This document shows positions 1 through 64,000 of a stretch of DNA of 64,000 bases, one piece after another; positions within the stretch are counted from its first letter, which is position 1, and each line of letters starts with the position of its first letter. The translations under genes and the position numbers were made by a program. The notes beneath the pieces were generated by a model. The model did not search any database, had not been told where the DNA came from, and saw nothing but the letters and a program-made list of their open reading frames with translations. Origin of the DNA: Dudresnaya verticillata (Eukaryota); NCBI GenBank assembly GCA_977862235.1, contig OZ374557.1, positions 2,356,001 through 2,420,000 on the forward strand, written 5' to 3'.

Positions 1-2491
1 ACGTCTATCGACGCTTCGTTCCCAATTTTGCACGTATTGCTTCGCCACTCAATAAGAAAACCGGCAAGGGTCTGGTATTCGAGTTTGGAACTCTCACCGA
101 AATGGAGTTAAACGCCTTTGAGGAGTTAAAGAGACAACTAATCTCCCCTCCAATATTGGCTTTACCCCGTCATGGTTTCAATTATACGTTGGATACCGAC
201 GCTTGTGATTACCAAGTTGGGTGTGTCCTTCTCCAGAAGCAACCTAGTGGAGATAATCTATCAGTGGGTTACTGGAGCCGAAGTCTAACCAATGCGGAGA
301 AGAATTACACAACCACTGAAAAGGAGTGCCTTGCTGTCGTTTGGAGTATGCTAACGCTACGTCCTTACCTTTTCGGTGAAACGTTTATACTCCGTACGGA
401 TCACGACGCATTACGCTGGATATTGAGTTTAGCCGATGCGTCTGGACGCTTAGCAAGATGGCGCCTACGCCTATCGGAATTTGCGTTCGAAGTACAATAC
501 CGCCCTGGTATGAAGCACCAACTTGCTGAAGGTATGTCAAGACTCCGAACAGGTGGTGCTGACAAAGCTGAGTTCGATGAGGAAGTGCCTTGCTTCGTTA
601 TGGAAACGACTCTTAATGGTGTAGTGCAACATGGTGTGCAACTAACCAATTGCAAACAATCCCAGCAACCGGATGCCTCGAGCAGCCTCTCCCAGGCGTT
701 GAAAGTGGAGACACCAAAACGGATACTACGCCTGAAAAGGATACAGTACCACTCACTCCACTCCGGCAAACGCTCATCGAACAAGAGGATATGCGAAATG
801 AGACCCTTACCCGTGAGGCGTTCATAGCCGCGCAAGCAACGGATACTTTTTGCAGGCTTAAAGCCGAATCGATGGGATCCCCTGGATCACAATTCGACTA
901 CGACCGACGTGGGTTTCTTGTTCGCAAGTCTGCTCTTGACGGTGCACTCCAAAAGTTGGTACCGCAACAGATGCGTGGCAGAGTCCTGTATGTTGCCCAC
1001 TACACCCTCGTGTCGGGACACCCTGGTGGAATTAAGATGTACTAAACCTTACGGAGAGACTACTATTGGCCACATATGGCTAACGATGTATTCGAGACCG
1101 TTCGGAGTTACCGCTCATGTGTCAAAACCAAGGGCACGAGGTTTAAGCATCAGACGTCCATGAAACTATTTCCCGCGAGTAGCCCACTGGCGTTTGTCGC
1201 TACGGATACACTGGGCCCGCTGCCGAAAACCAAACGGGGATACGTCTTTGTACTGGTCATCACCGATCGGTTTTCTAAACTAACACGGTGCATTCCGTTA
1301 CGGACGATTACAGCCGTCGTGGTGGCGAACATACTTTTAGACCATTGGGTGTATGCGTACGGTGCACCTAAATTTGTACTCACCGACAATGGAAGACAGT
1401 TCACGGCAACGTTCTTCGAAGCTGTCTGTGCCCTACTCGGAGTGCGGCATTTCCTGACCGTTGCCTACCGCCCACAAACCAACGGGCAAGCCGAGCGGTT
1501 TAACAAAACCATCGCGCAGCGCCTTCGATACTACGTCGAGGATCACCACACCGACTGGGTTTTATACCTACAGCCGTTGAGCTACTCCTACAATATGCAG
1601 GTACACCGGATTACGGATACTACTCCCTTTGACTTGATGTTAACTCGACACCCATCGGATATTATTATTCGTGGCACCCCTCTGGAGCTGGAAGAAACCG
1701 TTACGGAGGGGCGTATGACGCCCGTGCTCCAAAAGCGGGGAACCATGCGGCGTTTGCGCTATGCCCTACAGGAGGTGCAGACCAAACAGACTACAGCCCA
1801 GTTGAAGTCTAAGACCCTCTTCGACCATAAGGTGAGTTTCCGACCGGTGGTTCGCGGTAGCGATCAAGTCTACGTAGATCGCCCGCCGCGTAATCTACGA
1901 CCCACCGAACGGAAGGAACGCGACAGATTGGGTCAAGGCCCTGACCACGTCGGTGAATTTGCGGAGCAAATGAAGAAGCTCCTCCCAAGATTGACAGGCC
2001 CCTACGAGGTTCACACCGCAACGGACACTGTAGTCACTATCAAGAAGGACGGCGTCCTGATTCCCATTAGCATCGATCGTATCACTATGGTACCAATTGG
2101 AGTTCCCGTACAGCTGGCGCCGCTATTGGCTCCGCCGGTTACGCCACACACCGACGTGGACGGTGCGGTACCCCAGCAGGCGGGCGGCACCACAGTAGTA
2201 CCCGAAACACCAGGTGGTATTACTGTAACGCCCTAAACGCCAGGCGGTATTCCTGCCCCCGTTCCGGAGACAATTGATGCCGACACGGAGTATGTCATCG
2301 AGCAGATCGTGGGACACCGCGAAGAACCCACAGGCATGACCTACAAGGTGCGTTGGTGCGGCTACCCACCAGACCAGGACACGTATGAACCCGCCGAGGA
2401 GTTGCCACAAAACGTCATACACCGCTCTTGGAATAGAAGGCGCTCGGCAGCAACTGCGGCCCGACGTCGCCGAGCGTCCACGCGTCGATAG
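1..2491 (+). pseudogene. pol: Ty3/Gypsy pol 3' part, subfamily A: end of RT, RNase H, integrase, chromodomain (frameshifted, premature stops)
   Basis: RNase H motifs LDTDACDYQVG / NYTTTEKECLAVV / LRTDHDAL; integrase GHPGG...YYWPHM, VITDRFSK, LTDNGRQF, PQTNGQAERFN, KLLPRLTGPY; chromodomain EYVIEQIVGHR...YKVRWCGYPPDQDTYEPAEEL at ~2288-2440. Split over ORFs 102-827, 650-1045, 1076-2236, 2309-2491. Confidence 0.95.
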
Positions 2492-2522
2492 CCATTTGCT
2501 ACTCGCACAAGCCGTAGTGATT

Positions 2523-2673
2523 TTGGCAAAATCGGGCATGACCTGTGGGCTCCGTTGTCGCGAAGCCCTTTTCCAAGGGTCTCTACTCCTTCTTGGTGAC
2601 TTGGCGTTGGCAAAAAAGGGCATGATCTGTGGACTCTGTAACCACAGAACCCTTGCCCAAGGGGCTCTACTCC
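2523..2673. repeat. Diverged direct repeat, 84-bp period, 2 copies
   Basis: ttggcaaaatcgggcatgacctgtggg...ccaagggtctctactcc (2523-2589) vs ttggcaaaaaagggcatgatctgtgga...ccaaggggctctactcc (2607-2673). Confidence 0.8.
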
Positions 2674-2875
2674 ATATTGGAGTATCGCTGGCGAGCGCGC
2701 AACCACTTCTGGTATTAGGTGGTTGTCAATCGGACGCAAAGCCTTGTATGGTGGATGGTAACCCCCGCCGCTTCGGGGCTCACTCCACAGTGGTGTTATT
2801 CCACTTCCCTTCCGCCAGTGGAAGGGAGCTCACACAAATCACGAGATTTTATTGACAAGTGGCATCATTACGCAA

Positions 2876-3613
2876 TTACACTGCATTCTGCAGGCGCTTT
2901 GCTGGTGGCGCCAGATCAGCCCCCGTATCCTCCTCTTTGGCCGCGCTCTCCTCCGAGTCGGGAATGTCCTCATCATACACTCTTGCGGTGATCATTGTGA
3001 GTCTCCTACCGGTGTCTGTCATGCGACGATGCAAAGTGCGAATGGTACGTCGCAGGCGCACCAGACGCCCGACCCACAGCACTGCGGTGTTGATGGACTC
3101 GTTCGCCGACGTTGGAAGAGACATACCCGCATCTCTACACCCGTCGCGGAGTCGCTGCACGACAGCTCCATCGACGCGCAACTCCGCTTCGGTCCAACTC
3201 GCCATCTCCTTCGGGGTATCCTCCTCTTGCTTAACCGTCACGGGGCCGATATGACGTGGTGGTCCTCCATCTGGACCCGCAGCAGCTACGAACATCACGG
3301 AGTCACTCAACGCGGGCGACACCGGCTTGGCAACTTCGCTCCGCTTCGGTACAGTAGTCCACACTGCGATTCCAGGGCGTGTGGTTGCTAATGACTCCAC
3401 CTGGTAGGTTCCCACCGGTGTAGTGTCCTTTCCCACTTCGGAGTCTTCTTGTTCCCCGACGGGACCCAACTTAGCCGCTGCTGCAGCTACTAGCGTGGGC
3501 TTCGGACCAACTACCGCCACGGCACCCGCCGCTTTTTCCAACTTGGTGTTCTTGCTGATTCCCGGTGAGACTACGGCTTTCGGAGCCCCGATTGGCGTGG
3601 ACGTTGCGGCCAC
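2876..3613 (-). CDS. Antisense accessory ORF of the Gypsy 3' region (245 aa, unknown function)
   Basis: Open frame with a helical-looking core (SANESINTAVLWVGRLVRLRRTIRTLHRRM) between pol and LTR; identical translation in copy 2. Confidence 0.45.
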   Translation of the reverse strand: MAATSTPIGAPKAVVSPGISKNTKLEKAAGAVAVVGPKPTLVAAAAAKLGPVGEQEDSEVGKDTTPVGTYQVESLATTRPGIAVWTTVPKRSEVAKPVSPALSDSVMFVAAAGPDGGPPRHIGPVTVKQEEDTPKEMASWTEAELRVDGAVVQRLRDGCRDAGMSLPTSANESINTAVLWVGRLVRLRRTIRTLHRRMTDTGRRLTMITARVYDEDIPDSEESAAKEEDTGADLAPPAKRLQNAV

Positions 3614-4086
3614 CCCCGACGAATCTCCCTGCTTCTAGATCTCAGCTCCTACAGGAGGAGACTCCGTTACTGTCATCTTGGGCGATGAGGTCGTGCGGTC
3701 GCCCCACGCCTTGACGGCTTCTACGCCAGGGGCTTCTCTTGGCACGAGGACCCTAGGGTCCACACGCACCCTCTTGATCTCGTTAACCCCCACTGGGGCA
3801 CTCTCGTCAGCGGACGGACTGTCAAGGCGCCCCTGTTGAGGATGCACACCGGATGGAGTGCCCAATCGCGTGATGGCGGAGCCCTTGATGGCCCCTCCGC
3901 TTTGGGGTAGAATCTCGAGCGGGAGCGCATCGCGTGCCAGCTCGACATTTGCTCGCTGATCAACCACACCGGCTCGGGGTCTTCTTCCGACAGGAAATAG
4001 ACCATACCACGTCCGGGGTTGAGTGGTGGCACCGACAACACGCGGTCTGCATCCCAATGGTAGCCGATGAACCCTGTCGTTCGCTC

Positions 4087-4857
4087 TCAGTTGGTTTTTG
4101 CGTGGACCGAGAAGAGACGCTCAACACGCGACAAGGGGTATTCGGTCCTCTCAAGCAACCGGTCTACTCCAACTTGGTGTATAAGGGTAACCACCGTTCC
4201 GGGTAGCTTGAATATGCGCCCGCACTCGCCACCTTCCGGATCCGTTCTGTTCCGCGGGTATGCCCTCCAGTCGGTCATCTTGGTATTGGCTCTGACAACC
4301 CTGTAGGTGATCTGTAACCAGGAGAAAAGGACGAACATTGCCCATTCCGCTCGGAGTATCCGACGCAACAAAGTCATCAGCGGATGGTCAATTGACTTCT
4401 CTCCACGTGTGTGTGCAGCTTGCCAGTCGCGATGCTGGATAAACCGATTGGAGAAGTACGCCACCACCGTCGGAGTTGGAACTGACAGCCAACGGGTGAC
4501 TTCGTACTCAGCCCACCAATCCGGAGCGATGCAGTACAATCGACGATGCGCACCCGGCGGCACCTGGACAAACTCGTTCGTGTTCCAGGTGTGGAGTATC
4601 ACCCTTCCGAGGCGGCGCCCATCTCTACTCCGCAACCGGAGTCGATGCTCTTTCGCTGCGTCGTCAGCCCACCGTTGCGGATTCTCAAACCAATGGACGC
4701 CTTGGTCGTACGGCTTCTCGTAGCATAGGAAGTCGACACCAACCAGATGGTCTCGCAGTCGGTGGGCCATCGCCAGCAACCAACACACCTTGATGGGATA
4801 GCCCTCTTCTTCCTGAGACCTCAACCACACGATGTCACACCCGGTTGGAGTTCGCAC
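4087..4857 (-). CDS. Antisense accessory ORF of the Gypsy 3' region (256 aa, W/H/Y-rich, globular-looking)
   Basis: 771-bp open frame with protein-like composition; open in both copies despite substitutions. No recognised motif. Confidence 0.5.
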   Translation of the reverse strand: MRTPTGCDIVWLRSQEEEGYPIKVCWLLAMAHRLRDHLVGVDFLCYEKPYDQGVHWFENPQRWADDAAKEHRLRLRSRDGRRLGRVILHTWNTNEFVQVPPGAHRRLYCIAPDWWAEYEVTRWLSVPTPTVVAYFSNRFIQHRDWQAAHTRGEKSIDHPLMTLLRRILRAEWAMFVLFSWLQITYRVVRANTKMTDWRAYPRNRTDPEGGECGRIFKLPGTVVTLIHQVGVDRLLERTEYPLSRVERLFSVHAKTN

Positions 4858-5654
4858 TCTACAATTTGAGTGAATCCACCTGGCTCTCCAATCTCCTCAC
4901 GCCGATTCGGGAACCACTTGTTATTGATTAACCCACCGGAGTCTGTGACGGCGCTGTAGCGACGCCCCTCGAGGGTGCCATCATAGTTGGAAACAAACAC
5001 CGATACGGGCATGGGGAGACGAAACATACCGCGCTCCTCTTCGGTACGCTGACACCGACCGGTGCGATGATCATATTCCCGGCCAGGCCAAGTTTCCTCA
5101 TCGGTGTAGCCCGTCGAGTTCACATGCCCATGGTAACTCCCCGGTGCCCCCGGCGCGTATGGCAGTGGACCCGACGGTGCGCCGCCTACACCAACCTGGA
5201 GACCCTGCGCATACGCCTCGTATCGCCCATGCGGAGTTGCTCGACGACAGCCAAGGGCCTCCATCGCGGTGTTGCATTTTGAAAGGCCAGGCCGTTGTGC
5301 CTCCAGCCCCATCTGCCGATCCGGAAGCGTACTGGGCGTCTGTAGAGCCTCGCCGTCATCACGCCGTCGCGGCACCCGTGGGCTACCTGCACGCGCTGGC
5401 AGCGTCGGCGTTGCGCTCGTTGCCGCCACAACCCCCGCTATGGTTTCCGCGGGCCCGCCGCCTTCTCTCTCTTCTGTCTCCGGCGCAGGAGCCGCCCCCA
5501 CCGAAGTTGTACGCCGTGTCGGTTGGAAGGGTCCCCGTGATCGGTCAGTGCTACCGCCCGCCATCGCTAGAGGCACACCGGGTTGCATTTGAACGTTGGT
5601 CGACTTGCCCGAGGTGGAGTGCACTGATGAGGTTCGCTCCGTCGTTGGATACAC
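4821..5654 (-). CDS. Antisense accessory ORF next to the LTR (277 aa, low-complexity N-terminus)
   Basis: Open frame starting just inside the PPT; its C-terminal part (MFRLPMPVSVFVSNYDGTLEGRRY) may join the 4087-4857 frame by frameshift. Confidence 0.4.
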   Translation of the reverse strand: MYPTTERTSSVHSTSGKSTNVQMQPGVPLAMAGGSTDRSRGPFQPTRRTTSVGAAPAPETEEREGGGPAETIAGVVAATSATPTLPARAGSPRVPRRRDDGEALQTPSTLPDRQMGLEAQRPGLSKCNTAMEALGCRRATPHGRYEAYAQGLQVGVGGAPSGPLPYAPGAPGSYHGHVNSTGYTDEETWPGREYDHRTGRCQRTEEERGMFRLPMPVSVFVSNYDGTLEGRRYSAVTDSGGLINNKWFPNRREEIGEPGGFTQIVECELQPGVTSCG

Positions 5655-5707
5655 CTGAGTGGATTTGTAGAAGACATGCTGTGGCGCACGAGGACGTGCC
5701 GCGATTT

Positions 5708-5717
5708 AAGGAGGGGG
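5708..5717 (+). promoter_or_regulatory. Polypurine tract
   Basis: aaggaggggg 2 nt before the TGTGGTG LTR start; repeated at 40584-40593. Confidence 0.7.
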
Positions 5718-5719
5718 TC

Positions 5720-6395
5720 TGTGGTGAAGTGGCCGTTTCGGAGTGCGGATGGCGGGCGGGCCGACGCGCGACCGTCGATAACCCGCGCTCTGCTAAGCGC
5801 GAGCCAAAAGCCGAGGCGGGAGTCCAGCGACACAGTAGCACTGTATGCCCTGCTGGAGTCTGTGCACACCACCAATAGGAGCCAAGTAGTTGCTTTATTT
5901 GTAATTAGGTAATTTTAATAATGCTGTATCAGCCGGCCAGTGAGAATGCCGAGCATGTCCGCAACGGTGACCGCGACCAGTAGGGCCGGACCCACCTGGT
6001 GGACCAGATCCATTGGGGTCTGGCCCACACACGGACCGGACCGCGGGGCGTATCTCCCAGTATATTAATGGGTGGCCACCGCGAGTCCTACAGTAAACGG
6101 GTACGCAACCCTGGGCAAAGTGACTTACCCTAAGCCTTACCCTCATACTCCTTCACAGTTTTCCCTCGCCAGTCCCGTGCACGGATTCCTCTTACCCCCG
6201 TCCCGGTGTAGCTGTCCTGGCACTGTACCGTCACCCTTGCCTGTTGCGTCCCTTTACTCCTTACAGGTTTTGCCGCTCGAGGTACTCCCTTCGGTCTACG
6301 AACTAAGCTCTACCACCCCGGTGCCGTGTGAGATCACTCCTTATTGGGATTGCCTGATCAGCTCTCCTTACAGGCGTGCCTTTCACTACACCACA
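5720..6395 (+). repeat. LTR (shared between tandem elements)
   Basis: Starts TGTGGTGAAG after the PPT and ends ...ttcactaCACCACA (7-bp inverted termini; alternative end at 6390); TATA-like tatattaa at 6061; followed by leader and gag. Confidence 0.7.
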
Positions 6396-6777
6396 ACCGG
6401 ACCGATCGGTGCCATCCTGAATTGTATATCAGGGTGGCACCGCAGCGGATCCTAGGGTAAGCGGCCAAGCAACCCTTGAGCCTCAATCGCACTGTAGCTC
6501 TTTCCTTTACGGTTTTCTCCGCGCCGAGCCCGTTCCGGTCTACCATCACCACCGTTACGAAGTCCGTCTCGGCACTTGTACCCCCCTTGGTCTGTTGCTT
6601 CCCAATATCCGTTTCGGTTAGCCGCTCGCTGTTCTCCCGTCTCGGTGCGAACTGCTCTACCATCGCATGGAGGTAGTGTCGCTCTCGTCCCTTGTAGGAA
6701 AGTCAGGCCAGCTGTCCGTTAAGGAGTTCGTGGGTTTTCATTCCACCACATCTTTTCGTCTCCCGACCTAGAACACT

Positions 6778-6811
6778 GTCACGGTTGGAAGACATTTCTT
6801 CCAACCGTGAC
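6778..6811. other. Perfect 15-bp stem / 4-nt loop hairpin in the retroelement leader
   Basis: gtcacggttggaaga-catt-tcttccaaccgtgac; overlaps a second hairpin gacggct-cttaac-agccgtc (6809-6828). Confidence 0.85.
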
Positions 6812-6924
6812 GGCTCTTAACAGCCGTCGAAATCTGCCACGGTAGGAATCCGGCTGTACCGACAACCCGTTACGGAATATTGGATATACAAGCAAGAAAA
6901 ACCGCTGTGATCCGTTAAGGTATC

Positions 6925-9400
6925 ATGCAAACCGAAGAACACAAGGACCCTCCCGTTACGGAACCAAAAGCGGGTGACACTACCCCCGCGGCGCGCAGTC
7001 TGCGCAGTGAAGGAGGTGAAATTTGTGCCGGAGTGGAGAACCCAGAAGACATCCTAAAGGGTGCTGCTGGTAAATCTCCCCGTTCCCGTGTCGGATCAGA
7101 CGCCTCGAAGAAGGCAGCTCCGCAACCCAAGCCGGAATCCCATCGGGTCCACTGGGTCCTGTCGGAAGTCCTTCCTAGGGTGTTAGAGCATCCCCGATTG
7201 GAAGTACAACCTGGAATGGTGAAAGAGGTGGAGATATCCCTCTCGGAAACTGTTCCGTCTTTGGTTAAATCCTTTCTCGAGCAGCACGTTCCTCGGATAG
7301 TGCAAGCTTTGATCCTACAGGAAAAGGTGGCCGACGAGGTCGAGAGCCAGATTGCTCCCGGCATGGCAAGGCCTCCCGCTACGGAAGCTTTTACTGAGCA
7401 ACCACCGTTACGGAATTACTTCCCGGTCGAGGGAAGAACGCAGCATCCGCAACAACCCCCCGTTATGGGATTACAGCCGGGTACAGTACCCTCTGGGACA
7501 CTGCCACCGGCTCCCGTAACGGATTCTCAACATCAATACGCCCTTATGGGACCAAAACACACTTAGCCACCGTTACAGTTTCTCCTTGCCAGTAGATATG
7601 CCTACGCCAGGGCGCTATCAGCAAGAGCGCTATACCGTTCCGGTTCGATCAGGTGGAGGCAGCGAACATCTCAGCGATGCGTCCAGCTCACCCCATCCGA
7701 GTCGGAGGACCGGTCGAGGTCGGCGTAATCGAGATGCCCGACACTCCCGCTCTGACCCGCTCCGTCGGTCACACATGGGCGCCCACACCCAGCGAGGACG
7801 CCACAAATCCGGTATGGAATCTAATGAGACAAGCTCAGAAGATGGCCAACACCGCTCGCGGAAAAGGAGAAACAGAAGATCGCGGAAACGCGAAAAAAGG
7901 CATAAATACTCTTCCTCTAAGGATTCAGACTCAGAGCGTTCCTCCGTAATGGATAGAGAGAATAGGCACCCGGCCAGAAAACACGGTACCAAATCCGGAA
8001 AGGTAGAGGTAATCCGGCCGCTACATGACACGTTTGTCAAGGCGCTGGACTACCGCACCTACCGATTGGATAAGAGGAGTAAGACATACGGCTCTAAGTT
8101 CTCACAGAACACGAGCCGTATACGGAAGAAACCCGACGTCCAGATGTCGTCCCATACATTCGATGGGACGGACCCTATTACCGTCTTCGGATTTCTCGCC
8201 AAGTTCCGTGACGGTTGCAATATCAATGACATCCCCGAAGGGGTTGCCATCTGGTGCTTCCAGTTTTTCCTAAAAGGACAGGCCGAAGCCCTTCTACAGG
8301 CTAGCCTTGCTGGAGGTACCATGGCGGTTGATGTGGAGCAGGCTGAGATGCTCCGCTCCTACTCCGAGGTGGTGAATTTCCTACTGACAACTTACGATAC
8401 GGATGAAGTGATCGCTGAAGCCTATACGGATGTCAGCAATTATAGGCAAACATCCGCCATGACGGAAAAGCACTTCTGTAACCAACTCTGGGCAAAGGCT
8501 CTCCGCTGCGGTACTGTATTTTCCGATCGGGCATTGAAGTCACTGTTCGTCGAGGTGCTCCTACCTGGGATGCGTCAACAGATGCGAAATTATCTTGCAA
8601 CGCATTCCCAGCTGGATTACCATGCCATCACTCGCTACGCGACTGGCCTCAGTCAGTCCCATCGGGCAGTTCGACGCCAAACTGTTCCGGCTCACGTCTT
8701 TGATGGGCGCAATAAAGCGCGCCCGTCTAAGGTGTTATCGCTGGATTCCGTATCGGATGTACGCTACGAGCCGCAACGACATCTTTCCGCTACGGATGAT
8801 AAAGTGCTAGCAGTCGAGGGAGGCCACGGTGCCGATACGGGAACAAGTACGGAGGTTACCTTTTCAACCCCGTACTCTTCACCCCCGCAAAGTGTTCACC
8901 CTACGCCGCCCAGGATGCCACGCGCGTAACGTCCCCATATGGTGGTCCTCGCCCGGCTCCTGGCCCCCAACAGCAGCCGAATCACCGTTACGGAAATAAT
9001 TCCCACGATGGGCGAGGACAGCAGCAACCAGCACCTCCGCTACGGGATGAGTCGGATCCTCGGGTCCGATGCCTTTATGGAAGTGGCAATTGTCGCATCT
9101 GTCTTTCCGCAGAACATGTCGTTTGCCCGTGTATAAACGACGCCGATCGGATTAAGCTGATGGAAGAGCGCGAGGGCAACTCCCAGCAGCACTACCCTGT
9201 AGACGGCAGGATTGTCGTGGGAACCAGTTCGAATCCGCAAGGGAATCGGGGCAAGCCGCAAACGCCCCCTCCGCAACGGAATGCCCCGATATTATCGGTG
9301 GAGGACCATGACGGAGTGTAATACGCGGAATTGTACGAGCCCATGGAGGCGGGTCCGACTGGTGCACCCTTGATTTCGGAAAACGCAAGGGGGGACGCGT
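6925..9400 (+). pseudogene. gag: Gypsy gag (frameshifted) with CCHC zinc knuckle
   Basis: ORFs 6925-7566 and 7586-8929 (FDGTDPITVFGFLAKFRDGC...EGVAIWCFQFFL capsid-like region); CRICLSAEHVVCPC = CX2CX4HX4C at 9091-9132. 3' end approximate. Confidence 0.85.
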
Positions 9401-9440
9401 AAGGGCGCCGCCACCCCCGCCTCACGACGTTCCACCTCTC

Positions 9441-10054
9441 GTGACTGTTGACTCGCCCGGGCATCGGCGAGATACCGTTATGGAACTCCCATTGGCTTTT
9501 CAGACCAGCGATCCTATATGTGTTATGCAACAACAAAATTATAAGATTCAAATTACCGTGGGACGGACAGATAGTGTGATGCTTCCTATAATCTCCGTAT
9601 TGGACTCTGGCGCGGGGCCAAATCTCATTAGTGCCAGGCGACTTCCCCGTCAATGGCTACCCATCATTCGCCCGCCACCAGTCCTCCGCTGCGGGATGCA
9701 TCTAATCGCGCTATCCGCTCCCTTGGTCAGATCCAACTTTTCGTCCGTATCGGAGAGCTCCGTGCTCGCGTCCACTTTCTCGTGGTCGCGAACTTAGCTG
9801 CTCCGTTTATTTTGGAGACTACCTTCATCGACCGCTATGTGAAGGCAATCCTTCCCCCGTTAAGGAAATTTGCTTTTCACCATTACCCCCCGGTATCCCT
9901 TGTTGGTCAAGCCGAAATTCCGAAGATGGGTACCGCCGCAACACCACAGCCCTCATCTTTATCCACCGCTACGGTTTCTCAGAAAATTCGTTTGGCAAGA
10001 TCTACCCCTATCCCCCCTATGACTCAAACCTCCGTCACGGTTAATACCTCATGG
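9441..10054 (+). pseudogene. pol: Gypsy pol 5' part (aspartic protease), cut by the transposon insertion
   Basis: VLDSGAGPNLI at ~9597-9629; after a frameshift LRDASNR...FLVVANLAAPFILETTFID; ends ...VTVNTSW at the TSD. Confidence 0.9.
10051..10054 (+). other. Left target-site duplication ATGG (partner at 33640-33643)
   Basis: cctc-ATGG-aacacgcattt ... aaatgcgtgtt-ATGG-gtggg. Confidence 0.9.
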
Positions 10055-10595
10055 AACACGCATTTGAGCGATTTCAGAATACGACTTTCGAAACAGACTG
10101 GAGTCGAATAGCTATTTTCTGATATCGTTGGAAAGGGGAGCGTCCCCTGAGTACGGTGGTCCAATCCGATTGGCTAACGGACCATTCCTTCGAAAGTTAT
10201 GGCGGTTTGCGTGAATTTACCCAAAATATTTCTAGGTATTCTGAATTTCAATTTCCTTGCGTCGAATTGGCCCGGGTGGTCCACTCCGCGGTCCGCACTG
10301 GGCCAAATTGGAAATTGCCGGCCCGCAGCATGCCCCTCGGCGCGCGCGCTGCATGCGCGCCACATCGCCCATCTGGCCCGCCCCGCGCGTGCTCGGCGCC
10401 GCCTGCAGACTACCCCGTCACCAGTTTTCGGCTTTCTGGTGCAACGGGTGCACTGTGCTCTGCGCGTCTGTGCACAAATCCGCACGCGACCGCATACAGA
10501 CTGCCTCATCACCCGCCCCCCGCCCCGTGACGCACAACTCCTTGGGCAAAATCTACTGTCGCGGGTGCCCACCCTCGAGCACACCGTGGATCCCG
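10055..10595 (+). repeat. Left terminal inverted repeat (~541 bp)
   Basis: aacacgcatttgagcgatttcagaatacgac...ccgtggatcccg; imperfect reverse complement of 33094-33639, with about the outer 66 bp matching exactly. Confidence 0.95.
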
Positions 10596-11363
10596 CTGCC
10601 GTCACCTCGTCAGCGCGCCCTGCCCGTCGCTCCCCGACCGCGCTGCACGACCCGCCCGCCCGTATTTCTCTACGATGGGACGCCACATGCCGATTTCATG
10701 ACAACTCGCAGACACAAGTATGGCCATTCCATGACACGCACCCAACACTACGTAGTTGGTTAGGTAATGACAATAAAATGTATAAGCCTGCAGCTGTTTC
10801 CCGGTTAACCACGCGCGCGACCGATTGCGTTGTCGACACTCCAAAGGTTCCCCGTTCCAACCATGTCCGTAGGCCCATCCATTAAGGCAACTTTGCAAGC
10901 TCCATTGGGGGAAAGTAAATGCGGCGTTTGGTAAGCTCATTCAACCTTGAGGGGGATCGCTTCCAGTCCGCCACCATTGCGGTTGATAATAGCGTCCAAA
11001 CTCCCACGACCCTGCTCCCCAGACGCGTCAGAGTTAATAACATTCAGTGTACTCAATAACTGAAGCACTGACAATCTACGTTGTTAAATGAGCAGGACGT
11101 GCTCATGAAAGGGACATGTTTCCGCTGTTGGCAACATTTGTTGACCCACTTCACATTGACTCGTCAGCTGCCATTGCGGGTTCCTGGTCCAGGTATGGTT
11201 CTGCCTGCAAGGCGTAGATAGCCTCTTCATGGAAAGGATATAGTACATGCGGAAATTGCCAATGCACCTCGGTTGTTTACTGCCTGTTCCATGCGTCTCA
11301 GTGTGTCTTAAAGCATAATTGTGCCCAGCTCGTTTCGTAATGCCTGAACGAGTCTGAGTACAG

Positions 11364-12329
11364 TTGGGAGGGATACCATCAGCCGAGGTTACTGAAATGA
11401 AGACGAGAACCAAGATAGGTCGTTCTGATACCGCTATTGATAACTCTATTTTGCCGGCGCATACTCCCCTTCCACAATACAGGGCTCGTGCTCGCATATG
11501 TATTGAAACAAGCGTCGATATCAACATGTGCAGCATTAACTGCCCCGAATACGTGGCGAAGAAGGAATCAATTTGCTGGTCCCAGTTTCGAGAGGGTAGT
11601 GCGTTAAACTTCGCGTGTCTGAACATTCCACGTGGCAGGCATGATGAATCCAATCGTGTGTTTAGGTACAAAAAGTACACGGTATATAGCCCAGCGGAAC
11701 AATAGCGATCCAAGGTACTGATGCAGAAATCCCCCGCTGATGTACTACCCCCGGTGGGAGTTCAAACGCACATCCTCGTACGTAAGGGGAAGATATCTGA
11801 CTTCGTACCTAGGGAGCCTACACGAGAAGTCAGTGCTGAACTGCTTGGGAAGAGCCAGGATCTGTCGTGTCTGGATTTCAATGCCCTGCGCAGACCAGAG
11901 GAAACTGACAAAGATATGGTCCGCCGCATTGGTGAGTCCAACTTACTCGCATTAATTGACAACTGAATCTCCGAAGGCAAGCGGTTCACCGGCCTTGAGG
12001 CATTGGGAATCAGACTATTCGACCGGTCTGTTTTTCCTACATTTATGGAACGCGTTCATGGACAGGCAAATGCAAAGAACTACGGACAAACGGAACGAGT
12101 TGGAGGTTTCAAGACCTTCCTAGTTTATATTCAGCAGAGAGAGGAAAAGAAGCTGATGTCAAATCCCGACACAGCTATTGTGCTGGAAGTACTCTCGCGG
12201 GGACATGGCAAATTCAAAAGCCGCCAGGAGCGTAATTCGTATTACGTCGCTCGTCAAGAATACAACCGTCGACATCTTTTCGTTTCTAACATTACCGACG
12301 ACGAAAGGTACGGCCGTAAGCACACGTAG
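11364..12329 (+). pseudogene. Disrupted ~320-codon ORF of unknown function
   Basis: ORFs 11364-11705, 11721-11966 and 12003-12329 are in one frame, separated only by single stops (TAG 11703, TGA 11964). Confidence 0.55.
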
Positions 12330-12408
12330 TCAAGACCGACGCGCGTCTCCAAGTACTACTCCTTGCTACGCAATCAGATTGATTGGTCGACTTCATCCTT
12401 GGTCGATA

Positions 12409-12942
12409 TTAAACAGACTTGCATGACGAATCTTTCTTATACATGACGCGCACGTCATGCTCCGCACGGGCCACCCTTGCCTCCTTTACCTCCACAGTCC
12501 CTTCTGCGTCAGTTTTGGCAAAATGCCAAGTCAGGAGAAGGCGGCACATTCGCTCCATCTCCCGTACTGGCTCGCTTGCCAGGCGAATCGCCTCGACCAA
12601 GACGGCATCGATTTCATGAGCTTCGGATCCGGAGAAAGCATCCCCCGATACGTAATCAAGCTTCCTCATACCCCCACGGTATACCACTGTGAGCATGTTC
12701 TGGTCATGATCGTATTGACCCATAACGACCTCAAACTCCCGAGCACGCTTCTGTTCCATGACTCTTTCTTTATCCTTCACCTCCAAGGATCGCATTATGC
12801 GTTCCGAAAATTGCAAAGAGTCACCATTAAGGCGGCGCTGCTGCTCTGCCAATCGACGCCTCAATTCACAGCGCATGAGGTCATGAAATGCGCAGAAACC
12901 TGACTGTATGTCGTCCGGCAACACCGGGAGGTCAATGAGCAT
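12409..12942 (-). CDS. Hypothetical helical protein (177 aa from ATG 12942)
   Basis: Charged helical composition (ELRRRLAEQQRR...KERVMEQKRAREFE); the frame is open further upstream to 13233. Confidence 0.45.
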   Translation of the reverse strand: MLIDLPVLPDDIQSGFCAFHDLMRCELRRRLAEQQRRLNGDSLQFSERIMRSLEVKDKERVMEQKRAREFEVVMGQYDHDQNMLTVVYRGGMRKLDYVSGDAFSGSEAHEIDAVLVEAIRLASEPVREMERMCRLLLTWHFAKTDAEGTVEVKEARVARAEHDVRVMYKKDSSCKSV

Positions 12943-14366
12943 GTCGATAGTAATAGGAATGACTACACTTCGGCAAGAAATCCTCTTCCCTGTGTGTACA
13001 GCCGTATTTCTGTTCCTCAGTACCGTAGAGGAGGTCTGTGAAATGCAACGATTGCGCGCTTTTAAACGGAAAGTAACACTTGTAGCTAATGGGTTTTGCT
13101 GTGTACGAGGCTTAGGCATTCTCTGTATACAAATAGGGATATATCTTCGATTGGACACGTTCAAATTCCGGTAATCAGAATGACCGTACTGTACCGAAGC
13201 ACTTATACCGGCAGAAGTATGAGGACCCTGCAAAAATGCAGCCTCAACTTGCTGGATAGTTCACATACACCGCCCAGATATTAGGTGGAACCGCAGATCA
13301 GACTATCTGAACCTCCGCAGAATAGGGCTTTTCTGTATTGCTAGAACGAGGACATGTTGACCTGTGCACAATTCTGGAACGTATTTACAGGGATCACTTG
13401 GACACACTGGTACATGCTGTATTATGGTCTCACGTATGGTATTAATCATTTCCCTGACCTTGATATTACTTGTATCATTGGGTAACACGCATACTTACGT
13501 TTGTCGTGGCATCCGATGGCAGATTGTGATCATCAGTTTGTTTCGGTGCTACAGTGGTCTTATGATGACCATATCTGCAGGGTGGAGGCGCAGGTTTCAG
13601 GAAATGCCAATGTTAAACGACTCTGTGAAGGCGGACAGTAACCTCTTGCCAATTCGAAAACCCGAGGTTATTCCTATCGTTTCTGAGGAACACGTTCATG
13701 TTGGTACAATTGGAATGACTGTACGTTTGCGAATCGTCTACATCACCCCAGTCCAAGGGAGTGTGCCTACGCAGGCACACGTACTTCCAATTTCCCCTCC
13801 ACGTTGTGGAACTATTTCGTATGCCCATTTCTTACCCGCCTTGAGCATTGTTTAGATACTCTGGTAGGGGAGCTGTGAATCGGAATCACTGTACGGTTGG
13901 ACGGCTAGAACTGACTTCCAAATGGTTTCTGAGAAAGTACGAACTTAGGGTGAACACCCCTACCGCACAATACGTCGACATATTTACCGACGACCAATAG
14001 AACCCTGCAGTGATTTGTAGCTTCATGAAATCTCGCGCAATGTATCAGGGCACCACCAATGGTACAGGGCTCTAACTATCTTTCCGGAAAAGTTAAAACC
14101 GTACGTGAGGCTGTTAGTCATGCGGACAAACTTCGTTTCCAGGTTAAAGCTGGAAACCGGCATGATATATCCTGTCTTTCAATGCCGTGACCACTGACCT
14201 GACTACGGACATATTGTTGTAAACCCGAAGTGCTCTTCGTGAAAACCGCAACGCTTATCCCGTGCTCATCAGCTTAACGCAACCAGTTGGAAACACCTAC
14301 GGCAACCAGTTGGAAAGACGTACGGCGACCGTTTTTTCAAAAGTGCTGAATTATACTTTTGGCTGG

Positions 14367-17296
14367 ATGGGCAAGAAACGTTCAGGAAAGGGTGCTGTTA
14401 CACAATCTGAAGCGGACCAAAATTGCTCTTCTGCAAGTATGGGGAGGGCATTGTTTTCTGACGTAATGGAGGGTTCCGTGAATATGAGAATTGACCCCAG
14501 GGAGTGCTTCCCGCTAACGGCAATAAGACCCGTGGCGCGCTCCGGAGTGGAACGCCTCAAAGCTCGCATTCATCTACACTCATCAGAGAAGAAAGGCGGT
14601 GAAGGGACTATTGGGTACGTTGCCGGGTCTGACTCTCCAATTGTCATCGAAATGACAGGGTCTCTGCGGGGTCACGTCGTTGCGTATTTCAAGAATATGA
14701 AAGGGCAAGGGAAGGAGTACACGGAGGAGGAGGCTTTGGAGAAGGCAAACAATCGCTCCAAATGGTACGGCATTATTGACGGCTTGCGTAGACATTGCGT
14801 TATTTTGGAGTTAATGGAGGAGTTCCCAACAGTCTGGCAGTCTTTCGCATGGCCTGTAACGATTTTGAAGGGTGGGCACAACGTCTATGAGCTCCGGCAG
14901 CTGGCAAGACATCAGAATGAGAAACACGACCAGGGATACTTTATCGAGACTACATTTTTTGACCTGGTCCGCGGTCTGCGGGAGGAGGCGGAGAGGTTGC
15001 AGACCAAGACTGGGAAACAACGAAATGCCCCAAAAATTGCGGAGGCGTATGACGGTTCGAAGTTATATCGGAACAACACCATTAAACAGACTGCTCAGAC
15101 AGTTATGCGGTTGGATACGAGAGTAATTCACGCAACTGGACAAATTCCAAATGAGGAGAGACCGGATATAGCTGCAAAGATGACAGGAGACAAGGAAGGG
15201 ACAACACTCGACAAGGACGGAGCAACGAGGACGGTTGACTGCCGCGTCACAGAAAGTTCACCCACATTTCATCACAGAAGTCTGCAATCGCCTTCATGAA
15301 TGGGAACAAACTGGATGATGGCGTAGAAATACAGATTTCATCTTTGTACCGACTACGCGAAGTACATCGACTTCAGAGGTTCCGGTCAGTCACCAGCTTT
15401 CAGACTCTGGAACAATTTGGAAGGGCGAAGGCAGCAATGAGGGAAGCACGGAAATTCTAACGCCTTATCGAGAGCCAGAGTTGGCCTGAAGGTATGAACG
15501 TCATTCGCCAGAATCTCCTTCGTTCCACGAAGCAGGACCACGAGGTGCGTGCAAACTTCGGAAATGACCACGATGTGCTCAAGCTCTTGATAGCCGTTTA
15601 TCGAAGGGAATGCCTGCAACAAGCTCCAGTTAAGGAAAAGAAATTCAAGCACCAGTTCCAAGCAGAAACGGATTCTGGGAAAGATACATCTCTAGACATA
15701 GGAGAAAGTGACAGGCCAATAGTTTCAGCTTCCGAGATTGATAAGACGAGTTCTGAAGTTGATGGAAAAACTCAAGGGGGGAAAGAAAAAGACTCGAAGG
15801 GGGCCCTTGGTGGCCAAAAGCAGTCGGAAGCCGTTAAGGAGACTGTAACTGACACGCAGAGGCAGATTACGCAATCGGTCCTGGATCCTACAGACGACAA
15901 CGACACAGGCGCATTAGCTGGTAACAATGACATCCCGAACGAGTGTATTGGACCGGGTAGTCGTTCTGTTTCTTCAACACGCAATTCGGAGAGACTGGAT
16001 ACCGGTTCTGATCTGGAGGGGAAGGACCCGCTTTCCAAATGCAGGATACGAACATATCAGATGAAGTGGGAGGAATATGACCAATCAATCAGGAATGAAT
16101 GCAGTCCTCTATTTGACGTCGTGCTTGCTGACCCTCCGTATGGAACCCCGAAGGGAATGTCAAATGCTGGAACTGCATACGCAAACCATTTCAGTGAAGA
16201 AGACATCAAGCGCCTTTGCGAGTTTTGTAGACGTTTTGTGAAGGAGGGTGGTTGGGTGTTTCTGTTCTGCAGCTTCTTGAAATTCCCGTTGTTTCAAAAG
16301 GCACTTACCGACAACAATTTCGATAGTCCGCAGTACCCTTTCTTACTCTGCAAAGACACAACTACTGTCCAGATAAGTCGCAAGAAGGGACTGGAGAATG
16401 CGGCTGAGGCAGCAGCCTTCGGAAGACACAAGGGTACATCCAAGAACTCTTTCTCTCCAGACCTCTCCAGCCCGTACCACGTCATCTCGTGTAAGGAGCG
16501 ACGAACTTTTGCTGTGATGACCTCTGTTCCCGTACCCAGAGATAAGCTCATGAAGCCAGGGACTAGCAGGGCACCAGTTCTGACGGAGGAGAAAAATCCT
16601 GATGCACTTAGTGAGATCATCACACCCTTCTGCCCTGAAGGCGGCTCGGCCCTAGAATCTCATGCGGGTACAATGACTACAGGCATTGCCTGCGTTCGGA
16701 CAGACAGAGAGTGTTACCTCGTCGAAAGAAACCCGGAAACATACAGACTGGCTCGTGCACGCCTGCACCGCATGGCAGAGGAGAAGCAGAACGGGTCGTA
16801 TCAAGATTCAGGGGTCCAAGCACAGAAGCGCTCGGCAAAACAGATGGACAAACAGCCGGACACGAAGAGGGTACGCACTGATCAGTCTGAAAGGGAATCA
16901 CAGACTCTAATGATGTCCCCAGGTAAGCAACAGTCTGGGAAACGTACAGGAAAACCTAGGGAGAAACCGCTGTCATGCGATCGACCGCAACGCAAAGGTG
17001 GTGACGCAGTTTGGCTGCTGTGTGGTCCAGATAAGGTTGGGAAGGCAGTACTGCAACCGGGTAACGACGCCCACGGACTGAAGACAGAAATACACCAGCA
17101 AGGGTTGCGGGAGCTCGGCAAGGAGGGAGACAATCTCGTGGCTGTATTTTCCTTCAAAGTTCGCGATGCGTTCGCGGAGAGGCCGTACAAGTACACTTTT
17201 ACGGGTCCGGAGGAACCGCCAGCACTGCTGCGAGACTTAAACGCATTCTTCGTATGGGATCTTCACATGATGGAGGGTTGTGATAGAGAGCCATGA
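14367..17296 (+). pseudogene. ParB/Srx-like domain + beta-class N6-adenine/N4-cytosine DNA methyltransferase fusion (~975 codons; one frameshift, one stop; MTase domain itself uninterrupted in ORF 15494-17296)
   Basis: ParB-like WYGIIDGLRRH; MTase motif IV FDVVLADPPYG (DPPY 16130-16141), RRFVKEGGWVFLF, EKNPDALSEIITPFCPEGG, motif I variant SALESHAGTMTTGIAC, CYLVERNPETYRLARARL. A 1-nt frameshift at ~15248 and TAA 15458-15460 separate the two ORFs. Confidence 0.85.
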
Positions 17297-17392
17297 AAGT
17301 CTGCTCCATCTATTTTTGGGCTGTACCGGATGTACAGTCTGCCAGTCGAGGGCGGCGGACGGTCCACTGCACATTTCCAGCTGGAAGGAACT

Positions 17393-17662
17393 ATGGCATC
17401 CATGCACGCTCGTCGCGACCAAGGCAGCGGAAGTTCGGATGTCGACCCTGCTCGCCTACTGTCCGAATTGCGTGCTCTTCGAGGCGAGGTGGAAGGATTA
17501 AGGACGGCAGTGGAAAGAGCTCGACAACGAATGAGGGCGGTGGTTGCCGCTGTTATGGACCGATTGTCCAGAGTAGTGATAAACGCCGTTTATATTGCCC
17601 GAAGTGCTAGAAGAAGGCTGCGGTCAATCGGAAGGGTAGATACAACGCAACGAAGAAGATGA
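17393..17662 (+). CDS. Small coiled-coil protein (89 aa)
   Basis: DPARLLSELRALRGEVEGLRTAVERARQRMR heptads; resembles the ORFs at 17737 and 32791. Confidence 0.5.
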   Translation: MASMHARRDQGSGSSDVDPARLLSELRALRGEVEGLRTAVERARQRMRAVVAAVMDRLSRVVINAVYIARSARRRLRSIGRVDTTQRRR

Positions 17663-17736
17663 GCCCGACCTGGACTTCGACATTGAGAATCAGTTTCAAG
17701 CTTCCATGTGACTTTTTCAGACTTCGTACAAAAACA

Positions 17737-17988
17737 ATGCCGCTACCTGTCAATCCAACAATGGCCGAAGTGCAGCGAGAGTTGGCACTTCTACGTGCTG
17801 AAATCTACCATCTTCGCAACACTGTGCGGGAGCTAGAAACCGAAGTGCAAAGGGCATTTGATTTCGTAAGACACCTTGTGCATGACTTCGGGAGAAGGAC
17901 GTTGAGAAAACTTCGATGGTCAGGATCCGGATTCAAGACCTGCATAGTTCCGTTCGTGTCGTCAGAGGACGTCAAGATCGCAATGTAG
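17737..17988 (+). CDS. Small coiled-coil protein (83 aa)
   Basis: aaaacaATG context; NPTMAEVQRELALLRAEIYHLRNTVRELETEV heptads. Confidence 0.5.
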   Translation: MPLPVNPTMAEVQRELALLRAEIYHLRNTVRELETEVQRAFDFVRHLVHDFGRRTLRKLRWSGSGFKTCIVPFVSSEDVKIAM

Positions 17989-18262
17989 AAGACCCTTCTT
18001 CCGATTCCGTCTAGAACTGAGTAGACTGCCATCGGGCTGTAGTAAAGATGAGAACGGCCCTAGCACTTACCATCAAGGGTTGCCACTGCGGGAAGCCTGG
18101 AGACCAGCAGTGGAATCCATTGCACACATTTGTAATGGGACACGGCCATTGCGAACTATTCGTCTTTGCCCTCTTCCGTGAATAACTAGCCCCGAAGGTC
18201 CTTCGCTTCGCTGCTCGCGTTTCGCGCATGCACTCGAGTTCCGCAGACTTAGAGATTCAGCC

Positions 18263-18580
18263 GTGCGGAATCAGGACATCGACCAGCTCGAAGTGCTTTT
18301 CGGTTTTGAGGCTCGCAAGAGACTTGTTAACTTCAAGCTCGATTTTAGTCGCCTACCGTATCTCACGTTAGAAAGTTTGGCTCCTATTGCACAGGCGCAA
18401 AAGGCAGAGCCTGACCCGTTTCAGTCATACACGCATGTCTCCGAGCTCAGGAAGGAACTTAGAGAACTCCGTCTCGCGTTTGCGGGCACGGAAGTCGCGT
18501 CGGAGCATAGTGACTCGGTTGAAGGTGCGCTTATTGCCGCCTATGAGGCGATAGAGTATACCCTGCGCATTGGTTCTTGA
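18263..18580 (+). CDS. Hypothetical helical ORF fragment
   Basis: VSELRKELRELRLAF helical segment; no ATG start, possibly a fragment. Confidence 0.3.
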   Translation: MRNQDIDQLEVLFGFEARKRLVNFKLDFSRLPYLTLESLAPIAQAQKAEPDPFQSYTHVSELRKELRELRLAFAGTEVASEHSDSVEGALIAAYEAIEYTLRIGS

Positions 18581-18909
18581 TGTCTTGGAGCGCAGGCATC
18601 CGGAACTTGACACCAGCTGTGGCTGTCCGGGTAGAGATATGCGCCAGAGTCCACCCCTTGATATGATAAAGGCGTCAGACATGTCGCCCTCACAAATGCG
18701 CCGCCCCGAATCACTTAAGTCTCAGGTTCCGGGAGTGGTGGTGATGAGCGCCTAGGTCATTTGCAGTTGGGCAGTGTCTCTACCAGCGGTTTATCAATTT
18801 TTCGCGCGGAGTGGAGCACTGAATCGTTGGAAGCTCTCTCGCCGAAAACCATAATACTGTTCATGAAACGGCTGCATGCCCTCCGTGTGCATTGGGTGAT
18901 TCTCATCAT

Positions 18910-19794
18910 CTATGAAGCTACCTTCTGCAAGTCTCTCACCTCATCAACAACGCGTAACACATCGTCTGCAACCAGTCGCAGTAGCAACTCTCGCTTTCCT
19001 CTACTTTCAGCATCATGCCCATTGGTCGCCTTCTCAAAGTTTTCGATGCCAGTTGTTTTCTTCAGCAAGCGCATGCTTTCCATCACAGCAGCAACGATTG
19101 TCTCTCCCTTCGCGGCACGCGCAAAGAACTCATGCTTGACAAAGACATTATCACCAGCTTCGTCAGAGGCTGGAAACAACGCTGCCTCATCTCCGAGGTA
19201 GTCCACATGCGCGCGATAGAACACAGGAACGATAGATGGCACGCGGGCGAGAACTTTCGCAGCATGCGCGCAGCGTTTCTGGAAGCACATATCTGATATC
19301 AGCTCGCAAATCGTCCAAAGCTTGGCGGGAAACTCGGGCGACACAATGAAGACACCGACTCGAGCTTTCTCCATTGCCGTATCCATCGAGCCGTGTGCGT
19401 CATTGCCAACTGCGAGACTTTCCCTGTCTACGAATGCTGATACGCCCCGGTCGCGGAGCATCCTCCACAAAGACATAGCCATCGTCTCCTTGTCCAGCCC
19501 ACTGTGGCACATGAACACGTCATACCCCGACGCATTGAGATAGGCCTGCTTTTCCAGGGCCATCCGCATCTCGTGCTTCAGTGATGGGAAGCCTTTTCCG
19601 AGTATGATCGCGCTCTTGTGCAACGATCCCAACTCCAATCTTAGTGGGACTGTAGGTTGGGCTTCATCACGCTGCGAGAGAGCGTTCCACTTCTCAGACT
19701 GCGGAGTAGCTTCGCGCAAAGTCCAACTTTCGTCCGGTACCCACCGTCCCTCATGAATCTCAGTCCGACGCCGCCGCTCCCGCCCCCGGACCAC
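18910..19794 (-). CDS. Toll/interleukin-1 receptor (TIR) domain protein
   Basis: YDVFMCHSGLD, LRDRGVSAFVDRESL, VGVFIVSPEF, WTICEL (conserved Glu codon 19303-19305), IVPVFY. Frame open across the domain; true start uncertain. Confidence 0.9.
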   Translation of the reverse strand: MVRGRERRRRTEIHEGRWVPDESWTLREATPQSEKWNALSQRDEAQPTVPLRLELGSLHKSAIILGKGFPSLKHEMRMALEKQAYLNASGYDVFMCHSGLDKETMAMSLWRMLRDRGVSAFVDRESLAVGNDAHGSMDTAMEKARVGVFIVSPEFPAKLWTICELISDMCFQKRCAHAAKVLARVPSIVPVFYRAHVDYLGDEAALFPASDEAGDNVFVKHEFFARAAKGETIVAAVMESMRLLKKTTGIENFEKATNGHDAESRGKRELLLRLVADDVLRVVDEVRDLQKVAS

Positions 19795-20540
19795 AACACA
19801 CTTCCCCTCTTGCTGCTGGTCTTCCTGGCTGCGCCGCTTCAGGTTTGCGCCGTCGAGCTTCCACGGTCACTGCTTCTCGCGCGCAACTATTCAGACTGCC
19901 CCGTCTTCCTGCCAGACGTCGCCCCCCGGGCGCCGGCCAGACCCGCATCGTCGGTGGCCAGCCGCCATGGACTTTATGCGCTCCCATCTCGTCTCGTTCC
20001 ATGCGGAGGGCTGCGGGGCCTCCCTCATATCCAGGCGTTGGGCTATCACAGCTCGTAGTGTATGCAGCTGACAAGCGTCCTATGCAGATTGCCATCGTCT
20101 TTTTCGGCTATGGCTGCGCACGGCCGCACACGGCCGAAAATCCCTGGCGGCTACACACGACAAACATCACAAGCACCGACGCCGACGGACCCTCCAAGCG
20201 GAACAACGTCACCGCCCACGCAGCCATCATCTGCAGCGAGCGCTAAACCGAGCACGACGCCGGATGCGAAGGGAGGAAGCAGTGGGGACGGCGCGGGGGC
20301 GAGGGCTCGACCTACGCTGTGAAAAGGGTTCCAGTCGTGTGCTGCCCTTGTCAAGGGCACTGGTGTTGTGTGGTGTGCGTTTTCTTGAGTGGTATGCCAG
20401 TGCGTTTTCAGATGATGTCGGGCTCGGAGCGGTGCGGCTGGGCGTCTCGGGAAATGTAGCAAACGCAGGAGGACCAAAGTGAAAAGCTATAAACGAATAT
20501 GAATATCAGCCAATAGCTAATGGCGCCGGAGAAATGTAGT

Positions 20541-20730
20541 ATCATTTTCTTAGCTTTTTGATTTCCTCCTCCGCGGGAGCTACATAGCTCCCGTGTTTCC
20601 CGAAATCACAATACCTAAGAAAATAGATATTTACACTCGCGGCATTCCGTTAGCTACATAGCCCCCATTGTCGCCGAAATGGGAAACCTAAGAAAATAGC
20701 TTTTCGAATCTGTCGGCGACAGGGAGCTAC
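20541..20730. repeat. Cluster of short inverted/direct repeats
   Basis: ctaagaaaatag at 20614 and 20688, inverted at ~20541-20553; hairpin cgggagcta-ca-tagctcccg (20574-20593); further gctac copies. Confidence 0.7.
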
Positions 20731-20737
20731 CGTCCTC

Positions 20738-22737
20738 GTGGTCACCGCCGTCTCCTACCATCACCACCTCCTCTCTTTTCAAGCTCGAGACGACACAGAC
20801 GATGCCGTTAATCCCGGGCGATTCTTCCGCGGTACGCCGCGCGCGGTTGCGGAGGTAACCGCATTATCACGCCAGTCCCTGCCAGAATGGATAGTTGACG
20901 AGACCATTCTTAGAGCTCTGAACTTAATGCGTTACAATACAATACTATTGCTCTCCCACCCGTGTCTGCGTCTGACCCGATGGCTCCTCCCTCTTCCTCT
21001 CGGGGCTCCCATATCTACCGCCCATGTATGCCGCCGCTGTCTATGCCTCGCTCCTCGCTATCCTTATCTCCTACGTCATCCACGATGCCGTTCTGCTCCC
21101 CACGGCTCAGCTCCATTCTCGTCGCATTCCGCGAGTCATACTCGCTCTGCTCGTGGTCGGTTTCTTTGTCGTCGCAATGCACGCCGGCCAACCCCCTATC
21201 CGGTTTGCGCCATACATTCGTGCAACTCTGCCCTTGTTTCACTGAGGTTCCCTTCGTGAGTATACGATGGGAATCCTTTCCGTTGTAAGCCCTTTCATCG
21301 ATGTCGTGAGAGTCGTCGCTCTATTTGCGTTCTTCTTCAGTTGGCTCGTTACCATTCTGTTCCATGATGTTCCAGAGTTCGATCGCTACTTCGGCGACCT
21401 CACCTCTGGGCTCTACTAGTAGACAGCGGAGCTCCGCTTTCGCTTCGTTAACAACTGCGGATTGGCCGATGCAGATCATGGCTGTTTTGGATTTCTCGAG
21501 TGCAAGTGCGTTGATGTTCTTGGTGTTCATCGTCATTAGAGACTTTCTGTTTTTCAATGTCTTGCTCGCTGTTGTATACAACGCGTACACAGGCCATATC
21601 GAGGAATTTGTTATCGATAAGCTACAAGCGCGTAGGAATGGTATTGCAACCGTGGGTTAGCGTACGACATCTTGGGTGGTGACGATGGAAATTGCATGGT
21701 CCCAGATATCAAACTCCTGTTTGACTAACTTTGGAAGAACAACAAGCACAGCCACATGGATGATAAGCGAGTGGATCTGGTCTTTACAGCCCTGGGTGGC
21801 AATCAGGACAACAGCCTTAGTCGTAAGGAGTTTTCGGACGTAGTCGACGTGCTTCAACTCAAGCTCATCATTGCGCTCGAGAGAATCTATCCGATGGAAA
21901 TGTTTGCCCGGAACTATATGAAGCATCGTGGTGGCAGTCTATTGCTTCTTATGCGCGTCATAATGCCCATACATATCATATGTGCGTTGTCATGGCCGTC
22001 AATCTCATTGTCGTCGTGATTGAGACGACAATGGATCTGCGGAACAAGGACTCTCAAGGAATCCAGTTGGTTTTGTTGTTCTCGACTGTGGGTTCTCCGG
22101 TCTCTATATGTTGGAAATGGTTATGAGCGCTGCCAGTCTAGGTTTGATGTACGTCTTCGCGGCCGCTGGAGTTGAGCTACTTGGTGGTCTGATCTATACG
22201 TCGAATCCTGCACTGAGTCCTAAAACCAATCAAATCTTGGACGGGTATGTTGGCAACGACTACTGGCCACTCATCTTAACTTAACTAAACATACCGTTGA
22301 TTTACACAGTATGGGATCAGGATGGTAGACATTATTTTCTTCCGTCATCGTTGCATCTCTTACAGAAATTGCAGAAGCGCAGAAGCGATTGCATCAGCGT
22401 CGAGTTATGGGAACTGGACCAAGTGGTTCGTCTTGCTTACCTTTATCGTGCATTCACGTGTTGCTGTTAACAGCATGATTCTATATACAATTGGATATCC
22501 AACTACATGTTAGCTTTCTTTATGGACATCTTCGTGATGGAAGACGAGCAGGAAGATGACGACGTTCAACTGTTACAAAATCGCTACGGTTCTGAGCGAG
22601 TCAATGTCTTGCAAGCTAAGACAACGGTTGAGCAAATTTACGTCGCTACATTCCGGGAAAGAGGCCAAGAAATTTTCGATTCGGACTCTCCAGACGTAGA
22701 CCCATGGATGCTGCCGCATATGCCTTCCTACGCCTAG
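20738..22737 (+). pseudogene. TPC1: Two-pore channel (TPC1-like) pseudogene
   Basis: PIRFAPYIR (S4-like), AFASLTTADWP (pore 1), FFNVLLAVVYNAY (S6), EF-hand-like DNSLSRKEFSDVVDVL, AAGVELLGGLIY...NDYW, LAFFMDIF, in TPC order with many frameshifts. Confidence 0.85.
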
Positions 22738-23730
22738 AAATGATGTCTCTGTCCAACATGTAAGTGCTCGTTAAAATAGTTCATGATAAAGAGTGCAGCG
22801 GATGGAGTATGGACGCTAGTAGGGATAGCATCCGCATGCGGATGCATTCGTAGTGAGAACTAAACCGCTGTGGTGGACTTGCAAATCCAAAGATGAACTT
22901 TCCATTTCACGAAAGAGCTGCAGTGCAGCGTGGGTAGCTTTCTAAAAAGAGCTCCTTGTGATTACAAAGTCGAGATGATACGCGTCCGCACCATTTCAAG
23001 CTCACGATGGGACCGTCTATCTCGAGATGTGGCATGTATTCACTGTTTGGAAACGATAATGTTAAATCCCAATTGTAACCACAGGTGGCAACGCCAGACA
23101 TACTTCGATTTGGGCGACGCGGCAGCAGATGGAGGTTTCTTTCCTGGTGGGCTTCAGGTGTCATGTGAGTTGCTTGTCACAAGAATATGTTGAGCAGGCG
23201 TGTTGATGAGGAGGTTGAACCTCCTTCGTTTGGAAACCCTCACACTGAGCCCCGAGACGACATGAGCATCAAGGTTATTTCAGTCGAACACCGCAAGCTG
23301 ACGTTGCCCGTTCGTGACGTATAGACTCATTGCACACCTTTTGCTGTGCACGAAAGCACTGGCGCAATGCCTCAATCTCCTTTTATTACTAGTGAAGACA
23401 ATCGCATCCATTCTGCGATACCCCGAGTAGCTACTCGCTAGCACGCTACCGTTCTCATGTGGTCAGCCAAAATTTCATACTGTACCAATGCAGAAGAGAG
23501 ACCAGTGGTTCTGTTTCGCTTACTTCATTTGCATGCTGCAGGCATTGAAGGTGTTTATCTCACGACTGCTATTCTAAAAGTAATCCGATTTACCCAGCAA
23601 CGATGCTGCCTCATGACGCAGCGTGCACGCTCTGTTCCATAGCGTTACATGCTTTCACTCTAACTCTTTCCCATTTCTGCACCCAGAATATTGACACCCC
23701 TTTGACGCTTGTTTCGGCTTCACCTCCGTC

Positions 23731-26700
23731 TCACTCGAGGCTAGTTGCTTTCCATGTCATTTGCTCCTGGTCCCCCGCCTCTACAGAAGTACTAATTTCC
23801 GGATCGTCTCCTCTCTTTTGCATCTCTAGGGCTTCCCTGATCTTTCGCTGCACCGTGACGGGTATTCCAGAGTTGGTTAAACGCGCGAACTCCACTAAAA
23901 CCGACTTCCCCGGGACCGTATCGCTCCACGGTTTGACATGTCCATTTGCATCGGTTATTCTCGCCTTCCGATAACGCCCGGTGAAAGTATTCCCTCGAGT
24001 ACTCCTTCTATGGTACCACTCTACTTGAAAATTGGTAACCTTGCCCCCCCGCCCGTCTCCCAATTCATCACCTGCCCAAGCCAGAACGGGCATCCTTCGG
24101 TACAATCGTCGGCTAGTACGGCTACAAAGCTGTTCTTCGTGTAAGTGAGGTCCTGTTCCACTACATTCTCAGCATCTGACCCCGATTCCAAGGGTGCGCT
24201 AGGGCCGCTCCCATCCGGTTTGTAAGCCCCTTCCAACTCAAACACATCCGCCAATGCCCAGTGGAATGGGTCTTCACGGTCCTCGTAAACTCTATCACGA
24301 AGTGTCAATAGCTTCTGTAGCTTACTGTGATTGTTGATTCTGGTCTCGGCGGATCGTAGACGCTTGGTTACTTCGTGTTCATCTGGCGGTGCTCGACAGG
24401 GAGTCGGTGGAGTCCGGTGCAAGTTGGGGGAAATAACAAAAATCGCCCTGGCCATCTCGCGTATGTAACGGTTTCCAAGAGTCTTTGCAGCCCCTCTTCA
24501 CTTCGCAGAGAGTCGTGAACGTACCGGCGTCTGTGTCCTTAGCTCCTTCGGCACTGAACCTAAAGTATCGATATTCTGAAATGGGCCCGGTACGCCCGAG
24601 GCATCTGGTCTCTTTGCACAACCCGGAGAAATTAATAATGTGCAACATCTCCGTGACACGCGGTTGAGGAGTGTATGATTGCCGTAGTTCGTGCATGAGG
24701 TCGTCCATGATAATGGCGTCTCGAACGCGTAATCTCTTCGAAGTGCAGCTGAACACTTGATCGATATCGGCATGCGTGTGACCGATGGGGAGAAACGACG
24801 CATGCACTTCCGGAAATACACCCATAGCAACGAGATACTCCAAGTAGCCGAACATAAACCTGTTCATATTTTCCCTAGTACAGTTGTCGACCCGGAGGAA
24901 CAACGTACCCTTCAGTGGCATCCTGTCTCTGCGTGCTATCAATACGCCATGCAAAGCTTAGATGACATGGTTTGCGCCTGTTTCGAACTCGGCAGTCATC
25001 GTGAAAACGTTTAGATGTGGGACTTGGCCATGCTGTAAAACGCCGATTACTTTGGCCTTCATTCCGTGTCCGCGTGTGTCCTTCACCTTGATGTGGAAGT
25101 GTGACAGTCCAAATGCGTACTGGTCAGCACCGTCGATGATGAGTGAGCAATAGTTGTTCGGATACATCGAAGCCATCTCACACTTCTTCCGATATTCTGT
25201 TCGCTCCTGCATGACCATTCTCACGTGCCCTGCCCGCCGCTCGCGAAGCGCTTCGGTTCCCGCTAGATCCGTTGCCGCTTTTGCGAGAAGATCTTTTATC
25301 TCCTCGCACTCGGAGCATTTTGCAAACCGGTGAGTTCGCCTGACCTTAATTTGCGGACAGCTGCGGAGCCAGATACTATAAAAGTAGCTCTGTGATGGTG
25401 TTGCTCTGTTAGGGTACAGAGTGCGGTGCTCAGTCACAAACGTGTTATAGACTGCGAGCTTCTCATAAAAGGGGATGTGGATTTCAGCCTTGTCTGGTTG
25501 CGAATCACCAGACATTTCTGCGAGGCGCTCCAAGAACGACGTTATCACCTCCATCTGTTCCGTAGACGTACCACCAACTATCAGCCCCCTCCCTTTTCTT
25601 TCGCGGCTTTTGTTTGTTCCTTTCACTGCCGATTCCAGATCTCTAGAGAAACCGAAAGCCTTGTCGAGAAATGAGTAACAAACCGGCCGTCCGCTGAAGA
25701 AGTACATGTTGGAGTTGGGTTCCAGTAGTCCCGTGAGGTATCGCTTCCTTTCCGCGCGATTCTTGTCCATCATTTTGCGTGACTCAACCCTGATGTAGAC
25801 TGACTCGATGGTTCCGAAGCATTGTTTCGTTTGGCAGCAGAAAATGTTTGAGATATCCTGCATCTCCATCACCTCCACTACCTTTCTCCTCTTCACAGCC
25901 ATCAAATGCCCCGATGGGGTTCCTTTCGGACGAGGATCATGTCTATAATCCCTCTTCTGGCTCGTCCTAGCACTAGCCTGGCCGTCTCCACGCCCTTCTA
26001 CTGCCATCTCCTCCCCTTCGGAGGGGTGCCGTTCCGGCGTGTCGGAATCAGCATCCTCCCCATCGTCTGCAGTCCCGACGTCAGGATTCTCTTCTTCAGA
26101 AGCGTGATCACGACCTCCCGCACATTCTTCTGCTGTAGTGTCGACGGGATTATTGTCTTATTGTGCGCCGTTCCCGGAATCTCCTTTCTCCCGTTCAGCT
26201 TCGGCTGGTTTTGGAGCCGCGTCATTACTTCCCAGTTTTGATAATCCAGCTTCCGTGTTTTCTATGCCCTCTAATTGGTACGGCCGCGGGCACATACGGG
26301 CGGGACGCTCCAGAGTATAAACCAACGCGGTCTGAGCAACTGCAGCAGAAGGGGGTGTCGAAGGCTCACCTACTATTGCAGCCGGGGGTGTAGACGGAAC
26401 ACGTGGTGTTGCTGGCGGTGTAGTAGTGCGGTCATTACCTTCTTGGTGTGGCTGAGCGCTGGGATCAGACTGACCGGTACGGGTGATTTTTTTCGTCACT
26501 GTCCGCTTATGAGCAAGTCCCTGACCCCCCTACGGCCTGACCGCCTAGTTGACGTCCTGGTACGAACAGTGTGCCTCCCACTCGGTTTCTCCATCTCTAT
26601 CCGAGGGCAAGCTTCCCCGGTCGCCACGCCGGCTTCTCCAGCACCGCTTGTAGGTTGCGGCTTCACAGTGCGGCTTGTTCCTTGTCCCATACATGAATAC

Positions 26701-27175
26701 CCACATTTAGACCAGCTAGAGTGGTGGGGGGAGATTCTATACCGGGATACTTATACATGTACCTCTTGTCCCCATATACATTCCGAATACGGGCATTATA
26801 GATGACTATCCATGTCTCCTTCTTCCGCTGCACCTCTCTTAACCACGTTCCATGCATCTTAACTTTGAATGAACCTGTACTGTCTGCCTCTTCCGGAGAC
26901 GCCGGAGTCATTGGATCAGCCGTACCCACCTCCTCTCCGTTCAGCAACAGCACTACGTTCTTCGACGCGGACATGATTTGCGTGCCAGGGCTGGTTACTG
27001 CGGGCGCGCTTCCGCCCCCCTGTTTGCGAATGGGTTCTTCCGCGGCCGTCTCCGCCGTCGCCGTACCGATAGTCTTGGCCGAGGAATTGTTCCCTCCCAT
27101 CACGGAGACGGCATGTCGGTCGGCAGTGACCGGCCTTTGACGCAAAGCAGTGCGACGTTCTCTTGTGCGAGGCAT
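23731..27175 (-). pseudogene. DDD transposase, Sola/DUF7869-like (~1150 codons; stops and frameshifts)
   Basis: FAKCSEC (CxxC), CSLIIDGADQ (D1), LFLRVDNCTRENMN (D2), SFLPIGHTHADIDQVFS (H...D3). ORFs 26158-26499, 24958-26007 and 24379-24954 share one frame broken by TAA codons; flanking pieces are frameshifted. Confidence 0.85.
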
Positions 27176-28088
27176 TTTGTACCACGATAGCAGTAAGGGC
27201 CTCGTCTCGCTGGGATCAGTGCCGTCAATAGCGCTTTTGAGTACGCGTCGCACGATCGTGAGAAAAGAAAGGGTGGGGGGTCAAAAGCGGCCTTTGGTGG
27301 CGGTCAGCGCAGTGCGGTGGAACAAGAATATCGGGAAGAGAACGCAGTGGGCGCCGGAGTGGTGTCACGTGCTGAAACCTCGCCAGATAACCTCCTATGC
27401 TGTTCTGTGTGCATATGCGAAACGGAATCACCAGTGAGTGAGCAACGGTCTACCTATCGTTAGGCATCTGACCCACTCAAAGGAGGCGTTTCTTCGTCCC
27501 CTAATTACAATATTGTCTGGTCCCCCGGAATGCTTTCGGAACATGTGTGGGCTGCAGGCAGTCGGTCACCGATTTATGGCAAGTATTCTGCTCGTGATGT
27601 GGAATCAGAACGACTGGTGATATTATGCGCTGTCCATGTGCACCGTGCACGGTTCACCACGATTCGGACCTTGTACTAGTATTACCGGTGTATTTTAATA
27701 CATAGCTATAGCGAAAGCATCATCTGAGTGCCGGGTTCCATACCCTTGAATTGGAATCACAGCGATGAGTGACTCGGGATCCCTGCACCACCCGCACTTC
27801 CGGGTGGGAGTCTCAGAATCGGCAGCGAATGGGAGAGCTCTATTATTGTCCAACAATACCCTGGGGCACCTGAGTTCTGACTTGTAGACCAGGAGACCTC
27901 GAGCGCTTGCATCACTCACGTTCACTGCTGTGCTACACAATACATAACGAGAATGCTGCACATAACAGGCTCGAAGTCTTCACATCGCGAGCAAAGCTGA
28001 CTGCGTGATCTGGGGGTGCATTTGGGACTCCTCTACTACAGCTTGCCTAACGTTTATTACAAGCGCGGGACTAGAGGCTGTTTCTGTT

Positions 28089-30340
28089 TCATTTCTGTGC
28101 TGCTGTATTCATATTCGCCAGTTCCGTGTCCCCTGCGCTAGGTGCATCCACCATCGCGTCCATGCGAATGATCTTAGAAGCCACCCTGCGCCTAGCCGCA
28201 TCTTCCTCCTCTGGGACCGCCCCAGCGAACTGCCGCTTGTCCTCGGGTCGCACCGGGAACGGCCAGAATACGGGCGTGTATGTCATCCCGTGATTTCTTA
28301 CGCACCATGCCCGCATTGCAAGCATGTAGCTCGCCTTGCGGTGATATGCAAAACCGGCCGTCTCACCTGTCCATGGCCGCTGTTCCACTGCGTTGGGTTC
28401 GATAATCATCTCTCCGTGTGGAGTCAGCACCACCTTCTTCCCGACATGAGTGTACCCCACGTTTGGTAAATTGGCAACCATGTCTGGATCCACAACTATG
28501 CGCCAGTGCAGAGGCACCACTTCTTTGTACACTCCTGCAAAGTCGTGATTCCCGACTCGAGGTGATCCAGACGTGGACACGAAAATTTCACGTCGGCTCA
28601 CATCCAACTTCACCCATAGATCCAGGCTGCAGATTGTTCCGAGTGCACCTCCTAGACTGTATCCGGTCAAGAATATAGGTCTTTACCTTCTTGCTCTTAA
28701 TTGCCGCACCACTTCCATCACTTCATCTGCAACACTCTTATAGGCAATCGCAAATCGCTTGTGAATCTTACCGTGTAGATATCTTCTGCCGAATAATCGC
28801 TTCAATCGAGTCGTCTCATCTTCACCATAGACACTTGACTTCACCACGTTACGAATATATTCATGGCTCATCCGTAATGATGTATTCGAGTTTCGCATTG
28901 ACGTTGTTCCCTTTAACGTCTCAATGACCCTGTCACTGCAATCAACAACACGTGCTTGAGTATCTGTTGCCTCGCTTCTCACAGCAGCAACGATCTCATA
29001 TTCAAATGGCAACGGGTTTTCTCTAGGAATGAAGCCGTCAAACTTTGCAGTCCCATAATAATAGACATACCCATGCAAAGTTGAACATAATGACGTTCGT
29101 CTGCATCGTAAAGCAGTTTGCTTTCAGCTCAAGACTGTCCTTCGACTCTCTCTTTCTGTACGTAATCGGTTCAACGATTTGTTGTTCCAATTCGTCATCA
29201 TTGTCAACAACAGAGCGGGGGGTTTCTTCATCATTGGCCCATGTGACGTCTTTTTCAGGCAACGGGTACTTGAGGCCGTTCATCGAAGCTTGCTGACTCG
29301 ATGATGAGTCTGAAATGCTGAATGACCATCGAGACCCAGATTCGCCCAGTTCTACGCTTCTGAAAAAACGCTTTCACACCCCCGGTACAATTATGGGGCA
29401 GATTAACATAAGTAGTCACAATGACATAACCCAGCACCAAAAGCCCCGGGCTGTGCGTATAAATCCATGTCAAATCTGCCCTCGCCATGTTGAAGCCAAT
29501 AACCAGAAGAATGATACTTTCACCTTTCGGTCTGCTGAACAGCAGACGAGTGTTCAGACCAATAAACAAAGGGTAGAAAACAAATTTGGTATACAAGAAA
29601 AACCTGAATCCAACCCGTTTGCACCGATGCTTCATGTATGGTGCCTTCTCCAACACATTGGTTGTCTTCCATGCCTCATACCCAATAATTGCGATGAACA
29701 GCAATTCAATGACTGAAAACGGGATACAGAGGAGGAGCTCTACCTTCAAATGGCTCCACACGTGATACGCGCTGAAGTAGAACGAGAAAGCAGCAGCTGA
29801 GAGCATAGACACTTCAGACAGGGTCATGTCCAACACGTACACAATCACAAACTTGGAGACAACGTACGGGATAAGCACGAGCAACTTTGGGATATAGAAG
29901 CCCCAGCCCAATCTCTTAGTGGCCTCCAGAATGCGGTAAGAGTGCAGGCTTGCCCAAAGGTAGAAGGAAGAGAATCCCGCAAAGGCCACATCACGCAACA
30001 CATCACTGGCCACATCCCAATTGTTATACCAATCCGGGAAGGTACTGTAATTCAATGTCCTTTCGCCACCATTTGTTTCTATGAAACGGTTGATGGCATG
30101 AAGAGGGTTGAAGTAGAGTAATGCCATAACATCGAGGAAGAAGACCCAAACCTGCTCATGCGTGATATTTCTGCGCCCTTGTCTCAACAACCGTATTACA
30201 TAGAGGATAGTGAGCGTTAAGAAGAACATACCCGTGAGCAATGTCATTCCTTGAGAGAAATGTTGATACCTCGCAGAGGGCAGGGCGAAAGATATGTTCA
30301 AACTGTACGCATAGAAAAACTTGCCCGGGGGAACGGTGGT
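28089..30340 (-). pseudogene. Class-3 lipase with multi-pass transmembrane N-terminus, pseudogene
   Basis: TGYSLGGALGTI (GxSxG), SGSPRVGNHDF, WRIVVDPDMVANLP, YTHVGK; upstream TLKGTTS and IHKRF; hydrophobic ORF 29255-30301. Ends approximate. Confidence 0.85.
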
Positions 30341-30369
30341 CGTTCCGGAACTCCTTCACCGCCACCACC

Positions 30370-31517
30370 TTCACCAATGATTGCCTAACGCAGAATGTTG
30401 AATCTGCCGTGGCAAACAGCGACTCCCCAGGTGAAACCAAGGCCCTTGGAGACGCGTTCATCGTCGCAACGGGTCTGGCGGTTGATTCCGACGGCCTAGG
30501 GTCGCTTGAAGGCTGTATGCAGGAGCTTCTGCTCTGGGTCAAGAAGGAGTGCTCTATGGACAATGATCTTGTGGACAAGATTTGCAAACGGCTCTGCTCA
30601 GGCGTCTCCAGCGGTAATTTCAGACTGCGTTGCATGGCTTTGATTTACAACAGAGTTACTCTGTCAACGAAGAGCACGTGCAAAAGCGGTGCTCGCTCCT
30701 TGGAGCTACAATTTCCTTGGCGGTCAGTGTTGGGCTAATGCCGAAGACTGTCGACACCATTCTGCCGAAAATCGATACTTTCTCACGCCAGTTGCAGGTT
30801 GGTGTCCCAGAGAAGCGCAAATATGTATCGGGTGTGATATGAGGCTCTCAAGTTGGCAGACATGGCTAAGGACGCATTTTCTTTCAACATTAAGCAGCTT
30901 GGTTTGTATTGCAGTGATACGGATGAAGATTATCGGCCCGTTGAAGATGCTGATGTAGATGTAATTGTCCAGGCTGTTCTACTCCCGAAGTTGTATCGAT
31001 TTGACACCTTGCTTGAACTAGATTCAGTTAAGCGATTCGGAGCGCAGGACGGCGACCAAAACTATTGTTCGAGCTCATTATCATCTTTGTCCGCGACGAT
31101 CTTGCTGTTTTCACGGAGTTCAGAAGCAGGAATGATGCTCTTCTTGCAAAGTACGAGATTGACGTGGTGATTGCGGAAAACAAGATGAGCCTGCTCACAT
31201 TTGCTTCACTTGGAATAGACTGTCAGGATCTCGCATACAGTATGACTGCGACTGCTCTGCAAATTTCCGAGGGCGAGGTCGAGGATTGGGTTACCTGTGC
31301 GATCAGCTCAGGTCTGGAGGATGCGATGATTAAGCAGCTGAATTCGTCGGTCGCGATTTATCGATCAACGCAGCGTATGTTTACGCGAGAAGAGTGGCAG
31401 CCGCTGCCTGAGCGCATCAACATTTGGAAGACTAATATCGGAGATCTACTTGCACAGCTGAGGAACACCCGACCAGCATCCACTATAGCGGGTTTTGGCA
31501 GGAACAAAGGGTTGTAA
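30370..31517 (+). pseudogene. EIF3M: Translation initiation factor 3 subunit M pseudogene (5'-truncated, frameshifted)
   Basis: LVDKICKRL...FRLRCMALIYN; AVLLPKLYRFDTLLELDSVK; PCI domain KMSLLTFASL...EVEDWVTCAISSGL...STQRMFTREEWQPL...WKTNI. Confidence 0.85.
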
Positions 31518-31623
31518 ATTCGGTAGTTGATGTGCCGGCAAGACGTTCTGAGCATATGTGCACCACCTCATTTATTGTTCTAGCGGCTGCGATTACGCTG
31601 CATTGACCGCGAGAAGTTTGCTA

Positions 31624-32385
31624 TTATGAGTAGTGCTTACCGCATGTTCCCATGCGATGTACAGCTCTTGAAGCTTGCAAGGTATCGAGTGCATTTATAC
31701 CCTCCTTCAGCATCTTGTCCCACCAAGACCAGGTCAAACCCTCAACAATGTGGTAGAACCAAGGCGTAAGACGAAGAGTCGAGGAGATCTGCGCCTCCTT
31801 GAAAAGCCCCTTCAATTCTTCTCGAGTAACATAGCGTACTGCTCGTACGTCGTTTGGTTCAGGAGCAATATCGCTATAGCGCTACGTCCTTCACGCCCAT
31901 GAACACGTAATAAATCTCATGCTCACCCCACACCCCTCCGTCATTTTCACTACGGTAATGAATGCGAGTCATGTATTGCAGGTCGTCCATACCGACCTCT
32001 CCCCCTTTGTCACCGAGCTAGCTCATGAGACAGCTTGCGAATGGCAACACGCATGACCCCTCCAAGCGCATCTCCACTGTCCTGCCGACCAAGCTCAGCA
32101 GGCGTGTGGAGCGGATGAGCGCATACGGTTTTCGTCCAGAACGACAGGAAGGTGATTTTCTTCGCTGCACGTTATTGGAGAAGCATGCGCCCCTTGGTAT
32201 CGAACAAAATCACCGAGAAAGCACGATGCAGCGGCAGGTTTTTTGAAACCATGGTGTGTGTGCACCTGCAGATGGGACTCCTTCTTCGACATGCTACCAA
32301 CAACTCTGTCCTGTAGATCAGTGAGGACGACCACCTCTGACATTAGCCGAACTTGCTCTGGGTCCGACCCTGTCAACGCGTGCAC
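31624..32385 (-). pseudogene. IDI1: Type I isopentenyl-diphosphate isomerase pseudogene
   Basis: DPEQVRLMSEVVVLTD..DRVVGSMSKKESHL; LHRAFSVILFDTKGRMLLQ*RAAKKITF..FWTKTVCAHPL; AIRKLSHEL; LRLTPWF...WWDKM. Confidence 0.92.
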
Positions 32386-32790
32386 AAACCCCGTCGTGCT
32401 TCCTGCAAATCGTCGGCTTGTTCAGGAAGGATTCAGTTGATGATTGAAGTGGTTACAGCGATCGCTCGAAGCAGCGTCATGCGAGAGTCATGTGTCGCCT
32501 ATTACTGCTGCATTGGCGAAGCTAACGCGCGAACGAGTGGATGTCGACCTCAGTCAATGTGCGAGGCTGTCTTGTAGGACTTGCAGTCCTGAATTAGGTG
32601 GTTACTGTTTCTTTGACGTGCACTACATCAACTACATCAGCCCTGCAGGTAATTGCGTAACTTCATAACACAAAACCTGAGAGTTACATCTCTATCGAGA
32701 TCATTTTCAGGGCCGCTACCAACATGGAGTGACATGCGTCTGAACAAAAGGAAGCTGACCGAGGCCGGGGGTCGGCGATACACAGCCAGA

Positions 32791-33060
32791 ATGCTACCGA
32801 CCGACCCAGCCCCGCTGGTGCTGGTTGAAGAGGTCCGTGCCCTGTGCGCTGAGGTGCACGAGGCTCGCGCGCTGGCTGCGGAGGAGCTGGACACAACTGT
32901 CTGGCTCCGGGTCCAGATGATGGGGTGGGCTCAAAACATGATTGAGAGGGCTGGCCTGGTTGGAGAGGGGGTGATGCGAGGGGCTGTAGCGGTGATGGCT
33001 CTTTTAGGGTGGGAAGTGCCGGAGGAGTGGACGGTGGAGGACCCTGGTTCAGATGTGTAA
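32791..33060 (+). CDS. Small helical protein next to the right inverted repeat (89 aa)
   Basis: DPAPLVLVEEVRALCAEVHEAR resembles DPARLLSELRALRGEVEGLR of the 17393 ORF. Confidence 0.45.
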   Translation: MLPTDPAPLVLVEEVRALCAEVHEARALAAEELDTTVWLRVQMMGWAQNMIERAGLVGEGVMRGAVAVMALLGWEVPEEWTVEDPGSDV

Positions 33061-33093
33061 GTAGCAAGAACAGTAAAGGGGTTAGTTGATAAT

Positions 33094-33639
33094 CGGGATC
33101 CACGGTGTACACGAGGGTGGGCAACCGCGACAATAGATTTTGCCCAAGGAGTTGTGCGTCGCGGGGCGGGGCGGGGGGGCGGGTGACGAGGCAGTCTGTA
33201 TGCGGTCGCGTGCGGATTCGTGCACAGACGCGCACAGCACAGTGCACCCGTTGCACCAGAAAGCCGAAAACTGGTGACGGGTAGTCTGCAGGCGGCGCCG
33301 AGCACGCGCGGGGCGGGCCAGATGGGCGATGTGGCGCGCATGCAGCGCGCGCGGCGAGGGGCATGCTGCGGGCCGGCAATTTCTAATTTGGCCCAGTGCG
33401 GACCGCGGAGTGGGCCGCCCGGGCCAAATCGACGCAAGGACATTGAAATTCAGAATACCTGGAAATATTTTGGGTAAATTCACGCAAACCGCCATAATGT
33501 TCGAAGGAATGGTCCGTTAGCCAATCGGATTTGACCATCGTACTCACGGGACGCTCCCCTTTCTAACGCTACCAGAAAATAGCTATTCGACTCCAGTCTG
33601 TTTCGAAAGTCGTATTCTGAAATCGCTCAAATGCGTGTT
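33094..33639 (-). repeat. Right terminal inverted repeat (~546 bp)
   Basis: cgggatccacggtgt...aatcgctcaaatgcgtgtt, followed by TSD ATGG at 33640-33643. Confidence 0.95.
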
Positions 33640-33643
33640 ATGG

Positions 33644-36600
33644 GTGGGTTATGCTTTTTAGAAAATCATCCTAAGCCGGCTTTTAACCACCTTACGTTAA
33701 TGGCTAACGGTATTATGGATGTTGTACCTCACAAACCGTTTCGGATCTGGGTCTCTAATTTTTCTAACAAGCCGGTACGATTGCCCCAATCTACCTTCGT
33801 GGGCCTCGCTACTGCTGACCCTTCTGCCATTTTTACCGTTCACGGTATACCTCTATTTAAGGAGGGGAGGAAATATTCAATCATTTAATTCAAACCTTAC
33901 CTTGGAAAAGGCCAGCAGCATATCCCCGCACGACAATGAAGTAAGCAAACCCTTAACGGAAACTACAAATACTACCGACTGGACGGATCAAGTCCAGATC
34001 GTTACAGAAGAAGCATCGCTCTATAAACGGATTTTAACCCTACTCGAGGAATACAAGTCGATGTGGAGTGGCGATCTTGGCAACATTAAAACTTCCAAGC
34101 ACCGCATCGAGTTAACTCCCGGAGCTAAGCCAGTATACCAAAGCCCCATACCGTGCCATACATAAGCGACGAGATCTCGAAAAGACAGAGATTGAATGCA
34201 TGCTTTCTGCTAAGGCAAGTGAGCCAGCCTCATCGGAGTGGGTCAGTCCCGTGGTTTTCGTTCCAAAAAAGGACGGCACCATGCGGTTCTGAGTTGACTA
34301 TAGAAGGCTCAATTCCGTAACAGTTAGGGCCTCATACCCCTTGCCCAGGATGGATGAATGCATAGATTCCCTAGGGGAAGCTACTGTATTTACCACTCTG
34401 GATTGCAATAGCGGATATTCGCAAGTCGATATTCCGGAAGAGGAAAGGGACAAAACTACCTTCACTAGCCATTTTGGCTTATACCGTTTTCGGAGAATGC
34501 CATTCGGATTGAAGAATGCACCGGCAACCTTCCAACGGGCAGTGGATATAATCCTTTCTACGCTTAAATAGCAATTTGCCCTCGTCCACTTAGACTATGT
34601 AATCTTATACTCAAAAACCGTTACGAAACATTTCCACCACCTGAAGTATTTCCTTACGCTTTGACGATAGGTAAGATGGGGCAACTTTGAAGTTGTCAAA
34701 GTGTGACTTCTTCAACGCGTCTGTACAATACCCGGGGCATGTTATCCGTCCCGGAAAATTAGAAGTGAATAATCGGAATATCCAATCCGTTAAGGTTGCG
34801 AAGCCGCCGACTAACCAAATGGAATTACGATCCGTCTCGGGAATGTGAAACGTGTATCGTCGCTTTGTACCCAACTTCGCTCGGATTCCAGCGCCGCTGA
34901 ATAAGAAAACCGGCAAGAACTCACTCTTTGAGGTCGGTATATTATCCGAGACGGAATACGAAGCCTTCGAGGAACTTAAGAGATGCCTCATCTCTCCACC
35001 TATATTGGATCTACCCCGTCACCGATATAAATATACGTTGGACACTGACGCATGTGACCATCAAGTCGGCTGTGTCCTTTTCCAGGAACAACCGAATGGC
35101 GATCACCTCCCTATTGGATACTGGAGCCGGCGCCTTGCCGGTGCGGAGAAAAATTATGCTACAACCGAAAAGGAATGCTTAGCCGTGGTCTAGAGCATGT
35201 TAACACTCCGACCATACCATTACGGTGAAAAGTTTATTCTCCGAACGGATCACGATGCCGTGCGATGGATCCTTAACCTCGCGGACTCATCTGGCCGCCT
35301 GGCCAGGTGGAGGCTCCGCCTATCGGAATTTGAATGGGATGTGCAATACCGTCCAGGGATTAAACATCAACTCGCCGATGGGATGTCGCGACTCCGAACG
35401 GATGGCAGTGACGATAGACCTTTGGATGAAGAGATATCTTGCTTTGTCGCCGAAAATACCGCCGACGAATTATATGAGCATGGAGTTTATTTAACAGATT
35501 GGGCCACATCACAAGAAACCGCTACGGTAAATGACGTAGTATGCGCCGTGGAGCCCGCTTGTGGAAGTGCATCCGCCTCCCCTGACAAGCCCGACACAAT
35601 ACCGTCACGGTTTACTGTAATCCAAGAATCCGACGTTAAGGATGAGACAATAACCAGGGAGGATTTCCTCGAAGCGCAAGCCCGCGACTCTTTCTGTCGT
35701 CTCTAGGCCGATACGTTAGGCTCCCCTGGATCACAATTTGACTATGACCGTAACGGATTCTTGGTACCCAAGTCCCAATTGGATGGTGCTCTGCAGAAGG
35801 TGCTGCCAAGCGAACTCCGTGGACGGGTATTGTATTTATCCCACTACACCCTGACATCGGGTCACCCAGGCGGAATTAAGATGTATTGTACACTCCGACA
35901 GGATTATTACTGGCCTCATATGGCCAACGATGTATTTGAATCCGTTCGGACATGTCGCTCCTGCGCCAAGACGAAGGGAAGCCGCTTTCGGAATCAAAGG
36001 TTTATGCAACTTTCACCGCTAGCGGACCTTTGGAGTTTGCCGCTATCGACATCCTCGGGCCACTTCAGAAGACAAAACGGGGTTATGTATACGTTTTGGT
36101 AATAACCGATCGGTTTTCTAAGCTGACGCGCGGTATTCCGTTACGGACAACAACAGCCGTTGTGGTGGCTAACGCCTTTCTGGATTTTTGGGTGTATGCG
36201 TATGGCGCACCCCAATTTGTCCTAACCGATAACGGACCGCAGAGTTCTTTGATGCGGTTTGTTCCTTACTCGGAGTCAGGCACCTACTCACCGCTGCCTA
36301 CCATCCGCAGACGAATGGGCAAGCTGAGCGATTTAATAAGACAATCGCCCAACGTTTGCGCCATTACGTTGAGGATCATCACTCCAATTGGGATTTGTAC
36401 CTGCAACCGTTGACGTATGCGTACAATATGCAGGTACACCGTATCAAGGAAATAACATCATTTCATTTGGTGCTGACACGCCACCCATCGGACATTGTTG
36501 TACCGGGGGCTCCTGTCGAGCATCAAGAAACCGTTGCGGAAGGGCATATGACCCCGGTGCTACAGAAGCGAGGCACCATGCGCCGTTTACGGTATGCGCT

Positions 36601-37297
36601 CCAGACAGCACGCACGAAGGAGACAGTGGCTCAGCAAAAGGCCAAGGCACTGTTTGACCGTAAGGTGCGCTTTAGGCCCCCAATCCGTAGTGTAGATCAA
36701 GTATATGTCGACCGGCCGCCTCATAACTTGCGGCCTGCAAAACGCCGTGAACGGAACCGATTGGAAGGCAAACCGGATGACGTGGGTGAGGTGGCTCAGG
36801 AAATGAAGGAACTCCTTCCGAGGGCCACGGGGCCTTAGGAAGTGGAATCCGCAACGGAACATGTGGTTAAAATCCGCAAGGAAGGGGTATTAATCGCCGT
36901 CAGTATCGATCGTATTACGAAAGTTCCGATCGGAGTCGCTGTTCAACCGACACCTGTAGCGGTTCCGCCTGTCACACCCTCAACCGTCGATGGAGAAGTA
37001 TGACCACCTCCAGGAGGTACTACTGCATTACCTCCTTCAGAAGGTATTACGCCCTCCGCGACGGAACCATTGCAAGCCGATACGGAATATGTGATCGAAA
37101 AGACTGTCGGTCACCGCGACGAACCCACTGGGATGACATATAAAGTCCGCTGGTATGGTTACCCTCCGGATCAGGACACTTTTGAGCCCGCTGAGGAATT
37201 GCCGCAAAATTTCATCTACCGGTATTGGAAACACAAAAAGACCTCCGTTAAAGGTAAACTACGGCGACGTGCCAATCCAACACGTCGCTCACCGTAA
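33644..37297 (+). pseudogene. pol: Gypsy pol 3' part, subfamily B: RT, RNase H, integrase, chromodomain (multiply disrupted)
   Basis: SPVVFVPKKDGTMRF*VDYRRLN, YPLPRMDECIDSL, LDCNSGY, MPFGLKNAPATFQR, YLDD decayed to HLDY (34587-34598), LDTDACD, GHPGG, ITDRFSK, chromodomain EYVIEKTVGHR...VRWYGYPPDQDTFEP. Confidence 0.95.
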
Positions 37298-37372
37298 CGG
37301 ACAGCTGGAGTGCTAGTGGATGGGTACGCACAATGTTTATCACAAGGTAAGGTCGGGGTATAATTGAAACCG

Positions 37373-40300
37373 TTAAGGAGATCGTCGAACTGCAACTTTA
37401 AGAGTCACGGAGACACCGCTTCGGAGCGGGGACAACTCTATCTTCCTCGTTGCCCCCTGCCCAGTTCGTAAGTCGGGTTCTCCAGCCGGATCCGATTGGA
37501 ATGTACGCTGCGTATTGTCGCCCAAGGTGCGCATCGCATTATCCATACGCCGACGCTGACGACGGACCACTGCGCGGAGATGAATCACCTTCTCCATCAG
37601 TCCCTCTGCTAAAGTTGACCCCTCCTGAACGGATCCTGGCAATGGGAAGCGCTGTGTACGAGAACGGCAAATACCCCGTAGCACCTGTAACCCGCTTTCC
37701 GTAGCGGCTAAGTGACCCGGAACCGTGACGGCCGGATCCTCATTTTCGCAATTACACTGCATTCTGCAGGCGCTTTGCTGGTGGCGCCAGATCAGCCCCC
37801 GTATCCTCCTCTTTGGCCGCGCTCTCCTCCGAGTCGGGAATGTCCTCATCATACACTCTTGCGGTGATCATTGTGAGTCTCCTACCGGTGTCTGTCATGC
37901 GACGATGCAAAGTGCGAATGGTACGTCGCAGGCGCACCAGACGCCCGACCCACAGCACTGCGGTGTTGATGGACTCGTTCGCCGACGTTGGAAGAGACAT
38001 ACCCGCATCTCTACACCCGTCGCGGAGTCGCTGCACGACAGCTCCATCGACGCGCAACTCCGCTTCGGTCCAACTCGCCATCTCCTTCGGGGTATCCTCC
38101 TCTTGCTTAACCGTCACGGGGCCGATATGACGTGGTGGTCCTCCATCTGGACCCGCAGCAGCTACGAACATCACGGAGTCACTCAACGCGGGCGACACCG
38201 GCTTGGCAACTTCGCTCCGCTTCGGTACAGTAGTCCACACTGCGATTCCAGGGCGTGTGGTTGCTAATGACTCCACCTGGTAGGTTCCCACCGGTGTAGT
38301 GTCCTTTCCCACTTCGGAGTCTTCTTGTTCCCCGACGGGACCCAACTTAGCCGCTGCTGCAGCTACTAGCGTGGGCTTCGGACCAACTACCGCCACGGCA
38401 CCCGCCGCTTTTTCCAACTTGGTGTTCTTGCTGATTCCCGGTGAGACTACGGCTTTCGGAGCCCCGATTGGCGTGGACGTTGCGGCCACCCCCGACGAAT
38501 CTCCCTGCTTCTAGATCTCAGCTCCTACAGGAGGAGACTCCGTTACTGTCATCTTGGGCGATGAGGTCGTGCGGTCGCCCCACGCCTTGACGGCTTCTAC
38601 GCCAGGGGCTTCTCTTGGCACGAGGACCCTAGGGTCCACACGCACCCTCTTGATCTCGTTAACCCCCACTGGGGCACTCTCGTCAGCGGACGGACTGTCA
38701 AGGCGCCCCTGTTGAGGATGCACACCGGATGGAGTGCCCAATCGCGTGATGGCGGAGCCCTTGATGGCCCCTCCGCTTTGGGGTAGAATCTCGAGCGGGA
38801 GCGCATCGCGTGCCAGCTCGACATTTGCTCGCTGATCAACCACACCGGCTCGGGGTCTTCTTCCGACAGGAAATAGACCATACCACGTCCGGGGTTGAGT
38901 GGTGGCACCGACAACACGCGGTCTGCATCCCAATGGTAGCCGATGAACCCTGTCGTTCGCTCTCAGTTGGTTTTTGCGTGGACCGAGAAGAGACGCTCAA
39001 CACGCGACAAGGGGTATTCGGTCCCCTCAAGCAACCGGTCTACTCCAACTTGGTGTATAAGGGTAACCACCGTTCCGGGTAGCTTGAATATGCGCCCGCA
39101 CTCGCCACCTTCCGGATCCGTTCTGTTCCGCGGGTATGCCCTCCAGTCGGTCATCTTGGTATTGGCTCTGACAACCCTGTAGGTGATCTGTAACCAGGAG
39201 AAAAGGACGAACATTGCCCATTCCGCTCGGAGTATCCGACGCAACAAAGTCATCAGCGGATGGTCAATTGACTTCTCTCCACGTGGGTGTGCAGCTTGCC
39301 AGTCGCGATGCTGGATAAACCGATTGGAGAAGTACGCCACCACCGTCGGAGTTGGAACTGACAGCCAACGGGTGACTTCGTACTCAGCCCACCAATCCGG
39401 AGCGATGCAGTACAATCGACGATGCGCACCCGGCGGCACCTGGACAAACTCGTTCGTGTTCCAGGTGTGCAGTATCACCCTTCCGAGGCGGCGCCCATCT
39501 CTACTCCGCAACCGGAGTCGATGCTCTTTCGCTGCGTCGTCAGCCCACCGTTGCGGATTCTCAAACCAATGGACGCCTTGGTCGTACGGCTTCTCGTAGC
39601 ACAGGAAGTCGACACCAACCAGATGGTCTCGCAGTCGGTGGGCCATCGCCAGCAACCAACACACCTTGATGGGATAGCTCTCTTCTTCCTGAGACCTCAA
39701 CCACACGATGTCACACCCGGTTGGAGTTCGCACTCTACAATTTGAGTGAATCCACCTGGCTCTCCAATCTCCTCACGCCGATTCGGGAACCACTTGTTAT
39801 TGATTAACCCACCGGAGTCTGTGACGGCGCTGTAGCGACGCCCCTCGAGGGTGCCATCATAGTTGGAAACAAACACCGATACGGGCATGGGGAGACGAAA
39901 CATACCGCGCTCCTCTTCGATACGCTGACGCCGACCGGTGCGATGATCATATTCCCGGCCAGGCCAAGTTTCCTCATCGGTGTAGCCCGTCGAGTTCACA
40001 TGCCCATGGTAACTCCCCGGTGCCCCCGGCGCGTATGGCAGTGGACCCGACGGTGCGCCGCCTACACCAACCTGGAGACCCTGCGCATACGCCTCGTATC
40101 GCCCATGCGGAGTTGCTCGACGACAGCCAAGGGCCTCCATCGCGGTGTTGCATTTTGAAAGGCCAGGCCGTTGTGCCTCCAGCCCCATCTGCCGATCCGG
40201 AAGCGTACTGGGCGTCTGTAGAGCCTCGCCGTCATCACGCCGTCGCGGCACCCGTGGGCTACCTGCACGCGCTGGCAGCGTCGGCGTTGCGCTCGTTGCC

Positions 40301-40530
40301 GCCACAACCCCCGCTATGGTTTCCGCGGGCCCGCCGCCTTCTCTCTCTTCTGTCTCCGGCGCAGGAGCCGCCCCCACCGAAGTTGTACGCCGTGTCGGTT
40401 GGAAGGGTCCCCGTGATCGGTCAGTGCTACCGCCCGCCATCGCTAGAGGCACACCGGGTTGCATTTGAACGTTGGTCGACTTGCCCGAGGTGGAGTGCAC
40501 TGATGAGGTTCGCTCCGTCGTTGGATACAC
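37373..40530 (-). other. Antisense accessory ORF region of element B (ORFs 39697-40530, 38963-39733, 37752-38489, continuation 37373-37745)
   Basis: Copy of 2876-5654 plus a B-specific downstream frame (EDPAVTVPGHL...HLRAVVRRQRRRMDNAMRTL). Confidence 0.5.
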
Positions 40531-40595
40531 CTGAGTGGATTTGTAGAAGACATGCTGTGGCGCACGAGGACGTGCCGCGATTTAAGGAGGGGGTC

Positions 40596-41269
40596 TGTGG
40601 TGAAGTGGCCGTTTCGGAGTGCGGACGGCGGGCGGGCCGACGCGCGACCGTCGATAACCCGCGCTCTGCTAAGCGCGAGCCAAAAGCCGAGGCGGGAGTC
40701 CAGCGACACAGTAGCACTGTATGCCCTGCTGGAGTCTGTGCACACCACCAATAGGAGCCAAGTAGTTGCTTTATTTTTAATTAGGTAATTTTAATAATGC
40801 TGTATCAGCCGGCCAGTGAGAATGCCGAGCATGTCCGCAACGGTGACCGCGACCAGTAGGGCCGGACCCACCTGGTGGACCAGATCCATTGGGGTCTGGC
40901 CCACACGGACCGGACCGCGGGGCGTATCTCCCAGTATATTAATGGGTGGCCACCGCGAGTCCTACAGTAAACGGGTACGCAACCCTGGGCAAAGTGACTT
41001 ACCCTAAGCCTTACCCTCATACTCCTTCACAGTTTGCCCTCGCCAGTCCCGTGCACGGATTCCTCTTACCCCCGTCCCGGTGTAGCTGTCCTGGCACTGT
41101 ACCGTCACCCTTGCCTGTTGCGTCCCTTTACTCCTTACAGGTTTTGCCGCTCGAGGTACTCCCTTCGGTCTACGAACTAAGCTCTACCACCCCGGTGCCG
41201 TGTGAGATCACTCCTTATTGGGATTGCCTGATCAGCTCTCCTTACAGGCGTGCCTTTCACTACACCACA
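40596..41269 (+). repeat. LTR (3' LTR of element B and 5' LTR of the next unit)
   Basis: Copy of 5720-6395; by eye 3 substitutions and one 2-bp indel. Confidence 0.7.
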
Positions 41270-41798
41270 ACCGGACCGATCGGTGCCATCCTGAATTGTA
41301 TATCAGGGTGGCACCGCAGCGGATCCTAGGGTAAGCGGCCAAGCAACCCTTGAGCCTCAATCGCACTGTAGCTCTTTCCTTTACGGTTTTCTCCGCGCCG
41401 AGCCCGTTCCGGTCTACCATCACCACCGTTACGAAGTCCGTCTCGGCACTTGTACCCCCCTTGGTCTGTTGCTTCCCAATATCCGTTTCGGTTAGCCGCT
41501 CGCTGTTCTCCCGTCTCGGTGCGAACTGCTCTACCATCGCATGGAGGTAGTGTCGCTCTCGTCCCTTGTAGGAAAGTCAGGCCAGCTGTCCGTTAAGGAG
41601 TTCGTGGGTTTTCATTCCACCACATCTTTTCGTCTCCCGACCTAGAACACTGTCACGGTTGGAAGACATTTCTTCCAACCGTGACGGCTCTTAACAGCCG
41701 TCGAAATCTGCCACGGTAGGAATCCGGCTGTACCGACAACCCGTTACGGAATATTGGATATACAAGCAAGAAAAACCGCTGTGATCCGTTAAGGTATC

Positions 41799-44274
41799 AT
41801 GCAAACCGAAGAACACAAGGACCCTCCCGTTACGGAACCAAAAGCGGGTGACACTACCCCCGCGGCGCGCAGTCTGCGCAGTGAAGGAGGTGAAATTTGT
41901 GCCGGAGTGGAGAACCCAGAAGACATCCTAAAGGGTGCTGCTGGTAAATCTCCCCGTTCCCGTGTCGGATCAGACGCCTCGAAGAAGGCAGCTCCGCAAC
42001 CCAAGCCGGAATCCCATCGGGTCCACTGGGTCCTGTCGGAAGTCCTTCCTAGGGTGTTAGAGCATCCCCGATTGGAAGTACAACCTGGAATGGTGAAAGA
42101 GGTGGAGATATCCCTCTCGGAAACTGTTCCGTCTTTGGTTAAATCCTTTCTCGAGCAGCACGTTCCTCGGATAGTGCAAGCTTTGATCCTACAGGAAAAG
42201 GTGGCCGACGAGGTCGAGAGCCAGATTGCTCCCGGCATGGCAAGGCCTCCCGCTACGGAAGCTTTTACTGAGCAACCACCGTTACGGAATTACTTCCCGG
42301 TCGAGGGAAGAACGCAGCATCCGCAACAACCCCCCGTTATGGGATTACAGCCGGGTACAGTACCCTCTGGGACACTGCCACCGGCTCCCGTAACGGATTC
42401 TCAACATCAATACGCCCTTATGGGACCAAAACACACTTAGCCACCGTTACAGTTTCTCCTTGCCAGTAGATATGCCTACGCCAGGGCGCTATCAGCAAGA
42501 GCGCTATACCGTTCCGGTTCGATCAGGTGGAGGCAGCGAACATCTCAGCGATGCGTCCAGCTCACCCCATCCGAGTCGGAGGACCGGTCGAGGTCGGCGT
42601 AATCGAGATGCCCGACACTCCCGCTCTGACCCGCTCCGTCGGTCACACATGGGCGCCCACACCCAGCGAGGACGCCACAAATCCGGTATGGAATCTAATG
42701 AGACAAGCTCAGAAGATGGCCAACACCGCTCGCGGAAAAGGAGAAACAGAAGATCGCGGAAACGCGAAAAAAGGCATAAATACTCTTCCTCTAAGGATTC
42801 AGACTCAGAGCGTTCCTCCGTAATGGATAGAGAGAATAGGCACCCGGCCAGAAAACACGGTACCAAATCCGGAAAGGTAGAGGTAATCCGGCCGCTACAT
42901 GACACGTTTGTCAAGGCGCTGGACTACCGCACCTACCGATTGGATAAGAGGAGTAAGACATACGGCTCTAAGTTCTCACAGAACACGAGCCGTATACGGA
43001 AGAAACCCGACGTCCAGATGTCGTCCCATACATTCGATGGGACGGACCCTATTACCGTCTTCGGATTTCTCGCCAAGTTCCGTGACGGTTGCAATATCAA
43101 TGACATCCCCGAAGGGGTTGCCATCTGGTGCTTCCAGTTTTTCCTAAAAGGACAGGCCGAAGCCCTTCTACAGGCTAGCCTTGCTGGAGGTACCATGGCG
43201 GTTGATGTGGAGCAGGCTGAGATGCTCCGCTCCTACTCCGAGGTGGTGAATTTCCTACTGACAACTTACGATACGGATGAAGTGATCGCTGAAGCCTATA
43301 CGGATGTCAGCAATTATAGGCAAACATCCGCCATGACGGAAAAGCACTTCTGTAACCAACTCTGGGCAAAGGCTCTCCGCTGCGGTACTGTATTTTCCGA
43401 TCGGGCATTGAAGTCACTGTTCGTCGAGGTGCTCCTACCTGGGATGCGTCAACAGATGCGAAATTATCTTGCAACGCATTCCCAGCTGGATTACCATGCC
43501 ATCACTCGCTACGCGACTGGCCTCAGTCAGTCCCATCGGGCAGTTCGACGCCAAACTGTTCCGGCTCACGTCTTTGATGGGCGCAATAAAGCGCGCCCGT
43601 CTAAGGTGTTATCGCTGGATTCCGTATCGGATGTACGCTACGAGCCGCAACGACATCTTTCCGCTACGGATGATAAAGTGCTAGCAGTCGAGGGAGGCCA
43701 CGGTGCCGATACGGGAACAAGTACGGAGGTTACCTTTTCAACCCCGTACTCTTCACCCCCGCAAAGTGTTCACCCTACGCCGCCCAGGATGCCACGCGCG
43801 TAACGTCCCCATATGGTGGTCCTCGCCCGGCTCCTGGCCCCCAACAGCAGCCGAATCACCGTTACGGAAATAATTCCCACGATGGGCGAGGACAGCAGCA
43901 ACCAGCACCTCCGCTACGGGATGAGTCGGATCCTCGGGTCCGATGCCTTTATGGAAGTGGCAATTGTCGCATCTGTCTTTCCGCAGAACATGTCGTTTGC
44001 CCGTGTATAAACGACGCCGATCGGATTAAGCTGATGGAAGAGCGCGAGGGCAACTCCCAGCAGCACTACCCTGTAGACGGCAGGATTGTCGTGGGAACCA
44101 GTTCGAATCCGCAAGGGAATCGGGGCAAGCCGCAAACGCCCCCTCCGCAACGGAATGCCCCGATATTATCGGTGGAGGACCATGACGGAGTGTAATACGC
44201 GGAATTGTACGAGCCCATGGAGGCGGGTCCGACTGGTGCACCCTTGATTTCGGAAAACGCAAGGGGGGACGCGT
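41799..44274 (+). pseudogene. gag: Gypsy gag, duplicate copy
   Basis: ORF translations identical to those in 6925-9400. Confidence 0.85.
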
Positions 44275-44314
44275 AAGGGCGCCGCCACCCCCGCCTCACG
44301 ACGTTCCACCTCTC

Positions 44315-44928
44315 GTGACTGTTGACTCGCCCGGGCATCGGCGAGATACCGTTATGGAACTCCCATTGGCTTTTCAGACCAGCGATCCTATATGTGTTAT
44401 GCAACAACAAAATTATAAGATTCAAATTACCGTGGGACGGACAGATAGTGTGATGCTTCCTATAATCTCCGTATTGGACTCTGGCGCGGGGCCAAATCTC
44501 ATTAGTGCCAGGCGACTTCCCCGTCAATGGCTACCCATCATTCGCCCGCCACCAGTCCTCCGCTGCGGGATGCATCTAATCGCGCTATCCGCTCCCTTGG
44601 TCAGATCCAACTTTTCGTCCGTATCGGAGAGCTCCGTGCTCGCGTCCACTTTCTCGTGGTCGCGAACTTAGCTGCTCCGTTTATTTTGGAGACTACCTTC
44701 ATCGACCGCTATGTGAAGGCAATCCTTCCCCCGTTAAGGAAATTTGCTTTTCACCATTACCCCCCGGTATCCCTTGTTGGTCAAGCCGAAATTCCGAAGA
44801 TGGGTACCGCCGCAACACCACAGCCCTCATCTTTATCCACCGCTACGGTTTCTCAGAAAATTCGTTTGGCAAGATCTACCCCTATCCCCCCTATGACTCA
44901 AACCTCCGTCACGGTTAATACCTCATGG
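44315..44928 (+). pseudogene. pol: Gypsy protease region, duplicate copy
   Basis: VLDSGAGPNLI; ends at ATGG 44925-44928. Confidence 0.9.
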
Positions 44929-46237
44929 AACACGCATTTGAGCGATTTCAGAATACGACTTTCGAAACAGACTGGAGTCGAATAGCTATTTTCTGATATC
45001 GTTGGAAAGGGGAGCGTCCCCTGAGTACGGTGGTCCAATCCGATTGGCTAACGGACCATTCCTTCGAAAGTTATGGCGGTTTGCGTGAATTTACCCAAAA
45101 TATTTCTAGGTATTCTGAATTTCAATTTCCTTGCGTCGAATTGGCCCGGGTGGTCCACTCCGCGGTCCGCACTGGGCCAAATTGGAAATTGCCGGCCCGC
45201 AGCATGCCCCTCGGCGCGCGCGCTGCATGCGCGCCACATCGCCCATCTGGCCCGCCCCGCGCGTGCTCGGCGCCGCCTGCAGACTACCCCGTCACCAGTT
45301 TTCGGCTTTCTGGTGCAACGGGTGCACTGTGCTCTGCGCGTCTGTGCACAAATCCGCACGCGACCGCATACAGACTGCCTCATCACCCGCCCCCCGCCCC
45401 GTGACGCACAACTCCTTGGGCAAAATCTACTGTCGCGGGTGCCCACCCTCGAGCACACCGTGGATCCCGCTGCCGTCACCTCGTCAGCGCGCCCTGCCCG
45501 TCGCTCCCCGACCGCGCTGCACGACCCGCCCGCCCGTATTTCTCTACGATGGGACGCCACATGCCGATTTCATGACAACTCGCAGACACAAGTATGGCCA
45601 TTCCATGACACGCACGCAACACTACGTAGTTGGTTAGGTAATGACAATAAAATGTATAAGCCTGCAGCTGTTTCCCGGTTAACCACGCGCGCGACCGATT
45701 GCGTTGTCGACACTCCAAAGGTTCCCCGTTCCAACCATGTCCGTAGGCCCATCCATTAAGGCAACTTTGCAAGCTCCATTGGGGGAAAGTAAATGCGGCG
45801 TTTGGTAAGCTCATTCAACCTTGAGGGGGATCGCTTCCAGTCCGCCACCATTGCGGTTGATAATAGCGTCCAAACTCCCACGACCCTGCTCCCCAGACGC
45901 GTCAGAGTTAATAACATTCAGTGTACTCAATAACTGAAGCACTGACAATCTACGTTGTTAAATGAGCAGGACGTGCTCATGAAAGGGACATGTTTCCGCT
46001 GTTGGCAACATTTGTTGACCCACTTCACATTGACTCGTCAGCTGCCATTGCGGGTTCCTGGTCCAGGTATGGTTCTGCCTGCAAGGCGTAGATAGCCTCT
46101 TCATGGAAAGGATATAGTACATGCGGAAATTGCCAATGCACCTCGGTTGTTTACTGCCTGTTCCATGCGTCTCAGTGTGTCTTAAAGCATAATTGTGCCC
46201 AGCTCGTTTCGTAATGCCTGAACGAGTCTGAGTACAG

Positions 46238-47203
46238 TTGGGAGGGATACCATCAGCCGAGGTTACTGAAATGAAGACGAGAACCAAGATAGGTCGTTCT
46301 GATACCGCTATTGATAACTCTATTTTGCCGGCGCATACTCCCCTTCCACAATACAGGGCTCGTGCTCGCATATGTATTGAAACAAGCGTCGATATCAACA
46401 TGTGCAGCATTAACTGCCCCGAATACGTGGCGAAGAAGGAATCAATTTGCTGGTCCCAGTTTCGAGAGGATAGTGCGTTAAACTTCGCGTGTCTGAACAT
46501 TCCACGTGGCAGGCATGATGAATCCAATCGTGTGTTTAGGTACAAAAAGTACACGGTATATAGCCCAGCGGAACAATAGCGATCCAAGGTACTGATGCAG
46601 AAATCCCCCGCTGATGTACTACCCCCGGTGGGAGTTCAAACGCACATCCTCGTACGTAAGGGGAAGATATCTGACTTCGTACCTAGGGAGCCTACACGAG
46701 AAGTCAGTGCTGAACTGCTTGGGAAGAGCCAGGATCTGTCGTGTCTGGATTTCAATGCCCTGCGCAGACCAGAGGAAACTGACAAAGATATGGTCCGCCG
46801 CATTGGTGAGTCCAACTTACTCGCATTAATTGACAACTGAATCTCCGAAGGCAAGCGGTTCACCGGCCTTGAGGCATTGGGAATCAGACTATTCGACCGG
46901 TCTGTTTTTCCTACATTTATGGAACGCGTTCATGGACAGGCAAATGCAAAGAACTACGGACAAACGGAACGAGTTGGAGGTTTCAAGACCTTCCTAGTTT
47001 ATATTCAGCAGAGAGAGGAAAAGAAGCTGATGTCAAATCCCGACACAGCTATTGTGCTGGAAGTACTCTCGCGGGGACATGGCAAATTCAAAAGCCGCCA
47101 GGAGCGTAATTCGTATTACGTCGCTCGTCAAGAATACAACCGTCGACATCTTTTCGTTTCTAACATTACCGACGACGAAAGGTACGGCCGTAAGCACACG
47201 TAG
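46238..47203 (+). pseudogene. Disrupted unknown ORF, duplicate copy
   Basis: Copy of 11364-12329. Confidence 0.55.
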
Positions 47204-49240
47204 TCAAGACCGACGCGCGTCTCCAAGTACTACTCCTTGCTACGCAATCAGATTGATTGGTCGACTTCATCCTTGGTCGATATTAAACAGACTTGCATGA
47301 CGAATCTTTCTTATACATGACGCGCACGTCATGCTCCGCACGGGCCACCCTTGCCTCCTTTACCTCCACAGTCCCTTCTGCGTCAGTTTTGGCAAAATGC
47401 CAAGTCAGGAGAAGGCGGCACATTCGCTCCATCTCCCGTACTGGCTCGCTTGCCAGGCGAATCGCCTCGACCAAGACGGCATCGATTTCATGAGCTTCGG
47501 ATCCGGAGAAAGCATCCCCCGATACGTAATCAAGCTTCCTCATACCCCCACGGTATACCACTGTGAGCATGTTCTGGTCATGATCGTATTGACCCATAAC
47601 GACCTCAAACTCCCGAGCACGCTTCTGTTCCATGACTCTTTCTTTATCCTTCACCTCCAAGGATCGCATTATGCGTTCCGAAAATTGCAAAGAGTCACCA
47701 TTAAGGCGGCGCTGCTGCTCTGCCAATCGACGCCTCCATTCACAGCGCATGAGGTCATGAAATGCGCAGAAACCTGACTGTATGTCGTCCGGCAACACCG
47801 GGAGGTCAATGAGCATGTCGATAGTAATAGGAATGACTACACTTCGGCAAGAAATCCTCTTCCCTGTGTGTACAGCCGTATTTCTGTTCCTCAGTACCGT
47901 AGAGGAGGTCTGTGAAATGCAACGATTGCGCGCTTTTAAACGGAAAGTAACACTTGTAGCTAATGGGTTTTGCTGTGTACGAGGCTTAGGCATTCTCTGT
48001 ATACAAATAGGGATATATCTTCGATTGGACACGTTCAAATTCCGGTAATCAGAATGACCGTACTGTACCGAAGCACTTATACCGGCAGAAGTATGAGGAC
48101 CCTGCAAAAATGCAGCCTCAACTTGCTGGATAGTTCACATACACCGCCCAGATATTAGGTGGAACCGCAGATCAGACTATCTGAACCTCCGCAGAATAGG
48201 GCTTTTCTGTATTGCTAGAACGAGGACATGTTGACCTGTGCACAATTCTGGAACGTATTTGCAGGGATCACTTGGACACACTGGTACATGCTGTATTATG
48301 GTCTCACGTATGGTATTAATCATTTCCCTGACCTTGATATTACTTGTATCATTGGGTAACACGCATACTTACGTTTGTCGTGGCATCCGATGGCAGATTG
48401 TGATCATCAGTTTGTTTCGGTGCTACAGTGGTCTTATGATGACCATATCTGCAGGGTGGAGGCGCAGGTTTCAGGAAATGCCAATGTTAAACGACTCTGT
48501 GAAGGCGGACAGTAACCTCTTGCCAATTCGAAAACCCGAGGTTATTCCTATCGTTTCTGAGGAACACGTTCATGTTGGTACAATTGGAATGACTGTACGT
48601 TTGCGAATCGTCTACATCACCCCAGTCCAAGGGAGTGTGCCTACGCAGGCACACGTACTTCCAATTTCCCCTCCACGTTGTGGAACTATTTCGTATGCCC
48701 ATTTCTTACCCGCCTTGAGCATTGTTTAGATACTCTGGTAGGGGAGCTGTGAATCGGAATCACTGTACGGTTGGACGGCTAGAACTGACTTCCAAATGGT
48801 TTCTGAGAAAGTACGAACTTAGGGTGAACACCCCTACCGCACAATACGTCGACATATTTACCGACGACCAATAGAACCCTGCAGTGATTTGTAGCTTCAT
48901 GAAATCTCGCGCAATGTATCAGGGCACCACCAATGGTACAGGGCTCTAACTATCTTTCCGGAAAAGTTAAAACCGTACGTGAGGCTGTTAGTCATGCGGA
49001 CAAACTTCGTTTCCAGGTTAAAGCTGGAAACCGGCATGATATATCCTGTCTTTCAATGCCGTGACCACTGACCTGACTACGGACATATTGTTGTAAACCC
49101 GAAGTGCTCTTCGTGAAAACCGCAACGCTTATCCCGTGCTCATCAGCTTAACGCAACCAGTTGGAAACACCTACGGCAACCAGTTGGAAAGACGTACGGC
49201 GACCGTTTTTTCAAAAGTGCTGAATTATACTTTTGGCTGG

Positions 49241-52170
49241 ATGGGCAAGAAACGTTCAGGAAAGGGTGCTGTTACACAATCTGAAGCGGACCAAAATTGC
49301 TCTTCTGCAAGTATGGGGAGGGCATTGTTTTCTGACGTAATGGAGGGTTCCGTGAATATGAGAATTGACCCCAGGGAGTGCTTCCCGCTAACGGCAATAA
49401 GACCCGTGGCGCGCTCCGGAGTGGAACGCCTCAAAGCTCGCATTCATCTACACTCATCAGAGAAGAAAGGCGGTGAAGGGACTATTGGGTACGTTGCCGG
49501 GTCTGACTCTCCAATTGTCATCGAAATGACAGGGTCTCTGCGGGGTCACGTCGTTGCGTATTTCAAGAATATGAAAGGGCAAGGGAAGGAGTACACGGAG
49601 GAGGAGGCTTTGGAGAAGGCAAACAATCGCTCCAAATGGTACGGCATTATTGACGGCTTGCGTAGACATTGCGTTATTTTGGAGTTAATGGAGGAGTTCC
49701 CAACAGTCTGGCAGTCTTTCGCATGGCCTGTAACGATTTTGAAGGGTGGGCACAACGTCTATGAGCTCCGGCAGCTGGCAAGACATCAGAATGAGAAACA
49801 CGACCAGGGATACTTTATCGAGACTACATTTTTTGACCTGGTCCGCGGTCTGCGGGAGGAGGCGGAGAGGTTGCAGACCAAGACTGGGAAACAACGAAAT
49901 GCCCCAAAAATTGCGGAGGCGTATGACGGTTCGAAGTTATATCGGAACAACACCATTAAACAGACTGCTCAGACAGTTATGCGGTTGGATACGAGAGTAA
50001 TTCACGCAACTGGACAAATTCCAAATGAGGAGAGACCGGATATAGCTGCAAAGATGACAGGAGACAAGGAAGGGACAACACTCGACAAGGACGGAGCAAC
50101 GAGGACGGTTGACTGCCGCGTCACAGAAAGTTCACCCACATTTCATCACAGAAGTCTGCAATCGCCTTCATGAATGGGAACAAACTGGATGATGGCGTAG
50201 AAATACAGATTTCATCTTTGTACCGACTACGCGAAGTACATCGACTTCAGAGGTTCCGGTCAGTCACCAGCTTTCAGACTCTGGAACAATTTGGAAGGGC
50301 GAAGGCAGCAATGAGGGAAGCACGGAAATTCTAACGCCTTATCGAGAGCCAGAGTTGGCCTGAAGGTATGAACGTCATTCGCCAGAATCTCCTTCGTTCC
50401 ACGAAGCAGGACCACGAGGTGCGTGCAAACTTCGGAATTGACCACGATGTGCTCAAGCTCTTGATAGCCGTTTATCGAAGGGAATGCCTGCAACAAGCTC
50501 CAGTTAAGGAAAAGAAATTCAAGCACCAGTTCCAAGCAGAAACGGATTCTGGGAAAGATACATCTCTAGACATAGGAGAAAGTGACAGGCCAATAGTTTC
50601 AGCTTCCGAGATTGATAAGACGAGTTCTGAAGTTGATGGAAAAACTCAAGGGGGGAAAGAAAAAGACTCGAAGGGGGCCCTTGGTGGCCAAAAGCAGTCG
50701 GAAGCCGTTAAGGAGACTGTAACTGACACGCAGAGGCAGATTACGCAATCGGTCCTGGATCCTACAGACGACAACGACACAGGCGCATTAGCTGGTAACA
50801 ATGACATCCCGAACGAGTGTATTGGACCGGGTAGTCGTTCTGTTTCTTCAACACGCAATTCGGAGAGACTGGATACCGGTTCTGATCTGGAGGGGAAGGA
50901 CCCGCTTTCCAAATGCAGGATACGAACATATCAGATGAAGTGGGAGGAATATGACCAATCAATCAGGAATGAATGCAGTCCTCTATTTGACGTCGTGCTT
51001 GCTGACCCTCCGTATGGAACCCCGAAGGGAATGTCAAATGCTGGAACTGCATACGCAAACCATTTCAGTGAAGAAGACATCAAGCGCCTTTGCGAGTTTT
51101 GTAGACGTTTTGTGAAGGAGGGTGGTTGGGTGTTTCTGTTCTGCAGCTTCTTGAAATTCCCGTTGTTTCAAAAGGCACTTACCGACAACAATTTCGATAG
51201 TCCGCAGTACCCTTTCTTACTCTGCAAAGACACAACTACTGTCCAGATAAGTCGCAAGAAGGGACTGGAGAATGCGGCTGAGGCAGCAGCCTTCGGAAGA
51301 CACAAGGGTACATCCAAGAACTCTTTCTCTCCAGACCTCTCCAGCCCGTACCACGTCATCTCGTGTAAGGAGCGACGAACTTTTGCTGTGATGACCTCTG
51401 TTCCCGTACCCAGAGATAAGCTCATGAAGCCAGGGACTAGCAGGGCACCAGTTCTGACGGAGGAGAAAAATCCTGATGCACTTAGTGAGATCATCACACC
51501 CTTCTGCCCTGAAGGCGGCTCGGCCCTAGAATCTCATGCGGGTACAATGACTACAGGCATTGCCTGCGTTCGGACAGACAGAGAGTGTTACCTCGTCGAA
51601 AGAAACCCGGAAACATACAGACTGGCTCGTGCACGCCTGCACCGCATGGCAGAGGAGAAGCAGAACGGGTCGTATCAAGATTCAGGGGTCCAAGCACAGA
51701 AGCGCTCGGCAAAACAGATGGACAAACAGCCGGACACGAAGAGGGTACGCACTGATCAGTCTGAAAGGGAATCACAGACTCTAATGATGTCCCCAGGTAA
51801 GCAACAGTCTGGGAAACGTACAGGAAAACCTAGGGAGAAACCGCTGTCATGCGATCGACCGCAACGCAAAGGTGGTGACGCAGTTTGGCTGCTGTGTGGT
51901 CCAGATAAGGTTGGGAAGGCAGTACTGCAACCGGGTAACGACGCCCACGGACTGAAGACAGAAATACACCAGCAAGGGTTGCGGGAGCTCGGCAAGGAGG
52001 GAGACAATCTCGTGGCTGTATTTTCCTTCAAAGTTCGCGATGCGTTCGCGGAGAGGCCGTACAAGTACACTTTTACGGGTCCGGAGGAACCGCCAGCACT
52101 GCTGCGAGACTTAAACGCATTCTTCGTATGGGATCTTCACATGATGGAGGGTTGTGATAGAGAGCCATGA
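49241..52170 (+). pseudogene. ParB-like + beta-class amino-MTase fusion, duplicate copy
   Basis: Same motifs and same two lesions; MTase ORF 50368-52170. Confidence 0.85.
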
Positions 52171-53783
52171 AAGTCTGCTCCATCTATTTTTGGGCTGTAC
52201 CGGATGTACAGTCTGCCAGTCGAGGGCGGCGGACGGTCCACTGCACATTTCCAGCTGGAAGGAACTATGGCATCCATGCACGCTCGTCGCGACCAAGGCA
52301 GCGGAAGTTCGGATGTCGACCCTGCTCGCCTACTGTCCGAATTGCGTGCTCTTCGAGGCGAGGTGGAAGGATTAAGGACGGCAGTGGAAAGAGCTCGACA
52401 ACGAATGAGGGCGGTGGTTGCCGCTGTTATGGACCGATTGTCCAGAGTAGTGATAAACGCCGTTTATATTGCCCGAAGTGCTAGAAGAAGGCTGCGGTCA
52501 ATCGGAAGGGTAGATACAACGCAACGAAGAAGATGAGCCCGACCTGGACTTCGACATTGAGAATCAGTTTCAAGCTTCCATGTGACTTTTTCAGACTTCG
52601 TACAAAAACAATGCCGCTACCTGTCAATCCAACAATGGCAGAAGTGCAGCGAGAGTTGGCACTTCTACGTGCTGAAATCTACCATCTTCGCAACACTGTG
52701 CGGGAGCTAGAAACCGAAGTGCAAAGGGCATTTGATTTCGTAAGACACCTTGTGCATGACTTCGGGAGAAGGACGTTGAGAAAACTTCGATGGTCAGGAT
52801 CCGGATTCAAGACCTGCATAGTTCCGTTCGTGTCGTCAGAGGACGTCAAGATCGCAATGTAGAAGACCCTTCTTCCGATTCCGTCTAGAACTGAGTAGAC
52901 TGCCATCGGGCTGTAGTAAAGATGAGAACGGCCCTAGCACTTACCATCAAGGGTTGCCACTGCGGGAAGCCTGGAGACCAGCAGTGGAATCCATTGCACA
53001 CATTTGTAATGGGACACGGCCATTGCGAACTATTCGTCTTTGCCCTCTTCCGTGAATAACTAGCCCCGAAGGTCCTTCGCTTCGCTGCTCGCGTTTCGCG
53101 CATGCACTCGAGTTCCGCAGACTTAGAGATTCAGCCGTGCGGAATCAGGACATCGACCAGCTCGAAGTGCTTTTCGGTTTTGAGGCTCGCAAGAGACTTG
53201 TTAACTTCAAGCTCGATTTTAGTCGCCTACCGTATCTCACGTTAGAAAGTTTGGCTCCTATTGCACAGGCGCAAAAGGCAGAGCCTGACCCGTTTCAGTC
53301 ATACACGCATGTCTCCGAGCTCAGGAAGGAACTTAGAGAACTCCGTCTCGCGTTTGCGGGCACGGAAGTCGCGTCGGAGCATAGTGACTCGGTTGAAGGT
53401 GCGCTTATTGCCGCCTATGAGGCGATAGAGTATACCCTGCGCATTGGTTCTTGATGTCTTGGAGCGCAGGCATCCGGAACTTGACACCAGCTGTGGCTGT
53501 CCGGGTAGAGATATGCGCCAGAGTCCACCCCTTGATATGATAAAGGCGTCAGACATGTCGCCCTCACAAATGCGCCGCCCCGAATCACTTAAGTCTCAGG
53601 TTCCGGGAGTGGTGGTGATGAGCGCCTAGGTCATTTGCAGTTGGGCAGTGTCTCTACCAGCGGTTTATCAATTTTTCGCGCGGAGTGGAGCACTGAATCG
53701 TTGGAAGCTCTCTCGCCGAAAACCATAATACTGTTCATGAAACGGCTGCATGCCCTCCGTGTGCATTGGGTGATTCTCATCAT

Positions 53784-54668
53784 CTATGAAGCTACCTTCT
53801 GCAAGTCTCTCACCTCATCAACAACGCGTAACACATCGTCTGCAACCAGTCGCAGTAGCAACTCTCGCTTTCCTCTACTTTCAGCATCATGCCCATTGGT
53901 CGCCTTCTCAAAGTTTTCGATGCCAGTTGTTTTCTTCAGCAAGCGCATGCTTTCCATCACAGCAGCAACGATTGTCTCTCCCTTCGCGGCACGCGCAAAG
54001 AACTCATGCTTGACAAAGACATTATCACCAGCTTCGTCAGAGGCTGGAAACAACGCTGCCTCATCTCCGAGGTAGTCCACATGCGCGCGATAGAACACAG
54101 GAACGATAGATGGCACGCGGGCGAGAACTTTCGCAGCATGCGCGCAGCGTTTCTGGAAGCACATATCTGATATCAGCTCGCAAATCGTCCAAAGCTTGGC
54201 GGGAAACTCGGGCGACACAATGAAGACACCGACTCGAGCTTTCTCCATTGCCGTATCCATCGAGCCGTGTGCGTCATTGCCAACTGCGAGACTTTCCCTG
54301 TCTACGAATGCTGATACGCCCCGGTCGCGGAGCATCCTCCACAAAGACATAGCCATCGTCTCCTTGTCCAGCCCACTGTGGCACATGAACACGTCATACC
54401 CCGACGCATTGAGATAGGCCTGCTTTTCCAGGGCCATCCGCATCTCGTGCTTCAGTGATGGGAAGCCTTTTCCGAGTATGATCGCGCTCTTGTGCAACGA
54501 TCCCAACTCCAATCTTAGTGGGACTGTAGGTTGGGCTTCATCACGCTGCGAGAGAGCGTTCCACTTCTCAGACTGCGGAGTAGCTTCGCGCAAAGTCCAA
54601 CTTTCGTCCGGTACCCACCGTCCCTCATGAATCTCAGTCCGACGCCGCCGCTCCCGCCCCCGGACCAC
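53784..54668 (-). CDS. Toll/IL-1 receptor domain protein, duplicate copy
   Basis: Translation identical to 18910-19794. Confidence 0.9.
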   Translation of the reverse strand: MVRGRERRRRTEIHEGRWVPDESWTLREATPQSEKWNALSQRDEAQPTVPLRLELGSLHKSAIILGKGFPSLKHEMRMALEKQAYLNASGYDVFMCHSGLDKETMAMSLWRMLRDRGVSAFVDRESLAVGNDAHGSMDTAMEKARVGVFIVSPEFPAKLWTICELISDMCFQKRCAHAAKVLARVPSIVPVFYRAHVDYLGDEAALFPASDEAGDNVFVKHEFFARAAKGETIVAAVMESMRLLKKTTGIENFEKATNGHDAESRGKRELLLRLVADDVLRVVDEVRDLQKVAS

Positions 54669-55612
54669 AACACACTTCCCCTCTTGCTGCTGGTCTTCCT
54701 GGCTGCGCCGCTTCAGGTTTGCGCCGTCGAGCTTCCACGGTCACTGCTTCTCGCGCGCAACTATTCAGACTGCCCCGTCTTCCTGCCAGACGTCGCCCCC
54801 CGGGCGCCGGCCAGACCCGCATCGTCGGTGGCCAGCCGCCATGGACTTTATGCGCTCCCATCTCGTCTCGTTCCATGCGGAGGGCTGCGGGGCCTCCCTC
54901 ATATCCAGGCGTTGGGCTATCACAGCTGGTAGTGTATGCAGCTGACAAGCGTCCTATGCAGATTGCCATCGTCTCTTTCGGCTATGGCTGCGCACGGCCG
55001 CGCACGGCCGAAAATCCCTGGCGCCTACACACGACAAACATCACAAGCACCGACGCCGACGGACCCTCCAAGCGGAACAACGTCACCGCCCACGCAGCCA
55101 TCATCTGCAGCGAGCGCTAAACCGAGCACGACGCCGGATGCGAAGGGAGGAAGCAGTGGGGACGGGGCGGGGGCGAGGGCTCGACCTACGCTGTGAAAAG
55201 GGTTCCAGTCGTGTGCTGCCCTTGTCAAGGGCGCTGGTGTTGTGTGGTGTGCGTTTTCTTGAGTGGCATGCCAGTGCGTTTTCAGATGATGTCAGGCTCG
55301 GAGCGGTGCGGCTGGGCGTCTCGGGAAACGTAGCAAACGCAGGAGGACCAAAGTGAAAAGCTATAAACGAATATGAATATCAGCCAATAGCTAATGGCGC
55401 CGGAGAAATGTAGTATCTATTTTCTTAGCTTTTTGATTTCCTCCTCCGCGGGAGCTACATAGCTCCCGTGTTTCCCGAAATCACAATACCTAAGAAAATA
55501 GATATTTACACTCGCGGCATTCCGTTAGCTACATAGCCCCCATTGTCGCCGAAATGGGAAACCTAAGAAAATAGCTTTTCGAATCTGTCGGCGACAGGGA
55601 GCTACCGTCCTC

Positions 55613-57601
55613 GTGGTCACCGCCGTCTCCTACCATCACCACCTCCTCTCTTTTCAAGCTCGAGACGACACAGACGATGCCGTTAATCCCGGGCGATTCT
55701 TCCGCGGTACGCCGCGCGCGGTTGCGGAGGTAACCGCATTATCACGCCAGTCCCTGCCAGAATGGATAGTTGACGAGACCATTCTTAGAGCTCTGAACTT
55801 AATGCGTTACAATACAATACTATTGCTCTCCCACCCGTGTCTGCGTCTGACCCGATGGCTCCTCCCTCTTCCTCTCGGGGCTCCCATATCTACCGCCCAT
55901 GTATGCCGCCGCTGTCTATGCCTCGCTCCTCGCTATCCTTATCTCCTACGTCATCCACGATGCCGTTCTGCTCCCCACGGCTCAGCTCCATTCTCGTCGC
56001 ATTCCGCGAGTCATACTCGCTCTGCTCGTGGTCGGTTTCTTTGTCGTCGCAATGCACGCCGGCCAACCCCCTATCCGGTTTGCGCCATACATTCGTGCAA
56101 CTCTGCCCTTGTTTCACTGAGGTTCCCTTCGTGAGTATACGATGGGAATCCTTTCCGTTGTAAGCCCTTTCATCGATGTCGTGAGAGTCGTCGCTCTATT
56201 TGCGTTCTTCTTCAGTTGGCTCGTTACCATTCTGTTCCATGATGTTCCAGAGTTCGATCGCTACTTCGGCGACCTCACCTCTGGGCTCTACTAGTAGACA
56301 GCGGAGCTCCGCTTTCGCTTCGTTAACAACTGCGGATTGGCCGATGCAGATCATGGCTGTTTTGGATTTCTCGAGTGCAAGTGCGTTGATGTTCTTGGTG
56401 TTCATCGTCATTAGAGACTTTCTGTTTTTCAATGTCTTGCTCGCTGTTGTATACAGGCCATATCGAGGAATTTGTTATCGATAAGCTACAAGCGCGTAGG
56501 AATGGTATTGCAACCGTGGGTTAGCGTACGACATCTTGGGTGGTGACGATGGAAATTGCATGGTCCCAGATATCAAACTCCTGTTTGACTAACTTTGGAA
56601 GAACAACAAGCACAGCCACATGGATGATAAGCGAGTGGATCTGGTCTTTACAGCCCTGGGTGGCAATCAGGACAACAGCCTTAGTCGTAAGGAGTTTTCG
56701 GACGTAGTCGACGTGCTTCAACTCAAGCTCATCATTGCGCTCGAGAGAATCTATCCGATGGAAATGTTTGCCCGGAACTATATGAAGCATCGTGGTGGCA
56801 GTCTATTGCTTCTTATGCGCGTCATAATGCCCATACATATCATATGTGCGTTGTCATGGCCGTCAATCTCATTGTCGTCGTGATTGAGACGACAATGGAT
56901 CTGCGGAACAAGGACTCTCAAGGAATCCAGTTGGTTTTGTTGTTCTCGACTGTGGGTTCTCCGCTCTCTATATGTTGGAAATGGTTATGAGCGCTGCCAG
57001 TCTAGGTTTGATGTACGTCTTCGCGGCCGCTGGAGTTGAGCTACTTGGTGGTCTGATCTATACGTCGAATCCTGCACTGAGTCCTAAAACCAATCAAATC
57101 TTGGACGGGTATGTTGGCAACGACTACTGGCCACTCATCTTAACTTAACTAAACATACCGTTGATTTACACAGTATGGGATCAGGATGGTAGACATTATT
57201 TTCTTCCGTCATCGTTGCATCTCTTACAGAAATTGCAGAAGCGCAGAAGCGATTGCATCAGCGTCGAGTTATGGGAACTGGACCAAGTGGTTCGTCTTGC
57301 TTACCTTTATCGTGCATTCACGTGTTGCTGTTAACAGCATGATTCTATATACAATTGGATATCCAACTACATGTTAGCTTTCTTTATGGACATCTTCGTG
57401 ATGGAAGACGAGCAGGAAGATGACGACGTTCAACTGTTACAAAATCGCTACGGTTCTGAGCGAGTCAATGTCTTGCAAGCTAAGACAACGGTTGAGCAAA
57501 TTTACGTCGCTACATTCCGGGAAAGAGGCCAAGAAATTTTCGATTCGGACTCTCCAGACGTAGACCCATGGATGCTGCCGCATATGCCTTCCTACGCCTA
57601 G
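55613..57601 (+). pseudogene. TPC1: TPC1-like pseudogene, duplicate copy with an extra 11-bp deletion
   Basis: Copy of 20738-22737; lacks the bases corresponding to 21581-21591. Confidence 0.85.
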
Positions 57602-58594
57602 AAATGATGTCTCTGTCCAACATGTAAGTGCTCGTTAAAATAGTTCATGATAAAGAGTGCAGCGGATGGAGTATGGACGCTAGTAGGGATAGCATCCGCA
57701 TGCGGATGCATTCGTAGTGAGAACTAAACCGCTGTGGTGGACTTGCAAATCCAAAGATGAACTTTCCATTTCACGAAAGAGCTGCAGTGCAGCGTGGGTA
57801 GCTTTCTAAAAAGAGCTCCTTGTGATTACAAAGTCGAGATGATACGCGTCCGCACCATTTCAAGCTCACGATGGGACCGTCTATCTCGAGATGTGGCATG
57901 TATTCACTGTTTGGAAACGATAATGTTAAATCCCAATTGTAACCACAGGTGGCAACGCCAGACATACTTCGATTTGGGCGACGCGGCAGCAGATGGAGGT
58001 TTCTTTCCTGGTGGGCTTCAGGTGTCATGTGAGTTGCTTGTCACAAGAATATGTTGAGCAGGCGTGTTGATGAGGAGGTTGAACCTCCTTCGTTTGGAAA
58101 CCCTCACACTGAGCCCCGAGACGACATGAGCATCAAGGTTATTTCAGTCGAACACCGCAAGCTGACGTTGCCCGTTCGTGACGTATAGACTCATTGCACA
58201 CCTTTTGCTGTGCACGAAAGCACTGGCGCAATGCCTCAATCTCCTTTTATTACTAGTGAAGACAATCGCATCCATTCTGCGATACCCCGAGTAGCTACTC
58301 GCTAGCACGCTACCGTTCTCATGTGGTCAGCCAAAATTTCATACTGTACCAATGCAGAAGAGAGACCAGTGGTTCTGTTTCGCTTACTTCATTTGCATGC
58401 TGCAGGCATTGAAGGTGTTTATCTCACGACTGCTATTCTAAAAGTAATCCGATTTACCCAGCAACGATGCTGCCTCATGACGCAGCGTGCACGCTCTGTT
58501 CCATAGCGTTACATGCTTTCACTCTAACTCTTTCCCATTTCTGCACCCAGAATATTGACACCCCTTTGACGCTTGTTTCGGCTTCACCTCCGTC

Positions 58595-61500
58595 TCACTC
58601 GAGGCTAGTTGCTTTCCATGTCATTTGCTCCTGGTCCCCCGCCTCTACAGAAGTACTAATTTCCGGATCGTCTCCTCTCTTTTGCATCTCTAGGGCTTCC
58701 CTGATCTTTCGCTGCACCGTGACGGGTATTCCAGAGTTGGTTAAACGCGCGAACTCCACTAAAACCGACTTCCCCGGGACCGTATCGCTCCACGGTTTGA
58801 CATGTCCATTTGCATCGGTTATTCTCGCCTTCCGATAACGCCCGGTGAAAGTATTCCCTCGAGTACTCCTTCTATGGTACCACTCTACTTGAAAATTGGT
58901 AACCTTGCCCCCCCGCCCGTCTCCCAATTCATCACCTGCCCAAGCCAGAACGGGCATCCTTCGGTACAATCGTCGGCTAGTACGGCTACAAAGCTGTTCT
59001 TCGTGTAAGTGAGGTCCTGTTCCACTACATTCTCAGCATCTGACCCCGATTCCAAGGGTGCGCTAGGGCCGCTCCCATCCGGTTTGTAAGCCCCTTCCAA
59101 CTCAAACACATCCGCCAATGCCCAGTGGAATGGGTCTTCACGGTCCTCGTAAACTCTATCACGAAGTGTCAATAGCTTCTGTAGCTTACTGTGATTGTTG
59201 ATTCTGGTCTCGGCGGATCGTAGACGCTTGGTTACTTCGTGTTCATCTGGCGGTGCTCGACAGGGAGTCGGTGGAGTCCGGTGCAAGTTGGGGGAAATAA
59301 CAAAAATCGCCCTGGCCATCTCGCGTATGTAACGGTTTCCAAGAGTCTTTGCAGCCCCTCTTCACTTCGCAGAGAGTCGTGAACGTACCGGCGTCTGTGT
59401 CCTTAGCTCCTTCGGCACTGAACCTAAAGTATCGATATTCTGAAATGGGCCCGGTACGCCCGAGGCATCTGGTCTCTTTGCACAACCCGGAGAAATTAAT
59501 AATGTGCAACATCTCCGTGACACGCGGTTGAGGAGTGTATGATTGCCGTAGTTCGTGCATGAGGTCGTCCATGATAATGGCGTCTCGAACGCGTAATCTC
59601 TTCGAAGTGCAGCTGAACACTTGATCGATATCGGCATGCGTGTGACCGATGGGGAGAAACGACGCATGCACTTCCGGAAATACACCCATAGCAACGAGAT
59701 ACTCCAAGTAGCCGAACATAAACCTGTTCATATTTTCCCTAGTACAGTTGTCGACCTGGAGGAACAACGTACCCTTCAGTGGCATCCTGTCTCTGCGTGC
59801 TATCAATACGCCATGCAAAGCTTAGATGACATGGTTTGCGCCTGTTTCGAACTCGGCAGTCATCGTGAAAACGTTTAGATGTGGGACTTGGCCATGCTGT
59901 AAAACGCCGATTACTTTGGCCTTCATTCCGTGTCCGCGTGTGTCCTTCACCTTGATGTGGAAGTGTGACAGTCCAAATGCGTACTGGTCAGCACCGTCGA
60001 TGATGAGTGAGCAATAGTTGTTCGGATACATCGAAGCCATCTCACACTTCTTCCGATATTCTGTTCGCTCCTGCATGACCATTCTCACGTGCCCTGCCCG
60101 CCGCTCGCGAAGCGCTTCGGTTCCCGCTAGATCCGTTGCCGCTTTTGCGAGAAGATCTTTGATCTCCTCGCACTCGGAGCATTTTGCAAACCGGTGAGTT
60201 CGCCTGACCTTAATTTGCGGACAGCTGCGGAGCCAGATACTATAAAAGTAGCTCTGTGATGGTGTTGCTCTGTTAGGGTACAGAGTGCGGTGCTCAGTCA
60301 CAAACGTGTTATAGACTGCGAGCTTCTCATAAAAGGGGATGTGGATTTCAGCCTTGTCTGGTTGCGAATCACCAGACATTTCTGCGAGGCGCTCCAAGAA
60401 CGACGTTATCACCTCCATCTGTTCCGTAGACGTACCACCAACTATCAGCCCCCTCCCTTTTCTTTCGCGGCTTTTGTTTGTTCCTTTCACTGCCGATTCC
60501 AGATCTCTAGAGAAACCGAAAGCCTTGTCGAGAAATGAGTAACAAACCGGCCGTCCGCTGAAGAAGTACATGTTGGAGTTGGGTTCCAGTAGTCCCGTGA
60601 GGTATCGCTTCCTTTCCGCGCGATTCTTGTCCATCATTTTGCGTGACTCAACCCTGATGTAGACTGACTCGATGGTTCCGAAGCATTGTTTCGTTTGGCA
60701 GCAGAAAATGTTTGAGATATCCTGCATCTCCATCACCTCCACTACCTTTCTCCTCTTCACAGCCATCAAATGCCCCGATGGGGTTCCTTTCGGACGAGGA
60801 TCATGTCTATAATCCCTCTTCTGGCTCGTCCTAGCACTAGCCTGGCCGTCTCCACGCCCTTCTACTGCCATCTCCTCCCCTTCGGAGGGGTGCCGTTCCG
60901 GCGTGTCGGAATCAGCATCCTCCCCATCGTCTGCAGTCCCGACGTCAGGATTCTCTTCTTCAGAAGCGTGATCACGACCTCCCGCACATTCTTCTGCTGT
61001 AGTGTCGACGGGATTATTGTCTTATTGTGCGCCGTTCCCGGAATCTCCTTTCTCCCGTTCAGCTTCGGCTGGTTTTGGAGCCGCGTCATTACTTCCCAGT
61101 TTTGATAATCCAGCTTCCGTGTTTTCTATGCCCTCTAATTGGTACGGCCGCGGGCACATACGGGCGGGACGCTCCAGAGTATAAACCAACGCGGTCTGAG
61201 CAACTGCAGCAGAAGGGGGTGTCGAAGGCTCACCTACTATTGCAGCCGGGGGTGTAGACGGAACACGTGGTGTTGCTGGCGGTGTAGTAGTGCGGTCATT
61301 ACCTTCTTGGTGTGGCTGAGCGCTGGGATCAGACTGACCGGTACGGGTGATTTTTTTCGTCACTGTCCGCTTATGAGCAAGTCCCTGACCCCCCTACGGC
61401 CTGACCGCCTAGTTGACGTCCTGGTACGAACAGTGTGCCTCCCACTCGGTTTCTCCATCTCTATCCGAGGGCAAGCTTCCCCGGTCGCCACGCCGGCTTC

Positions 61501-62039
61501 TCCAGCACCGCTTGTAGGTTGCGGCTTCACAGTGCGGCTTGTTCCTTGTCCCATACATGAATACCCACATTTAGACCAGCTAGAGTGGTGGGGGGAGATT
61601 CTATACCGGGATACTTATACATGTACCTCTTGTCCCCATATACATTCCGAATACGGGCATTATAGATGACTATCCATGTCTCCTTCTTCCGCTGCACCTC
61701 TCTTAACCACGTTCCATGCATCTTAACTTTGAATGAACCTGTACTGTCTGCCTCTTCCGGAGACGCCGGAGTCATTGGATCAGCCGTACCCACCTCCTCT
61801 CCGTTCAGCAACAGCACTACGTTCTTCGACGCGGACATGATTTGCGTGCCAGGGCTGGTTACTGCGGGCGCGCTTCCGCCCCCCTGTTTGCGAATGGGTT
61901 CTTCCGCGGCCGTCTCCGCCGTCGCCGTACCGATAGTCTTGGCCGAGGAATTGTTCCCTCCCATCACGGAGACGGCATGTCGGTCGGCAGTGACCGGCCT
62001 TTGACGCAAAGCAGTGCGACGTTCTCTTGTGCGAGGCAT
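58595..62039 (-). pseudogene. Sola/DUF7869-like transposase, duplicate copy
   Basis: Same motifs; LFLQVDNC here versus LFLRVDNC in copy 1. Confidence 0.85.
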
Positions 62040-62952
62040 TTTGTACCACGATAGCAGTAAGGGCCTCGTCTCGCTGGGATCAGTGCCGTCAATAGCGCTT
62101 TTGAGTACGCGTCGCACGATCGTGAGAAAAGAAAGGGTGGGGGGTCAAAAGCGGCCTTTGGTGGCGGTCAGCGCAGTGCGGTGGAACAAGAATATCGGGA
62201 AGAGAACGCAGTGGGCGCCGGAGTGGTGTCACGTGCTGAAACCTCGCCAGATAACCTCCTATGCTGTTCTGTGTGCATATGCGAAACGGAATCACCAGTG
62301 AGTGAGCAACGGTCTACCTATCGTTAGGCATCTGACCCACTCAAAGGAGGCGTTTCTTCGTCCCCTAATTACAATATTGTCTGGTCCCCCGGAATGCTTT
62401 CGGAACATGTGTGGGCTGCAGGCAGTCGGTCACCGATTTATGGCAAGTATTCTGCTCGTGATGTGGAATCAGAACGACTGGTGATATTATGCGCTGTCCA
62501 TGTGCACCGTGCACGGTTCACCACGATTCGGACCTTGTACTAGTATTACCGGTGTATTTTAATACATAGCTATAGCGAAAGCATCATCTGAGTGCCGGGT
62601 TCCATACCCTTGAATTGGAATCACAGCGATGAGTGACTCGGGATCCCTGCACCACCCGCACTTCCGGGTGGGAGTCTCAGAATCGGCAGCGAATGGGAGA
62701 GCTCTATTATTGTCCAACAATACCCTGGGGCACCTGAGTTCTGACTTGTAGACCAGGAGACCTCGAGCGCTTGCATCACTCACGTTCACTGCTGTGCTAC
62801 ACAATACATAACGAGAATGCTGCACATAACAGGCTCGAAGTCTTCACATCGCGAGCAAAGCTGACTGCGTGATCTGGGGGTGCATTTGGGACTCCTCTAC
62901 TACAGCTTGCCTAACGTTTATTACAAGCGCGGGACTAGAGGCTGTTTCTGTT

Positions 62953-64000
62953 TCATTTCTGTGCTGCTGTATTCATATTCGCCAGTTCCGTGTCCCCTGC
63001 GCTAGGTGCATCCACCATCGCGTCCATGCGAATGATCTTAGAAGCCACCCTGCGCCTAGCCGCATCTTCCTCCTCTGGGACCGCCCCAGCGAACTGCCGC
63101 TTGTCCTCGGGTCGCACCGGGAACGGCCAGAATACGGGCGTGTATGTCATCCCGTGATTTCTTACGCACCATGCCCGCATTGCAAGCATGTAGCTCGCCT
63201 TGCGGTGATATGCAAAACCGGCCGTCTCACCTGTCCATGGCCGCTGTTCCACTGCGTTGGGTTCGATAATCATCTCTCCGTGTGGAGTCAGCACCACCTT
63301 CTTCCCGACATGAGTGTACCCCACGTTTGGTAAATTGGCAACCATGTCTGGATCCACAACTATGCGCCAGTGCAGAGGCACCACTTCTTTGTACACTCCT
63401 GCAAAGTCGTGATTCCCGACTCGAGGTGATCCAGACGTGGACACGAAAATTTCACGTCGGCTCACATCCAACTTCACCCATAGATCCAGGCTGCAGATTG
63501 TTCCGAGTGCACCTCCTAGACTGTATCCGGTCAAGAATATAGGTCTTTACCTTCTTGCTCTTAATTGCCGCACCACTTCCATCACTTCATCTGCAACACT
63601 CTTATAGGCAATCGCAAATCGCTTGTGAATCTTACCGTGTAGATATCTTCTGCCGAATAATCGCTTCAATCGAGTCGTCTCATCTTCACCATAGACACTT
63701 GACTTCACCACGTTACGAATATATTCATGGCTCATCCGTAATGATGTATTCGAGTTTCGCATTGAAGTTGTTCCCTTTAACGTCTCAATGACCCTGTCAC
63801 TGCAATCAACAACACGTGCTTGAGTATCTGTTGCCTCGCTTCTCACAGCAGCAACGATCTCATATTCAAATGGCAACGGGTTTTCTCTAGGAATGAAGCC
63901 GTCAAACTTTGCAGTCCCATAATAATAGACATACCCATGCAAAGTTGAACATAATGACGTTCGTCTGCATCGTAAAGCAGTTTGCTTTCAGCTCAAGACT
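62953..64000 (-). pseudogene. Class-3 lipase pseudogene, duplicate copy (partial)
   Basis: GYSLGG lipase box; runs off the window. Confidence 0.85.

Follow-up and report, generated by a model that had tools for sequence, protein, structure and literature searches.

A 23.6-kb cut-and-paste transposon, likely of the Sola1 superfamily, with a ParB-methyltransferase gene and host-gene cargo

Few transposons encode chromatin-writing enzymes of their own. The 64,000-nucleotide stretch of DNA analysed here (the window) holds, within a Gypsy retrotransposon, a transposase gene, a DNA methyltransferase gene, and pieces of host genes between one pair of inverted repeats. Did all of this move as one unit, and what would the methyltransferase do for it? 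We consider it probable that the segment is a single cut-and-paste transposon of 23,585 bp, likely a Sola1 element and likely from a florideophyte, which entered the Gypsy element with a 4-bp duplication and whose ParB-methyltransferase would load on the element's own palindromes and methylate its DNA.

Ends, target site, and host of the element

The left terminal inverted repeat (positions 10055 to 10595, plus strand) is 541 bp long and starts with AACACG; the right repeat (33094 to 33639, minus strand) ends with CGTGTT. The outer 67 bp match perfectly, 517 of 547 alignment columns are identical (95%; 7 gap columns), and the inverted match ends exactly at the element termini. Copies of ATGG on the plus strand, at 10051 to 10054 and 33640 to 33643, enclose the 23,585 bp; four bases would agree by chance in about 1/256 of cases. 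The upstream part of the host Gypsy pol (9300 to 10054, plus strand), a protease-like region recognized by eye and without a Pfam match, closes the left flank with ...VTVNTSW. The downstream part (33640 to 37240, plus strand), which is decayed, opens with GGLCFLENHPKP and continues through reverse transcriptase (RVT_1), RNase H (RT_RNaseH), integrase, and a chromodomain. Once the duplication is allowed for, the reading frames of the two halves differ by one base. A preliminary description of the locus had proposed inverted termini of about 540 bp, an ATGG target-site duplication, a Gypsy pol split one base out of frame, and an algal cut-and-paste element of giant size; each of these points was reproduced, with terminal repeats and duplication bounding the segment and pol divided around it. 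A DDD transposase would have bound the 541-bp repeats and made a 4-bp staggered cut.

Transposase, ParB-methyltransferase, and internal palindrome

The transposase gene (23731 to 26529, minus strand) has DUF7869 as its sole Pfam match (PF25273; E of 1.4e-34) and contains IIDGADQ, VDNC, GHTHADIDQ, and CxxC motifs. There were 75 homologues, with identities of up to 58%. Among 57 aligned transposases, D301, D383, D423, and D425 were conserved in at least 95%, and all four are kept in the window copy, in agreement with the DDD transposase proposed earlier. No conserved terminal Glu was found in that alignment block, and conservation makes D423 or D425 the candidate third catalytic Asp of what is predicted to be a DDD-type enzyme with an RNase H fold. 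The structural model showed an RNase H-like strand/helix pattern with weak fold matches to Mos1, TnsB, and integrases (E of 0.006 to 0.03); its top Foldseek match was an unrelated carboxylase, and nothing relevant came up when the profile of the transposase was run against PDB sequences.

The second core gene (14367 to 17296, plus strand) encodes a ParB-fold domain fused to a beta-class N6/N4 DNA methyltransferase. The methyltransferase part matched N6_N4_Mtase above the Pfam cut-off (PF01555; E of 5e-7) and, in PDB profile searches, DpnA (E of 1e-18) and CcrM; DPPY (motif IV) lies ahead of ESHAGTMTTG (motif I, FxGxG-like), which is the beta-class order. The N-terminal domain was modeled with a pLDDT of 86. 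In VIA-align, its first 12 rows were all ParB/sulfiredoxin-fold proteins (best, 5k5d, with a Z of 8.7, rmsd of 4.6, and 177 aligned; PadC, with a Z of 6.8, rmsd of 2.7, and 97 aligned), and its top Foldseek rows were Noc/ParB (best E, 0.007, for Noc), although neither this model nor that of the transposase reached a Foldseek E of ≤0.001 and sequence identity to solved ParBs was 8 to 18%. We take G139-L-R-R142, followed by a helical region, to be the GxxR-like motif of the ParB-fold domain. The same N-terminal domain was fused in 46 of 48 methyltransferase relatives of at least 780 aa; the preliminary description had named this fusion. When longer relatives of the ParB part were sought by word matching, none turned up among 3187 candidates; since an HMMER library search found them, that blank reflects a limit of sensitivity. 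None of 58 pattern matches in viral contigs was a relative. A SET domain was matched neither in the window ORF nor in the 21 relatives scanned; loci L027 and L029 carry methyltransferase-SET.

The earlier gene list was right about the presence of both core genes and did not note that both are interrupted. The transposase has a stop at 24958 to 24960 and frameshifts near 24455 and 24060, and the ParB-methyltransferase has one frameshift near 15250 to 15290 and an in-frame stop at 15458 to 15460. The window copy is therefore non-autonomous; it is dead and would depend on a transposase provided in trans to move at all. Since the ParB-methyltransferase gene is interrupted in its upstream part, this copy is not expected to yield an active product.

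Of 11 related loci that had 4 kb or more of flanking sequence, 7 carried a methyltransferase gene next to that of the transposase; the pairing is a family trait and not a chance neighborhood. The paired loci span unrelated and very different genomes (34 to 48% GC) and three gene orientations. No complete pair of terminal repeats was found in the 10 longer related loci scanned, and a search for terminal repeats and duplications around L020 gave only short pairs at chance level. A hint that the closest transposase and methyltransferase relatives share contigs (equal sizes of 11185 and 11236 bp in two cluster lists) was not counted, because another equal-size pair (4334 bp) was too short for both genes.

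Positions 20470 to 20740 hold an internal array of nested palindromes whose twin cores resemble AGCTACATAGCT. It holds 8 TAGCT/AGCTA sites in 250 bp, against an average of 0.29, has a DNA folding z of −6.7 (0 of 200 shuffles), and was the top-scoring 300-bp window within the first 37.7 kb; positions 1 to 38000 gave no Rfam match. In L020 (z of −6.0), L027 (−12.6), and L029 (−10.3), twin palindromes likewise separate the two genes. Three of the seven methyltransferase loci (L009, L019, and L025) lacked the palindrome, and two loci without a matched methyltransferase, L042 and L062, had it; the palindrome score of L061 was discarded as being of microsatellite origin. Bacterial ParB loads in a CTP-dependent manner at the palindromic parS site and slides as a clamp, and the internal twin palindrome is a candidate ParB loading site.

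The role of the accessory protein is the least secure step. Our tentative reading, which we hold to be possible but short of an even chance, is that it methylates the element, likelier at adenine, for expression or self-marking, by way of the parS-like twin palindrome. Both DPPY and a SAM-binding loop resembling motif I are retained in the window copy and in its closest relatives, as they are, with DPPF and DPPW, in the distant loci L020 and L025. This argues against a protein that serves mainly as a scaffold, a DNA binder or clamp that bridges the distant ends or shields the element, and for which methylation is dispensable. We regard such a scaffold as rather unlikely, even though several observations favor it. 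The catalytic Asp is lost in 21 of 48 long relatives, many of them also without the aromatic residue and with their long frames intact, and the strict DPP[YF] motif is kept in 14 of 48, so not every family member would methylate. Moreover, L062 encodes a ParB-like protein without a matched methyltransferase, and Iyer et al. (PMC4738411) describe likely inactive methyltransferase domains retained in DIRS1 retrotransposons. The methylating reading can be widened, more speculatively and with still lower probability, to a eukaryote-wide DUF7869 (Sola1-like) lineage with ParB-parS logic. Its ParB-methyltransferase would load at the twin palindrome, slide as a clamp, and write a private adenine (or N4-cytosine) mark; elements of 20 kb and more could thereby remain active and carry host genes along in blocks, and a second branch would have kept the clamp and dropped catalysis.

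Host-gene cargo and the size of the mobile unit

About half of the element interior is host-gene-like. The Toll/IL-1R (TIR) domain open frame of the preliminary description (18910 to 19866, minus strand) was confirmed (TIR_2, E of 3.6e-10; TIR, E of 5e-8). Among the four decayed host genes listed there, two are well supported: a red-algal membrane class-3 lipase gene (28089 to 30355, minus strand; Lipase_3, E of 2e-15) with 2 frameshifts and 2 stops, whose best named match was from Chondrus crispus (48%; E of 2e-83), which makes a florideophyte red alga the likely host, and a type I isopentenyl-diphosphate isomerase (IPP isomerase; IDI) gene (31560 to 32440, minus strand; human IDI1 in the PDB, E of 2e-14). 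The other two are weaker, with Pfam matches below cut-off: an eIF3m-like gene (30300 to 31517, plus strand; eIF3m_C_helix, E of 2.7e-4; PCI, E of 0.004) and a heavily decayed two-pore-channel-like fragment (21400 to 22740, plus strand; Ion_trans, E of 4.5e-4; TPC3/TPC2 in the PDB, E of 0.002 to 0.006). Together, the lipase, eIF3m, and IDI pieces make up a compact block of 4.4 kb, which resembles a segment lifted out of a chromosome. These three, the channel, and the TIR-domain frame would be captured passengers in the style of Pack-MULEs.

Several minor open frames accompany them. One of 283 aa (12409 to 13260, minus strand) had no Pfam match, no usable Atlas match, and no counterpart in 80 loci. 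Three short coiled-coil-like frames (17297 to 17662, 17611 to 17988, and 18182 to 18580, plus strand, within 17297 to 18580) are putative genes without a confident Pfam match, and another (32653 to 33060, plus strand; no Pfam match) adjoins the right terminal repeat; kinship among the small coiled-coil ORFs was not significant (E of 0.05 to 0.5). A 170-aa frame (26663 to 27175, minus strand) has a domain of about 90 aa in common with the C terminus of the ParB-methyltransferase (BLASTP E of 1e-11, 30%); this domain, which has no Pfam name, also occurs in methyltransferase relatives.

Did the cargo travel with the core genes? Lesions number about 3 to 6 or more per kb, counted by eye, in the eIF3m, IDI, and channel pieces, about 2 per kb in the lipase (intermediate), and about 0.7 to 1.4 per kb in the transposase and ParB-methyltransferase. 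The denser lesions of the cargo fit capture before the present insertion. They speak against the alternative that a compact two-gene element of about 6 to 10 kb jumped, that the host-gene pieces came later in place, and that the 23.6-kb unit never moved whole. That alternative draws on the related loci, where the two genes are 0.4 to 2.2 kb apart without cargo between them, and on there being a single insertion site. Nevertheless, no internal inserts bounded by target-site duplications or repeats were found within the element, published accounts describe giant Sola1, KDZ, and EnSpm families whose cargo is fixed, and we judge later accretion in place to be improbable.

Positions 2868 to 29136 are repeated in tandem at 37744 to 64000 with 99.83% identity. 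A second element copy (44929 to 64000, plus strand), ended by the window edge, lies inside this 34.87-kb tandem duplication. Since it shares the flank and is part of the 99.8% duplication, it is not an independent insertion, and no independent insertion was found within the 64-kb window. A reading of 2868 to 7400 as a long LTR common to the tandem Gypsy copies was dropped because, by eye, its boundary has neither a TG start nor a polypurine tract.

Superfamily and published relatives

Sola elements have a 4-bp target-site duplication and terminal repeats of 11 to 1124 bp (PMC10741241); here ATGG is present on both sides, and the 541-bp repeat lies within that range. A DDD-type transposase with an RNase H fold is a further Sola feature, in line with the conserved Asp residues and the model described above. 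The closest match by description is Sola1-1_Ec32 of the brown alga Ectocarpus, which Dinatale et al. 2025 (PMC12477816) give as 21,549 bp with AACCG-CGGTT termini, a 282-bp imperfect repeat, and a 4-bp duplication. On the strand opposite its transposase is a ParB plus N4/N6 methyltransferase gene of about 1,000 to 1,100 aa, for which self-modification was proposed. The window element is likewise giant, has similar but not identical ends (AACACG-CGTGTT) and a 4-bp duplication, and carries the ParB-methyltransferase (14367 to 17296, plus strand) opposite the transposase (23731 to 26529, minus strand). It differs in being likely red-algal and in being broken, whereas Sola1-1_Ec32 is listed as autonomous. 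The cargo of Sola1-1_Ec32 is one extra Ectocarpus-specific gene, in contrast to the TIR-domain ORF and four host-gene wrecks here, and its target-site duplication tends to end in A, which ATGG does not. Insect Sola1 elements reportedly prefer AT-rich AWWT/AWDT targets, which our one site, ATGG, does not fit.

This target site, which is not AT-rich, together with the lack of any superfamily tied to DUF7869 in the literature found, leaves some room for another DDD/E superfamily with 4-bp duplications (Sola2, Sola3, Kolobok, or an unnamed group), which we consider quite improbable. The AAC..CG ends, long imperfect repeat, non-TTAA 4-bp duplication, size, and accessory gene all match Sola1-1_Ec32. 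Ectocarpus Sola2 ends in GGCGG, and Kolobok/Sola3 candidates have TTAA duplications. Atlas neighbors were commonest in Streptophyta, which fits the moss element Sola1-1_PPa, named as the best match of the Ectocarpus element. Two independent short MITEs flanking ordinary or rearranged host DNA are hardly credible, host-gene-like as half of the interior is, since neither arm has an inner inverted end or its own duplication, a single duplication brackets the whole, Gypsy pol continues across it, and a matching transposase lies inside.

Other giant red-algal elements invite comparison with the Sola1-like unit. Petroll et al. 2025 (bioRxiv 10.1101/2025.02.11.637652) describe giant Plavaka (EnSpm/CACTA), Mutator, and Zisupton elements with PAG2/PAG3 accessory genes that reportedly pass from one TE family to another in Florideophyceae, and propose inverted-repeat arrays as ParB-domain binding sites. 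These red-algal DNA transposons measure 17 to 19 kb and, like the window element, encode a PF01555 methylase and a ParB domain; unlike here, they have another transposase, and the two functions lie in separate genes (PAG2, methyltransferase plus SET; PAG3, ParB plus 2OG oxygenase), a cassette that the window element, with ParB-methyltransferase in one gene, does not have. Plavaka/EnSpm elements have CAC-type termini, 2- to 3-bp duplications, and an EnSpm transposase, and the EnSpm families of Ectocarpus end in CACCC/CACTG/CACAG, with duplications of 2 bp; the AACACG termini, 4-bp duplication, and DUF7869 transposase depart from this pattern. Pack-MULEs and other cargo-carrying elements likewise hold decayed fragments of several host genes between terminal repeats and are mobilized in trans, but Pack-MULEs, according to Arkhipova and Yushenova 2019 (PMC6431247), are mostly 1 to 2 kb and Mutator-type with longer duplications, whereas this element is 23.6 kb with a 4-bp duplication and wrecks of its own two core genes. 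The ParB/sulfiredoxin fold and the beta-class amino-methyltransferase related to DpnA and CcrM recall phage ParB-methyltransferase loci (Iyer et al. 2016, PMC4738411) and bacterial ParB-parS; unlike bacterial ParB-parS, the context is a eukaryotic transposon, and no ParA partner was seen in it.

The preliminary description knew of no account of this combination; that claim does not hold, given Sola1-1_Ec32 with its transposase and opposite-strand ParB-methyltransferase (PMC12477816) and the red-algal giants with N6-methyltransferase and ParB accessory genes. The match to a described family extends to the core design and not to the host-gene cargo. The core design is thus already published, and a single dead copy of it is no surprise by itself. 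What the locus contributes is a likely red-algal member with host-gene cargo, the broad spread of the gene pair, a catalytic motif that is often lost, and a candidate site in the form of an internal twin palindrome. The ParB-methyltransferase class has been proposed in the literature found, among which there were no experimental tests. The locus provides a likely red-algal example with exact ends and demonstrates that a host segment of several genes can reside in an element of this kind, and its candidate binding site and the intact relatives L020, P0260, and P0273 are open to biochemistry on self-methylation.

Ends and target site of the element

Self-comparison of the window revealed a single long inverted pair, 10055-10595 against 33094-33639, with 517 of 547 alignment columns identical and the outermost 67 bp perfect. 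ATGG lay immediately outside each end, in agreement with the ~540-bp inverted termini and 4-bp target site duplication of the preliminary description. The Gypsy pol gene at the insertion site was also split as reported there. The left flank terminated in ...VTVNTSW, and the right flank, GGLCFLENHPKP, ran on into decayed Gypsy sequence for reverse transcriptase, RNase H, integrase, and chromodomain. After allowing for the duplication, the Gypsy halves were 1 base out of frame, which is unremarkable because the host Gypsy is full of stops and shifts. The possibility that the ends belong to short MITEs merely flanking the region was dismissed, since neither of the two arms examined had inverted ends or a duplication of its own; the inverted pair is therefore the two ends of a single 23,585-bp insertion. 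The element is real, and its limits are correctly drawn.

A 34.87-kb tandem duplication (2868-29136 = 37744-64000, 99.83% identity) accounts for a second copy of the element in the window, which has the same flank and the same broken frames and is not an independent insertion. Differences between the duplicates concentrate at 4149-6162 and 20054-20544; this could be a trace of gene conversion by other copies, of haplotypes, or of an error in assembly. The 3′ half of a different chromodomain Gypsy, whose nucleotide sequence is 68-72% identical to that of the host Gypsy, occupies positions 1-2450, before the first duplicated unit, and a near-perfect 34-bp palindrome lies at 6778-6811, upstream of the gag region in the host Gypsy.

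Transposase and ParB-MTase genes

The transposase gene (23731-26529, minus strand) matched Pfam DUF7869 (E = 1.4e-34). Related proteins, mostly 750 to 950 aa long, numbered 75 among 7995 scored candidates; in an alignment of 57 of the 75, at least 95% of rows shared D301, D383, D423, D425, and a CxxC pair. The Pfam match and the conserved aspartates support the earlier assignment of a DDD transposase to the element. The structural model (pLDDT 81) had an RNase H-like core, and Foldseek matched it to Mos1, TnsB, integrases, Argonaute, and RNase H at E values of 0.006 to 0.05, with nothing below 0.001 and an unrelated carboxylase ranked first. Compared with intact relatives, the aligned part of the window gene carries 1 stop and 2 frameshifts; as read from its sequence, this copy cannot make transposase. 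One related protein, P0069, is a fragment of a eukaryote-type transposase on a 1951-bp contig, labeled as a Bacteroidota MAG protein; the bacterial label probably reflects host contamination of the bin.

The gene for the fused ParB-fold DNA methyltransferase (ParB-MTase; 14367-17296, plus strand) contains 1 frameshift and 1 stop. Its C-terminal part matched PF01555 above the cut-off, and the MTase family profile placed two adenine methyltransferases at the top, DpnA (E = 1e-18) and CcrM, and matched PvuII, an N4-cytosine enzyme, more weakly. Among the best 150 of 297 relatives from a HMMER library search plus three locus proteins, 48 were at least 780 aa long, and 46 of these shared the N-terminal domain; the fusion is therefore real. 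The model of this domain was confident (pLDDT 86). The first 12 VIA-align rows were all ParB/sulfiredoxin-fold proteins (best row: Z 8.7, rmsd 4.6, 177 residues), and the top Foldseek rows were Noc and ParB (E = 0.007 to 0.1). The predicted fold is thus ParB-like, and the proposed ParB-MTase fusion is borne out. An unnamed domain of ~90 aa at the MTase C terminus (about 17000-17270) recurs in many MTase relatives and in a small ORF that lies immediately upstream of the transposase gene (26663-27175, minus strand; E = 1e-11).

Linkage in metagenome loci and internal palindromes

A metagenome scan for related transposases returned at least 600 matches and at least 549 relatives. The best 80 loci, mostly short, were analyzed, and in 11 of them the transposase has a flank of 4 kb or more on one side. 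A profile detected a ParB-MTase in 6 of the 11 (L001, where it is cut by the contig end, L009, L019, L020, L027, and L029). A seventh, L025, was recognized with a distant query and by-eye reading (ParB motif, DPPW, and motif I); its Pfam scan gave an OTU domain only. L062 encodes a ParB-like protein and gave no MTase match, L042 has a weak SET match (E = 0.05), and nothing was recognized beside the transposase in L008 and L061. No ParB-MTase was seen in the 69 shorter loci among the best 80. The two genes are divergent in L001, L009, L019, L020, and L025; L027 has a tandem pair, and the pair is convergent in L029 as well as in the window. GC content of linked loci ranges from 34 to 48%, and a SET domain is added in L027 and L029. 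Presence of the pair in 7 of 11 long-flank loci, with varied orientation and GC, indicates a trait of a widespread lineage.

Several loci have features of their own. The 1191-aa protein at L025:711-4283 (minus strand), divergent from the transposase, fuses an OTU deubiquitinase, ParB, and an MTase with DPPW. The MTase-SET fusions beside the DUF7869 transposase at L027:2360-5746 (plus strand) and L029:4513-5970 (minus strand) resemble PAG2, an accessory gene of giant red-algal Plavaka elements. L020:1092-8342, from an AT-rich (34% GC) eukaryote, is a two-gene element that looks intact (ParB-MTase of 1276 aa with DPPF; transposase of 943 aa) and adjoins a sirtuin-like frame, identified by eye; it is a good candidate for biochemistry.

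Within the element, the region 20470-20740, chosen after being seen, holds 8 TAGCT/AGCTA sites in 250 bp versus an average of 0.29 and folds strongly as a single strand (z = -6.7). It also narrowly outscored every other 300-bp window in the first 37.7 kb (25 versus 22). The top-scoring windows of L020, L027, and L029 lie between transposase and MTase and hold two copies of an 18- to 28-bp palindrome in a longer imperfect inverted repeat (folding z = -6.0, -12.6, and -10.3, respectively); L001 has one hairpin between the two genes. The same scan found no such peak in L009, L019, or L025, and it found one each in L042 and L062, which lack a matched MTase. Palindrome sequences vary from locus to locus. 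We infer that the palindrome is a candidate parS-like loading site; Petroll et al. (2025, bioRxiv) likewise propose such a role for inverted-repeat arrays beside PAG3, the Plavaka ParB-oxygenase gene. In L062, a 1158-aa ParB-like ORF, whose C-terminal part has no recognizable match, is flanked by palindrome arrays at 1270-1379 and 4805-4862, one to either side. In L042, twin palindromes (6177-6406) are followed by a SET-like ORF (6401-7906) whose C-terminal part resembles, by eye, a 2OG-oxygenase.

Proposed mechanism, affinities, and cargo

Anatomy, lesions, and the transposase-MTase linkage make up the observed part of the mechanism. By established DDD/E chemistry, the element would be excised at its terminal inverted repeats and inserted with a 4-bp stagger; the window copy would now be mobile in trans only. 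A tentative proposal, which we hold at somewhat below even confidence, is that the element methylates its own DNA under ParB guidance; the mark would probably be N6-adenine, serving anti-silencing or self-marking. DPPY is present in the window copy, as it is in the relatives closest to it. Strict DPP[YF] occurs in only 14 of the 48 long relatives, which counts against a simple methylase story, and the Asp is retained in 27 and replaced in 21. The main rival, in which ParB-MTase acts by binding or as a clamp without catalysis, is favored by these many motif-dead relatives. Among the long relatives (P0103-P0254), those with the Asp replaced carry motifs such as EPPS, ALPS, and QVPR, have long frames that are intact in other respects, and are probably an inactive branch.

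The core design matches the known giant ParB-MTase Sola1 kind, represented by Sola1-1_Ec32 of Ectocarpus (Dinatale et al. 2025, PMC12477816). By its anatomy, the element works like this kind and is probably a member of it. To that extent, the claim of an undescribed combination does not stand. The full-text literature searched yielded no Sola1 from a red alga that combines ParB-MTase with cargo from host genes, although the Bostrychia supplements may already list red-algal Sola-type carriers; the name DUF7869 was also absent from the literature searched. Petroll et al. (2025, bioRxiv) describe red-algal Plavaka elements of 17 to 19 kb with MTase-SET and ParB-oxygenase accessory genes, which shift between TE families. 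The copy in the window is dead, its cargo is unusual, and its host group is likely a new one.

That cargo, part of it between the core genes and the rest outside them, includes the Toll/IL-1R (TIR)-domain ORF (E = 4e-10) and the four decayed host genes noted previously. One of these is a badly damaged piece of a two-pore channel gene (E = 0.002); the other three, for a membrane class-3 lipase, eIF3m (Pfam score under the cut-off), and IPP isomerase (E = 2e-14), form a single compact block. All four are interrupted. Among 31 hits, the lipase best matched Chondrus crispus (48%, E = 2e-83), and other named rows include Gracilariopsis, Pyropia, and Hildenbrandia; these matches point to a florideophyte red alga as the likely host. 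By a rough by-eye count, decay has gone further in the eIF3m, IPP isomerase, and channel pieces than in the core genes, suggesting that these pieces were captured before the present insertion.

Follow-up and report, generated by a model that had tools for sequence, protein, structure and literature searches.

The locus studied here raises the question of why a bacterial-type amino-methyltransferase joined to a ParB-like domain should occur in a eukaryotic genome, and what such a protein would do there. Within the window, by which we mean the whole analysed stretch of 64,000 nucleotides of Dudresnaya verticillata DNA, the region 14367-17296 holds a single gene with two breaks, a 1-base frameshift (~15249) and a TAA codon (15458); at the frameshift, a V codon (15246-15248) is followed by a two-base remainder and an R codon (15251). 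The original prediction, made from the letters of the window, had named the motifs DPPY and IIDGLRRH, the frameshift and the stop codon, and all were found in place (Table 1). The catalytic domain, for which an open frame of ~600 aa had been claimed, lies in one of 611 aa (15461-17296), and its match to PF01555 (N6_N4_Mtase) reaches 30.4 bits against a curated cut-off of 26.7. DPPY at 16130 precedes motif I at 16655, which is the permuted order of the beta class, and the beta-class identity proposed earlier agrees with both the PF01555 match and a fold match to CcrM (see below).

Table 1. Features of the methyltransferase gene, the transposase and the intervening DNA (positions of the window).
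Feature	Position	Strand	Remark
23-bp tandem repeat, 2.3 copies, imperfect palindrome	14279..14330	.	37 bp 5' of the start codon
5' gene part	14367..15248	+	predicted ParB/Srx-fold domain, then predicted helix-turn-helix region
Predicted ParB/Srx-fold domain	about 14445-14900	+	box GIIDGLRRH at 14769-14795
Frameshift	15249..15250	+	one base short vs intact relatives
Conserved helical region	15251..15661	+	interrupted by TAA 15458-15460
Beta-class amino-methyltransferase domain	16025..16771	+	PF01555 E 4.9e-7; family HMM E 1.6e-87; predicted folds
DPPY (motif IV)	16130-16141	+	within methyltransferase domain
Altered motif I, ESHAG	16655-16669	+	within methyltransferase domain
C-terminal domain X, ~100 aa	16994..17296	+	stop codon at 17294-17296
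Array of short direct and inverted repeats	20472..20720	.	between methylase and transposase genes
Broken DUF7869 transposase	23731..26529	-	PF25273 E 1.4e-34; convergent with methyltransferase gene
Domain X 5' of transposase gene	26663..27175	-	stop now separates it from the transposase
Second copy of the methyltransferase gene	49241..52170	+	in 34.87-kb direct duplication, both breaks kept

An intact SAM-binding motif I is absent from the window copy, which reads ESHAG instead. The earlier remark that motif I deviates from DPFxGxG stands; part of the deviation is family-wide, because the family motif itself is D-x-[YF]-[AG]-G (D in 91/96 members, Y/F in 85/96), and part is private to the window copy. 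Judged from its sequence, with both breaks and ESHAG for motif I, this copy is a pseudogene that would be unable to make the full protein, as had been suspected. It forms the longest end branch of the DPPY clade (0.78 vs 0.13-0.51) and is altered at 9 of 58 sites that are invariant among its sisters (0-6 in the sisters themselves), the decay being spread across the protein. A Pfam scan found no SET domain in the window protein, and no Pfam family matched its ParB-like part, the assignment of which is a structure prediction. The tandem repeat just upstream of the gene (score 7, equalled by none of 100 resampled sequences) is a candidate binding site. That a bacterial-type enzyme sits in a eukaryotic setting was borne out by Pfam matches to a Gypsy integrase, PCI/eIF3m, a lipase and a TIR domain in the window; a scan upstream of the gene for sigma-70 promoters, a bacterial signal in this eukaryotic setting, gave no match.

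Dozens of relatives carry the same parts in one protein of 800-1100 aa. Searched with a family profile, 1.84 billion representatives yielded 332 matches at E<=1e-30, the best 150 of which were listed, and the methylase query and the N-terminal query recovered the same proteins of 884-1051 aa, reading through both breaks; the proposal that repair of the frameshift and the TAA would yield one protein is thereby upheld. ParB-like, helical and methyltransferase parts occur in one open reading frame in 72 of the 77 family proteins of at least 640 aa (counted by hand, near-identical cluster members included), so that the two parts are not separate genes in these intact homologues. PF01555 was matched at E<=0.01 by 46 of 50 long relatives, and among the 50 close family members scanned with Pfam none had a SET domain or an oxygenase family. 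Among the rows listed, prokaryotic (phage or plasmid) matches had 22-28% identity, only in the methylase domain, and none spanned 80% of the query; one of the best is located between genes for a terminase and a portal protein, and no ParB gene is annotated close to it. Scans with a pattern from the methylase alignment, and limited by that pattern, confirmed none of 230 matches in metagenomes, none of 117 in genome contigs and none of 82 in viral contigs as relatives. The gene family is more widespread than the window alone could reveal.

Structure prediction gave both halves of the protein a recognisable fold. The model of an intact relative (P0014) had a mean pLDDT of 63, with the methylase core mostly at 70-90, and matched CcrM (VIA Z 21.7, rmsd 4.2, 229 aligned), M1.HpyAVI (Z 21.1), M.BceJIV, the bdelloid N4CMT and M.MboIIA, all five within Z 21.7-19.0 and with Foldseek E-values from 5e-11 to 9e-9. 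The methyltransferase part is thus predicted to have the beta-class Rossmann fold, the lack of which would have spoken against the enzyme. The N-terminal 398 aa of another relative (P0147), folded with 85 sequences, gave pLDDT 93.8 and pTM 0.85; its three top Foldseek matches were ParB, pNOB8 ParB and sulfiredoxin (probability 1.00, best E 0.01), and the eight top VIA rows had Z 10.8-6.5, the next, unrelated row falling to Z 5.0 and helix-turn-helix-type rows to about 4. We take all eight, in part from their titles, to be ParB/Srx-fold proteins; they include PadC (Z 10.8, rmsd 2.5, 97 aligned) and KorB (Z 8.8, rmsd 6.7, 189 aligned, residues 33-345). A ParB/Srx fold is therefore predicted for the N-terminus of the relatives, in line with the ParB/Srx-like motif noticed in the window. 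What we take to be the nucleotide-binding residues of this fold, namely a G-x-x-R box, an upstream R and a downstream N, are unevenly kept in 85 members (box glycine 98%, upstream R 99%, downstream N 87%, box R 48%), and the window box reads G-L-R-R.

The transposase in the window is interrupted by in-frame stops and by two or more frameshifts and, from its sequence, is evidently dead. PF25273 (DUF7869) alone passed the cut-off in this transposase and six relatives, none of them matching a Plavaka- or EnSpm-type Pfam family. DUF7869 transposases share three conserved aspartate motifs, DGADQ, DNC and GHTHxDID, which we take to resemble those of Sola (DDD) transposons; Sola transposons are recognised by their DDD catalytic motifs, their termini and a 4-bp target duplication. 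Among the transposase relatives P0051-P0110, most end in a conserved C-terminal domain (FVAV...PFW[LI][GA]...WY) without a Pfam family, perhaps BAH- or chromo-like.

Linkage between the gene and such transposases is observed directly. Metagenome matches to the transposase were examined for the best 80 of 494, and among these 7 of 14 long loci (>=5.5 kb) carry a match to the methylase family HMM at E<=1e-3 (L009, L012, L019, L025, L034, L035 and L064), in agreement with the claim that the gene is transposon-encoded. The other seven long loci among these 80 gave no family match at that threshold, two of them (L041, L052) showing a ParB-like box by eye or as a weak match and five showing nothing. 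Homologues are thus found with a transposase, and L009 holds both genes intact as a divergent two-gene unit (929-aa gene, 912-aa transposase), the left end of which bears short inverted repeats. The two genes are also divergent in L012, L019 and L025, lie on the same strand in L034 and are convergent in L035, L064 and the window; the L019 protein aligns with the family over 652 columns (probability 99.8). As indirect evidence, matching both families by source and exact contig size gave 9 matches where 0.07 were expected, i.e. 9 of the 17 methylase contigs of at least 5.9 kb, from four independent cluster pairs; the pairwise identities of ParB parts and transposases are correlated over 9 pairs (Spearman 0.88, permutation p 2e-4), a concordance to which related hosts can also contribute. 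Both genes of the window are nearest to the same four linked pairs. Six pairs of flanks in the window gave terminal inverted repeats no better than shuffles (the best was reached by 4/30), and we therefore infer one element without delimited ends; the 6.4 kb between its two genes contains host-like gene fragments. ParB-like ORFs, with the methylase part weak or unclear, adjoin DUF7869 transposases in L052 250-4855 (-), L041 598-2331 (-) and L021 69-371 (-).

The C-terminal domain X of the methylase gene recurs on the transposase side (hhalign probability 97.9; HMM E 1.1e-20), although it has no Pfam family. It is in frame with the DUF7869 N-terminus in 5 of 60 intact transposases, is absent from the other 55 and is also absent from many methylases. 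A prediction of the complex of methylase X with transposase X, made without alignments, scored 0.00, which speaks neither for nor against pairing. A likeness of domain X to the C-terminal domains of CACTA TnpA gained no backing from Pfam, as nine X-bearing queries gave no such match at E<=5.

Between the two genes of the window lies a repeat array with a score of 15, where resampled sequences had a maximum of 9 and none of 40 reached 15, and such intergenic arrays are present in 6 of 7 relatives as well, each above all of 40-100 resampled sequences. L025 has no array between its genes and L003 has an array with no methylase seen; because of these two loci, the arrays may be internal binding arrays or element ends. 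The same gene includes a SET domain in L035 (E 6e-8), L064 (E 1e-5) and L034 (E 2.8e-4) and an OTU domain in L025 (E 6.7e-7), which points to chromatin. In sequence as well as in base content these loci are far removed from the close family, and they probably belong to other eukaryote hosts; introns are apparent by eye in L035 and L064. SET domains suspected by eye in L019 and L052 gained no confirmation from Pfam. In L025 (711-4283, -), one ORF unites an OTU protease, a ParB-like part and a DPPW methylase, divergent from the DUF7869 transposase.

Of 93 members, 31 have a canonical motif IV and 62 do not, and 32 of the 50 proteins of at least 750 aa lack the canonical form. At least 8 changes of motif IV were counted on a tree of 78 members built without the motif columns, ten rows with gaps in that motif being omitted. 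The window protein groups with the DPPY clade, which keeps DPPY; variants are DPPF (L019) and DPPW (L025, L035, L064), and the intact element L009 has TAIP where DPPY is expected. The window's clade and members from distant hosts have retained DPPY, motif I and an EEK motif as a set, and catalysis is therefore probably under selection in them. Long intact ORFs that have lost DPPY and kept the SAM-binding motif form a large clade, including P0112, P0115-P0121, P0138-P0155 and L009 335-3124; its members are candidate pseudo-methyltransferases.

How might these parts work together? We propose that the gene is an accessory gene of a DUF7869 transposon, whose intact protein binds internal repeats and methylates its own element, keeping it expressed; we rate the chances of this proposal as even. 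The helix-turn-helix or helical region would bind short palindromic repeats inside the element, the ParB domain would serve nucleotide-gated loading or spreading, the DPPY members would methylate the element's own DNA, probably at N6-adenine, and the methyl mark would counter silencing, which would amount to self-marking by a transposon. The fusion, the fold matches, the linkage and the arrays between the genes argue for this, as do the retention of DPPY in the window's clade and the SET and OTU partners; in the accessible text of PMC12695648, moreover, 6mA accompanies transcriptionally permissive chromatin in many eukaryotes. Against it stand the scarcity of canonical motif IV and the TAIP of the intact L009, the ParB box arginine in less than half of the members and the ParB match at a Foldseek E of 0.01, arrays that could be element ends, long loci without a family match, the missing terminal inverted repeats and the host-like fragments between the genes of the window, and a concordant divergence that may stem from related hosts; repeated switches of the N6_N4 domain between 6mA and 4mC (PMC8885841, in the part accessible) also weaken the choice of adenine. 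The long intact ORFs without DPPY, which form a supported clade (SH 0.978 in a tree with motif columns), could instead mean that the protein is an anti-silencing scaffold binding DNA or chromatin in the manner of VANDAL VANC, its methyltransferase fold serving binding or dimerisation and catalysis being dispensable. The motif I aspartate kept by these ORFs, an N-terminal region conserved throughout, the intact L009 and the SET and OTU partners would all suit a scaffold, but the joint retention of DPPY, motif I and EEK does not, and we consider this reading rather unlikely, if worth keeping in view.

That the gene is strictly carried along with the transposase, and that domain X occurs on both proteins, would also be expected if the protein controlled transposition, marking or bridging the ends or target DNA while X bound the site or partner that the transposase also binds, with copy control, target immunity or protection from the element's own transposase as variants. 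Since X is absent from 55/60 transposases and from many methylases, and since fusions to SET and OTU would suit a control of chromatin more than chemistry at the ends, we think transposition control distinctly improbable. Very improbable, in our judgement, is that the two genes are remains of two separate elements, or that the gene owes its place to neutral carriage, bacterial contamination or an artefact of assembly. The missing element ends, the host-like fragments and the divergent layout of the close intact relatives L009 and L012, compared with the convergent one of the window, would fit this reading, yet both window genes are nearest to the same four linked pairs and the convergent layout recurs in L035 and L064. 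The distant prokaryotic matches listed, confined to the methylase domain, the pattern scans of genome and viral contigs, which confirmed no relative, and the Gypsy integrase and PCI/eIF3m fragments flanking the gene count against it as well, as does the decay spread over the protein. Our proposal of self-methylation can be carried further, to a ParB clamp-methyltransferase, in some cases with SET or OTU added, that, in DUF7869 transposons of several eukaryote lineages, would load onto parS-like repeats, spread in a CTP-dependent manner and write 6mA and chromatin marks over its own element. This extension is doubtful; if true, it would place a ParB sliding clamp at work in the eukaryotic nucleus and constitute a self-targeted, mark-writing anti-silencing system.

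Methylase-carrying transposons of red algae are already known from a preprint on Bostrychia (bioRxiv 10.1101/2025.02.11.637652). In its accessible parts, PAG2 is a PF01555 methylase with SET and PAG3 a ParB-like domain with a 2OG-dependent oxygenase, beside tandem inverted repeats; their carriers are Plavaka, Mutator, Zisupton and other elements, and its authors state that the accessory genes pass from one transposon family to another and propose that elements modify themselves. As described there, PAG2 shares with our gene a PF01555 domain carried by a DNA transposon and PAG3 a ParB-like N-terminus, PAG3's adjoining tandem inverted repeats, and the PF01555-type methylase with SET in L034, L035 and L064 is the PAG2 layout. 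Unlike in PAG2 and PAG3, the ParB-like and methylase domains are here joined in one protein; SET is missing from the scanned close members and the window protein, a methyltransferase rather than an oxygenase follows the ParB-like domain, and the gene travels with a DUF7869 transposase, for which Pfam gave no Plavaka match. PAG2, compared by description only, may itself belong to the family, its ParB domain having escaped notice. The VANDAL protein VANC, likened by description only from the same preprint, is likewise an accessory protein that a transposon encodes and that is proposed to act on that element via internal repeats; VANC removes methylation, whereas the protein here would add a mark.

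The family shares with the bacterial enzymes CcrM, M1.HpyAVI/DpnA, M.BceJIV, M.MboIIA and M.RsrI the order of motif IV before motif I and, by prediction, the fold (Z 19-22), but differs from them in its low identity (~16-22%), its long N-terminal ParB-like and helical regions and the lack of DPPY in many members; a restriction partner was not seen. The N4CMT of bdelloids (predicted fold match Z 19.0) is also a bacterial-type PF01555 enzyme in a eukaryotic chromatin context; in the accessible text (PMC8885841) it belongs to the host, has a chromodomain and marks transposons, whereas the gene here is carried by a transposon and has DPPY. With ParB, KorB and PadC the family shares the predicted ParB/Srx fold, a G-x-x-R-type box and a helical region after it; unlike with ParB CTPase clamps, no ParA partner was seen in the loci examined. 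Eukaryotes have acquired ParB-linked methylases before, as phage loci with ParB, terminase and methylase and a chlorophyte Dam with ParB-HTH indicate (PMC4738411, accessible part), and the clades treated there are unpermuted or of another group, none being on a cut-and-paste transposon.

A ParB-methylase fusion is not described in the accessible parts of PMC12115072, PMC4738411, PMC6431247, PMC5751038, PMC13519894, PMC8885841, PMC12344493 and PMC12695648. Our literature search, with most subscription papers and Repbase outside its scope, returned nothing on DUF7869/PF25273, and for the combination of a transposon, an accessory gene, SET and ParB it found only the Bostrychia preprint. Within that scope, no publication turned up on the ParB-methylase fusion, on DUF7869 elements as its carrier, on a domain common to methylase and transposase or on two thirds of the members having lost DPPY. 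The family provides single-protein candidates that would join a targeting module to a writer, could supply 6mA outside the AMT1 pathway and gives DUF7869 a context, that of a transposase with a putative chromatin-modifying partner. The N6_N4_Mtase expansions of red algae, such as the 66 genes of Asparagopsis taxiformis (PMC12115072, accessible part), are likely due in part to this family, a link that we infer. As intact members and candidate binding arrays are known, self-marking is directly testable.

The second copy of the gene, at +34874, has 1 mismatch to the first over 14001-17700 and shares both breaks with it. It belongs to a direct duplication (2868-29136+ vs 37744-64000, 99.83% over 26.3 kb) that is either a segmental duplication or two haplotypes assembled in tandem; we rejected the idea of a giant element arrayed in tandem with its junction at 20.6 kb, as the duplication starts at 2868/37744 and the preceding DNA is ~70% alike. 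Its boundary directly follows two Gypsy pol remnants, about 70% alike and in the same register. Directly 3' of the methylase gene, 17297-18580 (+) holds three short ORFs of about 85-130 aa, all of which contain coiled-coil stretches of similar appearance; their Pfam matches are weak and below the cut-off. An open frame of 318 aa with a TIR_2 domain (18910-19866, -; E 3.6e-10) lies between methylase and transposase and is possibly cargo. Broken host-like genes are ion-channel-like (21500-22740, +; Ion_trans E 0.045), of lipase_3 type (28089-30355, -; E 2e-15) and of PCI/eIF3m type (31032-31517, +), and a piece resembling isopentenyl-diphosphate isomerase was seen, by eye only, at about 32000-32250 (-). 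An inverted repeat pair of 547 bp (10055-10595 vs 33094-33639, 94.5%) is located at the ends of Gypsy pieces.
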